From: an uncultured Bacilli bacterium
GTDB lineage: Bacteria; Bacillota_I; Bacilli_A; RF39; UBA660
Direction: 5' to 3'
Assembly (NCBI GenBank): GCA_934098375.1
Contig: CAKOOC010000003.1
Location: forward strand, 6,736-70,735
Length of the DNA stretch: 64,000 nucleotides
Shown: positions 1 to 64,000 of the stretch, piece after piece
Layout of the letters: the number at the start of each line of letters is the position of its first letter
How positions within the stretch are numbered: the first letter of the stretch is position 1
Translations under genes and position numbers: made by a program
The notes under the pieces: generated by a model
Seen by the model: the letters and a program-made list of their open reading frames with translations, nothing else
Told to the model about the DNA's origin: nothing
Databases searched by the model: none

Positions 1-114
1 ATATAAATTACCTGCTTCTTTAGCCATAAATTTATATACATTAGAGCCACTATTACGACGATATGCCACAATAAATATAATAATTGCAGTAACAATTAAT
101 AACTCTATTTTCAT
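1..114 (-). CDS. N-terminal fragment of a membrane protein directly downstream of the secretion ATPase. The position would fit a TadB/GspF-like platform protein, but there is too little sequence to decide.
   Basis: ATG at 112-114 (minus) with GGGAG about 9 nt upstream. Translation MKIELLIVTAIIIFIVAYRRNSGSNVYKFMAKEAGNLY begins with a hydrophobic helix. The ORF runs off the window edge. Confidence 0.3.
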   Translation of the reverse strand, partial: MKIELLIVTAIIIFIVAYRRNSGSNVYKFMAKEAGNLY

Positions 115-139
115 AAATATTACTCCCTTCTTATTATTC

Positions 140-1243
140 TTATAATGTCTCTATTTCTACTTTATCATCAGTACTACCATGATTTTCTTCACCTAAATTA
201 AATGTATCTTTAGGTAAAATTACTCCTTGTAATTCTAAATATTCTAATAAATACTTAGTTGGATTCTTAATACTAAAAGTTCCATCTACACTTTTTCTAT
301 AAATTGTATTACTACAAGGATTATTATTTTCATCAACATAAAACTCGCAAACTTCCATAATTTCTCTTTGAAATCTACCTAATGCTTTACTCATATAACC
401 CTTAACACATACCGCAATTTGAACATATCTATGAATAGTTGATAAAAACTGTGATACATCTTGGTTAGACTCTAATAATGAGTACATACGCATTGGAACA
501 CTTGAAGCTTTATCAGCATGGATAGTTGATAAAATATTATGTCCAGAAGAAATAGAGTTTCTAACTGCCATAACCGCTTCAGCACTACGAACCTCTGATA
601 GTAATATCCATTTAGGGTTTTGTCTCATACAAGTAACCAAAACATCACTATATGATGCAATATTATTAGTCTTCATCGCCACTATATCTCTATGAGGGAA
701 AATTCTATCTAAATGAAGCTCTAATGTATCTTCAATTGTAATTATTTTTTCATTTTCTTTTGTATGAGAAGCAAGATATTTTACAAGTTCTGTTTTACCA
801 GAACCAGTTTCACCTGCTACAATTATATTACAGTGTCCTTCTACACACTTCATTAAAAAATCATGAATTTGTACCGTACAATATTTTTCATTTATTAATT
901 TATCTTTATTTAATCTAATTTTTGCTGGTGTTTTACGAATAACACAAGCAATTCCATTAGTAGCAATAGAATCATGAATAAAGTTAAGACGTAATTCAGC
1001 ACTTTCGGCATCTAAGAAAGGATGAGCCATGTTAAATGTTTTACCCATTACATTAGAACACTGAAACGCTAATTTTTCCATTAAAGGATTATTAATATCC
1101 GGTCTATTTACTTGATATACACCTTTATCTAAAGTTTTAAGCCACACCTGCCCACCATTACTATAGGAAATATCTGTAACATTATCATCATTTAAAAACT
1201 CTTCTAATGGTCCAAAATCTAATTGTTCAAATAAATTATTCAT
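140..1243 (-). CDS. CpaF/TadA/VirB11-family secretion ATPase (type II/IV secretion NTPase)
   Basis: Walker A is VAGETGSGKTE. The Asp box is KIITIEDTLEL. Walker B-like is PKWILLSEVRSAEA. The His box is SGHNILSTIHA. At 367 aa the size is typical for the family. Confidence 0.85.
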   Translation of the reverse strand: MNNLFEQLDFGPLEEFLNDDNVTDISYSNGGQVWLKTLDKGVYQVNRPDINNPLMEKLAFQCSNVMGKTFNMAHPFLDAESAELRLNFIHDSIATNGIACVIRKTPAKIRLNKDKLINEKYCTVQIHDFLMKCVEGHCNIIVAGETGSGKTELVKYLASHTKENEKIITIEDTLELHLDRIFPHRDIVAMKTNNIASYSDVLVTCMRQNPKWILLSEVRSAEAVMAVRNSISSGHNILSTIHADKASSVPMRMYSLLESNQDVSQFLSTIHRYVQIAVCVKGYMSKALGRFQREIMEVCEFYVDENNNPCSNTIYRKSVDGTFSIKNPTKYLLEYLELQGVILPKDTFNLGEENHGSTDDKVEIETL

Positions 1244-1265
1244 ACCATCATTTCCTTAAACTATA

Positions 1266-2087
1266 TTAATAATCTAAACACTCTTTATCTATTAAACTAG
1301 CACTTTCTGCATAAGTTAAATCTGATTTATTATTTATAAAGTCAATAATAACCTGACTAGCTACTTGAGTTGCACTATGATTTTCTGTATATTCTTTACC
1401 ACGAGGTACTGGGAATATTTTAATTTGATTTGTTGAAATGTGATCAGCTCTAGTTAATAGAAGGAACATACTATCAGGTACAGAGAAAATTAATTCAGCA
1501 GGTATTCCTGTCTCAGACTGTGAAGAAAATACTGATTTACCATTAGAATCTCTAACATCTAAAACTTGAATACTTTCTATCATCTTAGCAATAATTACTT
1601 TTCCTTCATCACTTACTGCTGAAATATATAAATCTATATAATCATCTCGCATAATAGAGTTTGCATATGTATCATGTAATGTTACGGGTAAACTATAAAC
1701 TGTATGACACTTAGGTAAATTTTCTGTAATATAATTTGGTCTTTGTTCAGCCGCCATTAGTTGACTAGAATAAAACAAACCGCCTTCTGGAATTTTTGAA
1801 TCATAAGAAACATACTTACCAATAACCTGACTTAATGAAGTTAATAGTCCTGGTGTTGTATCAACCATACTTTTACTAACTTTAATAGTACCAACTTGAT
1901 CTTTTGTAATTAATTCGTTAGCTTTTAATTCTACCTTAGCATATGGAATACTTTGAGGTTCAACTGATTGATTAACTCTCCAGTTATATCCAACATATAA
2001 TACAATTATCCCAATAACCACACCTAATATTGTTACAGTATTTTTATTACCTAAAAATCTTTTTATTGTTACTCCTATATTCCCCAT
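1266..2087 (-). CDS. CpaB/RcpC-like pilus assembly protein (N-terminal TM helix, SAF-like domain)
   Basis: TM helix VTILGVVIGIIVLYVGY, then a SAF-like segment (AKVELKANELITKDQVGTIKVSKSMV) and a DDYIDLYISAV-type second domain. It sits immediately upstream of the ATPase. Confidence 0.55.
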   Translation of the reverse strand: MGNIGVTIKRFLGNKNTVTILGVVIGIIVLYVGYNWRVNQSVEPQSIPYAKVELKANELITKDQVGTIKVSKSMVDTTPGLLTSLSQVIGKYVSYDSKIPEGGLFYSSQLMAAEQRPNYITENLPKCHTVYSLPVTLHDTYANSIMRDDYIDLYISAVSDEGKVIIAKMIESIQVLDVRDSNGKSVFSSQSETGIPAELIFSVPDSMFLLLTRADHISTNQIKIFPVPRGKEYTENHSATQVASQVIIDFINNKSDLTYAESASLIDKECLDY

Positions 2088-2176
2088 TTTTATTCCTCCT
2101 ATTATATATGATTATTATAGCAAATCATAATTTTATTTTCAATACTGTTTATTCTAAGTTAATTAAAAATCACAAT

Positions 2177-2215
2177 AAAACTAGAGATATATTAAGGTTC
2201 ATCTCTAGCTTTTTT
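2177..2215. terminator. Bidirectional rho-independent terminator between the 135-aa gene and the CpaB-like gene
   Basis: Stem CTAGAGAT (2181-2188) pairs with ATCTCTAG (2201-2208). It is flanked by AAAA upstream and CTTTTTT downstream. Confidence 0.55.
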
Positions 2216-2273
2216 AAGTTCCTGCTATGGTCGGAATCACCGTTTTTTCATACAAGTCTTATATTCTTATATA

Positions 2274-2681
2274 CTACTTCTTAATTTCTAGAACTGAATC
2301 AATTTTATTAACGACCTGTAAGTTAGTATTAGCATCTCCCATAATATTATATGAATCAGTTACTGTTGTGACTTTGACACTAACCTTTGGTGGTGCCTCA
2401 TAAATATCATAAAATTTCAAATTATATCTTTTATTAATATTAACTGTTTCCGAAAATCTTCTAACAAAAACTTCTACAAACTTTTCTTTAATTATTCTAA
2501 CTTCACCATATTTGCGATAATGTGCCCAATCGACTGCATCAACCATCGCAGCTTCGGTTACTTCTCTTAATAGATACTGATCCTGTTCCGAAGTAGTTGT
2601 ATAATTTTGTAATAACATCATTACAACTATTATAAACAATCCTAGAACTATTAACCAGTAACCCCATAAACTCTCTTTCAT
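2274..2681 (-). CDS. Small N-terminally anchored protein with a TadE/TadG-like (pseudopilin-like) architecture
   Basis: MKESLWG followed by hydrophobic YWLIVLGLFIIVVMMLL, then an amphipathic LLREVTEAAMVDAVDWA helix. The N-terminus resembles the 146-aa ORF at 28265-28705. A terminator follows. Confidence 0.35.
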   Translation of the reverse strand: MKESLWGYWLIVLGLFIIVVMMLLQNYTTTSEQDQYLLREVTEAAMVDAVDWAHYRKYGEVRIIKEKFVEVFVRRFSETVNINKRYNLKFYDIYEAPPKVSVKVTTVTDSYNIMGDANTNLQVVNKIDSVLEIKK

Positions 2682-2695
2682 CTCTTATTCACCTC

Positions 2696-5572
2696 TTATG
2701 GCCAGTTTTTATAAGTATTTAGCCAGCCTTGCTGATTTTCTGGATCAGGATATCTACCATCTTCATTTCCTTGAATTTTTTTCAAAGCAGTTAATACGTT
2801 CCCCGATGCCATGGTTCCTTTTATAAAAGTGCTTTTATCTGGATTATCCGGATTATAAAAATAATATTTCCATTTATTTTGTCTTGTATTCAAAGTTACT
2901 GTTTGATCACCATAAGCATCTATAAATGTACTTTCACACTCTTTACCATCTTGATTACATTTAAAACAATAATCTTCATCAGCACTTTTAGTATTACTTC
3001 CTGTATTATTATTAGCACATAAATTCAAAGTAGCATAATCAATTTTTCTATTATTTGCTTTAATAAGTCGCATATCATCAGGCGTAAGTGTAATATCATA
3101 TTCTAAATAAGTTCCTGTACTATCATCATAAATATAACTATCAGCGGTTTGTACAATATTAACTTTATTATCACTAGACTCTAAAGTAGTAACTTTTACA
3201 TCTTTACTATTTCCACTTAGCATTTCTTTATCATTATTCGTGCTATTAGCTACTGCGATATTGTTGCCAGCTGTATTCTTAATAAGCCATTTGGCAGCAT
3301 TTCCCTTTTCGTCAACCCAGTTGGTGCCATCATCTCTAGAAGAAACATTCGGAGTAATATCATCTAAAGCAACATTTCTAAATACAAATTTAGCATCCAA
3401 ATCCTCACAAGTTGAACATTGTCTTTCAAATGATCCTTCTTCCATACAATATTTACATTGACTTTTAAACATCAAACTTTCATCATTACCATAATCTTTT
3501 CTACTTGCTGCTTTATACTCTTGAATTACCATTTTATGCAAGTTAGAATTTTCTCCACCATTACCTAAATTAGTAATATCAAACCAAGTATTATAAACGC
3601 CTTCATATGAAGTAACCTTAACATTATAAACATAACCAACTTCTAAGCCATTTTCTAAAGTTTTAGATACACTTTGAAAACTTCTAGTTTTTACTTCGCC
3701 TGATGGAAGTAAACTATACGAATTAAGTTCCGGACGGTAGTAAACTGTTTTTTCATAAGTATTTTCATACACAGCATTACTTTCAAATTTATACTCCGTA
3801 TTGTACTTTTTCGTTACTTCACTTGTTACGTTTGGCCAATATTTAACCGACGTATCAGTCGTTTTAGTTGCATACATATTAGCCTCTTCAGTTATAAGTG
3901 TTTTTTTATTGCCATTATAATATTCTTGTTCATAATAGAAAGTTAATTTAGGTTCTAAATTATAGGTAAAATTATTTATTGTATTCTCACAACTTGACTT
4001 AGCTGCTAATAACGTATTTACTTTTTCTGTCGCTTCTAAACAAGCAACACTATTTTGTAAACTATTCGAATCATTACCACTAGCACTATTACAAGCACTA
4101 TTTTTAGTGTTCATTGCTGCATCGTATTCACTTTTCCATGTTGCATAATCATTAACTACATATAAATTGATTGTTCCATGAATATAAGGCTGTCTAAAAC
4201 AAGTTTTACTATTATAATTTAAATTAGATAAATCGCATTGTGATTTATTTAATTCTTGAAATACAAAGAACCTTCCACTGGTTGCTACCGCTGTAGTTGG
4301 AAAATATATTTCATTATCTTCACTTGTTACAACTTTACAGTATTTATTACTTAAAGTCTCATCATAATAATGTTTTAATTTATCATTATCACTATTTATA
4401 TCACTAAATTTAGTACTATTTAATACATTTTTCTTTAAAGTATCCATTGGTACCTGCCATACAAATGATGTTGAATAACTTTTATAATTGCCATCTCCAG
4501 TACAACTATCAGTTCCACACTCGTTTTCATAAGAAACTAAATCTTTTGTCATACAGTTATTTTTATAATACTCAATAGCTTCTCTGCCCACTGCTGTTTT
4601 AGTATTAAAAAACTTTGGTTGTACATCTGAGCAGCATCCTTTACTCATATAAGTAATAGCATCAACTTTTTGTTCTTCTGCTTCATTAGTTCCAGGCCTT
4701 ACAATATGCATCGTATATTCTGGATATTCTTGACCATTTTCATCAGTAACTATCTTATATTGACATGTTTTAGTAACAGGAAAACTAACTGATTTAGTAA
4801 AATTTTTGGTTGAAGTTCCACCAGGGCCAGCACCTAAAAACATCTGACCACCACCACGGTTAGCTACATATAAAGTATTATAAGAACTTGAAGCATTTAC
4901 ATTAGCAGTTAGTACAACATTTGATAAATCCATTATTTTATTATTGGAATAAACAATTACATCAGCTTCTAATCCAGTATCCAATGAACCACTCACATTT
5001 TCTTGTGAAACTTTAAATACACTGCCGCCAGATACATTAATATTATAATTTAAATTAATCCCAGACGAATTATTAGATACATTAATTGTTAAATGAAACT
5101 TTTTTGAAAAAACACGTGGACTACTAGAATCATTTATCAAAGGATCAACCCATCCCGTATTTTCTTCCCAAGTAATATCCGCTGTTAAACCATCTAAATT
5201 TCCACTTCTAAATTGTGAAATATATTGGTTTGCATTCCCACTAGTTACATCATAATAAAATGCCGGATCCGTAATCGTACAATCTCCCCCACGATAATAT
5301 CTTATCATACATATTGCTTCTGGACTTATCCCAGCAGAGGTTAAGCCTTTAGATGCCAAAGCTAAAATAACTGGATCTGTTTCTTCACCTAAAATAGTTA
5401 ATACTCCCCCTGCCGGAGAATCAGCTCCCGGAGTAATGCAATGAAAAGTACTGCCATTATAATCATCACATAGCCAGTGCCAACCATTTCCATATCCACA
5501 AGTTCCAGATGCCATAACAACATTAGGTACGAAAAGGATAAACAAAATAAATAACCAACTAACTTTTTTCAT
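2696..5572 (-). CDS. Large (958 aa) secreted Cys-rich protein of unknown function; candidate adhesin or pilus-associated protein
   Basis: Signal peptide MKKVSWLFILFILFVPNVVMASG. There are many Cys residues in pairs and no C-terminal anchor. Its start overlaps the stop of the upstream gene by 1 nt. Confidence 0.5.
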   Translation of the reverse strand: MKKVSWLFILFILFVPNVVMASGTCGYGNGWHWLCDDYNGSTFHCITPGADSPAGGVLTILGEETDPVILALASKGLTSAGISPEAICMIRYYRGGDCTITDPAFYYDVTSGNANQYISQFRSGNLDGLTADITWEENTGWVDPLINDSSSPRVFSKKFHLTINVSNNSSGINLNYNINVSGGSVFKVSQENVSGSLDTGLEADVIVYSNNKIMDLSNVVLTANVNASSSYNTLYVANRGGGQMFLGAGPGGTSTKNFTKSVSFPVTKTCQYKIVTDENGQEYPEYTMHIVRPGTNEAEEQKVDAITYMSKGCCSDVQPKFFNTKTAVGREAIEYYKNNCMTKDLVSYENECGTDSCTGDGNYKSYSTSFVWQVPMDTLKKNVLNSTKFSDINSDNDKLKHYYDETLSNKYCKVVTSEDNEIYFPTTAVATSGRFFVFQELNKSQCDLSNLNYNSKTCFRQPYIHGTINLYVVNDYATWKSEYDAAMNTKNSACNSASGNDSNSLQNSVACLEATEKVNTLLAAKSSCENTINNFTYNLEPKLTFYYEQEYYNGNKKTLITEEANMYATKTTDTSVKYWPNVTSEVTKKYNTEYKFESNAVYENTYEKTVYYRPELNSYSLLPSGEVKTRSFQSVSKTLENGLEVGYVYNVKVTSYEGVYNTWFDITNLGNGGENSNLHKMVIQEYKAASRKDYGNDESLMFKSQCKYCMEEGSFERQCSTCEDLDAKFVFRNVALDDITPNVSSRDDGTNWVDEKGNAAKWLIKNTAGNNIAVANSTNNDKEMLSGNSKDVKVTTLESSDNKVNIVQTADSYIYDDSTGTYLEYDITLTPDDMRLIKANNRKIDYATLNLCANNNTGSNTKSADEDYCFKCNQDGKECESTFIDAYGDQTVTLNTRQNKWKYYFYNPDNPDKSTFIKGTMASGNVLTALKKIQGNEDGRYPDPENQQGWLNTYKNWP

Positions 5573-6300
5573 TATATCTGATTTCTCCTTTTCTTAATAA
5601 CAACTACTGTTATTACAATCCCTGAAATTAAGACAATACTGCCAATTAAATAATATTTATTATCTTTTACAAACTCTATTACTTTATTATTTCCTGTTGT
5701 TCCATCAGTTTTTGTTGTAACTTTATTTGTACTACTCTTACGATAGTTTGCTATTTCTTCTTTAATATTGAAAATATCAACATTTTGATTTATCTCAGTA
5801 ACAAACTGAGTACAAAAAGGAATATCTAAATTATTTTTACATTCTTCTGTACGATAAAAAGGATTTTCAATAGGTTTAACAAACTCTATTGACTTTAATT
5901 TTCTTGGTTTACAAGGTTCATTTTTCGCATATATATCAAAAGTATAAGTGCCTAATGCATTGAAATTATCAAATGTATCTAACTTATACTTTCCATTATC
6001 TGTATCGGCATAAACGATAGTCTTCTTACTACTATTTATATTATTACTAGCAATAATAAAAATATCATCCGTTATATTATAAATATCTATAATAACATTT
6101 GAAACTTCCATCGTTGGACTTCCGCCATCAATTTTATAGTTTTCATTTTCTACCGTTTTAGTTTCTACTTCATAACTAACTTTAATATTACTTGCTACTG
6201 CGTTTAATTTTTTCATCTCTGTATTATCACATGTTGCCGCCCAGACATTATTAAAAGAAATCATTAAAATAAAACTAAATACTAATAATATTTTCTTCAT
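5572..6300 (-). CDS. Secreted protein with a C-terminal TM anchor, unknown function
   Basis: Signal peptide ending VWA-AT. The C-terminal helix YYLIGSIVLISGIVITVVVI is followed by KKRRNQ. RBS AGGGTGA lies upstream. Confidence 0.5.
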   Translation of the reverse strand: MKKILLVFSFILMISFNNVWAATCDNTEMKKLNAVASNIKVSYEVETKTVENENYKIDGGSPTMEVSNVIIDIYNITDDIFIIASNNINSSKKTIVYADTDNGKYKLDTFDNFNALGTYTFDIYAKNEPCKPRKLKSIEFVKPIENPFYRTEECKNNLDIPFCTQFVTEINQNVDIFNIKEEIANYRKSSTNKVTTKTDGTTGNNKVIEFVKDNKYYLIGSIVLISGIVITVVVIKKRRNQI

Positions 6301-6395
6301 TATATCACCCTACCATTACCCCTTAAGTATACCAATCTTTTTATTTTTTTACAATATATTAGTGACTTATGATAGAATATTCATAGGTGATTTTT

Positions 6396-7040
6396 ATGCA
6401 TAAAGAAGCAAAACCCATTGCGTCATTTATTATATATTTAATATTGCAAGTATACTTTAGTCTAATTGGTTTAAAAATTTTAGAAAATGCCTCAACCTTA
6501 TCTCATCTTATCTTTGAAATAATAAAATATTTAATAATTATTATTATTCTTATTTTTCTAAACAAAATTGACCTAAAAAAAGAAATAAAAGATTTTAAAT
6601 TAAATTATAAAAAATATTTAAAATTAATATTAAGTATTTGGCTTGTTGGTTTCATCTTAATGATTATAAGTAACTACTTTATAACTAAAACAACTACCAT
6701 ACCAAATAACGAATTATCAGTAAGGACCTATATAAATTCCAAATTTATTGAAAGTTTAATTACAACTGTTATTATGGCTCCTATCCTTGAGGAAATTACT
6801 TTTAGATACAGCATTTCTAAAATAAAGAATAAATATTTATATTTAATTATTAGTACTTTTCTATTTGCAATGGTGCATATTAATCCAGAAAATGCTTCTG
6901 AACTGCCCTTTTTAATTCCTTATAGCTGCCTTGGATTAAGTTTTTCCCTTATATTTTACAAAACTAAAAACATTTTAGCGTCAATTACTGCGCACGCTCT
7001 TCATAACTACATCATAATTATGTTATTATTAATATTATAA
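6396..7040 (+). CDS. CPBP-family intramembrane glutamic endopeptidase (CAAX protease-like)
   Basis: Motifs EEITFRY, FAMVHI and HALHN in a polytopic membrane protein. RBS AGGTGA lies 5 nt before the ATG at 6396. Confidence 0.8.
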   Translation: MHKEAKPIASFIIYLILQVYFSLIGLKILENASTLSHLIFEIIKYLIIIIILIFLNKIDLKKEIKDFKLNYKKYLKLILSIWLVGFILMIISNYFITKTTTIPNNELSVRTYINSKFIESLITTVIMAPILEEITFRYSISKIKNKYLYLIISTFLFAMVHINPENASELPFLIPYSCLGLSFSLIFYKTKNILASITAHALHNYIIIMLLLIL

Positions 7041-7049
7041 GGAGTTCTC

Positions 7050-7895
7050 ATGACAAAAGAAGATAAAAAGGAAACTACTAAAAAACATTATTTTATATGG
7101 TTATTATTAATTATTGGTATTTTATTTATTTATGCAAGATACCTTGGAACTAGTAATTTAGTTATAAAAGAATATAGCATTATTAATGAAAAAATTCCTC
7201 TTAACTTTCATGGGCTTAAAATCGTCCAGTTTTCCGATTTACATTATGGTACAACTATAAAAGAAGAAGAACTTAAAAATGTTATTAGTAAAATTAATGA
7301 ATTAAATCCCGATATTATTTTCTTTACTGGTGATCTTATCGATAATTCTTATAAAATAAGTGAAGATGAAGAAAAGTTAATAACTAAAGAGCTAAATAGG
7401 TTAGAGCCTAATATTGGTATTTACGCCGTAAGAGGTAATCATGATATAAATGATAATTTTGAAAACATTATTAAAAATACATATATCGAACTATTAAATA
7501 ATCAAAATAAACTTCTCTATTTTGATAATAGTTCTACTCCTATTATGCTTATTGCCTTAGATGATAACTTAAAAGGCACCCAAAATATTGATAACGCCTT
7601 TAATTTTGAAGACAATGATTATTATAAAATTTTAATAACCCATGAACCAGATGATTATGATAAACTTCCTAAAAATGTGAATTTATTTTTAGCCGGTCAT
7701 TCCCATCTTGGTCAAGTAAGACTTCCCTTTATAGGTTCTGTTTATAATATGGAAGGTGCCAAAAAATATAAAGAAGAAAAATATGAAATTGATGAAACTA
7801 ATTTATTCATCTCTGGAGGACTTGGCACTACTAAAATTAAATATCGCTTCTTAGATAAGCCTTCCATAAATTTCTTTAGACTCTATAACCATTAA
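7050..7895 (+). CDS. Membrane-anchored metallophosphoesterase (YkuE-like)
   Basis: Motifs QFSDLHYG, FTGDLID, GNHD and GHSHLGQ. An N-terminal TM helix is present. Confidence 0.8.
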   Translation: MTKEDKKETTKKHYFIWLLLIIGILFIYARYLGTSNLVIKEYSIINEKIPLNFHGLKIVQFSDLHYGTTIKEEELKNVISKINELNPDIIFFTGDLIDNSYKISEDEEKLITKELNRLEPNIGIYAVRGNHDINDNFENIIKNTYIELLNNQNKLLYFDNSSTPIMLIALDDNLKGTQNIDNAFNFEDNDYYKILITHEPDDYDKLPKNVNLFLAGHSHLGQVRLPFIGSVYNMEGAKKYKEEKYEIDETNLFISGGLGTTKIKYRFLDKPSINFFRLYNH

Positions 7896-7956
7896 ATATT
7901 CGATTTTCTTAGCAAATAAAAACTCTTTTCATATAATATCTTGAAAGGAGTTTTTT

Positions 7957-8178
7957 ATGTACTACTACCCTAATTATAATTTAAACTACCCATCTGGTGA
8001 AAGACAATTTCTTGTACCATTTTTATTAGGTGGCCTAGGTGGAGCTGCCATAGTAGGTGCTTCTCGTCCTAGACCTGTTTATGTAAATAGACCTAATACA
8101 TATTATCCATCATATGGGCCATATGGATATAACTATTATGGAGGATACAATTATAATCCCTATCCTTACTATAGATAA
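7957..8178 (+). CDS. Tyr/Gly/Pro/Asn-rich 73-aa microprotein with a central hydrophobic segment
   Basis: MYYYPNYNLNYP...FLLGGLGGAAIVGA...YYPSYGPYGYNYYGGYNYNPYPYYR. RBS GAAAGGAG lies upstream. Confidence 0.45.
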   Translation: MYYYPNYNLNYPSGERQFLVPFLLGGLGGAAIVGASRPRPVYVNRPNTYYPSYGPYGYNYYGGYNYNPYPYYR

Positions 8179-9218
8179 GTATCTCTGATACTTTTTTTAT
8201 TTAAAAGTAAACCAATTAAAAACATATATGATAGTAAACTAGAGCCCCCATATGATAAAAATGGAAGCGTTATTCCAATAATCGGAAATAGTCCTAAATT
8301 CATCAAAATATTGATTGTATACTGAATTATTAAAATCCATAAAATGGGATATAATAAATATTTTGCATTACTAATATTTAATAAATTATAGAAAAATATT
8401 GTATAAATGATAAATAAAGCACCTACTCCCAGTAAACCAAAATTTGCTAAAAAAAGTGTAAAAGCAAAATCGGTTGGGGCTTCTGGAAAATAAACAACTT
8501 CTTTTATTCCTGTATAACCAGAGTTAGATATACTAGTAAGTGCTTGGGTTATTTGATATCCTTTATTATTCATAAAATTAGTAATTCTATCTAATCTATA
8601 AAAAAATGATGTTCCAAAAATACTTATAAATAAATCTTGCTTATTAAAATATAGGTAAAAAAATGATGCAAAACCTCCCAAAACTATTAAAAACAAAATT
8701 ATATAATAATACTTATTTAATTTGCGCAAAAATAAGAAAACTACATAAATTATTAAATAAAAAATAATTGGTCCCGTATCCGGTTCTAAAAAAGTTAATA
8801 TACTAGGAATCAAAAAAACAATCGTAGTATATAAAAAATATTTAAAATCACTTAAACTTTTATTAATAATTATCTTATACAAAAATAATATAAGAAATAT
8901 TTTCATAAATTCACTAGGCTGAAAAGAAATAAATTTAAAGGAAAGCCATGACTTAGAACCATTGACATTTACTCCCCAAAATAAAGTTATTAAAAGTAAG
9001 AAATTACCTGCAAGATAAAAATAAAAACTATTATTAATTAAAAAATCAATATTTACTTTACTTAGTATAATTATCACTATAAAACCCAAAACATACCAAA
9101 CAAGTTGTTTCAAATAATAATTATGGTAACTACTTAAATAAAGATTGGCATAATAATTATTAGCGACACTAAAAAGCATTAAAATAATTAGTGATATTAA
9201 TAAACATTTTTTATTCAT
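8169..9218 (-). CDS. SEDS-family FtsW/RodA/SpoVE peptidoglycan polymerase
   Basis: Polytopic membrane protein with PDTGP and the C-terminal LPFLSYGGSSLLS signature. Confidence 0.85.
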   Translation of the reverse strand: MNKKCLLISLIILMLFSVANNYYANLYLSSYHNYYLKQLVWYVLGFIVIIILSKVNIDFLINNSFYFYLAGNFLLLITLFWGVNVNGSKSWLSFKFISFQPSEFMKIFLILFLYKIIINKSLSDFKYFLYTTIVFLIPSILTFLEPDTGPIIFYLIIYVVFLFLRKLNKYYYIILFLIVLGGFASFFYLYFNKQDLFISIFGTSFFYRLDRITNFMNNKGYQITQALTSISNSGYTGIKEVVYFPEAPTDFAFTLFLANFGLLGVGALFIIYTIFFYNLLNISNAKYLLYPILWILIIQYTINILMNLGLFPIIGITLPFLSYGGSSLLSYMFLIGLLLNKKSIRDTYL

Positions 9219-9274
9219 ATTATTATTTTGGTCAAAATTAATAAAATATTACATATATTATACTAGGTGATTTA

Positions 9275-9529
9275 ATGAAGGACTTACCAGAAATATTTAA
9301 AAATAAACTAGATGATGATTTGAATAATAATAAAGAATTCTTTAGAAGTAATAGTGTTCATGATGAAGATATTAATTCTATTTTAAAAAGTATTCCTGTT
9401 ACTGTTTATATCGAAACAAATACCAAAGAATTAACTACTACCATTATTGGTCGCACCGAAAACTATATTATTACTAAGATGCGTGAAGTAATTTATATTA
9501 ACGATATTAAAACCATTAAAAGATTATAA
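9275..9529 (+). CDS. Hypothetical 84-aa protein
   Basis: ORF with RBS AGGTGA upstream. No recognisable motif. Confidence 0.4.
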   Translation: MKDLPEIFKNKLDDDLNNNKEFFRSNSVHDEDINSILKSIPVTVYIETNTKELTTTIIGRTENYIITKMREVIYINDIKTIKRL

Positions 9530-9577
9530 AAAAAAATATTTTTAGATTTCTCTTTAAATATCTTTTTCTTATTTAAA

Positions 9578-10651
9578 TTATTCTTTACTATCGTTATTTT
9601 CTACTAAGTTAATATTAACATTACTAATGGAAGCAAATCTCTTGCTTATTTTTTCTGTTGTTGTATGAATATCCTCAACATCTTTAGATACTGTATTAAT
9701 AGATCTTGATAATTTATCCCATCTATCTTTATATCTAGCAAATTCTACTCCTAATTTATTTAACTCTTCATGAATAACTTTAGCATATTTATCTCTTTCC
9801 ATATTCTTCAAAATCATAGCAATTATAGTTAAAGTACTCATTAATGTAGTTGGGCTACATATCCATACTTTAGATTTATATGAGTATTCAATCAAATCAG
9901 AATGATATGCATTTATTTCGGCAAAGATAGCTTCTGCCGGCAAAAACATAATTGCTTCCCCTGCTGTTTCTCCTGGAATAATATATTTATTCTTAATTGC
10001 GTCGATATGTTTTTTTACATCCATCTTAAACAATTTAGTAGCTTCATCTCTTTCTCCTTTAGAAAGTTTAATATCAGTCATCGTTTTATAATGTTCTAAA
10101 GGAAATTTAGAATCTATCGCGATTGTTCCTAAAGGACTCGGTGCATAAAGTATCGCATCTGCAATATAGCCATTACTCATAAGTACTTGTGTCTTATATA
10201 TTTTATCATTAACCCCAAATACACTATTTAAAATATAATTTAAATTCGTCTCCCCAAAAATACCTCTAGTCTTCTTGTCCGTTAATACACTTTGTAAAGA
10301 TATAATATCATTTGATAATCCATCTATTTTTTTCTGTGCTTCATCTATTTTACTGATTCTTTCTAAAATAGACGCAAACGTTTTATTTGTTTTTTCAAAA
10401 TTAGCATCTAATCTTTCATTAACTTTATCATTAATATAATTAAGTCTTTTTTCTATTACTGCATTAGTTTCTTTGAAATCATCCGAAATATTTTTACTAA
10501 AATCATACTTAAAATCTCCTAATGCCTTTGTTATATCCGTTTCAAATTTTCCTAACTTTTCTATCATTTCACTATTATTATTTTTTTTACAAATTAACAC
10601 TATTAATAAAATTATAACAACTAAAATAAGCCCTATAATAACATATTCCAT
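9578..10651 (-). CDS. rmuC: DNA recombination protein RmuC
   Basis: N-terminal TM helix, a long coiled coil, then the nuclease-like core GETNLNYILNSV...ADAILYAP...IAIDSKFPLEHY. Confidence 0.8.
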   Translation of the reverse strand: MEYVIIGLILVVIILLIVLICKKNNNSEMIEKLGKFETDITKALGDFKYDFSKNISDDFKETNAVIEKRLNYINDKVNERLDANFEKTNKTFASILERISKIDEAQKKIDGLSNDIISLQSVLTDKKTRGIFGETNLNYILNSVFGVNDKIYKTQVLMSNGYIADAILYAPSPLGTIAIDSKFPLEHYKTMTDIKLSKGERDEATKLFKMDVKKHIDAIKNKYIIPGETAGEAIMFLPAEAIFAEINAYHSDLIEYSYKSKVWICSPTTLMSTLTIIAMILKNMERDKYAKVIHEELNKLGVEFARYKDRWDKLSRSINTVSKDVEDIHTTTEKISKRFASISNVNINLVENNDSKE

Positions 10652-10662
10652 ATCTTTTACCT

Positions 10663-11250
10663 CTACTCTATATTATATTTTTTATTTACTAACTTACTAA
10701 TAACAAATGCAGCAAATACCATTATGCCAATTTTTATTAAAACTCTAGGACTTTTAAAACTTTGAAGTAAGCTAGTTCCTACAAATCCCCAAAAATAAAC
10801 TAAGAATATTTTACCGATTAAAATCGCTGTAATAAACTTCTTTTTATTCATATTTACTAATCCTGCTGCTATATTAACTAAAAATGCTGGCGTAAAAGGA
10901 ATTGCAATTAATACAACTAATTCTTCTAAACTCATAGTATTAATTCTAAATATTAATTTTTTTAATTTTTTATGTTCTTTTTTATCAAGCATATACTCAA
11001 AATGCTTTCTAAGTTTATTTTTACATAACTTATACGATAAATAACAACCAACACAAGTTAAACTCCAACTTATAAAAAAACCAATAAATGCTCCCAAATA
11101 ATAAAAGTTAATTGTTATAAATAAAGCTAACGGTAGTATTGGAAGCATTGATTCTATAATAATTAATAAACATGCAAAAATAGGAGCAAATACTCCCAAA
11201 GTATTAAAAAACAATTCAATAATTTTATTTAAATACTCTATAAAATTCAT
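10663..11250 (-). CDS. TVP38/TMEM64 (DedA/VTT-domain) family membrane protein
   Basis: Polytopic membrane protein with a VTT-like arrangement. The ATG at 11250 is preferred over the TTG at 11268. Confidence 0.55.
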   Translation of the reverse strand: MNFIEYLNKIIELFFNTLGVFAPIFACLLIIIESMLPILPLALFITINFYYLGAFIGFFISWSLTCVGCYLSYKLCKNKLRKHFEYMLDKKEHKKLKKLIFRINTMSLEELVVLIAIPFTPAFLVNIAAGLVNMNKKKFITAILIGKIFLVYFWGFVGTSLLQSFKSPRVLIKIGIMVFAAFVISKLVNKKYNIE

Positions 11251-11310
11251 ACTATTATTATAAATCAAAATAGTATTATTTAAAAGTACATTTGTTTTTA
11301 TTTACATTAA

Positions 11311-11336
11311 AAAGTAAAAAAGACTTAAATAAGTCT
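11311..11336 (-). terminator. Rho-independent terminator after the rhodanese gene
   Basis: On the minus strand: AGACTT-ATTT-AAGTCT followed by a T run. Confidence 0.5.
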
Positions 11337-11340
11337 AAGT

Positions 11341-11556
11341 CTAATTCATTACATAAGTAGTATCATAACCATATGCTTCTAATATCGCCGTTACTTTTTT
11401 AGCTTTTACTCCACTATGACAATAAAAATAATATTTTTTATCTTTGCTTAAATAAATATTATGATTATTAATTAAATTCTCATATGGTTTAAAATTTACA
11501 TCTAAATCTATAAATACACCTTGATTACGATACTCACTCTTTTTTATTGTTTTCAT
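11341..11556 (-). CDS. Short rhodanese-like domain protein
   Basis: Active-site-like loop YCHSGVKAKKV. At 71 aa it is shorter than a full rhodanese domain. Confidence 0.5.
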   Translation of the reverse strand: MKTIKKSEYRNQGVFIDLDVNFKPYENLINNHNIYLSKDKKYYFYCHSGVKAKKVTAILEAYGYDTTYVMN

Positions 11557-11573
11557 ATTATATTATATTACTC

Positions 11574-11604
11574 AAATAAAAAAAGAGATAAGACCTTTAT
11601 CTCT
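11574..11604 (-). terminator. Strong rho-independent terminator closing the 31.6-kb cluster
   Basis: On the minus strand: AGAGATAA-AGGTC-TTATCTCT followed by TTTTTT. It overlaps the stop codon of the 198-aa gene. Confidence 0.7.
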
Positions 11605-12199
11605 ATTCTACACCTGCAATTACAATATGTGCAGCAAACTTAGCCTCTTGATTACTATTTTGTTCTACACCAGTATCAAGGAAATAAATACGTAACGTAT
11701 AATTGTGAGTACTTTTATTTGCATTTTGAAATAATGGTGTTACAGTCCCTTTAAATTCAACTGTACTTGCTCCAGTTGGAATATTTCCTTTTACACTACC
11801 TAATACTACACTGGTTGTATCGCTATCTTCTTTATGACCAATTAACTCATAACTTAAAGCATTATTTTCAAAAGTGTTATTATCAACAACCATTGATATT
11901 TTATACTTCATTTTTAAATCAGTAGTATTAGTTCCATTTAAAGCAAAAGTCTTTGTAACCCATGCATCACTAGCAGAATTACTGCTTGCTGTACCTCTTG
12001 GATATATTTTCTTATCAAGCACTATATTACCACTATTATTTTGATAAGTTAGTTCCATTTTACCAGCTTCCATTGAAATTGTTGATACACTCTCTGAACC
12101 CTTTATATTTGCACTAAAATATGAATATGATATACCTAAAGTTGCTACAACAAGTATTGCTACTAAACTAATACTTAAAACAGTTTTATTTGTTTTCAT
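11603..12199 (-). CDS. TasA/camelysin-like secreted protein with a SipW-type signal peptide
   Basis: N-terminus MKTNKTVLSISLVAILVVATLGISYSYFSA, which compares with the xxYAYFSD class of signal peptide. The following AGKMEL resembles the AGTLDL motif of TasA/CalY-family proteins. Confidence 0.5.
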   Translation of the reverse strand: MKTNKTVLSISLVAILVVATLGISYSYFSANIKGSESVSTISMEAGKMELTYQNNSGNIVLDKKIYPRGTASSNSASDAWVTKTFALNGTNTTDLKMKYKISMVVDNNTFENNALSYELIGHKEDSDTTSVVLGSVKGNIPTGASTVEFKGTVTPLFQNANKSTHNYTLRIYFLDTGVEQNSNQEAKFAAHIVIAGVE

Positions 12200-12256
12200 A
12201 AATAACCTACTCTCTATTTCTATAAATATTTTACAATAACCATTACTTTATTTCAA

Positions 12257-14716
12257 CTATGAATTATCATCATCATTAAAGAAATCATCATAATACTGAT
12301 CATCTGTAACATCGCCAACGACAACACTATCTTTATCAACATTTATAGTTGGCTCTTCTTTATCATTACCAGATTTATCATTTTTGACTAAATCACTAAA
12401 GTTAAAGGCTGAAGTCATATCTAATTTATCATAATCCTCATTATTATCCTTAGAAACATCCAAAGTTTCCACTTTATTGCTACCATTTTTGGCTTTTTCT
12501 TCTTCTTCTAATTTTGCTATTTGAGCATCTATTCTTTTCACTAAATTATCAATATCAAATTTAGGAGTATTATTTACTTCTACTTTATCATCATCTAAAA
12601 CATCAACATCATTATCAAAATCATTAAAATCATTAAGGAATTTACCTCCTCGATTTGTTGATTCCTCTTTTTTATCGTTTAAATCATTAAACTCAAATGA
12701 ACCTTGTTTATTTGAACCTTTATCATTGCTATAAAATGGAGAAAACTGATTTTGATTAAAATCACTACTTGTATTAATATCATCATCATTAGTATTTACT
12801 GGTTTACTTACCTTCTCATTAGTTCCACTAAAAGGATTCAAGAAATTAACATCTGATTTAAAAGTATCAGCACTGGAAGATGAAGCTCCTGTTAAATTAT
12901 TAATTACATCGCTATTAGTTGTTTCTTTTCCTTCATCACTAATTAAATTATTACTTGGAGCATTATTTTTATTATTATTATCTAAAGCCTCAAATAATTT
13001 ATTTCTTTTTTGCACTTTAACAAATTCTTTAATATCAAATAGTTCTACTTTACGTCTTTCACGTTCCACTAATTTACCATTACCAAACTCATGACCCCAG
13101 TCAATTTCAAAACTAGGTGTCATTTTAGTTCTAAATGGATTTAGCCTACTTCTTAAAATAATAACTTCAAACATTTGCAATTTTTGTAAGTCTGATACCG
13201 TAATAAGTGGCGTTGATGCTGTTTTATCTTTTTCTTTTGATTTAACCTCACCACATAATTTACTTATTTCTTCTAAAGCAGCTAGTTCAGTTGTTATTAA
13301 GTAAATAATATTACCACAGTTACTTCTAATTGTTTCAGCTTGTTCCTTACCATAAACATCGTTAAGCTGAGCAAAGTTTTGAATAATAAAAGTAAATCTT
13401 ATTGCTCTAGAACGAGCCGCTGTTACCATGGTTGTAACATCTTTAAGTGGCGGCATATTAGCAAACTCATCTAAAATAAAATTTGTTTTAAAAGGAAGTT
13501 TACCTTTTGGATATGTTTGAGCTACATCAATAAGTGTTTCATATAACTGCTTTAAGAAAATAGTCGCCAGTGCATGATATGTAGTTTTTTCATCATGAAT
13601 AATCATAAACACCGCTGTCTTTTGCGTCCCTATCTCTCTCATATTAAAATCACTATAAGAAAGCATCTCTGATAACTCTTCCTTAGTAGCAAATAATCTT
13701 ATCTTTTGTCTAAATACTGATAAGATACTTCCCTTTGTTTCATTTGGAGCATTTATTGTATTTGATGCAAATACATAAGTATTTGAATCTTCACCTTTTA
13801 AAGTAAAATACTCTTTCGTATAATTACTAGTTGCAAAATTTTCTTCTCCAACCGTCGACATATAATTTATTGAATTTAAATTAATTTGATCTTCTTTAGC
13901 ATCTTGAAATAAACCAAGTGCAAGTCCTGAAAAGAAGTCAGAAGCTGATTTTTCCCAGAATGGGTCATTTTTATTATTTGGATCATACAAAATATTATGT
14001 GCAACGTCATCTAAAAGTTCAACTGCTTTATCTGTATTACCCTCTTTATATAATTGATAAGGAAGTGTAAGAGGATTCCAAGCATTTCCTAAATTAGGAT
14101 TACGGAAATTTAAAACAATAATTTTATATCCTTTACTTCTTAAAAATTCTGAGTGATCACGATAAAGTTCACCCTTTGGATCGGTTACAATAATACTTTC
14201 ACCATGTCTAGCAAGAGTTTGAATTTGTGCATTAACTACACAAGAACTTTTACCTGAACCAGTCGCACCAATAACTAAACTATGATACTCTCCATTATCA
14301 ACCCAAATGTTTTTACCATCATTAATTAAAGGCATTCCACCAGCTTCACTAGTTTGCTCTTTAATTATAACTTTTTCTACGTCTTTATCATTTTTTATTT
14401 CATTAGGTTTAGCCCATCTACTATAACCTTTTTCTTCCTTCTCTTTAAATGAAAATCCAATTCCTTTCGAACCTTTATCTCTATCAAAAATATAAGATGA
14501 CACTGATAAAAATATAGAAATTAAAACCGCAAAAAACACTACTAATGTAGGAAGTATATAAGGACTTACAAAACCTTTAAAAAAGTTAAGTCCAAAAAAT
14601 TCTGATGTATTTAATAAAGATGTAACATTTAATACTGCTAATGATGATAAAATAAGTAAAAATACACAGAATATAATAAATATTACTAAGTCTTTTGGTT
14701 TTACTCTAAATTTCAT
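12257..14716 (-). CDS. virD4: VirD4/TraG-family type IV coupling protein with a roughly 260-aa acidic low-complexity C-terminal tail
   Basis: Two N-terminal TM helices. Walker A is VIGATGSGKSS and Walker B is TNFILDEFANMPP. Also RSRAIRFTFIIQNFAQL and YGKEQAETIRSNCGN. RBS GAGGAGAAG. Confidence 0.85.
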   Translation of the reverse strand: MKFRVKPKDLVIFIIFCVFLLILSSLAVLNVTSLLNTSEFFGLNFFKGFVSPYILPTLVVFFAVLISIFLSVSSYIFDRDKGSKGIGFSFKEKEEKGYSRWAKPNEIKNDKDVEKVIIKEQTSEAGGMPLINDGKNIWVDNGEYHSLVIGATGSGKSSCVVNAQIQTLARHGESIIVTDPKGELYRDHSEFLRSKGYKIIVLNFRNPNLGNAWNPLTLPYQLYKEGNTDKAVELLDDVAHNILYDPNNKNDPFWEKSASDFFSGLALGLFQDAKEDQINLNSINYMSTVGEENFATSNYTKEYFTLKGEDSNTYVFASNTINAPNETKGSILSVFRQKIRLFATKEELSEMLSYSDFNMREIGTQKTAVFMIIHDEKTTYHALATIFLKQLYETLIDVAQTYPKGKLPFKTNFILDEFANMPPLKDVTTMVTAARSRAIRFTFIIQNFAQLNDVYGKEQAETIRSNCGNIIYLITTELAALEEISKLCGEVKSKEKDKTASTPLITVSDLQKLQMFEVIILRSRLNPFRTKMTPSFEIDWGHEFGNGKLVERERRKVELFDIKEFVKVQKRNKLFEALDNNNKNNAPSNNLISDEGKETTNSDVINNLTGASSSSADTFKSDVNFLNPFSGTNEKVSKPVNTNDDDINTSSDFNQNQFSPFYSNDKGSNKQGSFEFNDLNDKKEESTNRGGKFLNDFNDFDNDVDVLDDDKVEVNNTPKFDIDNLVKRIDAQIAKLEEEEKAKNGSNKVETLDVSKDNNEDYDKLDMTSAFNFSDLVKNDKSGNDKEEPTINVDKDSVVVGDVTDDQYYDDFFNDDDNS

Positions 14717-14771
14717 AGTATCTTCTCCTCGTCATTTTTTATTATATAATAATATTCTTATTTTTTCTATA

Positions 14772-15491
14772 TTAATTATTAGAAAATTTCACTTTATAAT
14801 AGGTATAAAAACCAAAAATAAATATTGCCACTAAAAGAGTCCCAATTAAGAAAATTGTTAATATATTACTTTCTTTTTCATCTAGTATAGTATTATTAGA
14901 AACAACCGATTTATCTATTTGAATAGCTATTTCTTTAGTCTTATAATTATTCTTATTAATAAACCAAGTATAAGTATTTTCTTTTATTTCATCTGCATTA
15001 TTACTTACAACCTTATAATTAGTAATTATATTAATTACCATATTATCTAAATATGGATAATTATCAAATAATGTACATCCTTTATTAGTATTAGAATTAA
15101 TAACTATTTTATTATTATTTACTTCTATACTTTTGAAACTATATTCTAATAATAATGGTGAGTTTTTATAATCATAAAAAGCAAACGAATTATTTAATTT
15201 AAAACCATATTTCCCATTTTTATCAATTAGTGATTTATCATAATAAGTATAACCCTCTATTTTTTTATTTACTTCAGGATATCCTGGCGTATTTATGTCA
15301 CTTGCAACATTTTGATTATAATACACATTTATCAGTTTTTCATATGTCATCCCATCACTATATGTTTCACTTTTAGCATTTTCTATAATTAATTCATCGC
15401 TTATAGTGTTATTTTCAATTGTTATATTGTAAGTAGCACTACAGCCGGTTAATAAAAATATTAAAGTTAGTAACACGCCTATTTTTCTCAT
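14772..15491 (-). CDS. Lipoprotein with an additional C-terminal TM helix, unknown function
   Basis: Lipobox LLTGC after MRKIGVLLTLIF. C-terminal helix ILTIFLIGTLLVAIFIFGFY. The ATG at 15491 with RBS GGAGAA is preferred over 15518. Confidence 0.55.
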   Translation of the reverse strand: MRKIGVLLTLIFLLTGCSATYNITIENNTISDELIIENAKSETYSDGMTYEKLINVYYNQNVASDINTPGYPEVNKKIEGYTYYDKSLIDKNGKYGFKLNNSFAFYDYKNSPLLLEYSFKSIEVNNNKIVINSNTNKGCTLFDNYPYLDNMVINIITNYKVVSNNADEIKENTYTWFINKNNYKTKEIAIQIDKSVVSNNTILDEKESNILTIFLIGTLLVAIFIFGFYTYYKVKFSNN

Positions 15492-15511
15492 TTTATTCTT
15501 TCTCCATTTAT

Positions 15512-16645
15512 TTAACAATTAGTTGCAAAGTAATTACTCATACTTTTTATTTGTAATCCCGCACTATTTATTCTTGCTTGATCATATGTTCCAAATATGA
15601 CGCCAACATTATTACCAGCTGATTCTATTGTTAATAATGTGCCTCCATTATTTTGTAAAACTAAAACAATATGATTTACACTTACTAAAATATCTCCAGC
15701 TCCAGCCTCAGCAAATGATATTGGTGAGCTAACATCCATAAAACCATTGGTAATCATGCTAACACTTTTACCTAACACCATTGTTGCCGCCCATGAAACA
15801 AAACCCGAACAGTCATATCCTACATGCGAATAACAATTAGTATCACTACATGACGTACTTGTTGGAGCTCCAATGGTCTTATCAACTCCCATATAGAAAA
15901 TCCCTGAATGACCACCGCCCCAATAATAAGGCACTCTATATCCATAATTTCCTAATTCTTTTGCTAACGTACTTGCAACATTTGCCATAGAAGTTTTAGA
16001 GCAACCATTACTGCTCGCTGCCGCCATTACTGTTTCATTAAGCTTATTGTAATTATCCATTCCAATCGCATCAACTATTGAAACAGTAAGTGGCATTAAG
16101 CCATCAGTACCTATAACTACACTGCCAACATCAATATTACTGCTATCGCTCTTACTTGGAGCTTGTTCTTTATAATTATTCACTAAATCTAAATCTGCTC
16201 CATTATTTGAAGTAAATAAAGTCAAAAGTATTATGAAAAGTAAAAATACACCGCCACCAATGCCACATAAAATTAACTTTGTCTTTAATGAAAAAACATT
16301 TAATTTTATATTACCTTTTTTTCCAAATAATTTTTTTAAAACATCGCCTTTTGAATTACTATTATTTTTAAAAAAATTATTTTTGTTATTTGGCTTTTTA
16401 TCATGATTATCTAATTTATTATCTTTTTGCTGCAATCCCGTATTCTTATCTTTTTCCAATAAATCATCATTTAAACCAGAATCAATGCTATTATCTACAT
16501 TTTCATTTTCATCATTTGCTATCAAACTAGGATTATAATAATTTCTTTGCCACATATTATTTTGCTTACTTTTTAAATCCGTCGCTAAATGAGCATTATT
16601 AAAAGAGGTAATATTCATTTTACCAAATCCATTTTTCAAAAACAT
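15512..16645 (-). CDS. Membrane-anchored NlpC/P60-family cell-wall hydrolase
   Basis: Catalytic Cys context GYDCSGFVSWAA, downstream GAGDILV and NHIVLVL (His). A single TM helix follows a low-complexity N-terminus. Confidence 0.75.
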   Translation of the reverse strand: MFLKNGFGKMNITSFNNAHLATDLKSKQNNMWQRNYYNPSLIANDENENVDNSIDSGLNDDLLEKDKNTGLQQKDNKLDNHDKKPNNKNNFFKNNSNSKGDVLKKLFGKKGNIKLNVFSLKTKLILCGIGGGVFLLFIILLTLFTSNNGADLDLVNNYKEQAPSKSDSSNIDVGSVVIGTDGLMPLTVSIVDAIGMDNYNKLNETVMAAASSNGCSKTSMANVASTLAKELGNYGYRVPYYWGGGHSGIFYMGVDKTIGAPTSTSCSDTNCYSHVGYDCSGFVSWAATMVLGKSVSMITNGFMDVSSPISFAEAGAGDILVSVNHIVLVLQNNGGTLLTIESAGNNVGVIFGTYDQARINSAGLQIKSMSNYFATNC

Positions 16646-16658
16646 TACCTCTCTTTCT

Positions 16659-17138
16659 TTAATTTATTATAACAGAATAATCCATTAAACTGTTTTCTAT
16701 AAACTTAAATTTATTATCAGAACTATCTATAACATAATAAGTATTTTTATTATTATAAATATCATACGTATATTTAGTTACTTCGGCTCTTTCAAGCTTT
16801 AATGATTTAATACTTTTTATATATTTTTTAAAATTATCTATATTTTCAAAATTGGTATTTTTATAATCTTCATCAAGTAATTCATATGCTTTCTCGGGAT
16901 AATATAACATGAAATTTACATACTCTGCTAAATACTTTTTAGCAACTTGCTCTGTATTTACATAAATAGGAATAACTTCATTAATTTTATAATCTTTTAT
17001 TACAGTACTTGAATCGTCATAAAAATAATAGTCTTCCTGCTTATCACTCTTTTTTATAATAAAAATGATAACTAATGATATTAGTATTAAAAATCCACAT
17101 ATAATAATTACTTTTTTACTATCATTAATATTAGTCAT
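16659..17138 (-). CDS. Small N-terminally anchored protein; possible VirB8/TcpC-like (NTF2-like) T4SS component
   Basis: Start MTNINDSKK at 17138 gives an 8-nt ATGACTAA overlap with the upstream gene. One TM helix is followed by about 120 aa of alpha+beta pattern. It is in tandem with a similar ORF. Confidence 0.3.
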   Translation of the reverse strand: MTNINDSKKVIIICGFLILISLVIIFIIKKSDKQEDYYFYDDSSTVIKDYKINEVIPIYVNTEQVAKKYLAEYVNFMLYYPEKAYELLDEDYKNTNFENIDNFKKYIKSIKSLKLERAEVTKYTYDIYNNKNTYYVIDSSDNKFKFIENSLMDYSVIIN

Positions 17139-17625
17139 TTGTATCACCTTTAAATATTTTTCCATCATAAGGAGTAATATCAAAAATATTCTTTTCACTT
17201 ATATTAATTATTACATAATAATTATCCATAATATTTAAACTATCAATAGTTTCTTCCATTAAGTAACCATATACATAATATTTAGTATTATCTTTATAAA
17301 TTTTTTTGGCTTGAAATGTTGTTTTTCCATTTAGTTTAGGAATATAATTATATACATTTTCTTTATTAACCCCATGATCATTAATATATTCATCATTTAG
17401 TAAAGTCAATATGTTGTCAGTCTCTTTCTTATATATTACATTAATAAATTTATTTACGCAATTTTCAATTGTAAAGAAATTAGAAGGATTATTGACAACA
17501 ACATTTTTATTACTAGTATCATTATCTAATTTTGTCGTTTTATTAATTACTAAAATTAAAACAATCGCTAAAACACTTATAATACCAATATAAATATAAT
17601 TCTTATTTTCTATTATTTTTTCCAT
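17131..17625 (-). CDS. Small N-terminally anchored protein; possible VirB8/TcpC-like (NTF2-like) T4SS component
   Basis: TM helix YIYIGIISVLAIVLILVI, then FFTIENCVNKFINVIY...FQAKKIYKDNTKYYVYGYLMEE, a pattern reminiscent of NTF2-like folds. Confidence 0.3.
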   Translation of the reverse strand: MEKIIENKNYIYIGIISVLAIVLILVINKTTKLDNDTSNKNVVVNNPSNFFTIENCVNKFINVIYKKETDNILTLLNDEYINDHGVNKENVYNYIPKLNGKTTFQAKKIYKDNTKYYVYGYLMEETIDSLNIMDNYYVIINISEKNIFDITPYDGKIFKGDTND

Positions 17626-17637
17626 CCTTAAGCCCTC

Positions 17638-19812
17638 TTATGAATAAGTTCCATCATAGATACCATGAACAAATAATTGACACTCTTTTTGTCTTCTTTT
17701 TGTAAGTGCTGATGCGTAAGCTTTATTAATTGATTTACTTACCCACCAATTAGAACATAAGGCATCACTTGAACCATATAAATTATAAGCTTCTACAAAA
17801 CCATTAATATTTCCCGCATTGTAATCTAAAATAGTTAAAGCATCAATTTGCTGTTGATTTAAATTTAAACCAGCACTAGCTAAAACACTTTTTACAGCTG
17901 TCATATCCTCATCAAGAATCATCATATGTACCTGATCAACAATACTTACAGGTATAGTCGTTCCACAATATTTATCATAAGGTGACGTTATATTAAATCC
18001 TAGATTATTAAATTTCTGATAATGATATGTTAATGTTACACCAATACCAACAGTAGGAACATCATTTGCATTGCAATAAACTTGATAACTATCACCAATA
18101 ATATTACCAGTTCCTTCTAAGCCCAGTAGCATTTGTAATAAATCTCCTCCAGCTGACGTGCTTCTGGGATTATCTAAACTTATAAAATCATTAGGATTTA
18201 CGACACTAGATTTACCACTACCATTTCTTACTTCAAAATATAAAGATGTAACATTTGTTTTTCCACTAGCACCCATTTTACCAATAACCTGTCCTTGACT
18301 AACTGAATCGCCTACATTTACGGTTATTGTTCCTTCATGTAAATGTCCATATAAAGTTGTATTACCATCAGCATGAATTATTGTAACATAATTTCCATAC
18401 CCACTACCACAATCTTTATCATCATTACTCTTACATTCATTATAAACTTCAGAAACTGTTCCAGTACTTACGGCAATTATATTTGTCATTCCAAGAGTCG
18501 CATTAGCAGTTATCTCAATTCCATAATTCTTATTATATTCATTTAAAACATCATCACGGCTTGTACCATAATCACGGTAAATTCTAGATGATTCTGGATC
18601 ACCAGACGCAAAAATTTTACCATCTTCTTCCGTTGTTTCAACACTTCCGATTGGCCACCAATATTTTAAACTACCAGCCTCATTATAAGAAGCATACGTT
18701 CCGCCATTAATTTCATATCCATTATAATTATGTAAAATATTTATAATTTGTTCAACTATTTTTGCTCTTACTTTCTTTAAATCTTCCTCGTATTGAGAAG
18801 CTAAGGATGAATCATTTTGGATTGCTTTATTAAATTCTTCCATAGAATTATAACCAGATTTTTCAAGTATACTTACATAATATTCTTGTAAATGAGGTTT
18901 TTTATCAAAATAATCCCCATTTTTTAAAAAGTCCCAATAGTAATTTTCATCCACAGATTGAGTACGTTCGACATTATATTTTGCATCAGTATTAAAACCA
19001 GCACTAGCCGCCTCAGCATCACAATCTTTTTGTCCACTGCTTTTTATTCCAAAAAAACTGCCAAGATTAGTCGCAAATTTATCCCAAGCACCAACTAATC
19101 CAGTTGAAATAGTAGCAGCACATACTTGATGATTTAAAATACCGTTTGTTGGTTCACCAACATCACAAATTAAAACTTCTTCTTGTTTTGTTGAAGTAGT
19201 ACCATCATTATTAGTGATTACCAAATTTCTCGTTTCATATGTACCTTCTTTATAACCGATACACATAGATTTATAACCAATCATAGATTTAACTAACAAT
19301 TTTAAAGTATCCGTTTCGTTCGCAAAATAATCAAGTACAGATTGATTATCAGGATCATCATTATCAGGATCATATGAATCTATATTCTCATTACCATCAT
19401 AATTATATGCTCCCTTATTAGTATTATTTTTATTTTGATAAACTGTTCCATCATCATTAAACATATCCAAAGATAAATTAAAATAAGTCGTTGCAATAAT
19501 TATTAAATCAGTATTGGAATTAAATTTAACACCCTTTTTTTCATATTTAGCAAGTATTTTATATAATCTAGTATAAAATTGTCTTTGTCCTTCCAAAATT
19601 TGCTCAGTACAATCATCACTATCAGAAGAATCACTACATTTATTTGTCCAATAACCTTTATTAAATTTTGCAAATTCATCAAAATCAAAATCACTATATT
19701 TAAAATTATTAGCTTTTACATTTAAATTTATGCTAAAAAAAGTTATCAAAAAAACTGATATAATAAATACCATTTTTTTTGATAACTTAAAATTATTTAC
19801 AAATTTTAGCAT
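17638..19812 (-). CDS. Secreted bifunctional cell-wall hydrolase: M23 (LytM) peptidase plus a lysozyme-like (phage-type muramidase) C-terminal domain
   Basis: The M23 core is GYGNYVTIIHADGNTTLYGHLHE...GQVIGKMGASG. The C-terminal part is GLEGTGN...NDVPTVGIGVT...LDYNAGN. Signal peptide present. RBS GAGGTGG. Confidence 0.75.
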   Translation of the reverse strand: MLKFVNNFKLSKKMVFIISVFLITFFSINLNVKANNFKYSDFDFDEFAKFNKGYWTNKCSDSSDSDDCTEQILEGQRQFYTRLYKILAKYEKKGVKFNSNTDLIIIATTYFNLSLDMFNDDGTVYQNKNNTNKGAYNYDGNENIDSYDPDNDDPDNQSVLDYFANETDTLKLLVKSMIGYKSMCIGYKEGTYETRNLVITNNDGTTSTKQEEVLICDVGEPTNGILNHQVCAATISTGLVGAWDKFATNLGSFFGIKSSGQKDCDAEAASAGFNTDAKYNVERTQSVDENYYWDFLKNGDYFDKKPHLQEYYVSILEKSGYNSMEEFNKAIQNDSSLASQYEEDLKKVRAKIVEQIINILHNYNGYEINGGTYASYNEAGSLKYWWPIGSVETTEEDGKIFASGDPESSRIYRDYGTSRDDVLNEYNKNYGIEITANATLGMTNIIAVSTGTVSEVYNECKSNDDKDCGSGYGNYVTIIHADGNTTLYGHLHEGTITVNVGDSVSQGQVIGKMGASGKTNVTSLYFEVRNGSGKSSVVNPNDFISLDNPRSTSAGGDLLQMLLGLEGTGNIIGDSYQVYCNANDVPTVGIGVTLTYHYQKFNNLGFNITSPYDKYCGTTIPVSIVDQVHMMILDEDMTAVKSVLASAGLNLNQQQIDALTILDYNAGNINGFVEAYNLYGSSDALCSNWWVSKSINKAYASALTKRRQKECQLFVHGIYDGTYS

Positions 19813-19834
19813 AAACTACCACCTCTATAAATAA

Positions 19835-21631
19835 CTATAAACCGCCACCTGCACCAAACGAATCTAACTCTTCTTGAGTTACAACAACATTAATTCTCAT
19901 TCTTCTATTTCCACATACAAATAATGCATCACCCTGGCTATATGACTTAATACTTTCTTTTTCATTATCATTTAAATCAATTAATTTAGCCAAATCCTCA
20001 ACTGCTTGCTTTTTTAACCCCATTACTAAGTAATAAGAAGCATTATCAAAAATTGCTTTACCATGCATTATTACATTATCAGCCGCAAAATCTGTAGGTT
20101 GCTGTGTGATTATAATTGTTCCTGTATTATATTTACGGCTTCTTCTTTGTATTTGCGCTAAAAATTCGGCACCAAGTTCATTTCTTGCTGAAAGAAGAAC
20201 ATGAGCTTCATCCACATACATAACTGTATTAGTTGATTTATCTAAGCATAATCCCCACGCATATTTTAAAATGTTAAAGAATAATGCATTTCTTATATTT
20301 TCATCACTATTCATTAATTCTTTAATGTTAAATACAATAAATTCACTATCTGTTTGAAGAGTTGTATGACCATTAAAATAATACCTTAATTCTTTTACAA
20401 AAGGTCTTACTCTAAGTTCTAATCTTTCCATTACATCTTTTTCTCTAGTAGCTTCTGGCATTGATAATAATTTACCTTTAATCGTTGCATAAACATCATC
20501 AAATGTAGGATAATCCTTACTAGTTAAATGACTAAAATCACTCTCAAAACTAATTCCAAATCTTTTATAAGTATCTTGTACAACTTCACTAAACATAGCA
20601 AGTACATCATCTTCAATGGCTGGATAATAATATTTCATAAAAGCCTTTAAAGATTGAAGAGTTCTTGTTAAAACGGTATAACCTAAACCATCTGCTAACT
20701 CATCTTCATCAGCATCATATACAACTTCTAAAGGATTTATAATCCCATATTCTCCACCTTTACCAAGATCAATAAAATCTCCACCAAAGTTTTTAGTCAT
20801 TTCTTCTAATTCGCCTTCAGGATCTATAGCAATAATTTTACAGCCATTTCTAATATGAGTTCTAAGCATTAGTTTTGCCGCTGTACTTTTACCAGAACCA
20901 GAAGAACCTAAAATAATTAAGTTAGCATTATTTCTGTTATGTTCTTTTTTTATTTGATATAAAAATTGGTTAAAAAGCACTACCCCGCCAGAAAAGTCAA
21001 CACCAAGTAAAGTTGCTGAACCAGGATCTTTAATACTATCAAAGATAAATGGATACATAGCCGCAATTGTTGGACTAGGTATTGGAATACCAACTCTATC
21101 TTCTATGTCTTGTTTAGGGAAAATTGGAAGCATTGATTTTAAAACCTTTTCTTGTTCAAACATCATCGGAATGCCTCTCATTCCCATTGCATCTAAGAAG
21201 TTTCTAAGTTGCATTTTTTTATTATTTAGTTCTTCCTGTGTATCAGCTAAAATCATTAAATGCATTTGAAAATCAAAAATTCGAGATTGCGTTGCAGCAA
21301 GCATTTGAACAAAAGACTCTAATGATTCATAATCTTGTCTTATTCTTTCTTGTATAGTACGGTCATTTTCCTTTTGATATCTAGCTTTTAAATCAGCTAT
21401 TTCTTTATTAATCATTCTACTCATTGTTGAAAACTCGATAGGAATATGTTTAACAACAACTTTTACTCCAGGAATTTGCGTAATATTAGATAAAAAACCA
21501 GGGCCAATAACTTTAGGGTAACTAATAACTGTTAAAATCGTGGCATACTTATCACTTACAAAAAACTCATTTATACTCTTACTAAAGTCAATTCCTTTAG
21601 GAGCAATTTCACTTTTAAATATATTAGACAT
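19835..21631 (-). CDS. virB4: VirB4-family T4SS ATPase, C-terminal 598 aa (ATPase part) of a split gene
   Basis: Walker A is GSSGSGKSTAAK and Walker B is VMYVDEAH. Also RKYNTGTIIITQQP. The start lies inside an ATGTCTAA 8-nt overlap with the upstream ORF. Confidence 0.85.
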   Translation of the reverse strand: MSNIFKSEIAPKGIDFSKSINEFFVSDKYATILTVISYPKVIGPGFLSNITQIPGVKVVVKHIPIEFSTMSRMINKEIADLKARYQKENDRTIQERIRQDYESLESFVQMLAATQSRIFDFQMHLMILADTQEELNNKKMQLRNFLDAMGMRGIPMMFEQEKVLKSMLPIFPKQDIEDRVGIPIPSPTIAAMYPFIFDSIKDPGSATLLGVDFSGGVVLFNQFLYQIKKEHNRNNANLIILGSSGSGKSTAAKLMLRTHIRNGCKIIAIDPEGELEEMTKNFGGDFIDLGKGGEYGIINPLEVVYDADEDELADGLGYTVLTRTLQSLKAFMKYYYPAIEDDVLAMFSEVVQDTYKRFGISFESDFSHLTSKDYPTFDDVYATIKGKLLSMPEATREKDVMERLELRVRPFVKELRYYFNGHTTLQTDSEFIVFNIKELMNSDENIRNALFFNILKYAWGLCLDKSTNTVMYVDEAHVLLSARNELGAEFLAQIQRRSRKYNTGTIIITQQPTDFAADNVIMHGKAIFDNASYYLVMGLKKQAVEDLAKLIDLNDNEKESIKSYSQGDALFVCGNRRMRINVVVTQEELDSFGAGGGL

Positions 21632-22181
21632 TAGTCATCACCGTCCCATATTCATTTTTTGCTCCCCCATTTAAGAAGTTCTGCAATAAAAACTTCAAAT
21701 CTTCATCACTAGTCTGTCTTGATATCATCCCAATTGATGCTAAATTACTAATTAAAGTTTGAATTCTTTTTTGAACAACCTCTAATTTTTTATCTCTAAA
21801 TAGAATAAAATATTCCGTATCAACAACGTTAATAGCGCTACTTTGAAACATTTCTGCTTTAGACATATCCTGACCTATAATTTTTCTAATTGTCTGTGAT
21901 GGTGCATTATCAAATTGAAGTTGTAAATTGGAAATATATAAGTTTATATCAACTGGTCTATCAGCAACTATTAACCAAAATTCGTAATTAATAGTATTAT
22001 AAAAGTTTCTAAAATTAAATATAATATTATTTTGCGTCTGATAATCTAAAATAAAGATATTCTTAGGCTCAATCTTAATTCCTGTAACATAATAATTATT
22101 ATCAAGAATTATCATTCCATTTTGTATAGTTTTTACTGGTATCCAATCTTCAGTATATTTACTTTGATTGATCTTTGCCAT
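21624..22181 (-). CDS. VirB4 N-terminal domain encoded as a separate 185-aa ORF
   Basis: EDWIPVKTIQNGMIILDNNYYVTGIKIEPKNIFILD resembles the N-terminus of Firmicutes VirB4/TcpF/Orf16-type ATPases. Combined, 185+598 aa approximates a full-length VirB4. Confidence 0.6.
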   Translation of the reverse strand: MAKINQSKYTEDWIPVKTIQNGMIILDNNYYVTGIKIEPKNIFILDYQTQNNIIFNFRNFYNTINYEFWLIVADRPVDINLYISNLQLQFDNAPSQTIRKIIGQDMSKAEMFQSSAINVVDTEYFILFRDKKLEVVQKRIQTLISNLASIGMISRQTSDEDLKFLLQNFLNGGAKNEYGTVMTNV

Positions 22182-22482
22182 AATTAATGCACCATCCTTT
22201 CCAATAGTATGTTCTTCTATTTGTATAATATCTATAAATATTTGTAAGCATTGTTACAACATTATGCTGATTAGGTATCGGTAAAACCAAAAAGGTACTT
22301 ATAAGAGCCGGTAACAAGACAATTAACGCACCCTTTAAAGTTTCAACGGATATTGAAAACATAAATATTAGTGTTATCAATAAACCAGTTCCAAATATTA
22401 CTAAATCTAACTTTGTAAAAAAACCTAATATCAGCATTGACTTTTTGGAATTTGCTGGTATCAAAAAATTATTATTACCCAC
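22159..22482 (-). CDS. VirB3/PrgI-like small membrane protein
   Basis: 107 aa with two TM helices, located directly upstream of and overlapping VirB4. GTG start with RBS AGGAGA. Confidence 0.55.
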   Translation of the reverse strand: MGNNNFLIPANSKKSMLILGFFTKLDLVIFGTGLLITLIFMFSISVETLKGALIVLLPALISTFLVLPIPNQHNVVTMLTNIYRYYTNRRTYYWKGWCINYGKDQSK

Positions 22483-22497
22483 TTTTCATCTTCTCCT

Positions 22498-22917
22498 TTA
22501 TTTCATTTCAAAAATTTCTAACTTCTGAAGTTGATCACTACATTTTTTGTAGTTTAAATAATAATCTAAACCAGAAAGAAATTGTGAAATGCTTTGTGGA
22601 ACTTGTAGTCCTAGTTTATTAGAAGTCATATAATTTTGAATTAAGGATTTATTAAGTTCCATCATTGTATCTTTTATAATTTCTGGAAATTTAGTTTTCA
22701 GTTCGTCAACTAGTCTTCCAATAAGCATCTCATATTCAGCATCAATTCTATCTAACATCATTATTTCTTGTGCATCTGGCAAATTCATTTGAAAAACACG
22801 AGCTTGCTTAACTTTTTTTGCAGTTTCAATATCTTCAATTTTACTCATTTCAATAGTATTGTACATTAGTAAAAATCTTACAACATAATCTTCACAAAAA
22901 TCTTTTTCACTCATCAT
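22498..22917 (-). CDS. Hypothetical cytoplasmic helical protein (139 aa)
   Basis: ORF overlaps the upstream VirB6-like gene stop by 4 nt. No motif recognised. Confidence 0.4.
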   Translation of the reverse strand: MMSEKDFCEDYVVRFLLMYNTIEMSKIEDIETAKKVKQARVFQMNLPDAQEIMMLDRIDAEYEMLIGRLVDELKTKFPEIIKDTMMELNKSLIQNYMTSNKLGLQVPQSISQFLSGLDYYLNYKKCSDQLQKLEIFEMK

Positions 22918-25784
22918 TTTTTCTTTTCACCACTACTTTCCTTTTTCTTAGAATTAAATGCAGCAAGTTCAGAAACATTATAAGCAGAAGCCATTGATTT
23001 TCCTAACTGTTCAAGAATTTTAACTGTTTCCACAGTAATAGGATCATTCCCTCTTATATCAGAGAATACACCATCTAATGCAGCTTGACATTCATCTAAT
23101 GACGCTGTAGGTGTTAAATTTAATAACTTTCTCATGTCATTATTATAAATAGCAGCTTGAGATACATCATTCATTTTTCTAATATCAGAAAGTATTTCGT
23201 TAGTTACTTCTGGACTACAAGCATATCGAAGCGTTTCTCTATCTTTATTAAGAGCAGTAACCTTAGCGTCATATTTTTTACTATCGGTATCTGTTTTAAT
23301 ATCAGCAATTTGTTTAGCTTCCGCAGCGCTAATTGCTGATATAGCTTGATTATACTTATTAGTTAAATCCGTGGTTGCCTTCGCCGTATTAGCATCAACA
23401 GTACTATAACTGTCATTGATTTGTCTAACGTCATTATCAGCGTTTTGTTTAACTTGAGTGATCTTCACTCGTTTTTCAGCATCACTTAATGTCGTATCAT
23501 TATTAATATTATCAATTAAAAACTGTGCTTCATTTTTAACAACATCGATAACATCCGTCACATTAGAACTATTTAACCTAGTAATTTTTCGCTCTTTATC
23601 CAATTCCAATTGTTTTTTCGCAGATGCCTTAGCTTCCGCAGTTAATGAAACATCATTGTCAATTTTAATACATTCATCTTTATATCTTTGTTCAAATACA
23701 CTACTATAAGTAGTAGTTATATTAGATACAGCATTTCGTTTTTGCAATGTAGCTGCATCATTTACTGCTGAAATATCATTATTATAATTTATTGTTTGTT
23801 CTAAAACACTTTGTTGAGTAGTATTATAAACAGCACTTTCTCTCGCTGCTTTTTCCGCTTTAATATCATCATCTTTAGCTTTCATTCCTTTAAGACCCGT
23901 AATCCTATCTACAGAACCTTTTGCTTCCGCAATCAAAGCTTTATCAGCAGAAACTTTTGCTGTTGTAGATGTTTTTAAAGCCGTATTAATTTTACTAACA
24001 ACCCATGAACCATAATCTTTTACAGGGTTTCCGTTTTGATCCAAAACACCCTCTTTATCAGGAACTGAGTCATACCATTCAGCTACAGCGCCCTGTACTG
24101 ATGGGAAAACATATGAACCAGTATTAAATCTATTTTTAATTGCACGTTGTCTTCTTGCTGTACGTTTTATATTTTGTTCTTCATATCTCTTTTCATTTGC
24201 ACTTGCTTGAGCACCAATTGTATCACCTAGCTTGTCAATATCAACATTTCCTGCCGCTACGCCACGAGCAACGGTGCCAACTCCTCTAGCAGCAGTTCTT
24301 AATGCAGCACCACCAACTCCTAAAACCGTTGAAGCAGCATGAACAGCACTATCAGCAACTCTACCAGCACCACTTAAATTCTCACGGTACCTTCTTCTTC
24401 TTTCATTAAATGCATCTCTTTCATCTTTTCTTTTTAATCTTGCATCATATTGATCAGTACCCTTAACAAAACTAGCAATTCTATTCCATCCCCATTTAGC
24501 AACTCCTGCACCTAGCGCACCAGCACCAACAGCAGCTCTTTTGCCGTATTCATTCTCATTAAGTTTTCTCTTAATACTCATTTGTGGAACTTTTATGCTG
24601 AATAATTCTTCAATTAATTTTGGTGCATCTTTTGCAAATTGTAAAACACCTAAAATAACTATTACAAAAGCAATTAATTTTATAAATCCATTTTCACTAC
24701 CAGAAAATACTGAAGCAATAGGTCCATTTTCAGAACATAATAATTGTATTGTAAATAAGGCAAAATAAATAACTAATAATCTTTCAAACACCATTAAGTA
24801 TGTTTTAGATAATTCCTTTAGCCATTTATCGAATGATCCACCTTTAGGTTTAGTAATTCGCAAAATTACAGGAACTGGTGCAATTAATTGTAAAATACCT
24901 AATTTAGCAACCCTAACACCCATATCAAGAGCAAAAGACAATAATAAATATGCTGCAACAATACCAGCAGCAGTACTTATAACTGGCAAATACTCAATCT
25001 TATTACCAATTTCATCAATAAAAGTTGCAGATCTAAGTCTGCTCATATTTCCACAGACTAATGAGCTATCAATTGCACGAACATAAGAAGCACATATTGG
25101 TTCTGAAGTATTACTTTTGCAATCATTATATGTATAAGTTTTTCCATCAATCACTGGATGAAAAAAAGCTGTGAAAATCGTGATTGAAAGGTCGTAACCG
25201 GCGTATTTTGAATCAAAACTACCGTTACTAGGATTTGAGCATTTATATTTAGATAAATTATCTAATATTCCTCCTGTACCTTCCTTAGACGAATTATCAG
25301 TACTACTGGTATTAGTATCAATTGATGCACCAAATACAATTCTAGATAAAACATTTGTATCTAAAACTCTGTTTTGTATTCTCTGTAAATAATTAAACCC
25401 AGTTGGTAGTAAAGCAACTATTATAAGTGATATTATTAAATTCTTTATGATACCAAGCATTGAACTATCGCTTTTATCATCTAATGTATCTGGATTTATG
25501 ATTAATTTAAGTATATTATAAGCAAGAACAAAAAGCATAACGATACCTAAAATACTATAAATTCTATTAGTCAACATTTCAAATTGGCTCGAACCACCAT
25601 CAGTACTTCTAGAAAAAAGTTGAACTTGAGCTACTTTATTAAAAATTTGATAAAAAACACTTACAAGATAATATACAATCCCATCAAGAAATAATAAAAT
25701 AGAGTATAATTTACCCATGAACCAATCGCTTATACCGGCCACAACGTCATCAGCAACGGACATATTTAATAAAAACTTTATCAT
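22914..25784 (-). CDS. VirB6/TcpH-like polytopic T4SS membrane protein with a long Ala/Gly-rich and coiled-coil C-terminal extension
   Basis: About 6-8 TM helices in the first roughly 400 aa. A GAGALGAGVAKWGW segment follows, then about 500 aa of polar helical repeats. The gene lies between the pilin-like genes and VirB3/VirB4. Confidence 0.55.
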   Translation of the reverse strand: MIKFLLNMSVADDVVAGISDWFMGKLYSILLFLDGIVYYLVSVFYQIFNKVAQVQLFSRSTDGGSSQFEMLTNRIYSILGIVMLFVLAYNILKLIINPDTLDDKSDSSMLGIIKNLIISLIIVALLPTGFNYLQRIQNRVLDTNVLSRIVFGASIDTNTSSTDNSSKEGTGGILDNLSKYKCSNPSNGSFDSKYAGYDLSITIFTAFFHPVIDGKTYTYNDCKSNTSEPICASYVRAIDSSLVCGNMSRLRSATFIDEIGNKIEYLPVISTAAGIVAAYLLLSFALDMGVRVAKLGILQLIAPVPVILRITKPKGGSFDKWLKELSKTYLMVFERLLVIYFALFTIQLLCSENGPIASVFSGSENGFIKLIAFVIVILGVLQFAKDAPKLIEELFSIKVPQMSIKRKLNENEYGKRAAVGAGALGAGVAKWGWNRIASFVKGTDQYDARLKRKDERDAFNERRRRYRENLSGAGRVADSAVHAASTVLGVGGAALRTAARGVGTVARGVAAGNVDIDKLGDTIGAQASANEKRYEEQNIKRTARRQRAIKNRFNTGSYVFPSVQGAVAEWYDSVPDKEGVLDQNGNPVKDYGSWVVSKINTALKTSTTAKVSADKALIAEAKGSVDRITGLKGMKAKDDDIKAEKAARESAVYNTTQQSVLEQTINYNNDISAVNDAATLQKRNAVSNITTTYSSVFEQRYKDECIKIDNDVSLTAEAKASAKKQLELDKERKITRLNSSNVTDVIDVVKNEAQFLIDNINNDTTLSDAEKRVKITQVKQNADNDVRQINDSYSTVDANTAKATTDLTNKYNQAISAISAAEAKQIADIKTDTDSKKYDAKVTALNKDRETLRYACSPEVTNEILSDIRKMNDVSQAAIYNNDMRKLLNLTPTASLDECQAALDGVFSDIRGNDPITVETVKILEQLGKSMASAYNVSELAAFNSKKKESSGEKKK

Positions 25785-25798
25785 ACTTTTACTCCCTT

Positions 25799-26668
25799 CT
25801 ATTTAATGCAAGTTGAATAATCACCGCTATCAATTAAATCCAGTACCAAATTTAAAAATGTCGGAAGTAACCATAAAGCTGCTATCAAAAATAATCTTTT
25901 TATTAATCTTTTGTTTGCTTTTTTTAATTCGTCTGCATTTTTCATAAATAAAACTGCCAAATACTCATAAACTGATATAACTGCCGCAAGAAGTGGTGCA
26001 AATATTCTTATCATATCAAGTATTGATTGTAAGTCACCTTTAAAATCACCTAAAATACTGCAATCAGCATTATTACCATTATCGCTATCTATAATATCAG
26101 ATCCAGATGTATTATTATTGCTATTATTGTTATTATTAGTTCCTGAATTGTTTGAATTATTATTACCATTAGAATTATTTCCAGAAACCACATTATTTAC
26201 TGTGCTGGCATATGAATGACAAGAACCACCAGACCATTTACACCCAGCTTCTTTACAATTGTATTCCAACGATTTATCTGTTGCCATTATTGATACACAT
26301 GTATTATCTTTAATATTTCCACCTCTAGGCGTTGTTATAATAACATCTACATCAGATTTTAATGCGGCTTGAGCCACAACGCTTCCTTCTATATAATAAT
26401 TAACATTACATTTATAATTTCCATTGGTTAATTTTCCACTTATATTAACTTCCACATCTAATTTTGTAGAATTTACCGAATTAAAATTTGCTATAGTACT
26501 TCCATTACATATAAGAACAGCTTCTGTAATATTTTTCTTTGGGTTAAAATCTATATACATTTTTCCCTCATTTAAATCATAAGTTATAATATCTTTTGCA
26601 AATACAATACTCTTAAATGAAAAGAAAGACACTAACACCAAAATTATAATATTCCATTTTTTTATCAT
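25799..26668 (-). CDS. Fusion protein: secreted Cys-containing N-terminal domain, Asn/Gly/Ser linker, and a C-terminal VirB2-like two-helix T4SS pilin domain
   Basis: Signal peptide MIKKWNIIILVLVSFFSFKSIVFA, with RBS AAGGTGA before the ATG at 26668. The C-terminus CSILGDF...APLLAAVISVYEYLAV...DELKKANKRLIKRLFLIAALWLLPTFL...DYSTCIK aligns with the ORFs at 26779-27129 and 29065-30048. Confidence 0.6.
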   Translation of the reverse strand: MIKKWNIIILVLVSFFSFKSIVFAKDIITYDLNEGKMYIDFNPKKNITEAVLICNGSTIANFNSVNSTKLDVEVNISGKLTNGNYKCNVNYYIEGSVVAQAALKSDVDVIITTPRGGNIKDNTCVSIMATDKSLEYNCKEAGCKWSGGSCHSYASTVNNVVSGNNSNGNNNSNNSGTNNNNNSNNNTSGSDIIDSDNGNNADCSILGDFKGDLQSILDMIRIFAPLLAAVISVYEYLAVLFMKNADELKKANKRLIKRLFLIAALWLLPTFLNLVLDLIDSGDYSTCIK

Positions 26669-26753
26669 AACTAATTTCACCTTAAATTCCATTTAAACAA
26701 TTGTATTTGACAGAAAAATCCTTTAAATACACTATTCCATTAAAAATTATAAC

Positions 26754-26781
26754 ATAAAAAAAAACAACAGTAAAGTTGTTA
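26754..26781 (-). terminator. Rho-independent terminator or attenuator right after the stand-alone pilin-like gene
   Basis: On the minus strand: AACAAC-TTTACT-GTTGTT followed by a run of T. It overlaps the stop codon. Confidence 0.6.
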
Positions 26782-27129
26782 TTTTTTCCAAGGATATAAA
26801 ATACTATTACGGCAAGTATCGAAACCAGCAGCTTCTTCAGCAGTTGAATAATCACTTAATGTACCAAATAACCATAAAACAATTGATGGTATAAAGAATA
26901 TTACTACGCCAGAAAGTGCACGCATACCAAGACTTTTAGCAGACTTTTTAATTTCGTCATCCTTACTAGCAACAACTGCTTTACCAAAATCAAACATACC
27001 ATAAGCAATAATTAATAATGGAATTGCAATTTTAAATATAGTTAATATCCAACCAGCAAAAGTTAAAATTTCTTTGGCATTTGTACAAAAATCGCCAACA
27101 TCCCAACCACTTAATAATAAATTACTCAT
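26779..27129 (-). CDS. Stand-alone VirB2-like (Gram-positive T4SS pilin family) two-helix protein; candidate major pilin
   Basis: 116 aa. TM1 is AGWILTIFKIAIPLLIIAYGMFDF. The basic loop is KDDEIKKSAKSLGMR. TM2 is ALSGVVIFFIPSIVLWLF. Cys residues flank both helices. The gene is followed by its own terminator. Confidence 0.6.
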   Translation of the reverse strand: MSNLLLSGWDVGDFCTNAKEILTFAGWILTIFKIAIPLLIIAYGMFDFGKAVVASKDDEIKKSAKSLGMRALSGVVIFFIPSIVLWLFGTLSDYSTAEEAAGFDTCRNSILYPWKK

Positions 27130-27204
27130 AAAATTCTCTCCCTTACAACACTTAAATTATATATTATTTTAATAACTATTGTCAACAAAATTATCGAAAC
27201 TTGC

Positions 27205-28251
27205 CTACTTATCAGTAGATTTCTTTAATTTAAGTTTACCTAATAATTCATCAATAACTTGAATTCTTTCTTTTCTTTCATCAAAATTTGGCATATTGAA
27301 AAATACTTTCATTTTTGTCTCATATTCCAAATTACTTATTTCATCATCTTTAATCGCACTTCTATTTAAAATAATCTTTCCATTACTAGTTTTTTCTAAT
27401 ACCCCCCTATTAGATTTAAATAGTTTATTTAATCTTATCGTTCCTGGTTCAATTAAGTACAAAATATCCGTACAAATTCCCTTAGCATCATTACCATTTA
27501 AATCTACAACAATTACGCTTTCGTCCTTAAGTACATTTATTTGCATCTTTAAATCTTCTATAGAAGTTGCCATTATAAGATGATCATCTCTAAAATAAAC
27601 TCCATCTTGTTTATTCATTTCTATTCCTTTAACTTTATAATGATAACTAAGATGTTTTACCATCATATACATTAAAGTTGTAGCACCTGCATGCTCCGTT
27701 ATATTTTGAATACCAATTATTACTTTATCAGTATCCTTTTCTTCTTCATTTTTTTTGCCAAACAAACTATTAAATAATCCTCTATTTTTACTTCCAAAAT
27801 TATTTGGTAAATCACTCGCATTTGGTTTATCATTATCAGTATTTGCAGAAGACACATTACTATTATTATTTGTTTCTACTAAATATTTTTGAACATCTTG
27901 AAGACTATTTGGATGATCAATTAAATATCCGATTGAGCTAGCATTCTTAGTAAAATTATAATATCCTTTTTCTACTAACTTTGATAAATAATTAGCACTA
28001 TTAACAAGCTCACTATTATTTAAAAGTAATATAACTCTGCTAGGTTCAAAAAAAGATAAGAAATCAAAAAGAGATGTAAAATCATAATAATTTCTAATAG
28101 CCGTTATATCAATAATAACTTTGTTATAAAATAGATTTACAAATTCTTGTTCTATTTCACTTCTATTAAATTCACCTTCTAATGTTTTAATAACATCTAC
28201 TTGAAGTTCACTTAATACTTTACTATTTTGATTTTTAATTATTATATTCAT
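27205..28251 (-). CDS. TadZ/CpaE-like protein: receiver-like N-domain plus a ParA/MinD-like domain with a degenerate P-loop
   Basis: The beta-strand pattern IIIK, VIIDIT, RVILLLNN is CheY-like. The C-terminal part is VIIGIQNITEHAGATTL where KGGxGKT is expected, then VIVVDLNG, ILYLIEPG and IILNRS. Confidence 0.4.
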   Translation of the reverse strand: MNIIIKNQNSKVLSELQVDVIKTLEGEFNRSEIEQEFVNLFYNKVIIDITAIRNYYDFTSLFDFLSFFEPSRVILLLNNSELVNSANYLSKLVEKGYYNFTKNASSIGYLIDHPNSLQDVQKYLVETNNNSNVSSANTDNDKPNASDLPNNFGSKNRGLFNSLFGKKNEEEKDTDKVIIGIQNITEHAGATTLMYMMVKHLSYHYKVKGIEMNKQDGVYFRDDHLIMATSIEDLKMQINVLKDESVIVVDLNGNDAKGICTDILYLIEPGTIRLNKLFKSNRGVLEKTSNGKIILNRSAIKDDEISNLEYETKMKVFFNMPNFDERKERIQVIDELLGKLKLKKSTDK

Positions 28252-28264
28252 TTTATCATCTCTT

Positions 28265-28705
28265 CTAGTTTACATTATCATTTGCAAAATAAACTGCTTT
28301 AGTTTCACCCGTTATTGGAAAAGTTAAAAGATCACCAAATACAGGTAAATCTAATCTAAAAAATACTCTAACATAATAACGCGTACTAGGAATGGTTGTC
28401 TCATCATTGCGCACTTTTGAAATGCAGTATCTAAATTTATTACTTTGAGAATTTGCTCTACCATAACCGGTTTCATTTGAAGCGCAAGAACCAAATACAA
28501 AATAACTCGAACCATTTAAATACGTAGTTATTTCATTCTCCGTATCACTATCATGACCTTCATTTTTCTCTATTATATTTATAATACCATTTTTTACTTT
28601 AAAAGCCCGTGAATAATTAACAGATATAGCTAAATATCCGGTAAACAATACAATAAATACTATTACTAAAGAGAAAATCCAAGTTCCACCTATTGACTCT
28701 CTCAT
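28265..28705 (-). CDS. Small N-terminally anchored TadE/TadG-like (pseudopilin-like) protein
   Basis: MRESIGG followed by TWIFSLVIVFIVLFTGYLAISVNYSRAF, resembling the TadE/G-like N-terminal region. It is a paralog-like match to 2274-2681 at the N-terminus. Confidence 0.35.
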   Translation of the reverse strand: MRESIGGTWIFSLVIVFIVLFTGYLAISVNYSRAFKVKNGIINIIEKNEGHDSDTENEITTYLNGSSYFVFGSCASNETGYGRANSQSNKFRYCISKVRNDETTIPSTRYYVRVFFRLDLPVFGDLLTFPITGETKAVYFANDNVN

Positions 28706-28717
28706 ACCTTTATTTTT

Positions 28718-28993
28718 CTATCCATTTGACTGTTGATTTTGATTAGTATTATTATTTGTTGTTTTGTCCGGACAAATTAAGCCAGTTTTGGCTTTTCCAT
28801 CATTATCTAAATATGTACAAGAACATGTTTTACCATTGCAGCCTGAGCAAGAAATTGCATTTGCACATTTAGTTGAATTAATAATATTTGTTTTGATTGA
28901 TGGCCAAATAATCGTTGTAAATAACACCCCAATCGCAGCAATTGCTACTACAGCAATAGCAGTCATACTTAATTCTGAAGAAGCTTCTTTCAT
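28718..28993 (-). CDS. 91-aa single-helix Cys-rich protein; possible minor pilin-like subunit
   Basis: MKEASSELSMTAIAVVAIAAIGVLFTTIIW, then CANAISCSGCNGKTCSCTYLD...LICPD and an Asn/Gln tail. Confidence 0.3.
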   Translation of the reverse strand: MKEASSELSMTAIAVVAIAAIGVLFTTIIWPSIKTNIINSTKCANAISCSGCNGKTCSCTYLDNDGKAKTGLICPDKTTNNNTNQNQQSNG

Positions 28994-29064
28994 TTAATAA
29001 TTCCTCCTATCCTATTCTTACTATATAATTAGTATATAATATATTTTTTGTATTTTCAAGTTGC

Positions 29065-30048
29065 TTATTTACAACTCTTTGTTGGATCAAATAAACAGTC
29101 AATACAAGTTATATATTCACTATCCCCTGATATAAAATTTAATGCTGTCTTTAATATTGTAGGTAAAAAGAAAATAATTACACCTACTAAAACTCTATTT
29201 CCCAACATTATTGCTTGCTTTTTTAAATCATCCGCTTTTCCTGATGAAACAGCTTTATAAAAATCAAATGATCCCATTAATATAATTGCTAAAGGTGTTA
29301 TAATTTTAATAATAACAATTGTATAACCAGCTATTTTTAATCCTGGAGATATATCTTTACAAAAAGTTGAACTATTTAAAGGTGTTTTATCTCCAGAAAC
29401 ATTATCAGTAACATCATCAGTTCCCGTTGAAGTACTACCACCACGGCCACTTCCACCACCAGAAAATCCACCATTACCAGTGCCAGAACCATTATTTCCA
29501 GTTCCATTATTTCCAGTTCCATTATTTTCTGATTTCGGATAATTTGGAATTGATGTATCCGAGTAGTTAGTACATGTTTTATTTTCATAATAACAACCGG
29601 CACTTTTACAACTCTTTTCTAAGTCAGTATCATCAATATAACTACATGCATTTAATTTTGGATCACTCGGTTTCGTTATATTTACATATACATCAGACGA
29701 AAAAACTTTTTTGGTTGTATCAGAAACATTATTGTTTTTATCACCATAATTATAATAAATATTACAGTAATGCTCTCCCATCGTTAATCTATCTGAAATA
29801 TCAAAAGTAGTTTCAAACTCAGATACTGGGTTATCCATTGTTTGTAAAAAGATTTGATTATTATCACAATATACAGCAGCTTTAACAATTTTTTTACTAC
29901 TTAAAAAACCCGTATTAAAATATACATGCATTGTTCCCTTTGTTAAACTATAAGTAAGAGTGTTACTCTTAGCTAATGTAGTAGTTTTAAAAGCAAAAAA
30001 AGATAAAAGCATTACAATTAATATCAAATATTTATTTTTATTATTCAT
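29065..30048 (-). CDS. Second fusion protein: secreted N-terminal domain (paralog of 25799-26668), Gly/Asn/Ser linker, and a C-terminal VirB2-like pilin domain
   Basis: Signal peptide MNNKNKYLILIVMLLSFFAFKTTTLA. The N-domain aligns with the 297-aa protein: TYSLTKGTMHVYF vs TYDLNEGKMYIDF, and CKSAGCYYENKTC vs CKEAGCKWSGGSC. The C-terminus is CKDIS...ITPLAIILMGSFDFYKAV...DDLKKQAIMLGNRVLVGVIIFFLPTIL...SEYITC. Confidence 0.6.
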   Translation of the reverse strand: MNNKNKYLILIVMLLSFFAFKTTTLAKSNTLTYSLTKGTMHVYFNTGFLSSKKIVKAAVYCDNNQIFLQTMDNPVSEFETTFDISDRLTMGEHYCNIYYNYGDKNNNVSDTTKKVFSSDVYVNITKPSDPKLNACSYIDDTDLEKSCKSAGCYYENKTCTNYSDTSIPNYPKSENNGTGNNGTGNNGSGTGNGGFSGGGSGRGGSTSTGTDDVTDNVSGDKTPLNSSTFCKDISPGLKIAGYTIVIIKIITPLAIILMGSFDFYKAVSSGKADDLKKQAIMLGNRVLVGVIIFFLPTILKTALNFISGDSEYITCIDCLFDPTKSCK

Positions 30049-31237
30049 AATCATAATCCCCCGTATTTCCATTATCATTATTATTTTTTAATTTAGTTAT
30101 AACCTTATAAGCAACAACTCCGCCAATACCAATTACAATTATAATAATAAAAACTAATGCCATATTTCCCGATTTTTTTATATTAAATACATAAATATTG
30201 TCTTTATTATCACTGCCTGTAACTACAATATTAATTTTACTTCCATTTTTTAAATTAGAATTACCTATTATTTCATATGATGCTTCTTCATCTTCTAATG
30301 TAATATTAAAATTTAAAGTTTTAACATTTTTATCTATTTTTAAACTATAACTATTTTTATCAGAATTAAAATCAAGCTTATAACCCTCTATGGTTAATTT
30401 TTCTATTTTATTACTACTAGGTTCTTCTTCTTCATATATTAAATTAATAGTATATTCTTTAGTATCCCCATTTTCGGCTGTAACAGTTATCACTATTGGC
30501 GTATTTATATTAATATTTTCATTATTTTTAATATCAACCTTACTTTTATTAGATTCTGGTACAGCTTCAACCTCAATTCTTGTAGCTTCCTTACTAATTT
30601 CAATTGTATATGTTGTTTTTTCTCTATCAAAAATAATTATACCTTCTGAAAACTTAAGTGATGATAGATATGTATTATTATCTTTAACTACTGGAACTTC
30701 TGTTGTCGGCTCAGTTGTTGGTTCTGACGTAGTTGTTGTTGTAGTAGTCGTTGTCGTTTTTGTTGTCTTAGTTGTTCTACTAGTTGTTCTTCTTTTAGTT
30801 GTAGTAGTGGTTGTAGGTTTAACCGGCTGCGTTGTTGGCGTTGTTGGTGCCACATAAACAGCCCCACTACTAGTTCTATTACAATCAAAATAAGATACAG
30901 ATGTACAATATTTATAATTGTTTAAACCTGGTGTACATGATCCACTATAAGCATCACAACCACTATTAACTTTAATTATATACATATCTTTATTACCATT
31001 TGAACAAGTTACAATATTAGGTGTAATAAAATAAGCAATATGCCATGTACCATCAGGACAAGATGCATTATGACACTGTCCATAATAACCATAAGAATTA
31101 CTAGTAAAAATACCATCCTGAAATTTAACACACGCATCATAAGTTGTATTACTACTTACTGGTGTATTAACATTAGCCGCATAAACATTATTACTAAATA
31201 AAAATAATAACAAAAATAATAATACTTTTCTTTTCAT
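30041..31237 (-). CDS. Surface protein: Cys-rich N-module, Thr-rich linker, two cadherin-like beta-sandwich modules, C-terminal TM anchor
   Basis: Signal peptide ending VYA. Linker TTTTTKRRTTSRTTKTTKTTTTTTTTTT. The modules are NTYLSSLKFSEG...YTIEISK and IEKLTIEGYKLDFNSDKNSYSLKI. Anchor MALVFIIIIVIGIGGVVAY. Confidence 0.6.
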   Translation of the reverse strand: MKRKVLLFLLLFLFSNNVYAANVNTPVSSNTTYDACVKFQDGIFTSNSYGYYGQCHNASCPDGTWHIAYFITPNIVTCSNGNKDMYIIKVNSGCDAYSGSCTPGLNNYKYCTSVSYFDCNRTSSGAVYVAPTTPTTQPVKPTTTTTTKRRTTSRTTKTTKTTTTTTTTTTSEPTTEPTTEVPVVKDNNTYLSSLKFSEGIIIFDREKTTYTIEISKEATRIEVEAVPESNKSKVDIKNNENININTPIVITVTAENGDTKEYTINLIYEEEEPSSNKIEKLTIEGYKLDFNSDKNSYSLKIDKNVKTLNFNITLEDEEASYEIIGNSNLKNGSKINIVVTGSDNKDNIYVFNIKKSGNMALVFIIIIVIGIGGVVAYKVITKLKNNNDNGNTGDYDYE

Positions 31238-31249
31238 ATAAACCTTCCT

Positions 31250-31278
31250 TAAAAAAAGATACCAGTAATGGTATCTTT
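31250..31278 (-). terminator. Rho-independent terminator or attenuator after the 219-aa surface protein gene
   Basis: On the minus strand: AGATACCA-TTAC-TGGTATCT followed by TTTTTT. Confidence 0.6.
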
Positions 31279-31328
31279 CCTTTATAGATCCAAGACCTAT
31301 ATTAATAATATCATAAAATTATTAATAT

Positions 31329-31988
31329 TTAAATCTTTTTAAAATTATTTTTCTTATTAACTAAATATAATGCCACGCTTACAACAAAAATACTAGGAAT
31401 TAATATTTTATAATAATCTTCTACTCCTGTTTTTGGGTTATTACTATTTCCATTACCATTAGAACTAGTTGTTGTTATTGTGGTGGTTGGATTAGTCGTA
31501 TTATTATCATCTTTGCTTCCACTTGCATATGCTGAACCATCTGCTGTATATGCACAATCGTAAGAATATAATCTAGTTGCAAATGCGTAAGCTCCTGTAA
31601 CACTATCTAATTTAGCAGAATCAGGTGCACATGATGCATCTTTAGCAAGTGATAAAGTTTGTCCAGCACTCGAATCAGCACCACTACTTACTACCGTACT
31701 TTTAGGATTTGTATTTCCATTTTCACATTTTACTTTACTAGCAAAACTATTATCAATATAATGAACATTTTTACTATTCTCACATTTTATAGTGATACAC
31801 TCTAAATAATATCCAGCTGTAGCATTAGTATATCCAGAGTTTTCATTTTCTGCATTTTGACATAATGATTTAATATTTGCATTATCGGCAATCGCACTAC
31901 CAATAGTTTTAGTATTACCATCAACTGCTGCATTTACAGTTAATGGTAATAAAATTAAACTAATTAAACTTAATACTATTTTTCTCAT
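31329..31988 (-). CDS. Secreted Cys-rich protein with a candidate NPKTG sortase sorting signal
   Basis: Signal peptide ending VNA. The N-module is paralogous to that of the 398-aa protein (AGYYLECITIKC...VKCENGN vs YGYYGQCHNASC...VTCSNGN). The C-terminus is NPKTG, then a hydrophobic stretch, then KKNNFKKI. Confidence 0.5.
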   Translation of the reverse strand: MRKIVLSLISLILLPLTVNAAVDGNTKTIGSAIADNANIKSLCQNAENENSGYTNATAGYYLECITIKCENSKNVHYIDNSFASKVKCENGNTNPKSTVVSSGADSSAGQTLSLAKDASCAPDSAKLDSVTGAYAFATRLYSYDCAYTADGSAYASGSKDDNNTTNPTTTITTTSSNGNGNSNNPKTGVEDYYKILIPSIFVVSVALYLVNKKNNFKKI

Positions 31989-31993
31989 CTTAA

Positions 31994-34963
31994 CTACCCT
32001 TCTAAATAATCTTTCTTTTTCTTTTTATTTCTTTTAATTATTATTATTATGCTCGCTCCTACTAAAATTACTCCTCCAACAATTGCTGATGTTATTTCTA
32101 ACTTTTTGTTATATTTATCTTTTTCAATATTAATTGAGTAAACTTTAGTGTCACCATTTTCAGCAATAACTTTTACTTTAACAATACTAAATGCTGTTAA
32201 ATCATTATTACCATACATATAAACTTCTGCTCTATCATCACTAGGAGTTGCTGTAATAAGTAGTGTTCTTTCTCTCTTAATTTTAACACTATAATCAAGA
32301 ACATCTGGTTTAAAATCAAGATTATAACCCTTAATAGTTAATGTATTTAAATCTGTATTATTAGCAACTGTTAAGCCGCTTTCCTTTCTTATTACATAAA
32401 TTGTATATATTTTTGTTTTCTTATTGTTGGTTACCGTTATTTCAATTTGGTTATTTCCAACTCTAAAACCTGAGTCACCAATAATTTTAACTGTTGCATT
32501 TTCGCTTTCGGCAAAAGCATAAACTGGCAAATTTTCTACTTCATAACCAACTGAAACTGTATATGAAGTTGTATCTCTATCAAATACTAAAGATGTTCCC
32601 GGTATACTTAGTGAACTTAAATATGTACTAGTTTTATTATTATCTAAGTCTTCATTAGTATCTTTAACAAAAGTTACTACATAACTTCTAACTATTCCAG
32701 CGGCACTTACAGTTTTTAATACCGCTGATGTTTGATTACTAGTAAGTTCAATTGTTCTTGGCCCAAAACCCGCTACAAAAGCTGAAGTTTTGCTTTCTAA
32801 TGTTCCATTAATTGATACTTTAGTAACTTTTTTAGATACTTTAACTGTATAGTCAGTTATATAAGGATTAAATTCTATTTTACCTGCACTTATTTTAATA
32901 TCACTTAAGAAGTTATTATTATCACGATCATCAACTCTATTTATAATAAATGTATAAGTTCTAATCTTACCTTGTTTATTAACAATTCTAATTAATTGTA
33001 CATTTCTACCATAATTTAAATCAACTGTTCTTGGTTCATAACCTTCAACAAATGAAGCATCATTACTTGTAAGTGTAGCGTAGATTGCCACTTTACTTCT
33101 ATTTACTGTAAGTTCATAACCAGTTTTTAATGAATCAAAGCTAGCTAAAACACTATCATTTTTTAGTGTATTTGATAATCTTACATATTTACTATCAACT
33201 ATATTACTAGTACCGTATGCTGTTGTTTCATCATTTAAAGGTTTTGCTTCAAAAGTATCTGCACCATCAGTACTTTTTACTGAAAAGTTAGTAATAGTTG
33301 TAGTTGTATCTGCATCATATATTCTACTCATTGATGGGTAACTTATACGATCTTTATTATTCATAACCCAAACAAAATAAGTACCCGCCATTTTGTTTTC
33401 TCTTGCAACATAAGAATTATCATTAAAAGCAGTCCATTCAGAGTTTATGGTTGGTTCTAAACCGCTAGAAATATAATAACCCTTAATTCCATATGAACCG
33501 TTATCCGTAGCTGTTAAAGCTATTGTTCCATAACCATCTGCTCTAACAATACTTCCTGTTGATGATACACTTGGTCTTTCTATATAATCACAAGAAACTG
33601 AGTAAGTTACATAACAAGTATTTCCTGTTGCATTTTTACATGTATTTTCTTTTTCAATAGCTGTTTTATTATAATTATTAGCACATGTCACTTTATCTCT
33701 AATATTATCGCCATCATCAGATTTATAATGACCTTCACTTACTTTTTTAAAGCATATTTTATAATTATCATCTTTACCTTTAAAATCAGTTAGTTTAGAA
33801 GTGCTTTTACATGAATCATCTGATGTTGTACTAGTAGAACAAGTAGGTTTATCACGTAATATGTTATTTAAATAAATATATTGTTCTTCACCTTTAATTG
33901 TAACTTTACATTTGCCATCAGTACATCTATCCCCTAAAGATGGTGTTAAGCTAATTTCTGTACCACAAGCTAAGCTCTGTTTTTTTACACTCATACTTGA
34001 ATTAGTATAAGTATTAGTTCCTTCTTTAACATAACCAACTTTAGAAGAACATGAATTACTGTTATCTGTTGTTGATAATTTATCTTTATAAACTTTTGTA
34101 GAAGTTTTAACATCTACACCATTTATTTTAGTAACTGTACAATATCCATTTAAATCACATCTTGTAACATATATTTTATCACCACAATAAATACTTGCTC
34201 CCGAATATCTTGCACCCTCTTTAGCATAGTAATATGCATTTAAATCCTCTTCTACAACATCAGGAATTGGAATTACTTCTGTAGGTGCTGTTGTTTTAGT
34301 TGTTGTGGTTGTCGTCGTAGTAGATGTTGTATTATTAGAGCCACCTCCCGTATTTGTACATAATCCATATACATTAGTACTTACTGTTTTATAACAATAT
34401 TGACCACTTGGATTACTATCACAACTAGTTGCCGTTGCTCCATAAACATTTTTTAAAGTACCACCACTTATTGAACATACACCATCACCATTTGTACAAG
34501 TAAAATTCATTGAAGAAAATCCACTTGGACAACTATATGAACCTGAAGGTGTACTAGGAGTTGAAGGGGTATTTTCACCACCTCCACTTGCTGTTCTTGT
34601 TGCTACAAATACTCTTATTTGATTTGGATTTTGCGGATTAGCAGCATAACATCTATCAGCTAAATAACTACCATAACGAGAGGTGTAGCATTGTGCAATT
34701 GCACTACCTTTGAAAACTACATAATTGTCTGCAGTTTTTTGACAATAGCTATCCACATTTAACGTACAAACGCCAACAATTTGTCCTTTAGATGTTGGTT
34801 CGTAATAATAGTAAGTTGCCGCTATTTCCCAGCTGTCTTTTTCTACTTTTGTTTCATTATTATTCTTACTTAGTTTACTATCATTACTAACAAAAAAATA
34901 ACCTAATGAAAACATTAATGCGCATAAACCAAATAATAAGAATAACACTTTTTTATTTTTCAT
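31994..34963 (-). CDS. Large surface protein: Cys-rich modules, Thr-rich linker, at least four cadherin-like beta-sandwich modules, C-terminal TM anchor
   Basis: The ATG at 34963 has RBS GAAGGAGAG. Repeated modules include TYLSSLSIPGTSLVFDRDTTSYTVSV, LNTLTIKGYNLDFKPDVLDYSVKI and FLSDIKISAGKIEFNPYITDYTVKV. The anchor is AIVGGVILVGASIIIII followed by KRNKKKKK. Confidence 0.6.
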   Translation of the reverse strand: MKNKKVLFLLFGLCALMFSLGYFFVSNDSKLSKNNNETKVEKDSWEIAATYYYYEPTSKGQIVGVCTLNVDSYCQKTADNYVVFKGSAIAQCYTSRYGSYLADRCYAANPQNPNQIRVFVATRTASGGGENTPSTPSTPSGSYSCPSGFSSMNFTCTNGDGVCSISGGTLKNVYGATATSCDSNPSGQYCYKTVSTNVYGLCTNTGGGSNNTTSTTTTTTTTKTTAPTEVIPIPDVVEEDLNAYYYAKEGARYSGASIYCGDKIYVTRCDLNGYCTVTKINGVDVKTSTKVYKDKLSTTDNSNSCSSKVGYVKEGTNTYTNSSMSVKKQSLACGTEISLTPSLGDRCTDGKCKVTIKGEEQYIYLNNILRDKPTCSTSTTSDDSCKSTSKLTDFKGKDDNYKICFKKVSEGHYKSDDGDNIRDKVTCANNYNKTAIEKENTCKNATGNTCYVTYSVSCDYIERPSVSSTGSIVRADGYGTIALTATDNGSYGIKGYYISSGLEPTINSEWTAFNDNSYVARENKMAGTYFVWVMNNKDRISYPSMSRIYDADTTTTITNFSVKSTDGADTFEAKPLNDETTAYGTSNIVDSKYVRLSNTLKNDSVLASFDSLKTGYELTVNRSKVAIYATLTSNDASFVEGYEPRTVDLNYGRNVQLIRIVNKQGKIRTYTFIINRVDDRDNNNFLSDIKISAGKIEFNPYITDYTVKVSKKVTKVSINGTLESKTSAFVAGFGPRTIELTSNQTSAVLKTVSAAGIVRSYVVTFVKDTNEDLDNNKTSTYLSSLSIPGTSLVFDRDTTSYTVSVGYEVENLPVYAFAESENATVKIIGDSGFRVGNNQIEITVTNNKKTKIYTIYVIRKESGLTVANNTDLNTLTIKGYNLDFKPDVLDYSVKIKRERTLLITATPSDDRAEVYMYGNNDLTAFSIVKVKVIAENGDTKVYSINIEKDKYNKKLEITSAIVGGVILVGASIIIIIKRNKKKKKDYLEG

Positions 34964-35017
34964 AAACTCTCCTTCTATCTTCATAATAATTTTAATATAA
35001 AATCATTTAAATAGCAA

Positions 35018-35572
35018 TTATATTTTGAACGATTTAAACTTATTTCTTTTAACTAAATAGTTTATTCCTGTTTCCGCTAAAGATAGTATTCCATTTACTA
35101 CAAAAAAGAATGCTAAGAGCAAAAGTTGTACACTTTGATCATAATATAAATTAATACTTGTAAGTAGTCCTAGTAGTATAAATAAAGAAAAAGTCATTAA
35201 ATTTACATAAAACATTCCATCATCTCTATCATGATAATAATCTAGTTTTATAAGTTTTATAATAGCCATAATTCCTACCCAAGAAAATAATGTAATGCCT
35301 AGTACTTTAGGTGTATCATAAGTGCCAAATTTATAACCACTTACAGCAACCAAAATACACGCAATTGATGTATATAAACTTTCTCTATCATTTTTTTCCC
35401 TTGTTAAAATAAATTCAATCATTTTTATTCCTGCATAAACACTAAATAAAACATATAAAAGTAAATTAGGTTTCATATTTTCTAAAAATGTCGCGCTAAA
35501 CAAAAATATTCCTAAAAGCAATATTAATCCTGAACATATAATATTAACTTTCATTTTATCCTTCTTTTTCAT
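35018..35572 (-). CDS. Polytopic membrane protein (about 6 TM helices), unknown function
   Basis: 184 aa, hydrophobic throughout. It lies directly downstream of essC. Confidence 0.4.
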   Translation of the reverse strand: MKKKDKMKVNIICSGLILLLGIFLFSATFLENMKPNLLLYVLFSVYAGIKMIEFILTREKNDRESLYTSIACILVAVSGYKFGTYDTPKVLGITLFSWVGIMAIIKLIKLDYYHDRDDGMFYVNLMTFSLFILLGLLTSINLYYDQSVQLLLLAFFFVVNGILSLAETGINYLVKRNKFKSFKI

Positions 35573-35640
35573 CCCTATTCTCCTTTAGTATAATATTAAA
35601 ACAATAATTATTATCTGTCAATTTAAACTCTTAGTTAGTC

Positions 35641-35672
35641 CAAAATAAAAACTCTCTAATCTAGAAAGTTTT
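35641..35672 (-). terminator. Imperfect rho-independent terminator after essC
   Basis: On the minus strand: AAAACTTTCT...AGAGAGTTTT (one mismatch) followed by TATTTT. Confidence 0.4.
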
Positions 35673-38600
35673 TACAATGTTTCTGTAACTTCATTTATAA
35701 TTTCAAAAGATTCTACAAATTTAACATAAGATGGTTTTCCTGCTTTTACAACAAAACAGAAATTACTTGGAATATCCTCTCTCATTTCTGGTGTCTTTTG
35801 AGCAACTTTAATACTATATTGATCATTTATGCCATTTCCAATCCAAATACCAAAGTTTCCATTTGCATTTGATCTATACCAAGCTTCCATTTCTACTTTT
35901 CTTATTTTATCAACACTATCAACAATAATGAATTTAAGAATTTCGATATCTTTAGCTTTATCCATCATTTTATCAAACAGTTTTTTATTCTCATCACTAA
36001 TTTTATTCTTAAACGATTCTATGCCAATTATCATACAATATATTTTAGATGTTCCATTAAATATCTCCTTATCATAATTACTATTTACATATTTATCATA
36101 ATTATTAGTTACAAAATTATTTATTTTAGTAAATACTTTATCAAAATCTTTATCTGTATATTGATAATTTCCTTTTTCTAATTCAATTTCTCCCGCATTA
36201 ATAACCATAATTTCTGCTATTTTCTGATAAATGATTTGATTAATAAGAGGATTTAAGAATTTACTTACCGAAAGTATATCTAATGTTGAAATAATATTTA
36301 TTAAATATCTATTAAAATTAAAAGTACAAGCGTTTAAATTATTTTTATTTACCCCAATAACTACTTCATTGCTTGATAAATAATCCTTTATTTCTTTAAA
36401 AGTAACTATATTTGGAAGAACAGGTATTTTATTAGCTTTAACTCTATAAAGAGTATTAGACATTCTAATTTTGCTTTTAACTGTTTCCGATATTTTATCT
36501 TTTTCACTTACCATTGCGGTTTGAAATTCATAAACATCATCTATTTTAACAATACCTCTACCAAATAATTTAGCTGGATAATTTTTATTAACAGAGCCAA
36601 GTATACTTATATAATCATCTTCATTATTTTGATTTAGTACATATACAAGGGAAAAACTTTGTCTTAGTTTATATCTTACCCCATTTGTAGAAGTTACTGT
36701 AAGTACAAAATATATACCATACTTAATACTCTCTCTAGCTAAAACGCTTAAATTTTCCGTTAAATTTTCATATACTTCATTAAATGATTCATAATTATTA
36801 ATTATTATTACAATATTTGGTACTTTTTTATTACTATTTTTAATAAAACTTTCATAATTACCATTAAAATCAGCAAATAAAGTCTTTCTCTCATTAATTG
36901 TGGCCGATATCATTTTAAATAAATTATTTATTTTCTCATCTTCGCCACTTGTTAAAATATCCCCCACTAAATAAGAATTTCTAAACATATTTAAAGTACC
37001 AGATCCAAAATCTATTAAATAATAATTTAATTCTTCTGGCGTATAATTTAAGATTGATGAATAAATCATACTTGTAATAAAGTTTTCTTTACCACTTCCG
37101 GCCGCTCCATAAACTAAAGCATTTCCTTCTTTAGAAATTGGCATTGTTAATATTCTTTGTTCTTGTTTATTTGGTACATCATATTCACCAATTATTGGAT
37201 TAATATTAAATTTTTCTTTGAAGTAAGTAGTTTTATATTTTTCTTCTAAATTATCTATTGTAATAAAGGCCGGTATTTTTTCAAGCCATAATGGTTTTGT
37301 TATTATGTTTTGTTCTTTTGCTAAACCATCTAAATATTTAACTATATTAATAAGTTCTTCTCCATTAGATACTGCTACTTCCTCTTTTTTAATTTTGGTA
37401 TTAATTTTCTTTGTTATATAACCAATATTATTAATAAAATCTATAGAGGTATTTAGTTCTTTACTAACCTTTTCATGCGGAATATACTTTCCACCCGCAT
37501 ATGCAGCTTGGCCTAAAATGAATACCTCATCATAACCAACTTGAAAGTAAAATCTACCCGTTTGTTTTAAATATGCGGCATCGGCTTTTTTAATTACTTC
37601 ATTTGAATCTGAAGTATCTTGTACTCTTAAACAAACTCTAAATCTGGTATTACTCCAAATTTGTGGATCAACAACTCCGCTTGGTTTTTGAGTTGCCAAA
37701 ATTAAATGAACACCTAAACTACGACCAATACGAGCGGTACTTATCAGTTCATCCATAAATTCTGGCTGCTGATTTTTTAGTTCTGCAAATTCATCACATA
37801 TAATAAATAAATGAGATATTGGTTCTGTTATTTCTTTTTCTCTAAACATTTTTTGATATTTATATATATCAATTGTACTTTCTCCAGATATCTCTCTTGC
37901 CTTATTAAATAGTGCCTGTCTTCTTTTAAGTTCAGCTGAAATAGATGCTAAACTTCTTTTAATTTCATTTGCATCTAAATTAGTAATTGTTCCTACTAAA
38001 TGTGGCAATTTTAGTCCGGTTAATTTATTTTCAAAAGCCCCCGCTAAACCACCACCTTTATAATCAATTAATATAAATTGTACTTCATAAGGATGATAAT
38101 TTATGGCCATTGATAATATATACGTAATAATAAACTCTGATTTACCACTACCAGTCATACCTGCAATAAGTCCATGAGGTCCATGATATTTTTCATGTAA
38201 ATCAATCGCGATTAACTCTTCATTTTTTCCTACCCCCACTGGAGCACTTAAATTAAGAATTGGATTGTTTCTTTGCCAGCGCAGAGTTGAATTAAGCTGC
38301 TCGACTTTACCAACATCATACATTTCTAAAAATCCAATTTTTGCTGGAAGTTTACCTTCTGTATCATTTTTAATATCAATTGGTATATTTGCAAGAACTT
38401 TCACACATGCTTCATAATCAATTATTGAATCTAAATCTGGCACAAATTTAATGCATTCATTCGGATTTAAACTATTTCTAATTTCACATTCATGATATTT
38501 ATTACTTAATAAACTCATATCAATAAAAGATGTACATTGATCTGGTAAATTAGTCATTTTTTGCTCTAAAATAAGTAAACTAAAACCACAATACTCTTTA

Positions 38601-40318
38601 TTATTTAAGATATTTTTTACAATATCATACTCTCTTACTTTTTTAAGTGAATCAGTTATTATTAAATATGATTGATTAGCTTTTTCATTTTCACTAACAT
38701 CTTGATTATCACTTTTTCTGTTTTCAAATACTTTATTTAAATAATAACAAACTTCTTTATATTCATCATTATTTGTTGCAAAAAACCTCATCGTTTTATC
38801 ATCAGTAATTAAATGTGGTGCTAGTTTTAAAAAACTCCATTCATGTTCTCTTTCTTCATCTGTAAGAATTACTATTTTTAAATCGTCATAACTATGAAAA
38901 GCTAAAATTTGTATTATTAGTCTTCTAATTAAATTATGTAAGTTAGAAAGACCATAAACACCACTAATATAATTATTTTTAAAAGAATAAGGTATTGCTA
39001 CATTTTCAAGTATCTTAGGAGCACTTCCTAGTTCACTTAGCATTTTCTTTAAATTATCTTCTTCTAATGAAAAGCCTTCTTCCGGATAATTTATATTAAT
39101 TTTCATTGGATAATTTCCTGTTCCCACATTAACTGTTAAAAAGTCTAAATCATCTTTACGTTTTTGCCATAAAGCCGGACTTTTATGCAAGATAATATCT
39201 GCTGCTTTCGTTGTATCTTGATAATACATATTAAGAGCTTCTTCCTGGCTATGTTTATTAATTTCTATTTCTTCTTTTTTAGCATCAATATATTTGCGAT
39301 ATTTTTTTTGCCTTTTTCTTTCTTTATTTGCTCTTTCAAATTTCTCATACCATCTTGTAAATAATGGCCATACAAAAATACTTGCAAACATCGCTCCGCA
39401 TATTATTAATGAAGGAGTAGCTTGTTTTAAAGTTACTGTTCCATTCATTACATTACTTAAAGATTGATATCCCATAACCATTGATGTCATTGACATAGTT
39501 GCCATTGGCCCAATAGTTAATAAAAATGGGCTTTCTTTTTCTTCTTGTTTTGCTGGTGGTGCATCTATTTTTAAATTAAGTGTATTAATTACTGGTACTA
39601 TTCTCGGTTTTTTATAAAAATAATCATTATCGTTATATATAGGATACTCTATTTCAACTGGCATCTCCCTAAAATCAGAATACATTGACCCAATTGTACC
39701 TAATGGAATCATCGTTGTATTTATTGAATTAATAGTTCCATTATTTACGTATAAAACATAACCATTATTAGTAGTCATCGAAATCATCATTCTAAGTCCC
39801 ACAATAAATATTACATCCCCAATTTTTATTTCGGCCTTTTTAGTAATTCTAAAGTTATTTATATAAATCCCATTTTTAGTATCATAAACATAAATATATA
39901 ATTTATTATTTTCTTTCTTTATTACACATGACTCTTTATCTAAATTACTATAATTAATCATAGCGTTAGATTTACTACCTATTAATAATCCTTTATCAAT
40001 ATATTCATTTATTTCATAGCAGTTATAATTTTCAATAACCGGTGAGCAATATAATATGAAAATACTTTTATCTATATCATTTTTTACATAATAAAACTTT
40101 CCAATTTCTAAATAAGTAAAAGGCTCCATTACATTATTTTTAATATAATATACTTCTTTATTACTTATTAATTTCCATCTATCATTTTCTGCTTCAATTG
40201 ATATTAAATTACTTCTATTGCCATTTAAATCAATTCCATCTACCCAGTATACACCCTGAGCTTCAGCAGGTAAAATAATATTTTTAATCGAATAAAGTTT
40301 AATTACGGATATTCTCAT
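35672..40318 (-). CDS. essC: Type VII secretion FtsK/SpoIIIE-family ATPase EssC (YukB-like)
   Basis: 1548 aa. The N-terminal FHA-like tandem region is (GVYWVDGIDL...RWKL; IKIGDVIFIVGLRMM). Two TM helices lie near aa 270-320. ATPase domain 1 has GMTGSGKSE and IICDEFAEL. Domain 2 has a deviant GAAGSGKEN. Domain 3 has no recognisable P-loop. Confidence 0.85.
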   Translation of the reverse strand: MRISVIKLYSIKNIILPAEAQGVYWVDGIDLNGNRSNLISIEAENDRWKLISNKEVYYIKNNVMEPFTYLEIGKFYYVKNDIDKSIFILYCSPVIENYNCYEINEYIDKGLLIGSKSNAMINYSNLDKESCVIKKENNKLYIYVYDTKNGIYINNFRITKKAEIKIGDVIFIVGLRMMISMTTNNGYVLYVNNGTINSINTTMIPLGTIGSMYSDFREMPVEIEYPIYNDNDYFYKKPRIVPVINTLNLKIDAPPAKQEEKESPFLLTIGPMATMSMTSMVMGYQSLSNVMNGTVTLKQATPSLIICGAMFASIFVWPLFTRWYEKFERANKERKRQKKYRKYIDAKKEEIEINKHSQEEALNMYYQDTTKAADIILHKSPALWQKRKDDLDFLTVNVGTGNYPMKININYPEEGFSLEEDNLKKMLSELGSAPKILENVAIPYSFKNNYISGVYGLSNLHNLIRRLIIQILAFHSYDDLKIVILTDEEREHEWSFLKLAPHLITDDKTMRFFATNNDEYKEVCYYLNKVFENRKSDNQDVSENEKANQSYLIITDSLKKVREYDIVKNILNNKEYCGFSLLILEQKMTNLPDQCTSFIDMSLLSNKYHECEIRNSLNPNECIKFVPDLDSIIDYEACVKVLANIPIDIKNDTEGKLPAKIGFLEMYDVGKVEQLNSTLRWQRNNPILNLSAPVGVGKNEELIAIDLHEKYHGPHGLIAGMTGSGKSEFIITYILSMAINYHPYEVQFILIDYKGGGLAGAFENKLTGLKLPHLVGTITNLDANEIKRSLASISAELKRRQALFNKAREISGESTIDIYKYQKMFREKEITEPISHLFIICDEFAELKNQQPEFMDELISTARIGRSLGVHLILATQKPSGVVDPQIWSNTRFRVCLRVQDTSDSNEVIKKADAAYLKQTGRFYFQVGYDEVFILGQAAYAGGKYIPHEKVSKELNTSIDFINNIGYITKKINTKIKKEEVAVSNGEELINIVKYLDGLAKEQNIITKPLWLEKIPAFITIDNLEEKYKTTYFKEKFNINPIIGEYDVPNKQEQRILTMPISKEGNALVYGAAGSGKENFITSMIYSSILNYTPEELNYYLIDFGSGTLNMFRNSYLVGDILTSGEDEKINNLFKMISATINERKTLFADFNGNYESFIKNSNKKVPNIVIIINNYESFNEVYENLTENLSVLARESIKYGIYFVLTVTSTNGVRYKLRQSFSLVYVLNQNNEDDYISILGSVNKNYPAKLFGRGIVKIDDVYEFQTAMVSEKDKISETVKSKIRMSNTLYRVKANKIPVLPNIVTFKEIKDYLSSNEVVIGVNKNNLNACTFNFNRYLINIISTLDILSVSKFLNPLINQIIYQKIAEIMVINAGEIELEKGNYQYTDKDFDKVFTKINNFVTNNYDKYVNSNYDKEIFNGTSKIYCMIIGIESFKNKISDENKKLFDKMMDKAKDIEILKFIIVDSVDKIRKVEMEAWYRSNANGNFGIWIGNGINDQYSIKVAQKTPEMREDIPSNFCFVVKAGKPSYVKFVESFEIINEVTETL

Positions 40319-40397
40319 AATTGCACCCCTTTATTTTATACTATTAAAATTATACTACACTTAAAATAAAAGAACAAATGATATTTGTTTTAGCACA

Positions 40398-40438
40398 TAA
40401 AAAAACTATTATAATTTTATTTCATTTATAATAGTTTT
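40398..40438 (-). terminator. Hairpin terminator or attenuator between the lysozyme-domain gene and essC
   Basis: 13-bp arms AAAACTATTATAA / TTATAATAGTTTT overlap the stop codon. A short T tract follows. Confidence 0.45.
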
Positions 40439-41831
40439 AAATATTAATTGTATTTCTATCAACAAGATTGCTAGCAGCTCGCGCATTTTCACTATTTGCT
40501 CTAGTTAAACCTATTTTATTATTCTCACTACTGTCAACCGATGGAGCTTCATAAAAAATAGTTATATTCTGTGCGATATTTTTATAGTCACGGTCTACTT
40601 TACCTGTAAGCTGATCATGTAATTTTCCATAATCTGCTCCATTAGCCATATTATTATAATCATTTTTTAATTCGTAGTTCATAAATTCTAATTGTCCATC
40701 CATTGAATTAACATCATAGCCATTATCTCTGCAAAAATTTTCTAAAGATGCTTTTCTTTCTTTTGTAAGCCACTGACATATTCCAAAGGCACCGGAAGAA
40801 TTGGTTACTGTTGGATCCATTTGGCTATTTTCATTTAGAAGATTAGCAATCATAGCTTTTGCCCCTTCATCAGTATATCCAAAATCATTTCTCATCTTAT
40901 TATAAGCATAAAGAATTCTTTGATCTGTCTGCTTACTAAATAAATTACTTGGATTAGCTACAACTGTATCGGCAAGATTAATACGCTTACTTTCTATTTT
41001 ACTATCAGCATTTGAAGCAGCAACTGTCTCATCACGTTTAATAGTGTCTTCCTTAGTATCATTTTCTAAATTTTTAGGCTTTATTTCACTATCTAATAGG
41101 CCCCGATTAAGTATTTGCAAAAATAATCCACCATTAGTTGCCACATTTCCTGTACTTACCATATCATAAACAAGTTGGGCTACTTTTTCTCCATACTGAC
41201 TATTAATTTCCTGATATCTTTCTTGTGGATTACCAGAATTAAGAACCGATTGAGCTAAGTCTGTCATATTATTAGCAAGCTCTTTTAAAGTAGAAAAATT
41301 GGCATCCTTATATTTAAAATCTATTGTTATATTATTATCATCACTATTAAGTACATCTGCAATATATTTAGGTACTACTCCATTATTATTAATAGTTTTT
41401 TGTACTGCATCTGCTACCTTTTCGCCATACAAATATGTTAACTTTGCCATTCTTTCATCGCCATTACCATATGGATTACTTGCTGAATTTATTTCCGAAA
41501 CAATCGCTAATATTGTATCAACTGTCAAAAGTTCTTTATTTACTGAAACTGTTGAAAATCCTTTTATAGCGTTAACATCAACCGGTTTATCTTCTATATT
41601 TAAAGCTGTCCTAACAGCTTTCTCTGTTTCCTTTAAAGTTTTCATATCATTTGAAGCTTTAATAAGATAATCTTTCATTTCTGTAAGAAGTGTCGTATAA
41701 GTAAAATCATGTAAGCTACTTGCTTTGCTAATTAATTGGTCTATATGCTTAATTGCCAAAGGAATATTATCATTACATTGGTTAATATAATTAGCTGCTA
41801 AATTGAACAATTCTGGATTATACTCAAACAT
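40437..41831 (-). CDS. T7SS-cluster protein with a helical N-terminus, an internal duplicated module and a C-terminal phage-tail-lysozyme-like peptidoglycan hydrolase domain
   Basis: No signal peptide. The C-terminal part is GAKAMIANLLNENS...GAFGICQWLTKERKASLENFC...MDGQLEFMNYEL. The duplicated segment is ...ERMAKLTYLYGEKVADAV... / ...ERYQEINSQYGEKVAQLV... Confidence 0.5.
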   Translation of the reverse strand: MFEYNPELFNLAANYINQCNDNIPLAIKHIDQLISKASSLHDFTYTTLLTEMKDYLIKASNDMKTLKETEKAVRTALNIEDKPVDVNAIKGFSTVSVNKELLTVDTILAIVSEINSASNPYGNGDERMAKLTYLYGEKVADAVQKTINNNGVVPKYIADVLNSDDNNITIDFKYKDANFSTLKELANNMTDLAQSVLNSGNPQERYQEINSQYGEKVAQLVYDMVSTGNVATNGGLFLQILNRGLLDSEIKPKNLENDTKEDTIKRDETVAASNADSKIESKRINLADTVVANPSNLFSKQTDQRILYAYNKMRNDFGYTDEGAKAMIANLLNENSQMDPTVTNSSGAFGICQWLTKERKASLENFCRDNGYDVNSMDGQLEFMNYELKNDYNNMANGADYGKLHDQLTGKVDRDYKNIAQNITIFYEAPSVDSSENNKIGLTRANSENARAASNLVDRNTINI

Positions 41832-41842
41832 AAATTCACTTC

Positions 41843-42235
41843 CTAACTTCTTAAAGAATATAATTCGGTTTGAATGTTTCTAATATTCAAGTCACAATTA
41901 TTAATTTGCTTTTGAAATTCATTTATTTTTCTTAAACAAAAACTATTTAAACTAGAAACACTATTTTTTGCTAATTCTAAATTTCTATAAATATTGGGAA
42001 TTGACTCTCCGCCCAATATTTCTGTGCCACTTATAAATCCACCATTTCTACTGCTTTCTCCGGCAGCAAAAATATTATCTAACGCTGTTTCCACTGTTTT
42101 AGAATAATTACCTAACTGAGTATTAAATTCTTCATACCCTTTTTTCCAATTCTCGTAAATACTTTTAGTTCTATAATTTCCACGTAATTGATCAGTTAAT
42201 TGATATATTCTTCTTTCTCTTTCAGATGGTGTCAT
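41843..42235 (-). CDS. Small helical T7SS-associated protein (130 aa), family uncertain
   Basis: All-helical and coiled-coil-like, with ENWKKGYEEF. No signal peptide. It is tightly packed between T7SS-type genes. Confidence 0.3.
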   Translation of the reverse strand: MTPSERERRIYQLTDQLRGNYRTKSIYENWKKGYEEFNTQLGNYSKTVETALDNIFAAGESSRNGGFISGTEILGGESIPNIYRNLELAKNSVSSLNSFCLRKINEFQKQINNCDLNIRNIQTELYSLRS

Positions 42236-42246
42236 CTTTTAATTCC

Positions 42247-42858
42247 TTACAAATTATTATTAATATTTGTTGTAGCAGTTGATAAATTGCTTATAGCTTC
42301 ATTAAAATAGGTTGTATATATAGAAGTATTATCAGCAAAACTTTCAAATAAGTTTACAGCACGTTCTCTATTAGCGCCCGCTAACCAATTGGAAAGTAGT
42401 TCATCTTTCTTAGCAGTAAAATCATTTAAAAATTTGTTATAACTATCAAAAATAGTTTCTAAAGTGGCTAAATCATTAAGAATACTTGGATCAACATCAT
42501 ATCTTACTGTTGCTTCTGCTGGAGTAATAGTTGTAAATTCCATTGAAGATGTTAAACTTTCACCAATCATTCCGCCACCACCATTGGCATTTCTTACTTT
42601 TTGTACACTGATCATACTTTCAGCCGCATTATAAGTAACTAATACTGCATTTTGAATTAAAGCTCCTAACCCATTATATACGTTAATTAAGTTATTAATA
42701 TGAGCAGTTGCATCTGAACTTACCCAGTGTGCTTTTAAATTAGCAATATTTGAAGAAAGATTATTTAATAAATCATCTCCTGTACTTAAAGAAAAACTAT
42801 TTATTTCCTTACATTGTTCATATCCTAAATCTAGATTATTTATAACTATATCATTCAC
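42247..42858 (-). CDS. WXG100/LXG-superfamily-like helical protein (203 aa) with two W-x-[SG]-type hairpin motifs
   Basis: LKAHWVSSDATAHINNL in the first half and LLSNWLAGANRERAV in the second. There is a Gly-rich break NANGGGGMIG, no signal peptide, and RBS GGAGGAG. Confidence 0.4.
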   Translation of the reverse strand: MNDIVINNLDLGYEQCKEINSFSLSTGDDLLNNLSSNIANLKAHWVSSDATAHINNLINVYNGLGALIQNAVLVTYNAAESMISVQKVRNANGGGGMIGESLTSSMEFTTITPAEATVRYDVDPSILNDLATLETIFDSYNKFLNDFTAKKDELLSNWLAGANRERAVNLFESFADNTSIYTTYFNEAISNLSTATTNINNNL

Positions 42859-42969
42859 AAAAATCTCCTCCTTCTATTTATTATGAATAATAATCTCGGT
42901 AACCATACCCTAATACCATAATATCATTAATAAAATAATAATAAAGTAGCTGTGTAAATTACTTTACAC

Positions 42970-43227
42970 TTAAATTACTACTATTTTACTGCCATTTTTT
43001 ATTCCCGAATCTTTTACTAAGACGTTATTATCAAATTCTTTACCATTATCTCTATCAATAATTCTAATATCATTAATACTTTTATTAAAAGAATTATTAG
43101 ACTCTTCCCTAATAGCGCTTAAAATATGTGTTTTTATTGTTCCTACTTTTTTATTATTTGGAATGTATACATCAAATTCTAATTCTATAATTGGCACTAT
43201 TACTGTGATTAGGTATTTATTTAGCAT
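42970..43227 (-). CDS. esaB: YukD/EsaB-like ubiquitin-fold T7SS protein
   Basis: 85 aa. The pattern ITVIVPIIELEFDVYIPNNKKVGTIK...VLVKDSGIKNGSKIVVI is typical of YukD-family beta-grasp proteins. Confidence 0.6.
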   Translation of the reverse strand: MLNKYLITVIVPIIELEFDVYIPNNKKVGTIKTHILSAIREESNNSFNKSINDIRIIDRDNGKEFDNNVLVKDSGIKNGSKIVVI

Positions 43228-43251
43228 GAAATCATCCCCGATTCTAAAACG

Positions 43252-43281
43252 ATTATATCACGATAAACGCTATTTAGTAAA
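43252..43281 (-). promoter_or_regulatory. Candidate sigma-A promoter for the cluster
   Basis: On the minus strand: TTTACT, an 18-nt spacer, then TGATATAAT (extended -10). It sits between the RNase J terminator and the esaB-like start. Confidence 0.35.
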
Positions 43282-43310
43282 TTATGAATTAAAAAAAGAA
43301 ACCTAATTTC

Positions 43311-44948
43311 TTAGACTTCTTGAATTACAGCAATTATCATTGGTTTGCACTCAGTTTCTACATAAAAATATTTACTTAATTTTTCTCTAATTTCTGTTTT
43401 AATATTATTAAAATCAACATAATTATTATTTATATTATTATTAATTACTTCCAGTGATATTCTCTTTATTTCATCAATCATTTCTTTCGAATCTTTAACA
43501 TAAATAAATCCGCGAGTTGTTATTTCTGGACCAACTAGTAATCTTTTGTCCTTTTTAGCAAGTGTCGCACTGATAAGCACTATACCATTTTCAGATAACA
43601 TTTCTCTATCTTTTATAACTAAATCGCCAACATCATCTGAGCTTGTTCCATCAATTAAAACATCATCTATAAATATATGTTCTCCTGTTTCTTCTAATTT
43701 TTTATCAATAATAGTTATTACATCACCATTTTGTTTTAAGATAATATTTTCTTTTTGATAACCTAAATTACTAGCTAAATCAGCATTACCAACCATATAT
43801 CTATACTCACCTTTAACAGGTATAAAATATTTTGGTTTTAATAAATTAATCATTAGCATTAAATCTTCTGAAGAAGCATGTAATGAAATACCTTTATCTT
43901 TTGGAATATTAATGGTATTAATATCCATCATCGCAAGTTCATTTTCAATTTTAACAAATAATTTTTCGTTTTCATCATATTTAGGTTCTGCAAAACAAAC
44001 AGTATCAGAACTTATTAACTTAATATATTTATCATTACCAGCTATAATTTTTTCCATTGAATTATATGGATTAGCTCTATCATCACAAACAAGTAATATA
44101 GCATCAGTATCATTTATATTAGATAAATCACCAATCATATTTGTATCTATATCCATATAATTATCTTTTATGGCCATGTTAATTATGTTTTGTAGTTTTT
44201 TACCCATAATTACAATTTTACGATGGGTATTTTTAGCTGCATTAAAGATTCCTTCAATTGTATATAAATGAACCGGAAGCACACTAAATATTACTCTGCC
44301 ACTTGCTTTATTAATAATATTTTTAAAAAATGATGACATATGATGATTAGGACTAGTGTGCCCAATATTTTCTGAAAAACTCGACTCACATAAAAGAGCA
44401 AGTACTCCTTGTTTTCCTACATAAGCTATTTTTCCTAAATCCATATTATATGGTCCCATCATTGATGGATCAATTATAAAATCACCTGTATATACTATAG
44501 CACCATCAGCTGTATTTATTACATACATGACAGAATCCGGAACTGAATGATTAACTCTTACGGGAAATACACTTAATTCTTTACTTATATTAATCTTTTT
44601 ATGTGTTTCAATCAATTTTAAATTACTTGCTGGTATTCCCTCTAATATCATTTGATTATAAGTATATTTTGTTGCGTATACTTTAATCTCTGGTATAACT
44701 TTAATTAAATCATTTACGCCACCATAACTTTCTGGGTGTGCATGTGTTATAAATACCCCTACTATTTTATCTTTGTTTTGAACAAGATAAGAATAATCCG
44801 GTAAAATATAATCTATTCCAAATATTGTATCATTCGCATATTTTAATCCTGCATCAAGGACAAATATATGATCATCTATATTAACAACATAAGTATTTTT
44901 ACCATTTTCATCAAGCCCACCCATGCCAAAAATCTTTATTTTACACAT
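43311..44948 (-). CDS. rnj: Ribonuclease J family protein with a divergent metal-binding motif II
   Basis: MGGLDENGKNTYVV...DAGLKY...GIDYILPDYSYLVQNKDKIVGVFITHAHPESYGG, plus HSVPDS and YTGDFIID. The canonical HGHEDH reads HAHPES here. Confidence 0.8.
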   Translation of the reverse strand: MCKIKIFGMGGLDENGKNTYVVNIDDHIFVLDAGLKYANDTIFGIDYILPDYSYLVQNKDKIVGVFITHAHPESYGGVNDLIKVIPEIKVYATKYTYNQMILEGIPASNLKLIETHKKINISKELSVFPVRVNHSVPDSVMYVINTADGAIVYTGDFIIDPSMMGPYNMDLGKIAYVGKQGVLALLCESSFSENIGHTSPNHHMSSFFKNIINKASGRVIFSVLPVHLYTIEGIFNAAKNTHRKIVIMGKKLQNIINMAIKDNYMDIDTNMIGDLSNINDTDAILLVCDDRANPYNSMEKIIAGNDKYIKLISSDTVCFAEPKYDENEKLFVKIENELAMMDINTINIPKDKGISLHASSEDLMLMINLLKPKYFIPVKGEYRYMVGNADLASNLGYQKENIILKQNGDVITIIDKKLEETGEHIFIDDVLIDGTSSDDVGDLVIKDREMLSENGIVLISATLAKKDKRLLVGPEITTRGFIYVKDSKEMIDEIKRISLEVINNNINNNYVDFNNIKTEIREKLSKYFYVETECKPMIIAVIQEV

Positions 44949-45029
44949 TTATTATCACTCTTTCTTATATTTAAAGTTCTTTTCGGTAAACCAATTATAT
45001 CAAAATATTTATTTTTTTTCAATTATTTT

Positions 45030-45130
45030 AATGCAAAAGAAAAGTAGAAGATAAATCTCCTACTTTTCCCGCATCAGAACAAATCTAACGCTTCAAAATT
45101 CAGATTGGCCTATGTGTTTAACCATAGACA
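45030..45130 (-). ncRNA. Candidate small RNA or stand-alone structured transcript of about 100 nt
   Basis: On the minus strand: TTGCAA (45160-45165), an 18-nt spacer, TATAAT (45136-45141). Nested helices follow (AATCTAA...TTAGATT; CTATG...CATAG). A 9-bp terminator GAAAAGTAG...CTACTTTTC with a T run lies at 45030-45068. A separate TTGAAA-17-TATAAT promoter for rnj follows at 44994-45022. Confidence 0.25.
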
Positions 45131-45174
45131 ATTAGATTATATAACAAACATTAATAACTTTGCAAGACTTTTTT

Positions 45175-45197
45175 TAAAAAAAGTGAAAATTTTCACT
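45175..45197 (-). terminator. Rho-independent terminator after the 255-aa gene
   Basis: Palindrome AGTGAAAATTTTCACT followed by a T run on the minus strand. It overlaps the stop codon. Confidence 0.5.
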
Positions 45198-45963
45198 AAT
45201 TTTTTTCGGCTATTAATTCTTTTACATACAATATCTTTAAATCTTGCTTATTTATCTCATTTAAAATAAGCTTCATATTATCTAAAGAAACACTATTATT
45301 AATAAATATAATATCACCACTATTTATCTTATTTAAAGTATCCATAATACTTTTACTAGCGTCCACTGAATAATTAACAATATAATATTTATACTTTTGA
45401 CATTCATTTAAAAGTGAATAGTCCTTTAAACATAATTTAATGTCTTGTTTATTTTTTTTAAGTAAACTATGCAAATCTGAAAAATGCTCTTTTTCACCAT
45501 TTATATACTCCATATCATTTTTAATAGCAGTGTTTATATTTGCTACTAGTGCATACTTTATATTATTTTCATTAAAATAATCCTCTATTAACTCATTGTT
45601 ATAAATTATGAAAGATACCGCTCTTTTTTTCTCATTACCCTTAATAATTATTTTATCTTTATTATCTTCTAAAGATACTTCCGGTTTTATTAAATCATAC
45701 TTTAAATATAGTTCATTAAATGAACCAAATTCTTCCATTTTTACAAACGATTTATATTCATTAACTTCCTTCCCATTAATTCCCGGAATAATCGTATTAT
45801 CTTTTATAACAGCATTAACGGCCCTTTCATAATAATCATCTTTTTTATCTAAGATACTTTTCATAATAGGATTTTTACTATCAATATAAATCATCACTCT
45901 ATCAGTAAGATAAAAACTAAAAACAACTAAAACAATCGTAACAAAATACTTTATTTTATTCAT
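45196..45963 (-). CDS. Membrane-anchored protein, possibly a divergent polysaccharide-deacetylase-like (PdaB/YlxY-like) protein
   Basis: The ATG at 45963 has RBS AAAGGAG. There is an N-terminal TM helix. The IIPGINGKEVN segment is reminiscent of PdaB-type proteins, but no clear catalytic motif is visible. Confidence 0.3.
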   Translation of the reverse strand: MNKIKYFVTIVLVVFSFYLTDRVMIYIDSKNPIMKSILDKKDDYYERAVNAVIKDNTIIPGINGKEVNEYKSFVKMEEFGSFNELYLKYDLIKPEVSLEDNKDKIIIKGNEKKRAVSFIIYNNELIEDYFNENNIKYALVANINTAIKNDMEYINGEKEHFSDLHSLLKKNKQDIKLCLKDYSLLNECQKYKYYIVNYSVDASKSIMDTLNKINSGDIIFINNSVSLDNMKLILNEINKQDLKILYVKELIAEKN

Positions 45964-46029
45964 AAGTTCTCCTTTAATTCTCACTGATATATATTATTAT
46001 TTACTTTTAAAAATATGCCTCTTTTGAAT

Positions 46030-46380
46030 CTAATTTATTTCTTCCGGTGCTTTATCTTCTTTTTTATTTGTTAAAAATACTACTTTATCAACTATTACTT
46101 CTGTACTATATTTTTTTTCTTTATTATCATCTTCATAGACAGAACTTTTTAATTGACCTCTTACTGCAATCAAATCGCCCTTTTTAACATACTCACATAC
46201 TCTAGATGCTATTCCATCCCATAAAACACATCTAATAAAATCAGCTTCATATATTCCTTCAGCATTTTTATAACTTCTTTGCACTGCCAAAGTTATTCTT
46301 GAAACCTTTTTATTATTGTCAGTAGTTATGATTTCTGGATCTTTCGTAAGGCGTCCTATTAAACTAATTAAATTATACAT
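46030..46380 (-). CDS. ssb: Single-stranded DNA-binding protein, short form without the acidic C-terminal tip (SsbB-like)
   Basis: OB-fold pattern LIGRLTKDPE...RITLAVQR...EADFIRCVLWDGIA...KKGDLIAVRGQLKS. It ends KKEDKAPEEIN with no DDD-IPF motif. Confidence 0.8.
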   Translation of the reverse strand: MYNLISLIGRLTKDPEIITTDNNKKVSRITLAVQRSYKNAEGIYEADFIRCVLWDGIASRVCEYVKKGDLIAVRGQLKSSVYEDDNKEKKYSTEVIVDKVVFLTNKKEDKAPEEIN

Positions 46381-46435
46381 AAATTCTCCTTTCCTTCATC
46401 TTTTTACCATTAAAAAATAATTTAATCAAAGAAAG

Positions 46436-46470
46436 AAAAATTAAAAACTAGCCTTAAAAATGACTAGTTC
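46436..46470 (-). terminator. Rho-independent terminator after sufB
   Basis: On the minus strand: GAACTAG, loop, CTAGTT, followed by TTTAATTTTT. Confidence 0.4.
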
Positions 46471-46531
46471 TTCTAAATTTTATCTCCACTTTTTTAAAGT
46501 TCATCATAAAGATTTATAAATTTAATATAAA

Positions 46532-47818
46532 TTAATTATTTCTTAGTAATCTATTTAGTTCTACTGCATACTCTAAAGGAAGTTCTTTTTTAAAATCAGA
46601 AATAAATCCCAAAATAACTAATTCTTTAGCACGGTCCTCATTTAATCCTTTACTCATTAAATAAAATAATTTTTCCGCACTTAATTTAGAAACCGTTGCT
46701 TCATGTTCCAAAATACTACTATCATTTAAAACTACATTTTTAGGAATTGTATCACTCTTAGAAATATTATCCATTAAAATAGTATCGCATTTTAATGAGG
46801 CTTCACTACTTGACGCTCCCGGAAGAATTTTTATTGTTCCCCTATAATTAGCACTTCCTCCCCCTTCAGCAATACTTTTGGAAATAATAGTGCTTTTAGT
46901 ATGTTTTCCTATATGTATCATTTTAGCCCCAGCATCTAAAATTTGACCCTTTTTGGCATACGCTATACTTAAAGAACTAGATGATGAATAATCTCCTTTT
47001 AATATACTAGCAGGATACTTCATTGTTATATAACTTCCAATATTTCCATCTAGCCACTGCATATAACCATGTTCATCAACTATACTTCTTTTAGTAACTA
47101 AATTATAAACATCCGTGCTCCAATTTTGAATTGTACTATATTTGCATTTTGCTCTTTTACCAACATATATTTCTACAACCCCCGCATGAAGTGAATTCTG
47201 TGAATAACTTGTCGCTGTACAGCCTTCAATATAAGATAATTCTGCATCATCATCAACTATAATTATTGTTCTTTCAAACTGTCCCATTAACTCACTAGAT
47301 ATTCTAAAATAACTTTGTAGTGGTCTATCCAATTTTACTCCTTTAGGAATATAAATAAATGATCCACCACTCCATAACGCTCCATTTAAAGCCGTAAATT
47401 TATTTTCATCATATTTAACTAAATTATTAAAATATTCCTTAAACATTTCCGGATACTCTTTTAATGCTTCATCCGTCGATAAAAAAATAACACCTTGATC
47501 ATCTTTCATCTTATGATAAAAAACTTCACTTTCTATCTGATTAGAAACTCCACACAAATAAGTCTTTTCGGCATCTATAACACCTAATTTTTTAAATGTA
47601 TCCTTAACATCTTTATCAACATTTTCCCAGTTATCAGTTAACTCTCCCACTTTTTTATAATAATTAATTGATTCAAAATCTATATTTAATTCTGGCCCAA
47701 AATTAGGATTATCTAATTCTAAGAACTTTTTAAAAGATTTAATTCTAAAATCAAGCATCCATTCTGGTTCTTTTTTTAATTTAGAAATTTTAGTAATGTA
47801 ATCTTCATTTAATTTCAT
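46532..47818 (-). CDS. sufB: Fe-S cluster assembly protein SufB
   Basis: FERTIIIVDDDAELSYIEGCTA...LHAGVVEIYVGKRAKCKYSTIQNW... is typical of SufB. No sufC, sufD or sufS is adjacent. Confidence 0.85.
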   Translation of the reverse strand: MKLNEDYITKISKLKKEPEWMLDFRIKSFKKFLELDNPNFGPELNIDFESINYYKKVGELTDNWENVDKDVKDTFKKLGVIDAEKTYLCGVSNQIESEVFYHKMKDDQGVIFLSTDEALKEYPEMFKEYFNNLVKYDENKFTALNGALWSGGSFIYIPKGVKLDRPLQSYFRISSELMGQFERTIIIVDDDAELSYIEGCTATSYSQNSLHAGVVEIYVGKRAKCKYSTIQNWSTDVYNLVTKRSIVDEHGYMQWLDGNIGSYITMKYPASILKGDYSSSSSLSIAYAKKGQILDAGAKMIHIGKHTKSTIISKSIAEGGGSANYRGTIKILPGASSSEASLKCDTILMDNISKSDTIPKNVVLNDSSILEHEATVSKLSAEKLFYLMSKGLNEDRAKELVILGFISDFKKELPLEYAVELNRLLRNN

Positions 47819-48152
47819 AAAAAATCACCACTAAATATTATAAAACAGTTTTACACTAAAAAAAAGACTAGAATTTTAATCTCTTTTTTTCTTCTAGTAA
47901 ACTAATAACTGGTAAAACATTTTCATCAATATAGTTTTTTAAAAAAGGAAGTAACTCATTTAGATAGCGCATCAGTTAAATCCATAAAAAAAGTTAAATG
48001 ATCATTAAAATATCTATCATTTTTAAAATATACAAAAAAATCATTTAAATAACGATTTATTTCCTCCATATTATCTTTAGAGAATCTTTTTTTCATAAAT
48101 ATACCCCCTTTTAAAGTATATCACATAATTATTAAAAGCATAATAAAAAGGC

Positions 48153-48413
48153 TTATGCAGCCTCTACAATTAATTTAATCGCTGTTTTTTCGGCACCCTC
48201 AATTATAATATCTGAAAATGCTGGAATAACAACTAAATTTTTCCCACTCGGAGCAACAAATCCCCTGGCAATTGCAATAGCTTTAATCGCTTGATTTAAA
48301 CTCCCTGCTCCAATTGTTTGAATTTCTACTACTCCATCTAGTCTAAAAACGTTCGCGATTGCCCCTGCTACTTTGCTAGGATTACTCTTACTAGATACTT
48401 TTAATGTTTCCAT
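48153..48413 (-). CDS. spoVS: Stage V sporulation protein S
   Basis: METLKVSSKSNPSKVAGAIANV...IQTIGAGSLNQAIKAIAIARGFVAPSGKNLVVIPAF...TAIKLIVE closely matches the SpoVS consensus. Confidence 0.9.
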   Translation of the reverse strand: METLKVSSKSNPSKVAGAIANVFRLDGVVEIQTIGAGSLNQAIKAIAIARGFVAPSGKNLVVIPAFSDIIIEGAEKTAIKLIVEAA

Positions 48414-48497
48414 TTTGCCTCCTTCATAAAAATATTATGAAGGATATATTTGTTTTAGAATATTATTATTAGGTTTTAATTTTAAACAAAGAAGTAT

Positions 48498-49079
48498 TTA
48501 TTTTAATCCTTGGCTTTTATTAAGCTTCGTTAATTTCAAATAACTTGGAACATCTTTTACCATAATTATTTCACTTAAATGTTCTTCAACTTTTTCTTTT
48601 GATAGTTCCGATGCTAAACAAAATACATTATTACCATATCTTGTTTTACCTAAATATAAATCAGACCAATGACTTCTAAGTGATATTAAAATAGGCACTA
48701 AGGTAAAATTGCCATCATTAAATAAAACTGTATAAGGAGTAATGTCTCCTGATGGCAGTAAATTGCCTACAATTGGAAGAAGCAATGTATTTTCATTGAT
48801 AACAACCTTTACACCTTCACTATTATAAGTATAGGCTCCCTTACGATTAAAATATATTTTATTTAAATTATCTTCTTCACTTATTGCCATATCTTCAAAT
48901 TTATCTTGAACATCCTTAGGCATATCATCAAAATCACAATACAAGTTTTGAGGTTTTACCACTTTTCTTGTTACCACAAATGGCAAGCATTCTTTAAAGC
49001 CACCATTCGCAAGCATATAAACTTTAACTGATTTTAGTAGTTCTTTTGGAACATATCTAATATTTAAAAACTTTTTCAT
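48498..49079 (-). CDS. Hypothetical protein (193 aa), abutting the upstream methyltransferase gene
   Basis: The ORF start abuts the stop of 49080-49925. No motif recognised. Confidence 0.4.
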   Translation of the reverse strand: MKKFLNIRYVPKELLKSVKVYMLANGGFKECLPFVVTRKVVKPQNLYCDFDDMPKDVQDKFEDMAISEEDNLNKIYFNRKGAYTYNSEGVKVVINENTLLLPIVGNLLPSGDITPYTVLFNDGNFTLVPILISLRSHWSDLYLGKTRYGNNVFCLASELSKEKVEEHLSEIIMVKDVPSYLKLTKLNKSQGLK

Positions 49080-49925
49080 TTATTTTTCCCATCTAGCTGT
49101 AATCCCACATGGTAAAATTAAACCATCATTTGCCTTTACCCCTAATTCGGTACTAGTAATTTTTCCCGGTTTATTAATTGTTTTTCTTAAAATATTTTCT
49201 AAAACGGTCATAGATAATCCTGTTGTATATGAATTTATAATAAATAAAAGTGGTTCATCTGCAAGTAATGATGCAGCATCACTTACTAAATTATACAAAT
49301 CTTTTTCTATTGACCATACTTCATTCTTAGCCCCTCTACCAAATGAAGGTGGATCCATAATAATTATATCGTATTTATTTCCTCTTCTTATTTCTCTTTT
49401 AACTAATTTTTTTACATCATCAATATAAAATTTAATTTTGTTTTCATCAAGTTTATTTAATCTTACATTTTCTTTAGCCCATTCTATCATCCCTTTAGAT
49501 GAATCAACATGAACTACATTTGCCCCTTCCATTAAAGCAGCAACGCTAGCAGCGCCAGTATAAGCAAACAAGTTAAGAACATTTACTTCTTTATTTGAGT
49601 ATTTTATTTTATTTCTAATAATATCCCAGTTATATGCTTGTTCTGGAAACAATCCCGTATGCTTAAAACCCATTAATTTTAAATTAAATTTCATATCTTT
49701 ATAATTAACTATCCAAGACGAAGGAACATTTTTATTAATTATCCAAGCCCCACCACCTGTATTTGAGCGGTTATAAGTTGCATCCACTTTTATATTATTA
49801 TCATTACCAGGCCATATAATTTCCGGATCCGGTCTTTTCAAATAAACACTTCCCCATCTTTCGTACTTGTAGCCATTACTCATTGCTAATATTTCATAAT
49901 CATTAAAATCTTTTATTGTTTCCAT
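49080..49925 (-). CDS. Class I SAM-dependent methyltransferase (RlmI/RlmK-like)
   Basis: VLNLFAYTGAASVAA (SAM motif I), VVHVDSS and IIMDPPSFGRG. Confidence 0.65.
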   Translation of the reverse strand: METIKDFNDYEILAMSNGYKYERWGSVYLKRPDPEIIWPGNDNNIKVDATYNRSNTGGGAWIINKNVPSSWIVNYKDMKFNLKLMGFKHTGLFPEQAYNWDIIRNKIKYSNKEVNVLNLFAYTGAASVAALMEGANVVHVDSSKGMIEWAKENVRLNKLDENKIKFYIDDVKKLVKREIRRGNKYDIIIMDPPSFGRGAKNEVWSIEKDLYNLVSDAASLLADEPLLFIINSYTTGLSMTVLENILRKTINKPGKITSTELGVKANDGLILPCGITARWEK

Positions 49926-50023
49926 AACAACCTCAATTCATTAATATATTACCATATTTCTTAAGAAACAAAAAGAGTTTAAACAAACCCTTATTTTTGG
50001 AACAAAATCACACTTTTGTAATT

Positions 50024-51400
50024 TTATAACTTTATTCTATCTTCAATATACTTAACTAAATCTGCTATTCTTACCGTTTCTTGTTGCATCGTGTCACGTT
50101 CTCTAACCGTCACTGTACCATCATTAATTGTGCTATCATCTACAGTTACCGCAAAAGGTGTTCCAACCGCATCACATCTACGATATCTCTTACCAATGGA
50201 ACCACTTTCATCATAACTTACATTAAACTCTTGTGAAAGCAAACTATAAATTTCCATCGCTTTTTCACTATGATTTTTCTTGATAAGTGGCAAAATAGTT
50301 GCTTTAATCGGACTTAAATAAGGAATAACTTTTAAAACTTCTCTTTCTTCCCCGTTTTCTAAGGTTTCTTTAGTATAAGCATCACATAAAACCGTTAAAA
50401 TCAATCTATCTAATCCTACACTAGGCTCAATTACATAAGGTAAATACTTTTCATTTGTTACGGGATCTAAATATCTTAAATCTTGACCTGAATGTTTCAT
50501 GTGAACACCCAAATCATAATCTGTTCGATCAGCAATTCCCCATAATTCGCCCCAGCCCATCGGATATTTATACTCTATATCAGTAGTTGCTTTACTATAA
50601 AAAGATAATTCTTCTTTGGCATGATCACGGTATCTCAAATTTTCTTCTTTAATACCAAGTAACTTTAAGAAATTAATGCAGTACTCTTTATAATACTTAA
50701 ACCATTCTAAATCTGTTCCTGGTTTACAAAAGAATTCTAATTCCATTTGTTCAAATTCTCTAATTCTAAAAATAAAATTTCCTGGTGTTATTTCATTTCT
50801 AAAACTTTTACCAGTTTGTCCAATACCAAAAGGAACCTTTGCTCTCATACTTCTTTGAACATTTAAAAAATTCGTAAAAATACCTTGTGCTGTTTCCCCT
50901 CTTAAATAACAAATACTTTTAGCATCTTCTGTAACCCCAATATGAGTTTCAAATAACAAATTAAATTTTCGAATATCCGTAAAATCTGTGCTACCACACT
51001 TAGGACAAGCAATTTTATTATCTCTAATAAATTCCTCTAACTTTTTATTATCCCATCCATCGCCTGTTTCTTTTCCTTTAGTAAAATCTTCAACCAATTT
51101 ATCAGCACGATATCTACTTTTACATTTTTTACAGTCCATTAAAGGATCAGCAAAACTTGTAACATGTCCAGATGCTACCCAAACTTCCGGATTCATCAAA
51201 ATTGCCGCATCAAGTCCATAATTATTGGGTATCTCTGTAATAAACTTTTTCCACCAAGCTTTTCTAATATTTTCTTTTAATTCTTTTCCTAAAGGGCCAT
51301 AATCCCAAGTATTAGATAATCCTCCATAAATCTCTGAACCTTGAAATATAAATCCATAATTTTTACAATAATTAACAATATCATCCATACTAAATTTCAT
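50024..51400 (-). CDS. glyQS: Glycine--tRNA ligase (single-chain GlyQS type)
   Basis: FIFQGSEIYGGLSNTWDYGPLG, RGETAQGIF, FRNEITPGNFIFRIREFEQMELEFF and GLDRL. 458 aa. Confidence 0.95.
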   Translation of the reverse strand: MKFSMDDIVNYCKNYGFIFQGSEIYGGLSNTWDYGPLGKELKENIRKAWWKKFITEIPNNYGLDAAILMNPEVWVASGHVTSFADPLMDCKKCKSRYRADKLVEDFTKGKETGDGWDNKKLEEFIRDNKIACPKCGSTDFTDIRKFNLLFETHIGVTEDAKSICYLRGETAQGIFTNFLNVQRSMRAKVPFGIGQTGKSFRNEITPGNFIFRIREFEQMELEFFCKPGTDLEWFKYYKEYCINFLKLLGIKEENLRYRDHAKEELSFYSKATTDIEYKYPMGWGELWGIADRTDYDLGVHMKHSGQDLRYLDPVTNEKYLPYVIEPSVGLDRLILTVLCDAYTKETLENGEEREVLKVIPYLSPIKATILPLIKKNHSEKAMEIYSLLSQEFNVSYDESGSIGKRYRRCDAVGTPFAVTVDDSTINDGTVTVRERDTMQQETVRIADLVKYIEDRIKL

Positions 51401-51923
51401 TTTTTTCTACCTCTTTCTTTAATTCATCTAATGTATTTACAATCATTAAATTATCTAAATCATCATCATATAATATATGATTATTTTTATTTTTTTCTAA
51501 AAAGTTAATTAATTCATCATAAAATCCCTCATAATTATATAAAAATAACTTTTTACCTTGCTTATTAGTTTTAAATTCTTCCATAATCCCGAATAGTTCC
51601 GAATACGTTCCTGTCCCACCTGGTAATATCAAGAAAAAATCTGCTAGTTCATACATTCTTTTAAGTCTATCAAAAGAAGTATGATATTCTTCTTGTGTTG
51701 TATCAATCACACTTTTAGGATACTTATCTAAATTAATTCCATAAACACTCTTTTTATTTTCTAAAAATGTATGTGCACATATTCCCATCATTCCTTTATC
51801 ATAAGAACCATACACTAATTCAAAATTATTTTTACTAAAATATTCACATACTCTTTTAGTTTCATCTAGTATTTCTTTACTAATAAGTGGATTTGATCCA
51901 CAACCAATAAATATTTTTTTCAT
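51390..51923 (-). CDS. LOG-family (TIGR00730) nucleotide-binding / phosphoribohydrolase-like protein
   Basis: ILPGGTGTYSELFGIME matches the PGGxGTxxE motif. It overlaps the glyQS start by 11 nt. Confidence 0.65.
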   Translation of the reverse strand: MKKIFIGCGSNPLISKEILDETKRVCEYFSKNNFELVYGSYDKGMMGICAHTFLENKKSVYGINLDKYPKSVIDTTQEEYHTSFDRLKRMYELADFFLILPGGTGTYSELFGIMEEFKTNKQGKKLFLYNYEGFYDELINFLEKNKNNHILYDDDLDNLMIVNTLDELKKEVEKNEI

Positions 51924-51932
51924 TTTCCCTCC

Positions 51933-52047
51933 TAAAATAAAAAGACTCTTACATCATAGGGACGCATTTTTACGTGGTTCCACCCTATTTTAGAGTCTTC
52001 ATTTAGTTATAGCTCGTTCTTTTCCAAGGAAGTCATCGCTTAAATAC
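51933..52047 (-). promoter_or_regulatory. T-box riboswitch leader, unusually compact, preceding the LOG-glyQS operon
   Basis: Minus strand: T-box sequence AAATAGGGTGGAACCACG (51973-51990). The terminator is AAGACTCT...AGAGTCTT + TTTTATTTT (51933-52000). Stem I base is AGCGATGA...GAACGAGCT with GGA-A as a possible Gly specifier. The promoter TTGAAA-17-TATAAT lies at 52054-52082. Confidence 0.6.
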
Positions 52048-52147
52048 AAACTTATTATATAAAAATATTCTTTCTTTTTCAAGTCTTTTTATTAACACAA
52101 TTACGCCTATTTGAGTACACTATAGTAGATACAAAGGAGGTATAAGA

Positions 52148-52351
52148 ATGTATTATTATGGATATAATGGCGGTAATGCAATGGGTGGATACGGTTATGG
52201 AAACCCATGCTGCAATTCAGGTTATAGCTATGCAGGAAATACTGCTGGTGGCTATGGATTAGGTGCTGCCTTATGGATAGTTCTATTTATTCTTTTAGTT
52301 ATTATTATCGGAGCTGGCTGGAGCTGGGGAAACAACAACAATAATAACTAA
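52148..52351 (+). CDS. YjcZ-like tiny sporulation-type membrane protein (Gly/Tyr-rich N-terminus, one TM helix)
   Basis: MYYYGYNGGNAMGGYGYGNPCC...GLGAALWIVLFILLVIIIGAGWSW resembles the YjcZ-family pattern. RBS AAGGAGG. Confidence 0.55.
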   Translation: MYYYGYNGGNAMGGYGYGNPCCNSGYSYAGNTAGGYGLGAALWIVLFILLVIIIGAGWSWGNNNNNN

Positions 52352-52363
52352 TTAAAGATTATT

Positions 52364-52388
52364 GACTATTTAGTTAATAGTCTTTTTT
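52364..52388 (+). terminator. Rho-independent terminator after the YjcZ-like gene
   Basis: GACTATT-TAGTT-AATAGTC followed by TTTTTT. Confidence 0.65.
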
Positions 52389-52452
52389 AGTGTAATAAAA
52401 AGCATATTATCTATTAAATTATGTTATAATTTCTTTAGAGAGGAGAAAACTT

Positions 52453-53211
52453 ATGGAGCCAATTATAATTTTGCTAATTTTTTTAGTAATAATTCTTTTA
52501 CTAAGATCTATTAGACAAATTAATGAATATGAAAGAGGCGTATTATTTCGTTTTGGTAAATTCAAACGTATTTTAAATCCTGGTTGGAGATTAATTTTTC
52601 CTATCATCGATTCCATGAAAAAAGTAGATATTAGAACTAAAGCTGTTGATGTACCTGAGCAAGATGCAATTACTAAAGATAATGTTTCTATTAGAATTAA
52701 TGCTGTTCTATATTACAAGATATTCGATGCATCTAAAGCCATTATTGCCGTTGAAAACTATAAATATGCTGTTGCTCAGTTAGCCCAGACTACTATGCGT
52801 AACGCTGTTGGTGCCGTATCTTTAGATGAATTACTTGCCGAAAGAGATAAAATTTCTGAAGAAATTTGTAAAATCGTTGATGAAGCCACTGACCCCTGGG
52901 GTGTCAAAGTTGAAAATGTTGAACTAAAAGACATCTCTTTACCAGAAGAAATGAAAAGAGTTATTGCTAGAGTTGCTGAAGCGGAACGTGAAAAAGAAGC
53001 CGTTATAACTAAAGCTAAAGGTGAAGTTGAAGCATCAGAAAACTTGGCCAAAGCAGCTGATCTTATGTCTAAAACACCAGGTGCAATGCACTTAAGAACT
53101 TTATCAACAATAAGCGATATTTCTTCAGATCAATCTAACACTATTGTTTTTGCTCTTCCTATTGAAGTTTTAGAAGCAATAAAAGGATACTCTGAAAACA
53201 AAAAGAAATAA
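52453..53211 (+). CDS. SPFH/stomatin-family (slipin) membrane protein
   Basis: N-terminal TM helix, then EYERGVLFRFGKF...DVPEQDAITKDNVSIRINAVLYY...LAERDKI...ERE. RBS GAGAGGAG. Confidence 0.85.
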   Translation: MEPIIILLIFLVIILLLRSIRQINEYERGVLFRFGKFKRILNPGWRLIFPIIDSMKKVDIRTKAVDVPEQDAITKDNVSIRINAVLYYKIFDASKAIIAVENYKYAVAQLAQTTMRNAVGAVSLDELLAERDKISEEICKIVDEATDPWGVKVENVELKDISLPEEMKRVIARVAEAEREKEAVITKAKGEVEASENLAKAADLMSKTPGAMHLRTLSTISDISSDQSNTIVFALPIEVLEAIKGYSENKKK

Positions 53212-53233
53212 CCAGTTTAAGGTTATTTCTTTT
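53205..53233. terminator. Bidirectional terminator between convergent genes
   Basis: 9-bp stem GAAATAACC / GGTTATTTC with a 7-nt loop, followed by TTTT. Confidence 0.6.
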
Positions 53234-54095
53234 ACCATAAATTCAAAGGATAAAATCCTTTTTTTATTTTTTCCTCTACTTTAATTCTTATATAGTCAGC
53301 ATCTTCTGGATAAGTAATTTCATACCAATCAGCATCAGATTTAACAACATTTAAATTAAAATTATCATTTAAAACCATTTTAGATATAACATCTGGGAGC
53401 ATAAATTCATCATTAGAAATATCTAAAGTATTTACTTTAAACTCATACATATATTTTTTTAACAAACTAAAAATTTGTTTATTAAATGCCCATGCATTAG
53501 TTGAAACTAATGTATTTTTATTTACTTTTAATTTCTGTTTAGTTTTTAAATCTCTTGCTATAATAACATCATTATCTTTATATACTAATGACTCTTTTAT
53601 AATTTCTTGATTATTTTCTCTAAAGATTAATCCCCTTTTTACCTCTTTATCATTCGTTAATGTTTTTATAATTTCATAACCAACTAGATTTATATTATTT
53701 TCTTTACTATTTATAAGTGCATCATAAAGTTTTTTAAAACAATCTTCACCATACCAATTATCCCCATTAATAATTGCAAATTTATCACTAACAACATCTT
53801 TAATCATATATAAAGCATGTGCTGTTCCCCAAGGCTTATTTCTATTTATACCATTTAGTTCACTAGTCTGACAAACATATATAATAGGCACATTTTTTAT
53901 TCTTTTATTTATCGTTTCTTCAAATAATTCTTGATATTCTTTTCTTATTATTATAATAATTCTTTTAAAACCCGCTTTAATCGCATCATAAATATTATAA
54001 TCAATAATAAATTCTCCATTTACTCCGACTGGACAAAGCTGTTTTAATCCTCCAAAACGCGATCCTTTACCAGCCGCCATTATAACCAAATCCAT
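53232..54095 (-). CDS. Sugar-phosphate nucleotidyltransferase family protein
   Basis: The N-terminal MDLVIMAAGKGSRFGG...K signature of the NTP_transferase fold. Confidence 0.7.
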   Translation of the reverse strand: MDLVIMAAGKGSRFGGLKQLCPVGVNGEFIIDYNIYDAIKAGFKRIIIIIRKEYQELFEETINKRIKNVPIIYVCQTSELNGINRNKPWGTAHALYMIKDVVSDKFAIINGDNWYGEDCFKKLYDALINSKENNINLVGYEIIKTLTNDKEVKRGLIFRENNQEIIKESLVYKDNDVIIARDLKTKQKLKVNKNTLVSTNAWAFNKQIFSLLKKYMYEFKVNTLDISNDEFMLPDVISKMVLNDNFNLNVVKSDADWYEITYPEDADYIRIKVEEKIKKGFYPLNLW

Positions 54096-54101
54096 AAATA
54101 C

Positions 54102-55409
54102 CTAAAATGGCATATTAAATGAACCATTATTCATTTTCTTCATCATATCTTTCATTGAATCAAATTGTTTTAATAATCTATTAACTTCTTCAACACTGCG
54201 CCCTGAACCTTTCGCAATTCTCTGCTTTCTACTTGCTTTTAAAACTTCAGGATGTCTTCTTTCATAAGGTGTCATTGATAAAACTATTGCTTCAACATGA
54301 GCCATATCTTTCGGATTAATAGTAACATTATTAAGTCCCATATTTCTCGCTCCTGGAAGCATTTTTAAAATATTTTCTAGTGGACCTAACTTCTTTATTT
54401 GTTTCATAGTTAGTAAAAAGTCTTCTAAATCAAATTTCCCCTTTTGCATTTTTTTTGCCAAGTCTTTAGCATCATTTTCATCTATCGCACTGGCAGCTTT
54501 TTCTGCAATTGATAAAATATCTCCCATATCTAAAATACGTTCAGCCATTCTCTCGGGATAAAATTCTGTTAAACCATCCATTTTTTCTGAGTCACCAATA
54601 AATTTTATTGGAATATTTGTTAAATGTCTAACCGATAAAGCAACCCCACCTTTAGTATTACCATCTAATTTAGTTAAAATTGCTCCTGTTAAAGGTAATT
54701 TTTCATTAAATCCTTTAATAACATTAATCGCATCTTGTCCCATCATTGCATCAATAACAAGAATTATTTCATCTGGATTCACTATATCTTTAATATCACT
54801 TAATTCTTGCATTAAATTTTCATCAATATGAAGTCTACCAGCCGTATCAATTATAATATAATCATTATTATTCTCTTTTGCATAATTAATTGCTTCTGTT
54901 ACTATCTTTCTTGGATCTTCTTTACCATTAGAATAAACTGGTATATTTAAAGATTTACCTACTTCACATAGTTGATCAATTGCTGCTGGTCTATAAATAT
55001 CACACGCTACTAATAATGGTTTTTTATTAAATTTCTTTCTTAAATAATTAGCAAGTTTTCCACAAGTAGTTGTTTTACCAGAACCTTGTAAACCAACAAG
55101 CATAATTATAGTGGGCTTTTTATTTGTTTCTAGTGGTGCATAATCTCCTCCTAACAAAGAAATTAACTCATCCTTAACTAATTTTATAAAAAGTTCATCC
55201 GGTTTTAAATTTTTTCCTACATCCAAACCTAACGCTTTTTCTTTTATATTTCTTGTAAACTCTTTTACAACTTCATAGTTAACATCTGCTTCTAAAAGAG
55301 CCATTCTTATTTCTTTAATAGCGTCTGCAATATTTTCTTCGGTAATTCTTCCCATACCTTTAATATTTTTTATTGCATTACTAATTCTATCTCCCATGTA
55401 TTCAAACAT
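54102..55409 (-). CDS. ffh: Signal recognition particle protein Ffh
   Basis: N, G and M domains are present. GLQGSGKTTTCGKLA, DTAGRL and TKLDG. The Met-rich C-terminus is MKDMMKKM. Confidence 0.95.
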   Translation of the reverse strand: MFEYMGDRISNAIKNIKGMGRITEENIADAIKEIRMALLEADVNYEVVKEFTRNIKEKALGLDVGKNLKPDELFIKLVKDELISLLGGDYAPLETNKKPTIIMLVGLQGSGKTTTCGKLANYLRKKFNKKPLLVACDIYRPAAIDQLCEVGKSLNIPVYSNGKEDPRKIVTEAINYAKENNNDYIIIDTAGRLHIDENLMQELSDIKDIVNPDEIILVIDAMMGQDAINVIKGFNEKLPLTGAILTKLDGNTKGGVALSVRHLTNIPIKFIGDSEKMDGLTEFYPERMAERILDMGDILSIAEKAASAIDENDAKDLAKKMQKGKFDLEDFLLTMKQIKKLGPLENILKMLPGARNMGLNNVTINPKDMAHVEAIVLSMTPYERRHPEVLKASRKQRIAKGSGRSVEEVNRLLKQFDSMKDMMKKMNNGSFNMPF

Positions 55410-55432
55410 CTAAATCACCTACTTATTATTAT

Positions 55433-55457
55433 ACAAAAAAAAGACTAAAAAGTCTTT
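55433..55457 (-). terminator. Rho-independent terminator after ezrA
   Basis: On the minus strand: AAGACT-TTTT-AGTCTT followed by TTTTTT. Confidence 0.5.
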
Positions 55458-55458
55458 A

Positions 55459-57177
55459 TTATTTATCTTTAATTAAATCCATTATCTTTTGATGAATATT
55501 ATTATCATATAATGCAACAACATTTATAGCAACTTCTAATGATTCCTTATATTTACCTTCATAAAATAAATTTTCAGCTTTACCTAAAAGCTCATCATTT
55601 TTTGTTGTAATTCTAAAACGATTGCCGTATACAATTGTATTTTCCGCTAAATATGCATTTTTTACAATATCACTCGTTGTTTTATATAACTTTAATACCA
55701 AATCTCTTGCCGTATCTACTCTTGTATTAAGAACTTTTATTCTAATTGGTTTTTTATCAAGTTCATCCATCATTGCTTCAATCGCATCATTAGCTTCTGA
55801 CAATTCTATATAATAGTTTTTAGGAATTAAAGGAACTTTATAATTATTTATTTTTTCTTTACTATTATTAAGAATTAATTTAATACTATCAAGTTGTTCC
55901 CTTGCTCTTAACTCATCTTCTTTTAAACTACTTAAAGTTCTAATTGTATATTCCAACTTTTCTTCTTTTTCATTAAGAGATGCATTTAGTCTTTCTAATT
56001 CTTTACTTAATTTAGAAAAAGCAAATGTTCTATTACGATATTTTTCTACTATAATTTCATAGTCATTATAAATTGCTTTAATACTTAAATTAAGTTCATC
56101 TATAACTTTTACTTCTTCATCTGTTAAATCATAACTATATTTAATCTCTTCAATTTTAGAACTTAAATTCTTAATTATTCCTAATAACTTTTTGCACTTT
56201 ATTGCTATTTTTCTTGAACTATCATCAAATGTTCTTCTTGCTTGTTTTTCATTATCAAAATCAGTATATAATGAATCAAAATAAGAAAGAATTGTTTTAA
56301 GTTCAAATATTGAATCAGTTAAATTTAATACATTTAATCTATCAAATATATCATATAGTTTCTTTTCTGCTTCAGTAATGTTATATTCAATATTTAAATA
56401 ATCAAGAACATAACCTTCCTTAAGCATTTTTTCATATAAAGACTTTATATTTTCTATTTTATTTGGTATTAACTTTTTGCCCATAAGAATTATTGATGGA
56501 GCATCTTCAATAACAATTTGTAAGTTTCCAATCGTATCACCTAAAGCTTTTACAATTTTTGGTGCCTCCGCATAGTCATTATTTTCCATCGTAATTTCAA
56601 AAGCATTTAAAAGTTTATCAATATTTTCAAATTGTAATTCGATTGGTTTTTTAATAAGTTCATAATCTTCTATATGATTTTTATATTTTAAATATATTTC
56701 TCTATAATCTCTTTTTAATTTAGTAACAATTTCTCTGTTTTTACTTTCTGATAAACTAATCTCTTTTATTTCATTTAACAAAAATTCACTTTTTGTTTTT
56801 ACGTAATAAATATCTAATTCTAATTCTCCCGTTTCTTTAACAATCTCTTTATATTTTTTTGTTTTAAGAGAATTATCTAAATCATTTAATCTTTTATTTA
56901 ATGATGGAATATCTACATCTTTTATCTGATTATATCTCTTAATCCAAGAATTATATCTAGCCTCTAAATCTTTGTTATTAATTAAAGACGCTACTTTATT
57001 TAGTTCTGTAAGTATATTTGCCGATATAATTAAGTTTTTATCTCTTTCTAATATTGCCACTAATTTATTAAATTTCTTTTTATTATTTTTATTTATGAAC
57101 ACTAAAACAAAGACAATTAAAATTATTGCCAAAACACCGTAAACAATACCTAATATAATATACGTCTTATCGTCCAT
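55459..57177 (-). CDS. ezrA: Septation ring formation regulator EzrA
   Basis: 572 aa with a single N-terminal TM helix followed by an extended coiled coil. Size and architecture are typical of EzrA. Confidence 0.75.
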   Translation of the reverse strand: MDDKTYIILGIVYGVLAIILIVFVLVFINKNNKKKFNKLVAILERDKNLIISANILTELNKVASLINNKDLEARYNSWIKRYNQIKDVDIPSLNKRLNDLDNSLKTKKYKEIVKETGELELDIYYVKTKSEFLLNEIKEISLSESKNREIVTKLKRDYREIYLKYKNHIEDYELIKKPIELQFENIDKLLNAFEITMENNDYAEAPKIVKALGDTIGNLQIVIEDAPSIILMGKKLIPNKIENIKSLYEKMLKEGYVLDYLNIEYNITEAEKKLYDIFDRLNVLNLTDSIFELKTILSYFDSLYTDFDNEKQARRTFDDSSRKIAIKCKKLLGIIKNLSSKIEEIKYSYDLTDEEVKVIDELNLSIKAIYNDYEIIVEKYRNRTFAFSKLSKELERLNASLNEKEEKLEYTIRTLSSLKEDELRAREQLDSIKLILNNSKEKINNYKVPLIPKNYYIELSEANDAIEAMMDELDKKPIRIKVLNTRVDTARDLVLKLYKTTSDIVKNAYLAENTIVYGNRFRITTKNDELLGKAENLFYEGKYKESLEVAINVVALYDNNIHQKIMDLIKDK

Positions 57178-57287
57178 ACTCTATCCTCAATAACTATTTT
57201 AACATATAAAGAATAAAAATTGTAGATATGAGTTATTATTTTTTTATATTTTTTAAGATGAAAAAAACACTAAAAAGTGTTTTAATT

Positions 57288-58034
57288 TTATCCTTTATTA
57301 TCAAAGAAAATATAATTACTTGCTGCATCTTCTTTGATAATTGTATCATTTATAGTTCCATTTTGTATAGTTAGTTTATAATATGTAACTTTCTTTTTTA
57401 ATGAACTACCCATAATATAATTTAAAGTTTTACTATCTACTAACTTATAATTATAACCATTATCATAAACAGGTTCATCATTTTTATAATTTACTCCTCC
57501 ATTTGGAAAAGTAATTTCTTTTAATGAATCAAACTCTGAATTATAAATTTTTAAATAACTAACAATACCGTCTTCTCTATATATAAAATAATACTTATCA
57601 TTAGTTGTACTATCACTAAGTTCTTTTATTTCAAAACTATCTGTATCAGTTACACAATTCGTCTCTCCTAATTTTGAGCGGCATTCTTCCATCGAAATAA
57701 CTTCTTTACCATTATATAAATAAACAATATTTATACCATAATCACCAGCTTCATAAGAGCCAACAATTATTTTTCTTTGTAAATTATATTTTTTCTCTAA
57801 TGGTGATTTTACATTAGATAGTTTTTCATTTAACTTCTTCTCATATTCTTTTATTTCCATAGACCTAATAGTTGTTGTTTCACTAACTTTACTAGTTGTA
57901 GTACTTGTACTTTTATTATCATTATCTGAATTTTCTTTACTTTTAACCATAATCATCATTGCTACAATAAATCCAATTAATAAGAATATAATTGCTAATA
58001 AAACTCCTATTGTAACATTCTTCTTTTTTTCCAT
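57288..58034 (-). CDS. Membrane-anchored hypothetical protein (248 aa)
   Basis: N-terminal TM helix, a Ser/Thr-rich linker and an extracellular domain. A terminator hairpin lies at about 57258-57284. Confidence 0.45.
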   Translation of the reverse strand: MEKKKNVTIGVLLAIIFLLIGFIVAMMIMVKSKENSDNDNKSTSTTTSKVSETTTIRSMEIKEYEKKLNEKLSNVKSPLEKKYNLQRKIIVGSYEAGDYGINIVYLYNGKEVISMEECRSKLGETNCVTDTDSFEIKELSDSTTNDKYYFIYREDGIVSYLKIYNSEFDSLKEITFPNGGVNYKNDEPVYDNGYNYKLVDSKTLNYIMGSSLKKKVTYYKLTIQNGTINDTIIKEDAASNYIFFDNKG

Positions 58035-58130
58035 ATCACACTTACCCTTCTATTTTTAATTATAGCAAAATTATTATTACCTTCATAGTAAAATAATTAT
58101 AAATTATCATAATTTTTCATACTATAAGCA

Positions 58131-58754
58131 TTATCTGTTTTTTATTTTAATTAGTTTTTCTTTTTTCCCCATATTATCAAGGATATCTTCTCTATATCTT
58201 AAACCTTTTCTTTTAGCAATATCATCTGCAGTTTCCCCATTATATAATCCTTTATATCCAGCATTGGTAAATTTGTCAAAGTTTTTAACTCCTTTTTCTT
58301 TGGCAATTTTATATAAAACTTTATTGCCATCTTTAGTTTTTTTCTTCGGTATAATCTCTTTTCATCTTCTGCTAAATTCTTTTTCCGTAATTTCCTGTTT
58401 TCTAGTCTGCACTGCAAAATATGTTTGTCCCAATGCTACTGATGCTTTTTTAGGATTAGCATTTTGAACTATTAAATAGCAAGCATATCTAGTTAAGTGA
58501 TAATCAACAACATATTGAATATTACCCTTACCACCAACTATCGGTTTCCTGATCTCAGGAAAGTGCTCATTAACCTTATTATTACTGGTTTTGCAAGGAA
58601 TCTAAGCATTCTTTATAACCTTATGAAAATTTTCCCATTTACGATATTCAAGCAAAGACATTAATTCTCTTGCTTCCCAAAATTCATTACCACACTCATC
58701 AATATGTTTTATACTCTCAAAAGTTTTTTCTTCATATTTTTCTATATTATTCAT
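58131..58754 (-). pseudogene. dinD: Decayed DNA-damage-inducible protein D (dinD-like) gene
   Basis: The minus-strand translation reads MNNIEKYEEKTFESIKHIDECGNEFWEARELMSLLEYRKWENFHKVIKNA. An in-frame TAG follows at 58602-58604. It then continues ...VVDYHLTRYACYLIVQNANPKKASVALGQTYFAVQTRKQE. Frameshifts follow: LAEDEKRLYRRKKL is in another frame, and ...GYKGLYNGETADDIAKRKGL is in the original frame. The C-terminus is truncated. Confidence 0.65.
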
Positions 58755-58895
58755 TTACTTACCTCTATAGTCATTTACTATAGCATACAACTGTTCATAT
58801 ACCAATATTTTTTTAAAGCTACAATTTTATGAATTCAAATCATGAATATATATTTTTACTTTCACTAAAAAGATGGCAAGCAATACGTCATATCA

Positions 58896-59705
58896 TTACT
58901 TTTGACAATTAGGACAGTAATATGTGCTGCGCCCACCTATCTTTACTCTTAATATCTTTTCATTACAAATTTTGCAGTTTTCCCCTTCTCTTTTATGAAC
59001 CATTAAAAAATCTTGATAATGCCCAATAACGCCTAAAGAAGATGTATAACTTCTAATCGTTGTTCCGCCCTCTTTTATCGCTTTCGTAAGAATCTTCCTT
59101 GCCCCTTCAATAATCAAATCTGCTTCTTCTTTTGTAATATCTTCACATTTCTTATAAGGATTCACTTTAGCATAAAAAAGCACCTCATTAGCGTATATAT
59201 TACCTAAACCAGCAATAATCTCCTGATCAAGAAGTCCCTCCTTAATTGGCAATTTTTTATTTTTAAAATTATCTAGCAAATACATCGCCGTTAGCTTATC
59301 ATCAAAGGGTTCTAAACCAAGTTTATTTAATCCTTTATATTTACTAATATCATTAGTCACAAACATTCTTCCAAATTTCCTAGTATCATGGTACCTAAGC
59401 GAAATATTATCATTCATTAAAAAGATAATATGTTCATGCTTTTCTAGTTTTTCATCTGGAGTCTTTATAAAAAATTTACCTTCCATTCTTAAATGACTAA
59501 TTAAATAAAGATCATTAAACTTAAATATTAAATATTTACCATAAGTACTAACATCATCTAAACTTTTAGAAATTAAATTTTTTATATCTAAGCTTCCTTC
59601 TTCAATTATTTTTGGATAAATAACATTAATATCAATAATCTTTTTATGAAGTAATTTCTCTCTTAACGTCTTAGCAACCGTTCTAACCTCTGGTAACTCC
59701 GGCAT
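58896..59705 (-). CDS. mutM: Formamidopyrimidine-DNA glycosylase (Fpg/MutM)
   Basis: N-terminal MPELPEV. The H2TH region is GLGNIYANEVLF. The C-terminal zinc finger is CKICNEKI...YYCPNCQ. Confidence 0.92.
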   Translation of the reverse strand: MPELPEVRTVAKTLREKLLHKKIIDINVIYPKIIEEGSLDIKNLISKSLDDVSTYGKYLIFKFNDLYLISHLRMEGKFFIKTPDEKLEKHEHIIFLMNDNISLRYHDTRKFGRMFVTNDISKYKGLNKLGLEPFDDKLTAMYLLDNFKNKKLPIKEGLLDQEIIAGLGNIYANEVLFYAKVNPYKKCEDITKEEADLIIEGARKILTKAIKEGGTTIRSYTSSLGVIGHYQDFLMVHKREGENCKICNEKILRVKIGGRSTYYCPNCQK

Positions 59706-59716
59706 AAAATCCCTCC

Positions 59717-62272
59717 TTACTTTGCATCATACCAATTTTTGCCATAATCCATTCCAACTTTTAATGGAACTTTAAGTGGTGTAATATTTTCCATTTCATT
59801 TTTTACAATTTCACTAATAATTTCTTTTTCTTCTTCTTTTACATCAAAAATAAGTTCATCATGTACTTGTAAAAGCATCTTCGATTTTAAATTTTTCTCT
59901 TCCATAATTTTATCAATTTTAATCATCGCCATTTTTATAATATCAGCACTAGTTCCTTGAATTGGTGTATTAAGTGCAATACGTTCTCCGGCATTTCTAA
60001 TCATATAATTAGAGTTTTGTAATTCTTCAATCTCTCTTTTACGTCCAAATAAAGTTCTAACACTACCGAACATATGGGCTTCTTCAACTATCTCATCCAT
60101 ATATCGTTTTACCCCTGGATATAAATCTAGATATTTATCAATAAACTTTTTAGCTTCTTTAGGATTTAAATTTAAATTTTCACCTAATCCAAATCCTGAA
60201 ATTCCATAAACGATTCCGAATATTACTGCCTTTGCTGTTCTTCTCATTTGTTTCGTAACTTCACTTTTAGGCACTTCAAAAATATCACTTGCTACCGTCG
60301 TATGAATATCTTCGCCTGATTTAAATGCTTCAATTAATTCCTTAGAATCACTAATATGAGCAAGAACCCTAAGTTCTATCTGTGAATAATCTGCACATAA
60401 AAACATATCATTACAAGGAACAAAAGCTTTTCTAACTCTTCGACCATTTTCATCCCTTGTCGGTATATTTTGCATATTAGGGTCCATACTTGATAATCTT
60501 CCTGTTCTAGTTAAAGTTTGCTTATAAATCGTATGAATCTTACCATCACTCAAAATATAGTTATGTAAAGATTCTAAATAAGTACTATTAAATTTAGCTA
60601 AATTTCTATATTCTAAAATATATTCAATAATCGGATCTATTCCCATTAACTTTTCTAGCGTACCAGCATCAGTACTATATTTCTTACCAGCAATAACCCT
60701 CTTATGATATGGAAAACCTAACTTTTCAAAAAGAATTACTCCTAATTGTTTCGGACTACTAATATTAAATTTTTCTCCTGCTCTTTCATATATCTTATCT
60801 GATAATTCATTTAATTTATCAAGTGTTTCTTCATGTAATTCATCAAGTACACTTTTTTCGCATTTAATGCCATTTATTTCCATTCGTGCTAAAACAGGAA
60901 TCAAAGGCATCTCAATATTATTAAATAAATCATACATATCCTCAAGTTTTAATTTCTTAATTAAATCATCCCTTGTTTCATAGATATATTTAGCCTTCAT
61001 CGTTACTGCTATTTTTAGCTTCTCTTCATCTTTAATCGCATCTTCATAAAAAGGAACATCAATATCTTCTTTATTCATCAAAACCGCTAAGTCTTCCTTA
61101 ATTTGTAAATTAAGTAAGTATGCAGCAACCATCGTATCAAATATTGTATTAGTTTTAAAATCATTTAATAAAACTATATTCTTTTTTAAATCATAAGTAT
61201 ATTTCTTATTGTCCTTTAAATACTCTAATACCTCTTTAATTTTATCTTTAGGAACATAAAAAGCATTTTTTCCATCATATAATCCCATACCTAAAATATC
61301 TGCTAAATGATAATTAATATTATTACACTCTATAAAATAAGAAATTATTCCTTCATTTTTAATTTCACTAACATCCCTAAAATCTTTATAATCAGGCGTA
61401 AAATTTTTTTCTTTTCTTGGCATCTTCTTTAATAATGAATAAAATTCTAAATCTGTATAAATTTCTTCTAACTTATCAGTTGGACCCAAATATTTTAAAT
61501 CTTCTAATTTTTCCTTTATAGGTACTTCTAAACAAATTGTACATATATCTTTACTAAAAAAAGCATTTTCTTTATCATTTACTAACTTATCATGTAAAGC
61601 CCCTTTAATTCTATTTATATTCTCATAAATATTTTCTAAAGTGCCATACTCTTGTAACAATTTTAAAGCTGTTTTTTCCCCGATTCCTTTAACTCCTGGA
61701 ACATTATCAGAAGGATCTCCCATCAATGCTTTTAAATCAATCATTCTAATTGGTTTTATTCCATAATCCGCTTCAAAACTATCCGGATTATATCTTATAT
61801 ATCCTTTTGTTTTTAATAGTTTTACCTCGACTTCTTCATTAATTAACTGTAGTAAATCTTTATCAGAAGATACAATTAAAGCATCAAATTCTTTATCATC
61901 ATAAGCCATTTTACTTATAGTACCTATAATATCATCAGCTTCATAATTTTCTACTTCAATATGCTTTATTCCCATCGCATCTAATAATACTTTAGCTTTT
62001 GGCATCTGAACTTTTAATTCTTCCGGTGTCTCAATTCTTCCTGCTTTATATTGCTCATATTTTTCATGTCTAAAGTTTTTACCAATATCAAAGGCAACTA
62101 CCATATACTCTGGCTTTTCTTCTTCTATTATTTTATTAATCATTGAAACAAAACCATATAAAGCATTTGTTGGATCTCCCTTACTATTTTTCATAAAGTT
62201 CCCTGTATAAGCAGTTGCATAATAACTTCTAAACATTAAATTATTACCATCTACTAAAATTATCTTTTTCAT
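59717..62272 (-). CDS. polA: DNA polymerase I
   Basis: 5'-nuclease N-terminus ILVDGNNLMFRSYYA. Polymerase motifs are DYSQIELRVLAHIS, RRTAKAVIFGIVYG and QVHDELIF. The ATG at 62272 has RBS GAAGGTGG. Confidence 0.95.
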   Translation of the reverse strand: MKKIILVDGNNLMFRSYYATAYTGNFMKNSKGDPTNALYGFVSMINKIIEEEKPEYMVVAFDIGKNFRHEKYEQYKAGRIETPEELKVQMPKAKVLLDAMGIKHIEVENYEADDIIGTISKMAYDDKEFDALIVSSDKDLLQLINEEVEVKLLKTKGYIRYNPDSFEADYGIKPIRMIDLKALMGDPSDNVPGVKGIGEKTALKLLQEYGTLENIYENINRIKGALHDKLVNDKENAFFSKDICTICLEVPIKEKLEDLKYLGPTDKLEEIYTDLEFYSLLKKMPRKEKNFTPDYKDFRDVSEIKNEGIISYFIECNNINYHLADILGMGLYDGKNAFYVPKDKIKEVLEYLKDNKKYTYDLKKNIVLLNDFKTNTIFDTMVAAYLLNLQIKEDLAVLMNKEDIDVPFYEDAIKDEEKLKIAVTMKAKYIYETRDDLIKKLKLEDMYDLFNNIEMPLIPVLARMEINGIKCEKSVLDELHEETLDKLNELSDKIYERAGEKFNISSPKQLGVILFEKLGFPYHKRVIAGKKYSTDAGTLEKLMGIDPIIEYILEYRNLAKFNSTYLESLHNYILSDGKIHTIYKQTLTRTGRLSSMDPNMQNIPTRDENGRRVRKAFVPCNDMFLCADYSQIELRVLAHISDSKELIEAFKSGEDIHTTVASDIFEVPKSEVTKQMRRTAKAVIFGIVYGISGFGLGENLNLNPKEAKKFIDKYLDLYPGVKRYMDEIVEEAHMFGSVRTLFGRKREIEELQNSNYMIRNAGERIALNTPIQGTSADIIKMAMIKIDKIMEEKNLKSKMLLQVHDELIFDVKEEEKEIISEIVKNEMENITPLKVPLKVGMDYGKNWYDAK

Positions 62273-62318
62273 AAGTACCACCTTCATTTTTATTATAATA
62301 CATATTATCTTATAAATA

Positions 62319-62346
62319 AAAGAAAAACCTGGATTTAATCCAAGTG
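62319..62346 (-). terminator. Terminator-like hairpin after the DivIVA-domain gene
   Basis: On the minus strand: CTTGGATT-AAATCCAGG (imperfect) followed by TTTTTCTTTT. Confidence 0.4.
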
Positions 62347-62760
62347 ATCTATATCATCAACTAATTCTAATTGACTTTCTAAAATACTTCTTAATCGTTT
62401 TTTAAAGGTTATAATATTTCTTTTTAATGCTAAATTCTCCATTTGTGTTTTTTCTGCTTGCATTAATGCTTCATTTACAATTCTTGATGCATTTTTCTTA
62501 GCATCATTGATAATGTTTTCACTTTCATCTCTTGCTTGTTTTTTCATCTGACTAGATGTATCTTCTGCTAAATATATTGCTCTATTTAAAGTATCTTCTA
62601 AATTTTTATATTTTTCTAATGAATTCTTAAGTTCTGCTATCTCTAAGTCTTTTTTCTTTAAATCAGAAAGCATTTCTTCAACTTGCTTTATTACATCATC
62701 AACAAATTTATTAACTTCTTCTTTTCTATAGCCACGTAGTGCCGTGCTAAATTTTTCCAT
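62335..62760 (-). CDS. DivIVA-domain protein
   Basis: FSTALRGYRKEEVNKFVDDV followed by a coiled coil. 141 aa. Confidence 0.75.
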   Translation of the reverse strand: MEKFSTALRGYRKEEVNKFVDDVIKQVEEMLSDLKKKDLEIAELKNSLEKYKNLEDTLNRAIYLAEDTSSQMKKQARDESENIINDAKKNASRIVNEALMQAEKTQMENLALKRNIITFKKRLRSILESQLELVDDIDHLD

Positions 62761-62787
62761 ACTATCACCTTTATATATGTTTATATA

Positions 62788-63195
62788 TTAAAAATCAATT
62801 TCTTCCTCTGCTTTTTTACTATTTTCTTGTTCGCTCATCTTTCCTTGTACACTTACATTTTTAGGTGTGCATAAGTATATTCCACCACCTAGTTTTTGCA
62901 TATCTCCGCCAATCGCATATACACATCCTGTTAAAAAGTCAATAATTCTTTTTCCTTGATCAGAAGTTACCCTTTTTAAATTTACTACTACGCTATTACG
63001 TTTCTTTAAATGGTCAGCAATAGTTTGACTTTCAGAATATGCTCTAGGTTCAACTAATATCATTTTACTTCCGTTTTTTGCTTCATCTTCTTTAAAGTTT
63101 TTTTCACTTACAGAGTAAAATTCCTCTTCCATATTTATACTATCATCATTACTATCTTCTTCACCAAATAATGCTTTTTTTAAATTTAGTGCCAT
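62788..63195 (-). CDS. sepF: Cell division protein SepF
   Basis: ILVEPRAYSESQTIADHLKKRNSVVVNLKRV...GKRIIDFLTGCVYAIGGDMQKLGGGIYLCTP. Confidence 0.85.
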   Translation of the reverse strand: MALNLKKALFGEEDSNDDSINMEEEFYSVSEKNFKEDEAKNGSKMILVEPRAYSESQTIADHLKKRNSVVVNLKRVTSDQGKRIIDFLTGCVYAIGGDMQKLGGGIYLCTPKNVSVQGKMSEQENSKKAEEEIDF

Positions 63196-63307
63196 AAAGC
63201 ATCCTCCTTATATTAATCTACTATTATTCTATCATATTTATTTTTATTAATAAATACCCAAAACAAAAAAAGAGAATTTTTCCCTTTTCATATTTTAGTA
63301 TTTTTAA

Positions 63308-64000
63308 CTATGTTCTTACATCACGAATTACTACTACACCAGAGCCACCAGCACAGGTTTCAGTTTGTGCCCAAAACTTATTTTGATCATTATACCATTT
63401 TGTGTTCCAGCCACCGCCGCCGCCGCCAGTGTTAGCCGTTCCATTTGCACAACCTCCTCGGCCTCCGCCACCAACTCCACCGGCGCCGCCTACCGAACTA
63501 CCCCAGTCTATTACAGCACCAGCACCGCCACCACCAGCATAAGCAAAGGAAGTTCCTCTAGTACATCCTGCTAATGTACCTTCACCAAATTCACATGTTG
63601 TAGTTCCTTGACCGCTTCCTCTTGAATTTCCAGAGCCATTATTTCCATATGCCCCACCAGCAGGAGAGGTTCCACCTACATCACCACTGCTACCACCAGA
63701 GCCACCAGCTCTTGTAGTAGCACCGCTTACACTATAGCCAAATGCAGAAGTTGCGCCACCACTTCCACCGGATTTTGCTCCTCCAGCACCGATAGTAATT
63801 GCATAGCCACTCGTTTTATTATCTAATCTAATATTTTTTTGAGTTTTAGTATAACCACCAGCACCACCGGTCGTTTCGGATCCTCCGGCTCCACCTCCAA
63901 CTAAGAAAGCATCAATATATATAAGTCCACTAACACTCAAAGTACCATTTGATAACAGTTTCATTCTCCAAGTATGAGTACCATCCGCATTCGCTGTATC
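63308..64000 (-). CDS. Glycine-rich-domain protein (phage-tail-fibre-like Gly-rich repeat family); the N-terminus probably lies beyond the window
   Basis: IDAFLVGGGAGGS...GGAGG... repeats end in GGSGVVVIRDV. The reading frame stays open upstream of the ATG at 63964 to the window edge. Confidence 0.5.
   Translation of the reverse strand, partial: DTANADGTHTWRMKLLSNGTLSVSGLIYIDAFLVGGGAGGSETTGGAGGYTKTQKNIRLDNKTSGYAITIGAGGAKSGGSGGATSAFGYSVSGATTRAGGSGGSSGDVGGTSPAGGAYGNNGSGNSRGSGQGTTTCEFGEGTLAGCTRGTSFAYAGGGGAGAVIDWGSSVGGAGGVGGGGRGGCANGTANTGGGGGGWNTKWYNDQNKFWAQTETCAGGSGVVVIRDVRT

Follow-up and report, generated by a model that had tools for sequence, protein, structure and literature searches.

The window, a 64,000-nucleotide stretch of DNA from an uncultured Bacilli bacterium, encodes T7SS-type, adhesin, Tad-type and T4SS-type genes joined on a single strand. 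We think it somewhat probable that these genes form a domesticated, host-owned and vertically inherited envelope apparatus of small-genome gut Bacilli that depends on contact, and not a mobile element. In the window ORF map, 27 co-directional minus-strand ORFs fill 11603-43227, with gaps of up to ~120 nt or small overlaps, running from 43227 down to 11603. An earlier note on this DNA had described the same run of tightly packed ORFs, the same joining of systems, and ordinary flanks, with RNase J on one side and rhodanese, DedA and RmuC on the other; all of this was borne out. Its statement that mobility genes are missing also held, as profile searches of the cluster and profiled flanking ORFs identified no relaxase, integrase, replication or partition domains. 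No transposase was found, and the window contains no att-like repeats, tRNA, or GC island or other compositional shift.

The first six ORFs run from the T7SS module to a membrane protein, o06:
42970-43227, minus: o01, 85 aa, YukD/EsaB-like ubiquitin-like T7SS protein (family-level YukD matches)
42247-42858, minus: o02, 203 aa, WXG100-like helical protein (WXG100 matches in six family members)
41843-42235, minus: o03, 130 aa, small helical protein, WXG100/Lap-like partner, kept in T7-type loci
40437-41831, minus: o04, 464 aa, helical N-terminal region and C-terminal Phage_lysozyme2 muramidase (PF18013, 1.5e-19)
35672-40318, minus: o05, EssC, with FHA and FtsK/SpoIIIE ATPase domains (TIGR03928, Pfam)
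35018-35572, minus: o06, 184-aa polytopic membrane protein with no profile match

EssC has a TIGR03928 score of 970 bits against an NCBIfam cutoff of 778, an FHA domain and two FtsK domains; it shares ~30% identity with Bacillus EssC. The window o01 protein alone has no Pfam match, and PF08817 (YukD) was matched by five of the eight o01-family sequences scanned (best 8.6e-6); in relatives this family always lies beside EssC. The o02 family carries the motif HWVGxDA (HWVSSDA in the window) and o02 has a weak ESAT6_2 match, while o03 has no profile match of its own. In relatives, the gene immediately upstream of EssC is an o04 orthologue, and o04 is a candidate T7SS substrate. Canonical T7SSb has EssA, EssB and EsaA. 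Because profiles found none of the three in the window T7SS or in the T7 loci of relatives, the system is not a canonical T7SSb.

Three Cys-rich surface proteins follow (30041-34984, minus strand; PF12733 and sequence inspection), each with a signal peptide and a C-terminal TM anchor:
31994-34984, minus: o07, cadherin-like repeats (PF12733)
31329-31988, minus: o08, Cys-rich surface protein (sequence)
30041-31237, minus: o09, cadherin-like repeats (PF12733)

An o09-o08-o09 block upstream of the T4SS is kept in many relatives. Beyond the adhesins are genes for pilin-domain and Tad-like proteins:
29065-30078, minus: o10, 337 aa, secreted N-terminal domain, Gly/Asn linker and C-terminal VirB2-like T4SS-pilin domain
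[quoted passage not shown]
27205-28251, minus: o13, 348 aa, TadZ-like, N-terminal alpha/beta and MinD/ParA-type domains (fold and context)
26779-27129, minus: o14, 116-aa VirB2-like pilin
25799-26692, minus: o15, second pilin-domain fusion

The T4SS_pilin profile was matched in 15 family members, o10 and o15 are paralogues, and the o14/o15 region has a weak MPN385 match. Proteins of the o11/o12 type gave weak Pilin_N matches in four members, and in relatives their genes come directly after TadA/TadB/TadC. The AF2 model of o13 (pLDDT 81) matches MinD, ParA, FlhG and FleN in Foldseek, and its Walker A motif is degenerate (HAGATT). Its predicted TadZ identity comes from the MinD/ParA fold and the Tad context in relatives.

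The earlier note placed Tad-like parts inside the cluster. This is correct for the pilin-like, TadE-like and TadZ-like genes, but the Tad motor genes, which it overlooked, lie outside the cluster in a Tad pilus core identified by profiles (140-6300, minus strand):
5572-6300, minus: 242-aa surface protein
2696-5572, minus: 958-aa protein
2274-2681, minus: DUF5411 protein (DUF5411, 4e-55)
1266-2087, minus: CpaB-like protein (CpaB, TIGR03177, 2e-7)
140-1243, minus: TadA ATPase (T2SSE, 2e-29)

TadB/TadC-like genes, weakly called, occur just past the left edge of the window, as seen in a continuation on L091 that itself carries neither pilin nor TadZ genes. Neither a prepilin peptidase nor a recognisable Flp pilin could be found.

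The remaining ORFs contain the T4SS core:
22914-25784, minus: o16, 956 aa, VirB6-like polytopic protein with a long strain-variable C-terminal region
22498-22917, minus: o17, 139 aa, carried by some strains and relatives only
22159-22482, minus: o18, VirB3-like (NF045975 positions 3-94)
21624-22181, minus: o19, VirB4 N-terminal domain (NF045975 positions 99-280)
19835-21631, minus: o20, VirB4 ATPase (NF045975 positions 297-891)
17638-19812, minus: o21, 724 aa, bifunctional peptidoglycan hydrolase, M23 and lysozyme (profiles)
17131-17625, minus: o22, bitopic NTF2-fold protein, VirB8-like (fold)
16659-17198, minus: o23, bitopic NTF2-fold protein, VirB8-like (fold)
15512-16645, minus: o24, NlpC/P60 (weak profile, E=0.003)
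14772-15518, minus: o25, lipoprotein with an LTGC lipobox
12257-14716, minus: o26, VirD4 coupling protein with an Asp/Asn-rich C-terminal tail (PF02534, NF045973)
11603-12199, minus: o27, 198-aa secreted protein with no profile match

Together, o18, o19 and o20 tile the Mycoplasma-ICE VirB4 model NF045975, and this three-way VirB3/VirB4 split is kept in relatives. P-loop_TraG and AAA_10 of Pfam match o20 above cutoff, and TcpE/PrgI (VirB3-like) has family-level profile support. VirD4 matches Pfam T4SS-DNA_transf (PF02534, 4e-54) and NF045973 (295 bits, cutoff 250), and is 61-63% identical in distant relatives. The VirB6, VirB8 and TadB/TadC calls are weak: o16, which is 956, 799 or 728 aa long depending on the strain and 39% identical between strains, matches NF045889 (Mbov_0396 TM) at 6e-9, below cutoff. 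Both o22 and o23 combine a TM helix with an NTF2 fold (AF2 pLDDT 83); Foldseek recovered NTF2 folds including pIP501 TraM (4ec6, TM 0.55), every match having E>0.01, and in L077 and L068 their counterparts are one fused protein. Membership of o27 in the system is doubtful; only the N-terminus of an L031 DUF285 protein is related to it.

Profiles of Pfam and NCBIfam thus upheld the EssC, VirB4 and VirD4 calls of the earlier note, and its split VirB3/VirB4, M23+lysozyme, cadherin-like and VirB2-like pilin identities also stand, while YukD, WXG100, VirB6, VirB8 and TadZ hold at the weaker level of family, fold or context. Its TasA-like protein at 11603-12199 was not recovered by either database. 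Candidate transcription signals were found at four sites:
43252-43281, minus: promoter-like site TTTACT-18-TATAAT with TG, following a weak terminator hairpin of RNase J
35593-35621, minus: promoter-like site at a module junction
27156-27185, minus: perfect sigma-70 consensus promoter TTGACA-18-TATAAT in the o13/o14 gap
11574-11604, minus: weak terminator-like hairpin, 8-bp AT-rich stem and T7, overlapping the o27 stop codon

The site at 43281-43252, noted earlier as promoter-like, does exist (10/12 plus TG), but matches this good occur at chance frequency in the AT-rich window DNA, so that a promoter here is merely plausible. With sites at 35621-35593 and 27185-27156, the cluster may be transcribed as separate units. 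The terminator, previously described as strong, has an 8-bp stem with two G-C pairs followed by T7 and was missed by a terminator scan.

We identified 584 TadZ-like homologues, and 193 species-level genomes carry a TadZ-like gene, all of them MAGs of uncultured gut Bacilli/"Tenericutes" (RF39-like). About 90 loci of relatives (L-numbered) were compared, from MAGs that give an incomplete picture of copy number and linkage; the clade includes a complete genome of 1.49 Mb. In many species the T4SS has RNase J and/or DnaB-DnaI on its upstream side, and rhodanese and RmuC come after VirD4 both in the window and at distant loci (from Pfam in L077 and RmuC similarity in L049, L056 and L077). The same chromosomal neighbours are present even where TadZ is only 40-50% identical. 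Judged by protein identity, divergence of the cluster tracks that of flanking housekeeping genes (RNase J 81-85% versus VirB4 85-87%; RmuC 67-70% versus VirD4 51-62% and TadA 78-81%). Cluster ORFs are intact in all strains compared and purifying selection on the ATPases is strong, with dN/dS of 0.03-0.10 for VirB4, VirB3, TadZ and EssC (0.03-0.08 across o18-o20, 0.06 for TadZ-like, 0.10 for EssC).

These observations make it very unlikely that the T4SS belongs to an ICE, active with an unrecognised relaxase or recombinase or else decayed, inserted beside an unrelated T7SS. Its families are typical of Firmicute and Mycoplasma ICEs (CD1115 VirD4, CD1110 and Mbov_0397 VirB4, Mbov_0396), Mycoplasma ICEs likewise lack a classical relaxase (PMC12857230), and o17, o25 and o27 have no assigned function. 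However, the unassigned ORFs are all too small for a relaxase; neighbour lists of relatives' loci contain no integrase, relaxase or replication domains; and there is no close plasmid relative (best ≤32% identity, no DNA match). The relaxase/integrase set and att repeats named in the earlier note as signs of a decayed ICE are both missing, and the cluster is not a decayed ICE. Import of DNA or nutrients through pilus and T4SS by an auxotrophic, possibly partner-dependent host, comparable to H. pylori ComB, to archaeal Ced/Ted or to the conduit proposed for Patescibacteria, is improbable, though less so. It would fit a chromosomal T4SS with pilins and no relaxase, the 1.49-Mb genome, the precedents of Ced (PMC9905601) and Patescibacteria, and heavy allele swapping inside the locus, which indicates frequent recombination. 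Against it, a full VirD4 is retained and highly conserved, an epibiotic lifestyle is without evidence, ordinary competence may exist since ComEC is present in a relative, and the genome keeps FtsW, EzrA and SpoIVA, so the cell looks walled and spore-forming. To our knowledge, H. pylori ComB has no VirD4.

A more serious alternative to a host-owned contact apparatus, possible but less likely, is that an ordinary T7SS for interbacterial competition or secretion, an adhesin Tad pilus and a separate, domesticated T4SS are independent machines without functional coupling, brought together by neutral rearrangement. The locus comparison resolves three modules: an ancestral unit of Tad pilus and T4SS, the adhesins, and a minimal T7SS. 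Gene order in clade-I relatives, where the Tad core, o11-o13 and the T4SS genes are contiguous, points to a deep, conserved Tad-T4SS partnership. The T7SS is fused directly upstream of the T4SS only in a genus-level clade (window, L007, L010/L096; EssC at least 72% identical), to which o06 is confined. Elsewhere, whiA and clpP lie between the two in reversed order (L087/L089), T7SS and T4SS are on different contigs in five genomes, and the T7 loci of more distant relatives (L093-L095; EssC orthologues 44-54% identical) stand alone, with neither T4SS nor TadZ. T7SS-T4SS adjacency, which the earlier note proposed to check in relatives, is therefore recurrent but not obligatory, with this junction limited to a narrow clade; given the stand-alone loci and separate contigs, the T7SS can evidently work without an adjoining T4SS. 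Promoter-like sites at module junctions also agree with mere neighbours, and authors describing T7SSg/h allowed that T7-Tad co-location might be coincidental (PMC11217815). On the other hand, linkage recurs in three different arrangements, and TadZ paralogues stand beside EssC in ten loci, nested within the T4-linked TadZ clade; of ten genomes carrying a T7 locus linked to TadZ, seven also have a T4SS locus. The window T7 module contains no TadZ, unlike that of its closest non-fused relatives, and lacks every known membrane partner of EssC. Co-dependence of T7SS and T4SS stays a hypothesis.

Our literature search turned up no description of this locus, nor of T7SS, T4SS and Tad combined in Bacillota. 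The earlier claim of no described Firmicutes equivalent is nevertheless too strong, as partial parallels are published, the closest being Patescibacteria chromosomal T4SS, Tad-linked T7SSf/g/h, Mycoplasma ICE T4SS and pRAW. In Bacillota, linkage of T7SS variants to Tad or TadZ is reported (PMC11217815). Patescibacteria have a chromosomal, relaxase-less monoderm T4SS with arrays of VirB2-like pilins (PMC12102498) that is essential for epibiosis (PMC12102498; PMC12857230).

Since no substrate, relaxase or effector was identified, we infer the function of the proposed contact apparatus by analogy, including its substrate, contact role and T7-T4 coupling. The old core would combine a Tad-type pilus with a Gram-positive conjugation-type (MPF-FATA-like) T4SS. 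In the window genome the Tad motor (CpaB, TadA, TadB/C) has probably been displaced ~5-11 kb downstream, while pilin-like, TadE-like and TadZ-like genes stayed within the T4SS cluster. The minimal T7SS (YukD-like, WXG-like, EssC and the muramidase-domain substrate candidate), an independent module elsewhere in the lineage, would have moved directly upstream of the T4SS, behind RNase J, in this genus. Cadherin-like adhesins, the Tad pilus and VirB2-like pilin-domain proteins could make and hold contact with another cell, where M23/lysozyme and NlpC/P60 hydrolases would open the peptidoglycan. VirB6, VirB3, two VirB8 and VirB4 might compose a channel into which VirD4 feeds a macromolecular substrate, DNA or protein; we lean slightly towards DNA, with a relaxase that is unlinked or unconventional. 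At that site, WXG-like proteins and the muramidase could be exported by the T7SS, with the TadZ-type MinD/ParA positioning protein as the shared organiser. A conjugation-type machine fixed in the chromosome with pilus and adhesin genes, beside a minimal T7SS, suggests that these bacteria maintain a cell-to-cell contact apparatus for their own use.

The cluster comprises 27 co-directional ORFs on the minus strand of the window, running from 43227 to 11603 and separated by short gaps or slightly overlapping, as the earlier note had described. Its GC content (0.24-0.34) is the same as that of the flanks; a local bump to 0.32-0.34 occurs at 23-25 kb. Numbered along transcription as o01 to o27, the ORFs include components of a type IV secretion system (T4SS) within o16-o26 and of a type VII secretion system (T7SS) within o01-o05.

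Several of the T4SS assignments are supported by single-sequence profile searches. The coupling protein VirD4 (o26) matches PF02534 (4e-54) and the CD1115-family profile NF045973 (295 bits, cutoff 250). Its C-terminal ~260 codons (12257-13040) encode a long Asp/Asn-rich, low-complexity acidic tail past the conserved T4CP domains. The VirB4 ATPase is o20, which scores above the gathering thresholds of PF19044 and PF12846, and its best profiles, NF045975 (1e-103) and NF045971 (2e-56), are both matched under their equivalog cutoffs. The proposal that VirB4 is split was borne out, as o20, o19 (the N-terminal domain) and o18 (VirB3-like) tile the Mycoplasma-ICE VirB4 profile NF045975 at positions 297-891, 99-280 and 3-94, respectively. 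This three-way VirB3/VirB4 split is kept in relatives (109/185/596 aa) and is therefore not a pseudogene. The peptidoglycan hydrolase o21 has a clear profile match as an M23 plus lysozyme protein, and o16 more weakly matches the Mycoplasma-ICE VirB6-like family of Mbov_0396, at 6e-9, under the cutoff.

Single-sequence Pfam and NCBIfam searches returned nothing for o01-o03, o06, o08, o10-o15, o17, o22, o23, o25 and o27. The "TasA-like" label previously given to the last gene, o27, is thus unsupported. The only similarity of this protein (11603-12199) is to the N-terminal part of a protein of 595 aa with DUF285 ('Mycoplasma protein of unknown function'), whose gene lies upstream of a T4SS locus elsewhere (genome of L031, 3140-4927), and o27 is not kept at the cluster end in relatives. 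A family-level scan, in which 108 orthologues were scanned individually, gave weak support for several other identities, including TcpE/PrgI (VirB3-like) matches for members of the o18 family. The AlphaFold model of o22 (pLDDT 83) has a transmembrane helix and an NTF2-like fold, and Foldseek with this model retrieved NTF2 proteins including TraM of pIP501, all at E>0.01. The predicted fold is consistent with a VirB8-like identity, though not specific to it. In two related loci (L077 and L068), o22 and o23 occur as a single fused protein. A 378-aa gene following VirD4 in L077 was considered as a relaxase and rejected, as it encodes RmuC.

At the other end of the cluster, o05 is EssC, with 970 bits to the NCBIfam model TIGR03928 (cutoff 778) and Pfam FHA and two FtsK_SpoIIIE domains; it thus still scores as T7SSb-type. 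The YukD profile PF08817 was matched by five of the eight o01 orthologues scanned individually (best 8.6e-6), the window copy alone giving no match. Six members of the o02/o03 families, scanned singly, have a weak WXG100 match; the W-x-G motif reads HWVGxDA in the o02 family consensus and HWVSSDA (W-V-S) in the window copy, and canonical WXG100 genes are present in the T7 loci of relatives. Family profiles of o01, o02 and the TadZ-like o13 found no meaningful match among PDB sequences. The o04 protein has a Phage_lysozyme2 domain at its C-terminal end; a direct similarity between o04 and o21 in the window was rejected on comparison. No Pfam or NCBIfam match to EssA, EssB (the pseudokinase) or EsaA was found in any ORF of the cluster or in the T7 loci of relatives. 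The T7SS is minimal, consisting of EssC, YukD-like and WXG-like parts alone.

Between these modules, cadherin-like repeats were confirmed by profile in the surface adhesins o07 and o09. A T4SS_pilin domain was matched by 15 members of the o10/o14/o15 families scanned singly; the window carries three such VirB2-like pilin-domain genes, and relatives up to five (L081, L084). Four members of the o11/o12 families show a weak match to Pilin_N, the archaeal-type pilin N-terminus. In the AlphaFold model of o13 (pLDDT 81), an alpha/beta domain at the N-terminal end is followed by a domain of MinD/ParA/FlhG type whose Walker A motif is degenerate. Support for its TadZ-like identity comes from the MinD/ParA fold, the two-domain structure and the Tad context in relatives, with no sequence match to solved TadZ. 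A Tad pilus core lies 5-11 kb downstream of the cluster, and its features are as follows.

140-6300, minus strand: Tad pilus core, outside the cluster, encoding a surface protein, a 958-aa protein, DUF5411, a CpaB-like protein and TadA
140-1243, minus strand: TadA/CpaF ATPase (T2SSE, 2e-29)
1266-2087, minus strand: CpaB-like protein (CpaB, 2e-7, under the cutoff)
L091 (the contig continuing past the window's left edge) 11130-12826, just past that edge: TadB/TadC-like genes, encoding membrane proteins of 299 and 264 aa after TadA, with no profile match

RcpC/CpaB matches also occur in the Tad loci of relatives. The Tad core of the window is without pilin or TadZ genes of its own, these being o11-o13 in the cluster. 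The 242-aa protein heading the core was considered as a prepilin peptidase and rejected, since it is a secreted, anchored surface protein; no Flp pilin or Peptidase_A24 (TadV/CpaA) match was found among the window ORFs profiled.

The transcription signals first proposed for the cluster fared less well. The promoter-like site at 43281-43252, preceded by a small hairpin after RNase J, is present (TTTACT-18-TATAAT, with an extended -10 TG), but matches of this kind are about as frequent as chance predicts for DNA so AT-rich (120 observed, 117 expected). The "strong terminator" at 11574-11604 has a stem of just 8 bp, two of which are G-C, with a T7 run after it, and was missed by a terminator scan. 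Two candidate promoters inside the cluster, both at module junctions, are better matches than the 43281-43252 site.

27185-27156, minus strand: perfect sigma-70 consensus promoter (TTGACA-18-TATAAT, 12/12), in a gap of 75 nt ahead of the small VirB2-like pilin gene
35621-35593, minus strand: second promoter candidate (TTGACA-17-TAATAT), between EssC and o06

An Rfam search of the window at the gathering score, and of the cluster at E<=0.5, detected neither riboswitches nor other RNAs. In one relative, a GGDEF (diguanylate cyclase) gene lies directly upstream of the T4SS-type locus (L087, 6563-7192); the Rfam search of the window found no c-di-GMP riboswitch.

About 90 related loci from MAGs, with flanks within 10 kb, were searched for all 27 proteins, using both the sequences and iterated HMMs; o04, whose lysozyme-type domain is common to o21, was left out of the iterated-HMM comparison and of dN/dS. 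The joined T7SS-T4SS gene order recurs in strains of the window species, in L007 and in a second species (L010/L096, EssC 72% identical), where it runs from RNase J through o01-o04, EssC, o06, adhesins and pilins/TadZ to the T4SS, but elsewhere the modules are unfused. Many other species have the adhesin-pilin-T4SS block without an upstream T7SS, typically behind RNase J and/or DnaB-DnaI. A paralogue of o13 occurs beside YukD-like, WXG-like, muramidase-domain and EssC genes in ten loci, and in five genomes this TadZ-linked T7 locus lies on a different contig from the T4SS locus. The T7 locus comes after the T4SS in RUG12877 and in the L087/L089 contig, where whiA and clpP alone separate the two. 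Stand-alone T7 loci, with EssC orthologues 44-54% identical and canonical WXG100 genes, have neither TadZ nor a T4SS.

In a deeper clade, genes in the order o11-o11-o12-o12-o13 directly follow a Tad core (large protein, DUF5411, two RcpC/CpaB, TadA and two membrane proteins), and after them come T4SS genes, or M23, two VirB8 and VirD4 genes. This arrangement indicates that o11-o13 are Tad components and that Tad and T4SS form an old unit. In a neighbour-joining tree of o13 relatives, the copies adjacent to Tad cores form one clade and the T4-linked copies another, with T7-linked copies nested twice inside the latter. Three loci (L049, L068 and L077; for example L077 5590-16314) have consecutive genes for a Tad core, pilins/TadZ, an M23 hydrolase, fused VirB8 proteins and VirD4, uninterrupted by VirB4 or VirB6; VirB4, if any, must be elsewhere in these genomes.

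The absence of mobility genes holds beyond the window. In searches with general rather than relaxase-specific (MOBscan) or CONJScan profiles, no relaxase, integrase, transposase, replication or partition domain was found in the cluster, in the profiled flanks (all but the ORFs at 46030-46380, 57288-58034, 58896-59705 and 62335-63964) or in about 90 related loci. A decayed ICE next to an unrelated T7SS had been raised as a possible explanation; no relaxase/integrase set, tRNA, flanking direct repeats or att sites, or GC island was found, and the flanks are conserved across species. The rhodanese and RmuC genes downstream of VirD4 are common to the window and to loci in which TadZ is just 40% identical. 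Divergence tracks that of the neighbours, with RNase J at 81-85% identity and VirB4 at 85-87%, and RmuC at 67-70%, VirD4 at 51-62% and TadA at 78-81%. dN/dS between the window and L007 is 0.03 for VirB4, 0.08 for VirB3, 0.06 for TadZ and 0.10 for EssC. There is no DNA match to plasmids, and the best plasmid proteins are ~30% identical; the best protein matches, at this level, are Bacillus mycoides plasmids for EssC, pAW63-like plasmids of B. thuringiensis for VirB4, and CD1115-family genes for VirD4.

Contigs from human-gut metagenomes carry exact copies of o13 in an identical gene order, and the few named entries among its 584 homologues are titled "MAG: Bacilli bacterium". With one genome per species, 193 genomes hold an o13 relative. 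The 80 loci kept are nearly all from uncultured gut MAGs titled Bacilli, Tenericutes, Mollicutes, Erysipelotrichaceae or "Mycoplasma sp. CAG:472", and the clade includes one complete genome of 1.49 Mb. A few MAGs titled Muribaculaceae, Phocaeicola vulgatus or Clostridium sp. (L014-L017, L029, L030 and others) also carry the locus; their low GC and the genes that they encode point to probable errors of binning or labelling. We infer that the lineage is RF39 or a neighbouring order. Genes for FtsW/RodA, EzrA and SpoIVA lie near the cluster (window 8169-9218 and 55459-57177; L091 17737-19215), and this 'Tenericutes-like' MAG lineage is therefore walled and probably spore-forming. This gene content fits the published picture of these orders as thin-walled and partly sporulating (PMC10868615). 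One strain (L092, 17531-18388) has a Bro-N domain gene inserted between its M16 peptidase genes and spoIVA, which L091 lacks at this place.

Comparison of window positions 16659-30078 with L002, L004 and L007 revealed strain mosaicism. In some strains, genes neighbouring the swapped regions are identical to those of the window (dS ~0), yet whole blocks have been exchanged for divergent alleles. The swapped block extends from the 3' part of o16 to o20 in L002 (dS 0.4-0.8), and L004 has two such blocks, o10-o12 and o16-o23 (dS 0.3-1.2). The VirB6-like protein o16 has 956, 799 or 728 aa depending on the strain, with 39% identity between strains. The variable parts are the surface-exposed ones, and such strain-level allele swapping hints that they are specificity determinants.

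Gram-positive T4SSs known so far are nearly all parts of mobile elements that move DNA. The one well-studied non-mobile exception, essential for an epibiotic lifestyle, is the chromosomal T4SS of Patescibacteria/Saccharibacteria such as Southlakia epibionticum, which is the nearest functional analogue of the cluster described here (PMC12102498; PMC12857230). Both occur in monoderms with small genomes, and share a chromosomal MPF-FATA-like set (VirB1-type hydrolase, VirB4 and VirD4, with VirB3, VirB6 and VirB8 represented here by candidates), several VirB2-like pilin genes, the lack of a relaxase, a type-IV-filament partner and vertical conservation in the lineage. The cluster is likewise chromosomal, lineage-wide and without a relaxase, and has several VirB2-like pilin genes. 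It differs in belonging to another phylum, in having pilin domains partly fused to large secreted domains, in its attached cadherin-like adhesins and T7SS, and in its filament, which is a Tad pilus genetically interwoven with the T4SS rather than the T4aP of Patescibacteria.

In sequence, the nearest families are those of Mycoplasma ICEs and of C. difficile CD1110/CD1115. The Mycoplasma ICE module (Mbov_0395/0396/0397; ICEA/ICEB) supplies the best profile for VirB4 (1e-103) and for the VirB6-like protein, all under equivalog cutoffs. Like the cluster, it lacks a classical relaxase and has a VirB3-like segment ahead of VirB4. Here, however, VirB3/VirB4 occupies three ORFs, peptidoglycan hydrolases and VirB8-like proteins missing from Mycoplasma ICEs are present, and there is a fixed chromosomal site with no DDE transposase or inverted repeats. 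A pairing of a VirB4/VirD4 machine with a type-IV filament is also found in the PAPI-1/ICEclc-type GI T4SSs with T4bP and in the IncI R64 thin pilus, where the filament is thought to stabilise cell contact (PMC12857230); those are diderm mobile elements with relaxases, whereas the cluster is monoderm and chromosomal with a Tad-type filament.

For the T7SS, pRAW-type mycobacterial plasmids offer the sole experimentally demonstrated co-requirement of T7 and T4 systems, in which a T7SS (ESX-P1) is linked to VirB4/VirD4-type genes, as here (PMC4173767). The pRAW plasmid encodes a relaxase and an actinobacterial T7SSa (EccB/D/E, MycP); the cluster is chromosomal and relaxase-less with a minimal EssC-type T7SS, and its T7-T4 linkage is not universal in the lineage. 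Among Bacillota, T7SSs tied to Tad/TadZ have been described as T7SSf, in which TsfV has a receiver domain like that of TadZ, and as T7SSg and T7SSh, which have Tad loci next to them, in a paper from which a T4SS association is absent (PMC11217815). These share with the cluster a minimal core of TsxA/TsxB/TsxC type (WXG100-like and YukD-like proteins and EssC with FHA), the lack of EssA/EssB/EsaA and a genetic link to TadZ-like or Tad genes. The cluster differs in having no PPM phosphatase, TsfJ or AAA+ TsfV, and its TadZ-like protein is of the MinD/ParA type. Literature searches found no paper on this locus.

The system is best read as a domesticated Gram-positive T4SS, interwoven with a Tad pilus and carrying a lineage-specific fusion to a minimal T7SS. 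The earlier interpretation stands in that T7SS, adhesin, Tad and T4SS genes are joined and not mobile, but a coupling of T7SS and T4SS is still hypothetical, given the stand-alone T7 loci of distant relatives and the internal promoter-like sites. Together, the parts would form a contact apparatus. Adhesins, the Tad pilus and proteins with VirB2-like pilin domains would establish contact, two or three peptidoglycan hydrolases would be among the apparatus parts, and VirB6, VirB3, VirB8 and VirB4 would provide a channel served by the fully conserved coupling protein VirD4. Although no relaxase is linked, the retention of VirD4 and the ICE type of the families tip the balance slightly towards DNA as the substrate; the Patescibacteria precedent shows that a T4SS of this kind can serve other roles.

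The T7SS and T4SS may share at least a TadZ-type positioning protein. This idea is based on three observations: the closest non-fused T7 relatives carry their own TadZ paralogue, the window T7 module is without one and now sits in a cluster with a T4-linked TadZ, and the T4SS linkage recurs in different arrangements. A bolder reading, which we regard as rather unlikely, is that Tad pilus, T4SS and minimal T7SS constitute one co-localised, TadZ-organised contact apparatus in which the T4SS/Tad scaffold would serve EssC, which has no dedicated membrane partners. Such an apparatus could serve a host-encoded exchange of chromosomal DNA between cells, the equivalent in Firmicutes of distributive transfer in mycobacteria or of chromosomal transfer in Mycoplasma, or an obligate interaction with partner bacteria, as in Patescibacteria. 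If true, it would be the first case in Bacillota of a domesticated T4SS and of a T7-T4 chimera.

The locus points to a second, independent non-mobile case after Patescibacteria, in a widespread uncultured lineage of human and animal guts with small genomes and, if RF39-like, many auxotrophies. Its features beyond the Patescibacteria case are the fusion proteins with pilin domains, the Tad pilus interwoven with the T4SS, the adhesins and the linkage to a minimal T7SS. The locus provides a handle on how a T7SS works without EssA, EssB and EsaA, on the role of TadZ-like proteins in non-Tad machines, and on the interaction or gene exchange of these bacteria with other cells.

What the first reader, a model, noticed from the sequence alone, without database searches (positions are those of the whole stretch)
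25799..30048. Three paralogs of a VirB2-like two-helix pilin domain, two fused to secreted domains, all with a conserved flanking Cys pair
The 116-aa ORF (26779-27129) and the C-termini of the 289-aa and 327-aa ORFs align clearly over a shared layout. The layout is C...TM1...[FY][DE][FY]..., a basic loop (DEIKKSAKSLGMR / DELKKANKRLIKR / DDLKKQAIMLGNR), TM2 (F[FL][IL]P[ST]), then DY/EY-[ST][TI]-C.

By the positive-inside rule both Cys residues are extracytoplasmic. One lies just before TM1 and one just after TM2, so a disulfide could staple the hairpin. That would be conceptually analogous to head-to-tail cyclisation of VirB2/TrbC pilins.

The two fusions carry homologous roughly 130-aa Cys-containing N-domains on Asn/Gly/Ser linkers. 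This would display a folded domain on a pilin scaffold. The stand-alone copy has its own terminator, as expected for a highly expressed major subunit.
Basis: seen in the sequence. Interest (0 to 1): 0.7.

Follow-up and report, generated by a model that had tools for sequence, protein, structure and literature searches.

The report
Cysteine-stapled secretion-system pilin paralogs
Three related genes in an uncultured gut Bacilli genome encode a small two-helix membrane protein resembling type IV secretion pilins, either alone or carrying swappable surface domains; Gram-positive systems of this type were thought to lack pilins, except in Patescibacteria.

Summary
Exactly three ORFs in the window share a two-transmembrane hairpin domain, and the two fusions also share a signal peptide, a roughly 130-aa six-Cys beta-sandwich domain and an Asn/Gly/Ser linker.

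The family is very large: 9,536 clusters at 50% identity, found in at least 426 species genomes of uncultured gut Bacilli. One Cys on each extracytoplasmic flank is present in 207 of 208 domains. A second Cys pair is always present or absent together.

The domain reaches Pfam T4SS_pilin (PF18895) only at family level. It shows no detectable similarity to canonical VirB2, to TraB of pIP501-type plasmids, or to any solved fold.

The genes lie in a conserved chromosomal Gram-positive-type T4SS locus with no relaxase, interleaved with Tad-pilus-like genes. The stand-alone gene has a conserved consensus promoter and terminator. In a near-identical strain, one fusion's N-domain was replaced by a copy of its paralog's.

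The main caveat is that 16 of 54 loci keep a solitary copy next to Tad-like genes with no T4SS nearby.

Verdict: this is a Bacilli counterpart of the Patescibacteria T4SS pilin arrays, with two new features, the Cys staple and the domain-display fusions. A filament and a disulfide are both inferred, not shown.

The parts
26779..27129 (-). Stand-alone 116-aa two-TM hairpin protein and candidate major subunit. It has no signal peptide. C15 is encoded at 27085-27087 and C106 at 26812-26814.
   Evidence: 383 homologues. C15 and C106 are invariant; the AF2 model has pLDDT 81.6, with helices 19-54 and 57-90; 58 of 84 orthologues hit PF18895.
27156..27185 (-). Consensus sigma-70-type promoter (TTGACA-18-TATAAT, 12 of 12 matches) upstream of the stand-alone gene, followed by a GGGAG ribosome-binding site.
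   Evidence: at the same place in 79 orthologous loci, 20 match 12/12, 28 match 11/12 and 27 match 10/12.
26756..26785 (-). Terminator-like element overlapping the stop codon of the stand-alone gene: A-tract, short stem (CAAC/GTTG) and a T9 run.
   Evidence: It is weak in the window (-2.5 kcal/mol). An equivalent hairpin plus T-run is present in 78 of 80 loci, 63 of them with dG <= -5, and the stem sequences differ. It was not called by the generic scan.
25799..26692 (-). Downstream fusion paralog, 297 aa (289 aa from the likely start at 26668).
- Signal peptide: 26594-26668.
- Six-Cys beta-sandwich N-domain: 26198-26593.
- Asn-rich linker: 26072-26197.
- Hairpin domain: 25802-26071, with flanking C211 and C295.
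29065..30078 (-). Upstream fusion paralog, 337 aa (327 aa from the ATG at 30048).
- Signal peptide: about 29968-30048.
- Six-Cys N-domain: 29554-29967.
- Gly/Asn/Ser linker: 29377-29553.
- Hairpin domain: 29068-29376, with C240 upstream and C325-x-x-C328...C336 downstream.
   Evidence: only 13 homologues of the full protein.. AF2 gives beta strands at residues 40-134 with pLDDT 74-89, a disordered linker at 174-238 and a helical hairpin at 236-316.
29494..29915 (-). Exchangeable N-domain cassette of the upstream fusion. In strain L081 it is replaced by a copy of the cassette at 26158-26668.
22914..25784 (-). Extended VirB6-like membrane protein (956 aa) immediately downstream of the array. Its C-terminal roughly 540 aa are hypervariable.
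   Evidence: NCBIfam Mbov_0396 ICE transmembrane protein, E=6e-9; present in 53 of 80 loci; the N-terminal part is 99.8% identical to L081 and the C-terminal part is unrelated.
19835..22482 (-). VirB3-like protein (107 aa), VirB4 N-terminal part (185 aa) and VirB4 ATPase (598 aa), encoded as three ORFs. This is the T4SS motor next to the array.
   Evidence: VirB4_plasma model positions 3-94, 99-280 and 297-891...
27205..28993 (-). Three interleaved Tad-pilus-like genes lying between the paralogs: a Flp-like 91-aa gene (28718-28993), a TadE-like 146-aa gene (28265-28705) and a TadZ/ParA-like 348-aa gene (27205-28251). They are not members of the paralog family.
   Evidence: Searches found no family hits. 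The assignment rests on N-terminal motifs read from the sequence and on L078, where homologues sit in a contiguous TadA-TadB-TadC-Flp-Flp-TadE-TadE-TadZ cluster.

Best explanation
The three genes encode pilin-like subunits of the Pfam T4SS_pilin (PF18895) kind. They belong to a chromosomal, vertically inherited, Gram-positive-type (MPF_FATA-like) type IV secretion system of uncultured gut Bacilli.

**Membrane insertion (inferred from sequence).** Each subunit inserts as a helical hairpin. Both ends face outward and the basic loop lies in the cytoplasm.

**Disulfides (inferred from conservation and covariation).** One Cys just before TM1 pairs with one Cys after TM2. This ties the two free ends together, giving a pseudo-cyclic subunit. 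Where present, a second local pair (CxxC...C) closes a small C-terminal loop.

**Division of labour (inferred).** The 116-aa protein is transcribed from its own consensus promoter and terminator, and is the abundant major subunit. The two fusion paralogs are minor subunits. They use the same hairpin to enter the same assembly, and each holds a disulfide-rich beta-sandwich domain (adhesin- or carbohydrate-binding-like) outside the cell on a flexible linker.

**Assembly and function (inferred by analogy).** By analogy with VirB2, VirB4 and VirB6, the VirB4 and VirB6-like proteins next door extract and polymerise the subunits into a wall-spanning stalk or pilus. The displayed domains are cassettes that recombine between paralogs and strains, which varies the binding specificity or antigenicity of the appendage.
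For: **Homology**
- The three-way similarity is significant.
- At family level the domain reaches PF18895: 58 of 84 orthologues and 43 of 148 representatives, best E 1e-7. Two orthologues also reach T4SS_CagC.

**Topology**
-.
- Among the top cluster representatives, 93 of 106 fusions have signal-peptide-like N-termini.

**Cysteines**
- 207 of 208 domains have a Cys on both flanks.
- 132 domains carry CxxC plus one later Cys. In 66 domains only the first of these remains. No intermediate patterns occur, which points to pairings C15-C106 and C109-C116.
- Exported proteins of the window hold 2.16% Cys, mostly in even numbers, against 0.87% in cytoplasmic proteins. Extracytoplasmic disulfides therefore look routine in this organism.

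**Genomic context**
- The VirB6-like, VirB3/VirB4, hydrolase and VirD4 genes are adjacent.
- 38 of 54 loci with enough flank have at least 3 of 4 T4SS genes directly downstream, and 37 of those 38 have two or more hairpin genes.
- In eight loci, arrays of up to 8 genes abut VirB6/VirB4 with no Tad genes nearby.
- No relaxase or integrase lies in the 64 kb, and housekeeping genes flank the locus.
- VirB4 is 84-87% identical across the top 120 clusters.

**Expression**
- The promoter and terminator of the stand-alone gene are conserved.

**Variable display**
- Only 13 homologues match the full 337-aa protein, against 383 for the hairpin protein.
- A cassette swap is seen in strain L081 and in four independent protein clusters.

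**Precedent**
- Patescibacteria have chromosomal MPF_FATA-like T4SSs with arrays of 2-11 PF18895 pilin genes and mostly no relaxase. These are essential in Southlakia (PMC12102498, PMC10633639, PMC12857230).
Against: - The window's own proteins do not pass any Pfam cut-off.
- There is no detectable profile similarity to canonical VirB2/TrbC or to TraB of pRE25. hhalign probability was below 1%, equal to reversed decoys.
- Foldseek against the PDB gave nothing below E=2, and no conjugative pilin appeared among the hits.
- The stand-alone subunit has no leader peptide, unlike VirB2, TrbC and TraA.
- The gene sits more often next to Tad-like genes (56 of 64 loci) than next to T4SS genes (38 of 54). 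In 16 loci it is solitary, with no T4SS gene within 10 kb. Whether those genomes carry a T4SS elsewhere could not be checked.
- PF18895 itself is a predicted pilin family, not an experimentally shown one.
- No coordinates of the AF2 model were available, so the Cys-Cys distance was not measured.
- Nothing shows that a filament exists.
Confidence: 0.5

Rival explanations
1. **Membrane anchor, not a filament.** The hairpin is a T4SS-associated integral membrane module, functionally like TraB of pIP501 or PrgF in Gram-positive conjugation channels. It oligomerises within or around the channel and never leaves the membrane. The fusion proteins are then cell-surface adhesins or enzymes tethered beside the secretion machine by a C-terminal hairpin.
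For: - TraB of pIP501 has the same mature topology (N-out, two TM helices, cytoplasmic loop). It is essential for transfer, oligomerises and binds channel proteins (PMC9083827).
- Its pRE25 orthologue is annotated 'CagC family', and two of our orthologues weakly hit T4SS_CagC.
- The pilin domain is always C-terminal, and signal-peptide-like N-termini are found in 93 of 106 fusions.
- Some N-domains are GDSL-lipase-like or alpha/beta-hydrolase-like.
- Gram-positive T4SSs are generally pilus-less (PMC12857230).
Against: - There is no sequence similarity to TraB.
- A dedicated consensus promoter and terminator on the stand-alone copy suggest a stoichiometry far above that of the channel genes.
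- Arrays of up to 8 divergent paralogs resemble pilin arrays (PMC12102498).
- An invariant end-to-end Cys pair is not needed for a simple anchor.
Confidence: 0.25
2. **Tad-pilus accessory protein.** The stand-alone hairpin protein belongs functionally to the adjacent Tad-like (type IVc) pilus system rather than to the T4SS, for example as a membrane platform or accessory factor. Its position next to VirB6 in this window would then reflect a shared surface-appendage gene neighbourhood.
For: - In 56 of 64 loci the gene directly follows the Flp-like, TadE-like and TadZ-like genes.
- In 16 of 54 loci this is its only appendage-related neighbourhood.
- L025 has the same upstream synteny as L091 but lacks the T4SS module, and still keeps the hairpin gene with its 12/12 promoter.
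Against: - In L078-type and seven similar loci, the arrays abut VirB6/VirB4. They are either separated from the Tad genes by 5 kb of housekeeping genes or have no Tad genes nearby.
- No known Tad system has such a component (general knowledge of tad loci).
- The hairpin proteins have no prepilin-peptidase motif.
- The family hits PF18895, not a Tad family.
- The gene is transcriptionally separate from the TadZ-like gene.
Confidence: 0.12
3. **Covalent polymer.** The invariant N-flank and C-flank Cys form intermolecular head-to-tail disulfides. These would link subunits, major and fusion alike, into a covalent chain rather than stapling each monomer.
For: - Exactly one invariant Cys lies on each extracytoplasmic flank in every paralog, including the fusions.
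- This is equally compatible with intermolecular pairing.
- Covalent polymerisation is how other Gram-positive pili gain strength (general knowledge: sortase pili).
Against: - There is no direct evidence either way.
- In a hairpin the two flanks of one subunit are already adjacent, which favours intramolecular closure.
- The second Cys pair clearly behaves as a local intramolecular pair.
Confidence: 0.1
4. **Unrelated two-TM family.** The domain is a holin, a bacteriocin or immunity protein, or a stress membrane protein, and its location in the T4SS locus is coincidental.
For: - Short two-TM hairpins are generic.
- Foldseek hits were non-specific.
- The Pfam hits are weak for the window protein itself.
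Against: - No holin or other assigned family was found in Pfam, NCBIfam or PHROGs.
- There was no hit in 50,697 phage records or 72,556 plasmids.
- Synteny with T4SS and Tad genes is conserved across many species-level genomes.
- The fusions to secreted domains do not fit these roles.
Confidence: 0.03

Closest known systems
VirB2-like pilin arrays (Pfam PF18895) of the chromosomal T4SS of Patescibacteria (Wang et al. 2023, PMC10633639; Quinonero-Coronel et al. 2025, PMC12102498)
   Same: - The same Pfam family is reached at family level.
- The host is a monoderm.
- The T4SS is chromosomal and MPF_FATA-like, with VirB3, VirB4, VirB6 and a hydrolase, and no relaxase nearby.
- The paralog arrays are sequence-divergent (2-11 genes there, 1-8 here).
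- A type IV-pilus-class system co-occurs.
- The hosts are uncultured lineages.
   Different: - The host is class Bacilli (by NCBI labels), and a VirD4 coupling protein is present.
- The match to the PF18895 model is weak.
- The model (71 positions) matches residues 21-87 of the 116-aa protein, so both flanking Cys lie outside the matched region. Neither paper mentions a Cys pair.
- Most cluster representatives here are fusions to secreted N-domains, which those papers do not report.
- No Patescibacteria sequences could be compared directly.
Canonical conjugative pilins: VirB2 (T-pilin), TrbC (RP4) and TraA (F)
   Same: - The layout is a two-helix hairpin with a basic loop on the cytoplasmic or lumen side and both termini outside.
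- The gene lies next to virB3, virB4 and virB6 homologues.
- It appears to be a high-expression subunit.
- The ends are tied together: by a peptide bond in cyclic T-pilin and TrbC (established knowledge), and by a putative disulfide here.
   Different: - There is no detectable sequence or profile similarity and no Foldseek match.
- The stand-alone copy has no long leader peptide.
- No cyclase (TraF-like) or VirB5 is evident.
- The cell envelope is Gram-positive.
TraB of pIP501/pRE25 ('CagC family type IV secretion system protein'), a small essential hairpin protein of Gram-positive conjugative T4SSs (PMC9083827)
   Same: - It is a small two-TM protein with N-out/C-out topology and a cytoplasmic loop, encoded in a Firmicutes T4SS operon whose coupling protein is of the same NCBIfam family (CD1115).
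- It oligomerises.
   Different: - There is no sequence similarity.
- TraB has a cleaved signal peptide, no flanking Cys pair, no paralog array and no fusions.
- It is plasmid-borne and lies next to a relaxase.
- Our family is absent from 72,556 plasmids.
Variable VirB2/VirB5 (TrwL/TrwJ) arrays of the Bartonella Trw system (as summarised in PMC12857230)
   Same: - A T4SS locus carries tandem sequence-variable pilus-subunit genes.
- These are thought to diversify surface binding or antigenicity.
   Different: - Bartonella is Gram-negative.
- Its variation lies in the pilin and tip proteins themselves. Here it lies in exchangeable N-terminal domains fused to a conserved hairpin.
Disulfide-stabilised ComGC pseudopilin of Bacillus subtilis (BdbDC-dependent; general knowledge, not checked here)
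   Same: It is an appendage subunit in a Firmicute that depends on an extracytoplasmic intramolecular disulfide.
   Different: It is a type IV pilin fold with one N-terminal TM helix, belongs to an unrelated family and is assembled by a different machine.

Membership tests
Pfam PF18895 T4SS_pilin | The protein itself scores above the family's gathering threshold. | tested here: not met
   The 116-aa protein scores E=0.072 and 13.6 bits against a cut-off of 26.6. The two fusions give no hit.
Pfam PF18895 T4SS_pilin | Close relatives of the protein match the family model, giving family-level homology. | tested here: met
   58 of 84 orthologues match at E<=0.01 (best 5.7e-6). 43 of 148 cluster representatives match at E<=0.001 (best 1.1e-7). 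P0012 carries a precomputed PF18895 hit. It is by far the most frequent family matched.
Pfam PF18895 T4SS_pilin | Two TM helices joined by a short basic cytoplasmic loop, with both ends outside. | tested here: met
   The AF2 model has helices 19-54 and 57-90. K+R counts and hydropathy agree. The fusions carry signal peptides and Cys-rich N-domains.
Pfam PF18895 T4SS_pilin | The gene lies in or near a virB4-containing T4SS cluster, often as an array of divergent paralogs. | tested here: met
   This holds in the window and in 38 of 54 loci, with arrays of up to 8 genes. It does not hold in 16 of 54 loci. For comparison, 1,135 of 1,948 Patescibacteria assemblies have the pilin near virB4 (PMC12102498).
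Pfam PF18895 T4SS_pilin | The protein polymerises into an extracellular or wall-spanning filament. | not testable with these tools
To my knowledge this has not been shown for any PF18895 member either.
TrbC/VirB2 conjugative pilins (PF04956) | Sequence or profile similarity to VirB2/TrbC. | tested here: not met
   No Pfam hit to PF04956. hhalign of two family alignments against eight annotated VirB2/TrbC proteins gave probability 0.15-0.34%, the same as reversed decoys. The VirB2 set was narrow (Alphaproteobacteria only).
TrbC/VirB2 conjugative pilins (PF04956) | Structural match to solved conjugative pilins. | tested here: not met
   Foldseek against the PDB gave a best E of 2.0, with no pilin among the 58 matches. 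Short helical hairpins are poorly discriminated by this method, so this is a weak negative.
TrbC/VirB2 conjugative pilins (PF04956) | A long N-terminal leader peptide removed on insertion. | tested here: not met
   The stand-alone protein starts 14 residues before the first Cys, and many orthologues start even closer. No signal peptide is present.
TrbC/VirB2 conjugative pilins (PF04956) | Covalent joining of the N- and C-termini (cyclic T-pilin and TrbC). | not testable with these tools
   Only the analogy is available: an invariant Cys on each flank. No cyclase homologue was noticed.
TraB(pIP501)/CagC-family small T4SS membrane proteins | Sequence similarity to TraB or CagC. | tested here: not met
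   hmmsearch and hhalign against TraB of pRE25 scored no better than the reversed sequence. Only 2 of 84 orthologues hit T4SS_CagC, at E about 1e-3.
TraB(pIP501)/CagC-family small T4SS membrane proteins | Encoded in a conjugative operon next to a relaxase. | tested here: not met
   No relaxase lies in the 64 kb. The family has no tblastn hit in plasmids.
Tad/Flp pilus components | Genetic linkage to tadZ, tadE and flp genes. | tested here: met
   56 of 64 loci have the three Tad-like genes directly upstream.
Tad/Flp pilus components | A class III (prepilin-peptidase) signal, or similarity to a known Tad protein family. | tested here: not met
   No Tad, Flp or T2SS family hit for the hairpin proteins. 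No G/xxxxEY-type motif is visible in the sequences.
Holins / phage membrane proteins | Match to a holin family, or a phage context. | tested here: not met
   PHROGs gave only unknown-function hits at E>=0.009. No tblastn hit in the phage collection.

The most novel reading that the evidence does not exclude
A large radiation of uncultured gut Bacilli builds a true conjugative-type (VirB4/VirB6-dependent) pilus through a Gram-positive wall. The major subunit is made pseudo-cyclic by an end-to-end disulfide instead of a peptide bond. Minor subunits are pilin fusions that decorate the filament with recombining adhesin or enzyme cassettes. The relaxase-less, highly conserved system would then serve a partner-dependent lifestyle, as proposed for Patescibacteria, rather than plasmid transfer.
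Probability: 0.22. Interest if true: 0.85.

Novelty: new variant of a known kind. Interest (0 to 1): 0.62.

Why it matters
**It would be a second exception.** Current reviews state that VirB2-type pilins are absent from Gram-positive T4SSs, with Patescibacteria as the single exception (PMC12857230; PMC12102498). If this reading is right, a second and very large monoderm group also carries T4SS pilin arrays. That group is uncultured gut Bacilli, with at least 426 species genomes and thousands of protein clusters. The arrays sit in a conserved chromosomal system without a relaxase.

**What it would suggest.**
- Pilin-bearing, non-conjugative T4SSs may be a recurrent feature of host- or partner-dependent monoderm bacteria.
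- It offers a possible evolutionary link for the origin of the Patescibacteria system.

**Two design features not described for T4SS pilins.**
- An invariant Cys pair that could replace head-to-tail cyclisation.
- Natural pilin-domain fusions with swappable cassettes.

Both are directly testable by heterologous expression, and the fusions may be useful as a display scaffold. These organisms are common in human and animal guts, so their hypervariable surface appendage could matter for colonisation, phage interactions or immune recognition.

Tried and rejected
- **PDB sequence search** with the family profile gave only GPCR and glutamate-receptor TM noise, E>=0.1.
- **Foldseek of the 116-aa model** gave nothing below E=2. 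Hits were generic hairpins such as ESCRT-III and HtrII.
- **Foldseek of the 337-aa model** gave only generic Ig, FN3 or CBM-like sandwiches, E>=4e-3, on a low-confidence whole model. No specific adhesin family can be named.
- **hhalign and hmmsearch** against VirB2/TrbC and TraB were negative.
- **tblastn of the hairpin protein** against the plasmid and phage collections found no match at E<=1.
- **Holin or phage origin** was rejected.
- **A fourth copy in VirB6.** A weak PF18895 hit at the N-terminus of the VirB6-like protein (E=0.0039) was not reproduced by family HMMs and was dropped.
- **T4SS elsewhere in solitary-copy genomes.** I tried to learn whether these genomes hold a T4SS elsewhere by matching contig lengths between the pilin and VirB4 hit lists. 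The trick works for T4SS-adjacent loci, but none of the 16 solitary loci appeared among the 120 VirB4 hits listed. This is inconclusive.
- **Taxonomic order.** It could not be fixed. NCBI labels say Bacilli, Tenericutes, Mollicutes or Erysipelotrichaceae. An RF39-like placement is my guess only, and the text on 'Ventrenecus' was beyond the held part of the paper.
- **Cys-Cys distance.** Model coordinates are not returned by the tool, so it was not measured.

Full report
**Setting.** The window is about 27% G+C and almost all genes are on the minus strand. It reads as ordinary chromosome: PolA, Ffh, EzrA, Fpg, RNase J, SSB, FtsW/RodA and RmuC are present. I found no relaxase or integrase in the 64 kb. 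The finding lies in a block of surface and secretion genes:
- An EssC-type T7SS ATPase (35672-40318).
- Large cadherin-like surface proteins (30041-34984).
- The three paralogs, interleaved with three small Tad-pilus-like genes.
- A 956-aa VirB6-like protein.
- A VirB3-like protein plus VirB4 split over three ORFs.
- An M23/lysozyme hydrolase and an NlpC/P60 protein.
- A VirD4 coupling protein of the CD1115 family.
- About 25 kb further on, a VirB11/TadA-like ATPase with a CpaB-like neighbour (140-2087).

**Observation.**
- The two fusions align end to end (E=8e-21).
- The 116-aa protein aligns with their C-termini (E=5e-19 and 5e-5).
- Family HMMs find exactly three copies in a six-frame translation of the window.
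- The quoted motifs are present.
- The N-domains have six conserved Cys and are 38% identical to each other.
- AF2 models the 116-aa protein as a helical hairpin (19-54 and 57-90) with short C-terminal helices, pLDDT 81.6.
- AF2 models the 337-aa protein as signal peptide, beta-sandwich (40-134, pLDDT 74-89), a small Cys-rich element, a 60-residue disordered linker and the hairpin.
- Charge distribution and hydropathy put the loop inside and both flanks outside.

**How big and how conserved.**
- The 116-aa protein has 383 word-indexed homologues, all from uncultured 'Bacilli bacterium'-type MAGs.
- A profile search of 1.84 billion representatives gave 9,536 clusters at E<=1e-3 and 4,036 at E<=1e-10.
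NCBI labels them Bacilli, Tenericutes, Mollicutes or Erysipelotrichaceae, and they come from human, mouse, rabbit, chicken and ruminant guts.
- No copy exists in 72,556 plasmids or 50,697 phage records. By contrast, the neighbouring VirB4 finds 2,510 Firmicutes-type plasmids at about 30% identity.
- The T4SS is therefore of the Gram-positive conjugative kind, but the hairpin family is not part of known conjugative plasmids.

**The cysteines.**
- In 120 orthologues C15 and C106 are invariant. Most also have Cys at the positions of S109 and K116 in the window protein.
- Across 208 hairpin domains of all paralog types from 80 loci, 207 have a Cys on each flank. The single exception is truncated by a contig end.
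- Downstream of TM2 the pattern is either CxxC plus one later Cys (132 domains) or a single Cys at the first position (66 domains). The second and third are lost only together, and this happened in several lineages.
- This is covariation evidence for C15-C106 and C109-C116 pairing.
- Exported proteins of the window are 2.5-fold richer in Cys than cytoplasmic ones, mostly with even counts. That is unusual for Firmicutes and makes extracytoplasmic disulfides plausible.
- Whether the invariant pair closes within a subunit or links neighbouring subunits cannot be decided here.

**What family.**
- The window proteins fail every curated cut-off.
- The family as a whole points to Pfam T4SS_pilin (PF18895): 58 of 84 orthologues and 43 of 148 representatives hit it, and no other family comes close.
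- The match covers only residues 21-87, so both Cys flanks lie outside the matched region.
- Tests of a deeper link failed. Profile-profile comparison with eight annotated VirB2/TrbC proteins matched no better than reversed decoys. The same was true for TraB of pRE25, the 'CagC family' hairpin protein of Gram-positive plasmids.
- Neither PDB sequence search nor Foldseek gave anything specific. PHROGs gave no holin.
- 'VirB2-like' is therefore justified by topology, context and PF18895 membership, not by demonstrable homology to canonical VirB2.

**Context across genomes.** The gene order is widely conserved: cadherin-like proteins, upstream fusion, Flp-like, TadE-like, TadZ-like, stand-alone hairpin, downstream fusion(s), VirB6-like, VirB3-like, VirB4 (two parts), hydrolase.
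- Loci hold 1-8 hairpin genes. Fusions range from 154 to 583 aa, with the hairpin C-terminal in nearly all cases.
- 106 of 148 top cluster representatives are fusions, and 93 of those have signal-peptide-like N-termini.
- A few fusions carry GDSL-lipase or alpha/beta-hydrolase domains.
- The three interleaved genes belong to a Tad-type system. In L078 their homologues form a contiguous TadA-TadB-TadC-Flp-Flp-TadE-TadE-TadZ cluster, separated by 5 kb of housekeeping genes from a seven-gene hairpin array that abuts VirB6/VirB3/VirB4.

**An important caveat.** Among loci with at least 9 kb downstream, 38 of 54 have the T4SS genes, and 37 of those have two or more hairpin genes. The other 16 have a single hairpin gene after the Tad-like genes and no T4SS gene within 10 kb. 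L091 and L092 share L025's upstream synteny but retain the T4SS, so the solitary state looks like loss or relocation of the T4SS module. I could not establish whether those genomes have a T4SS elsewhere. In Patescibacteria the pilin genes are also away from virB4 in about 40% of assemblies (PMC12102498).

**Expression signals.**
- The only 12/12 sigma-70 consensus in the region sits 25 nt upstream of the stand-alone gene.
- It is conserved in position in the orthologous loci, with 75 of 79 matching at least 10/12.
- A short hairpin plus T-run follows the stop codon in 78 of 80 loci, with differing stem sequences.
- The stand-alone gene is thus a self-contained, probably strongly expressed unit inside an operon-like block, as expected for a major structural subunit.

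**Variability.**
- VirB4 is 84-87% identical across the 120 best clusters, and the hairpin protein about 55-65%.
- The N-domain of the 337-aa fusion has only 13 recognisable homologues.
- In strain L081 every flanking gene is 99-100% identical to the window. Yet the N-domain of the upstream fusion has been replaced by a roughly 480-nt copy of the downstream paralog's N-domain, with junctions in the signal-peptide and linker DNA. The C-terminal roughly 540 residues of the VirB6-like protein are also unrelated.
- The same mosaic occurs in four independent protein clusters.
- The exposed parts are therefore exchangeable cassettes on conserved scaffolds.

**Interpretation.** The best-supported reading (confidence about 0.5) is that these are PF18895-type pilin-like subunits of a conserved chromosomal T4SS.
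- The stand-alone protein is the abundant major subunit, made pseudo-cyclic by a disulfide.
- The fusion paralogs are minor subunits that display variable disulfide-rich domains.
- *Shown here:* paralogy, topology signals, Cys conservation and covariation, synteny, expression signals and cassette exchange.
- *Inferred:* disulfide formation, polymerisation by VirB4/VirB6, surface display and biological role.
- *Rivals:* a non-filament membrane anchor like TraB of pIP501; a Tad-system accessory protein; and intermolecular disulfide polymerisation as a variant of the main model.

**Comparison with the known.**
- The closest known system is the Patescibacteria T4SS with essential VirB2-like pilin arrays (PMC10633639, PMC12102498).
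- A December 2025 review states that VirB2 and VirB5 are otherwise not found in Gram-positive T4SSs (PMC12857230).
- I found no paper describing such pilins in gut Bacilli. The TANB77 'pilin' paper concerns single-TM type IV/Tad-like pilins.
- This is therefore a new variant of a known kind. The same family and logic appear in a new major lineage, now with a coupling protein, an invariant Cys staple and widespread domain fusions.

Noticed in passing
window 29494-29915 and 26158-26668; L081:6005-6517: In a Hadza-gut strain whose flanking genes are 99-100% identical to the window, the N-domain of the upstream fusion is replaced by a roughly 480-nt copy (95% DNA identity overall, near-identical in the core) of the downstream paralog's N-domain. 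The junctions lie in signal-peptide and linker DNA. This looks like gene conversion or cassette exchange between paralogs. Four independent protein clusters (P0125-P0127, P0130) show the same mosaic.
   Followed up: yes
window 22914-24546 (C-terminal part of the VirB6-like ORF 22914-25784): Between the same two near-identical strains, the N-terminal 412 aa of the VirB6-like protein are 99.8% identical at the DNA level. The C-terminal roughly 540 aa share no DNA similarity (956 aa versus 799 aa). This is a second hypervariable, presumably exposed, module in the locus.
   Followed up: partly
window 27205-28993; also 140-2681; L078:1-4915: Flp-like (91 aa, 6 Cys), TadE-like (146 aa) and TadZ/ParA-like (348 aa) genes sit between the paralogs. 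A VirB11/TadA-like ATPase, a CpaB-like protein and a DUF5411 protein lie 25 kb away. In L078 the whole Tad set is contiguous. So a split Tad-type pilus system is intertwined with the T4SS locus.
   Followed up: partly
L015, L021, L024-L028, L030, L031, L034, L038, L040, L041, L057, L069, L071 (each about 10000-10400): Sixteen related genomes keep a single hairpin gene after the Tad-like genes, in all but L069. The consensus promoter was confirmed in those listed. They have no T4SS gene within 10 kb downstream. L091 and L092 have the same upstream synteny as L025 but retain the T4SS. I could not tell whether the T4SS was lost or moved.
   Followed up: partly
window 19835-22482: VirB3-like and VirB4 are encoded as three consecutive, slightly overlapping ORFs (107, 185 and 598 aa). 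Together they tile the single 894-aa Mycoplasma ICE VirB4 model. The split is conserved in 44-45 related loci. The 598-aa part is 84-87% identical across the 120 best of more than 7,380 clusters, which is unusually conserved for a T4SS ATPase.
   Followed up: partly
window-wide, e.g. 2696-6300, 28718-28993, 30041-34984: Predicted exported and surface proteins contain 2.16% Cys, mostly in even numbers (for example 6 Cys in the 91-aa Flp-like protein). Predicted cytoplasmic proteins contain 0.87%. This is the opposite of the Cys exclusion typical of Firmicutes secretomes and implies an active extracytoplasmic oxidative-folding system. No DsbA- or BdbD-like gene turned up in the family scans of the window's ORFs.
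   Followed up: partly
proteins of alignment A5 (representatives P0134-P0280): Some metagenomic family members carry GDSL-lipase/acylhydrolase or alpha/beta-hydrolase (esterase, Peptidase_S9 or DLH-like) domains in front of the C-terminal hairpin. So enzymes, not only beta-sandwich domains, are attached to this scaffold. The individual proteins were not identified.
   Followed up: no
window 35672-42858: An EssC-type FtsK/SpoIIIE ATPase with an FHA domain (1,548 aa) lies directly upstream of the surface-protein and T4SS block. With it are a phage-tail-lysozyme-domain protein (464 aa) and two small helical proteins with no Pfam family hit. A T7SS, a Tad-like pilus and a T4SS therefore all lie within 45 kb.
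   Followed up: no
window 26779-27129: NCBIfam gives a weak hit of the 116-aa protein to the 'MPN385 family' of Mycoplasma pneumoniae (E=9e-5, 23 bits against a cut-off of 120). The VirB6-like and VirB4 proteins match Mycoplasma ICE models best. This hints at a relationship between this system and Mollicutes ICE machinery.
   Followed up: no
window 26682-26855 (minus strand) and other small ORFs overlapping the three genes: Several 50-80-aa ORFs listed in other frames overlap the paralogs, for example 26682-26855 and 29376-29603. They have low-complexity translations typical of AT-rich DNA and were not examined further. I treated them as spurious.
   Followed up: no
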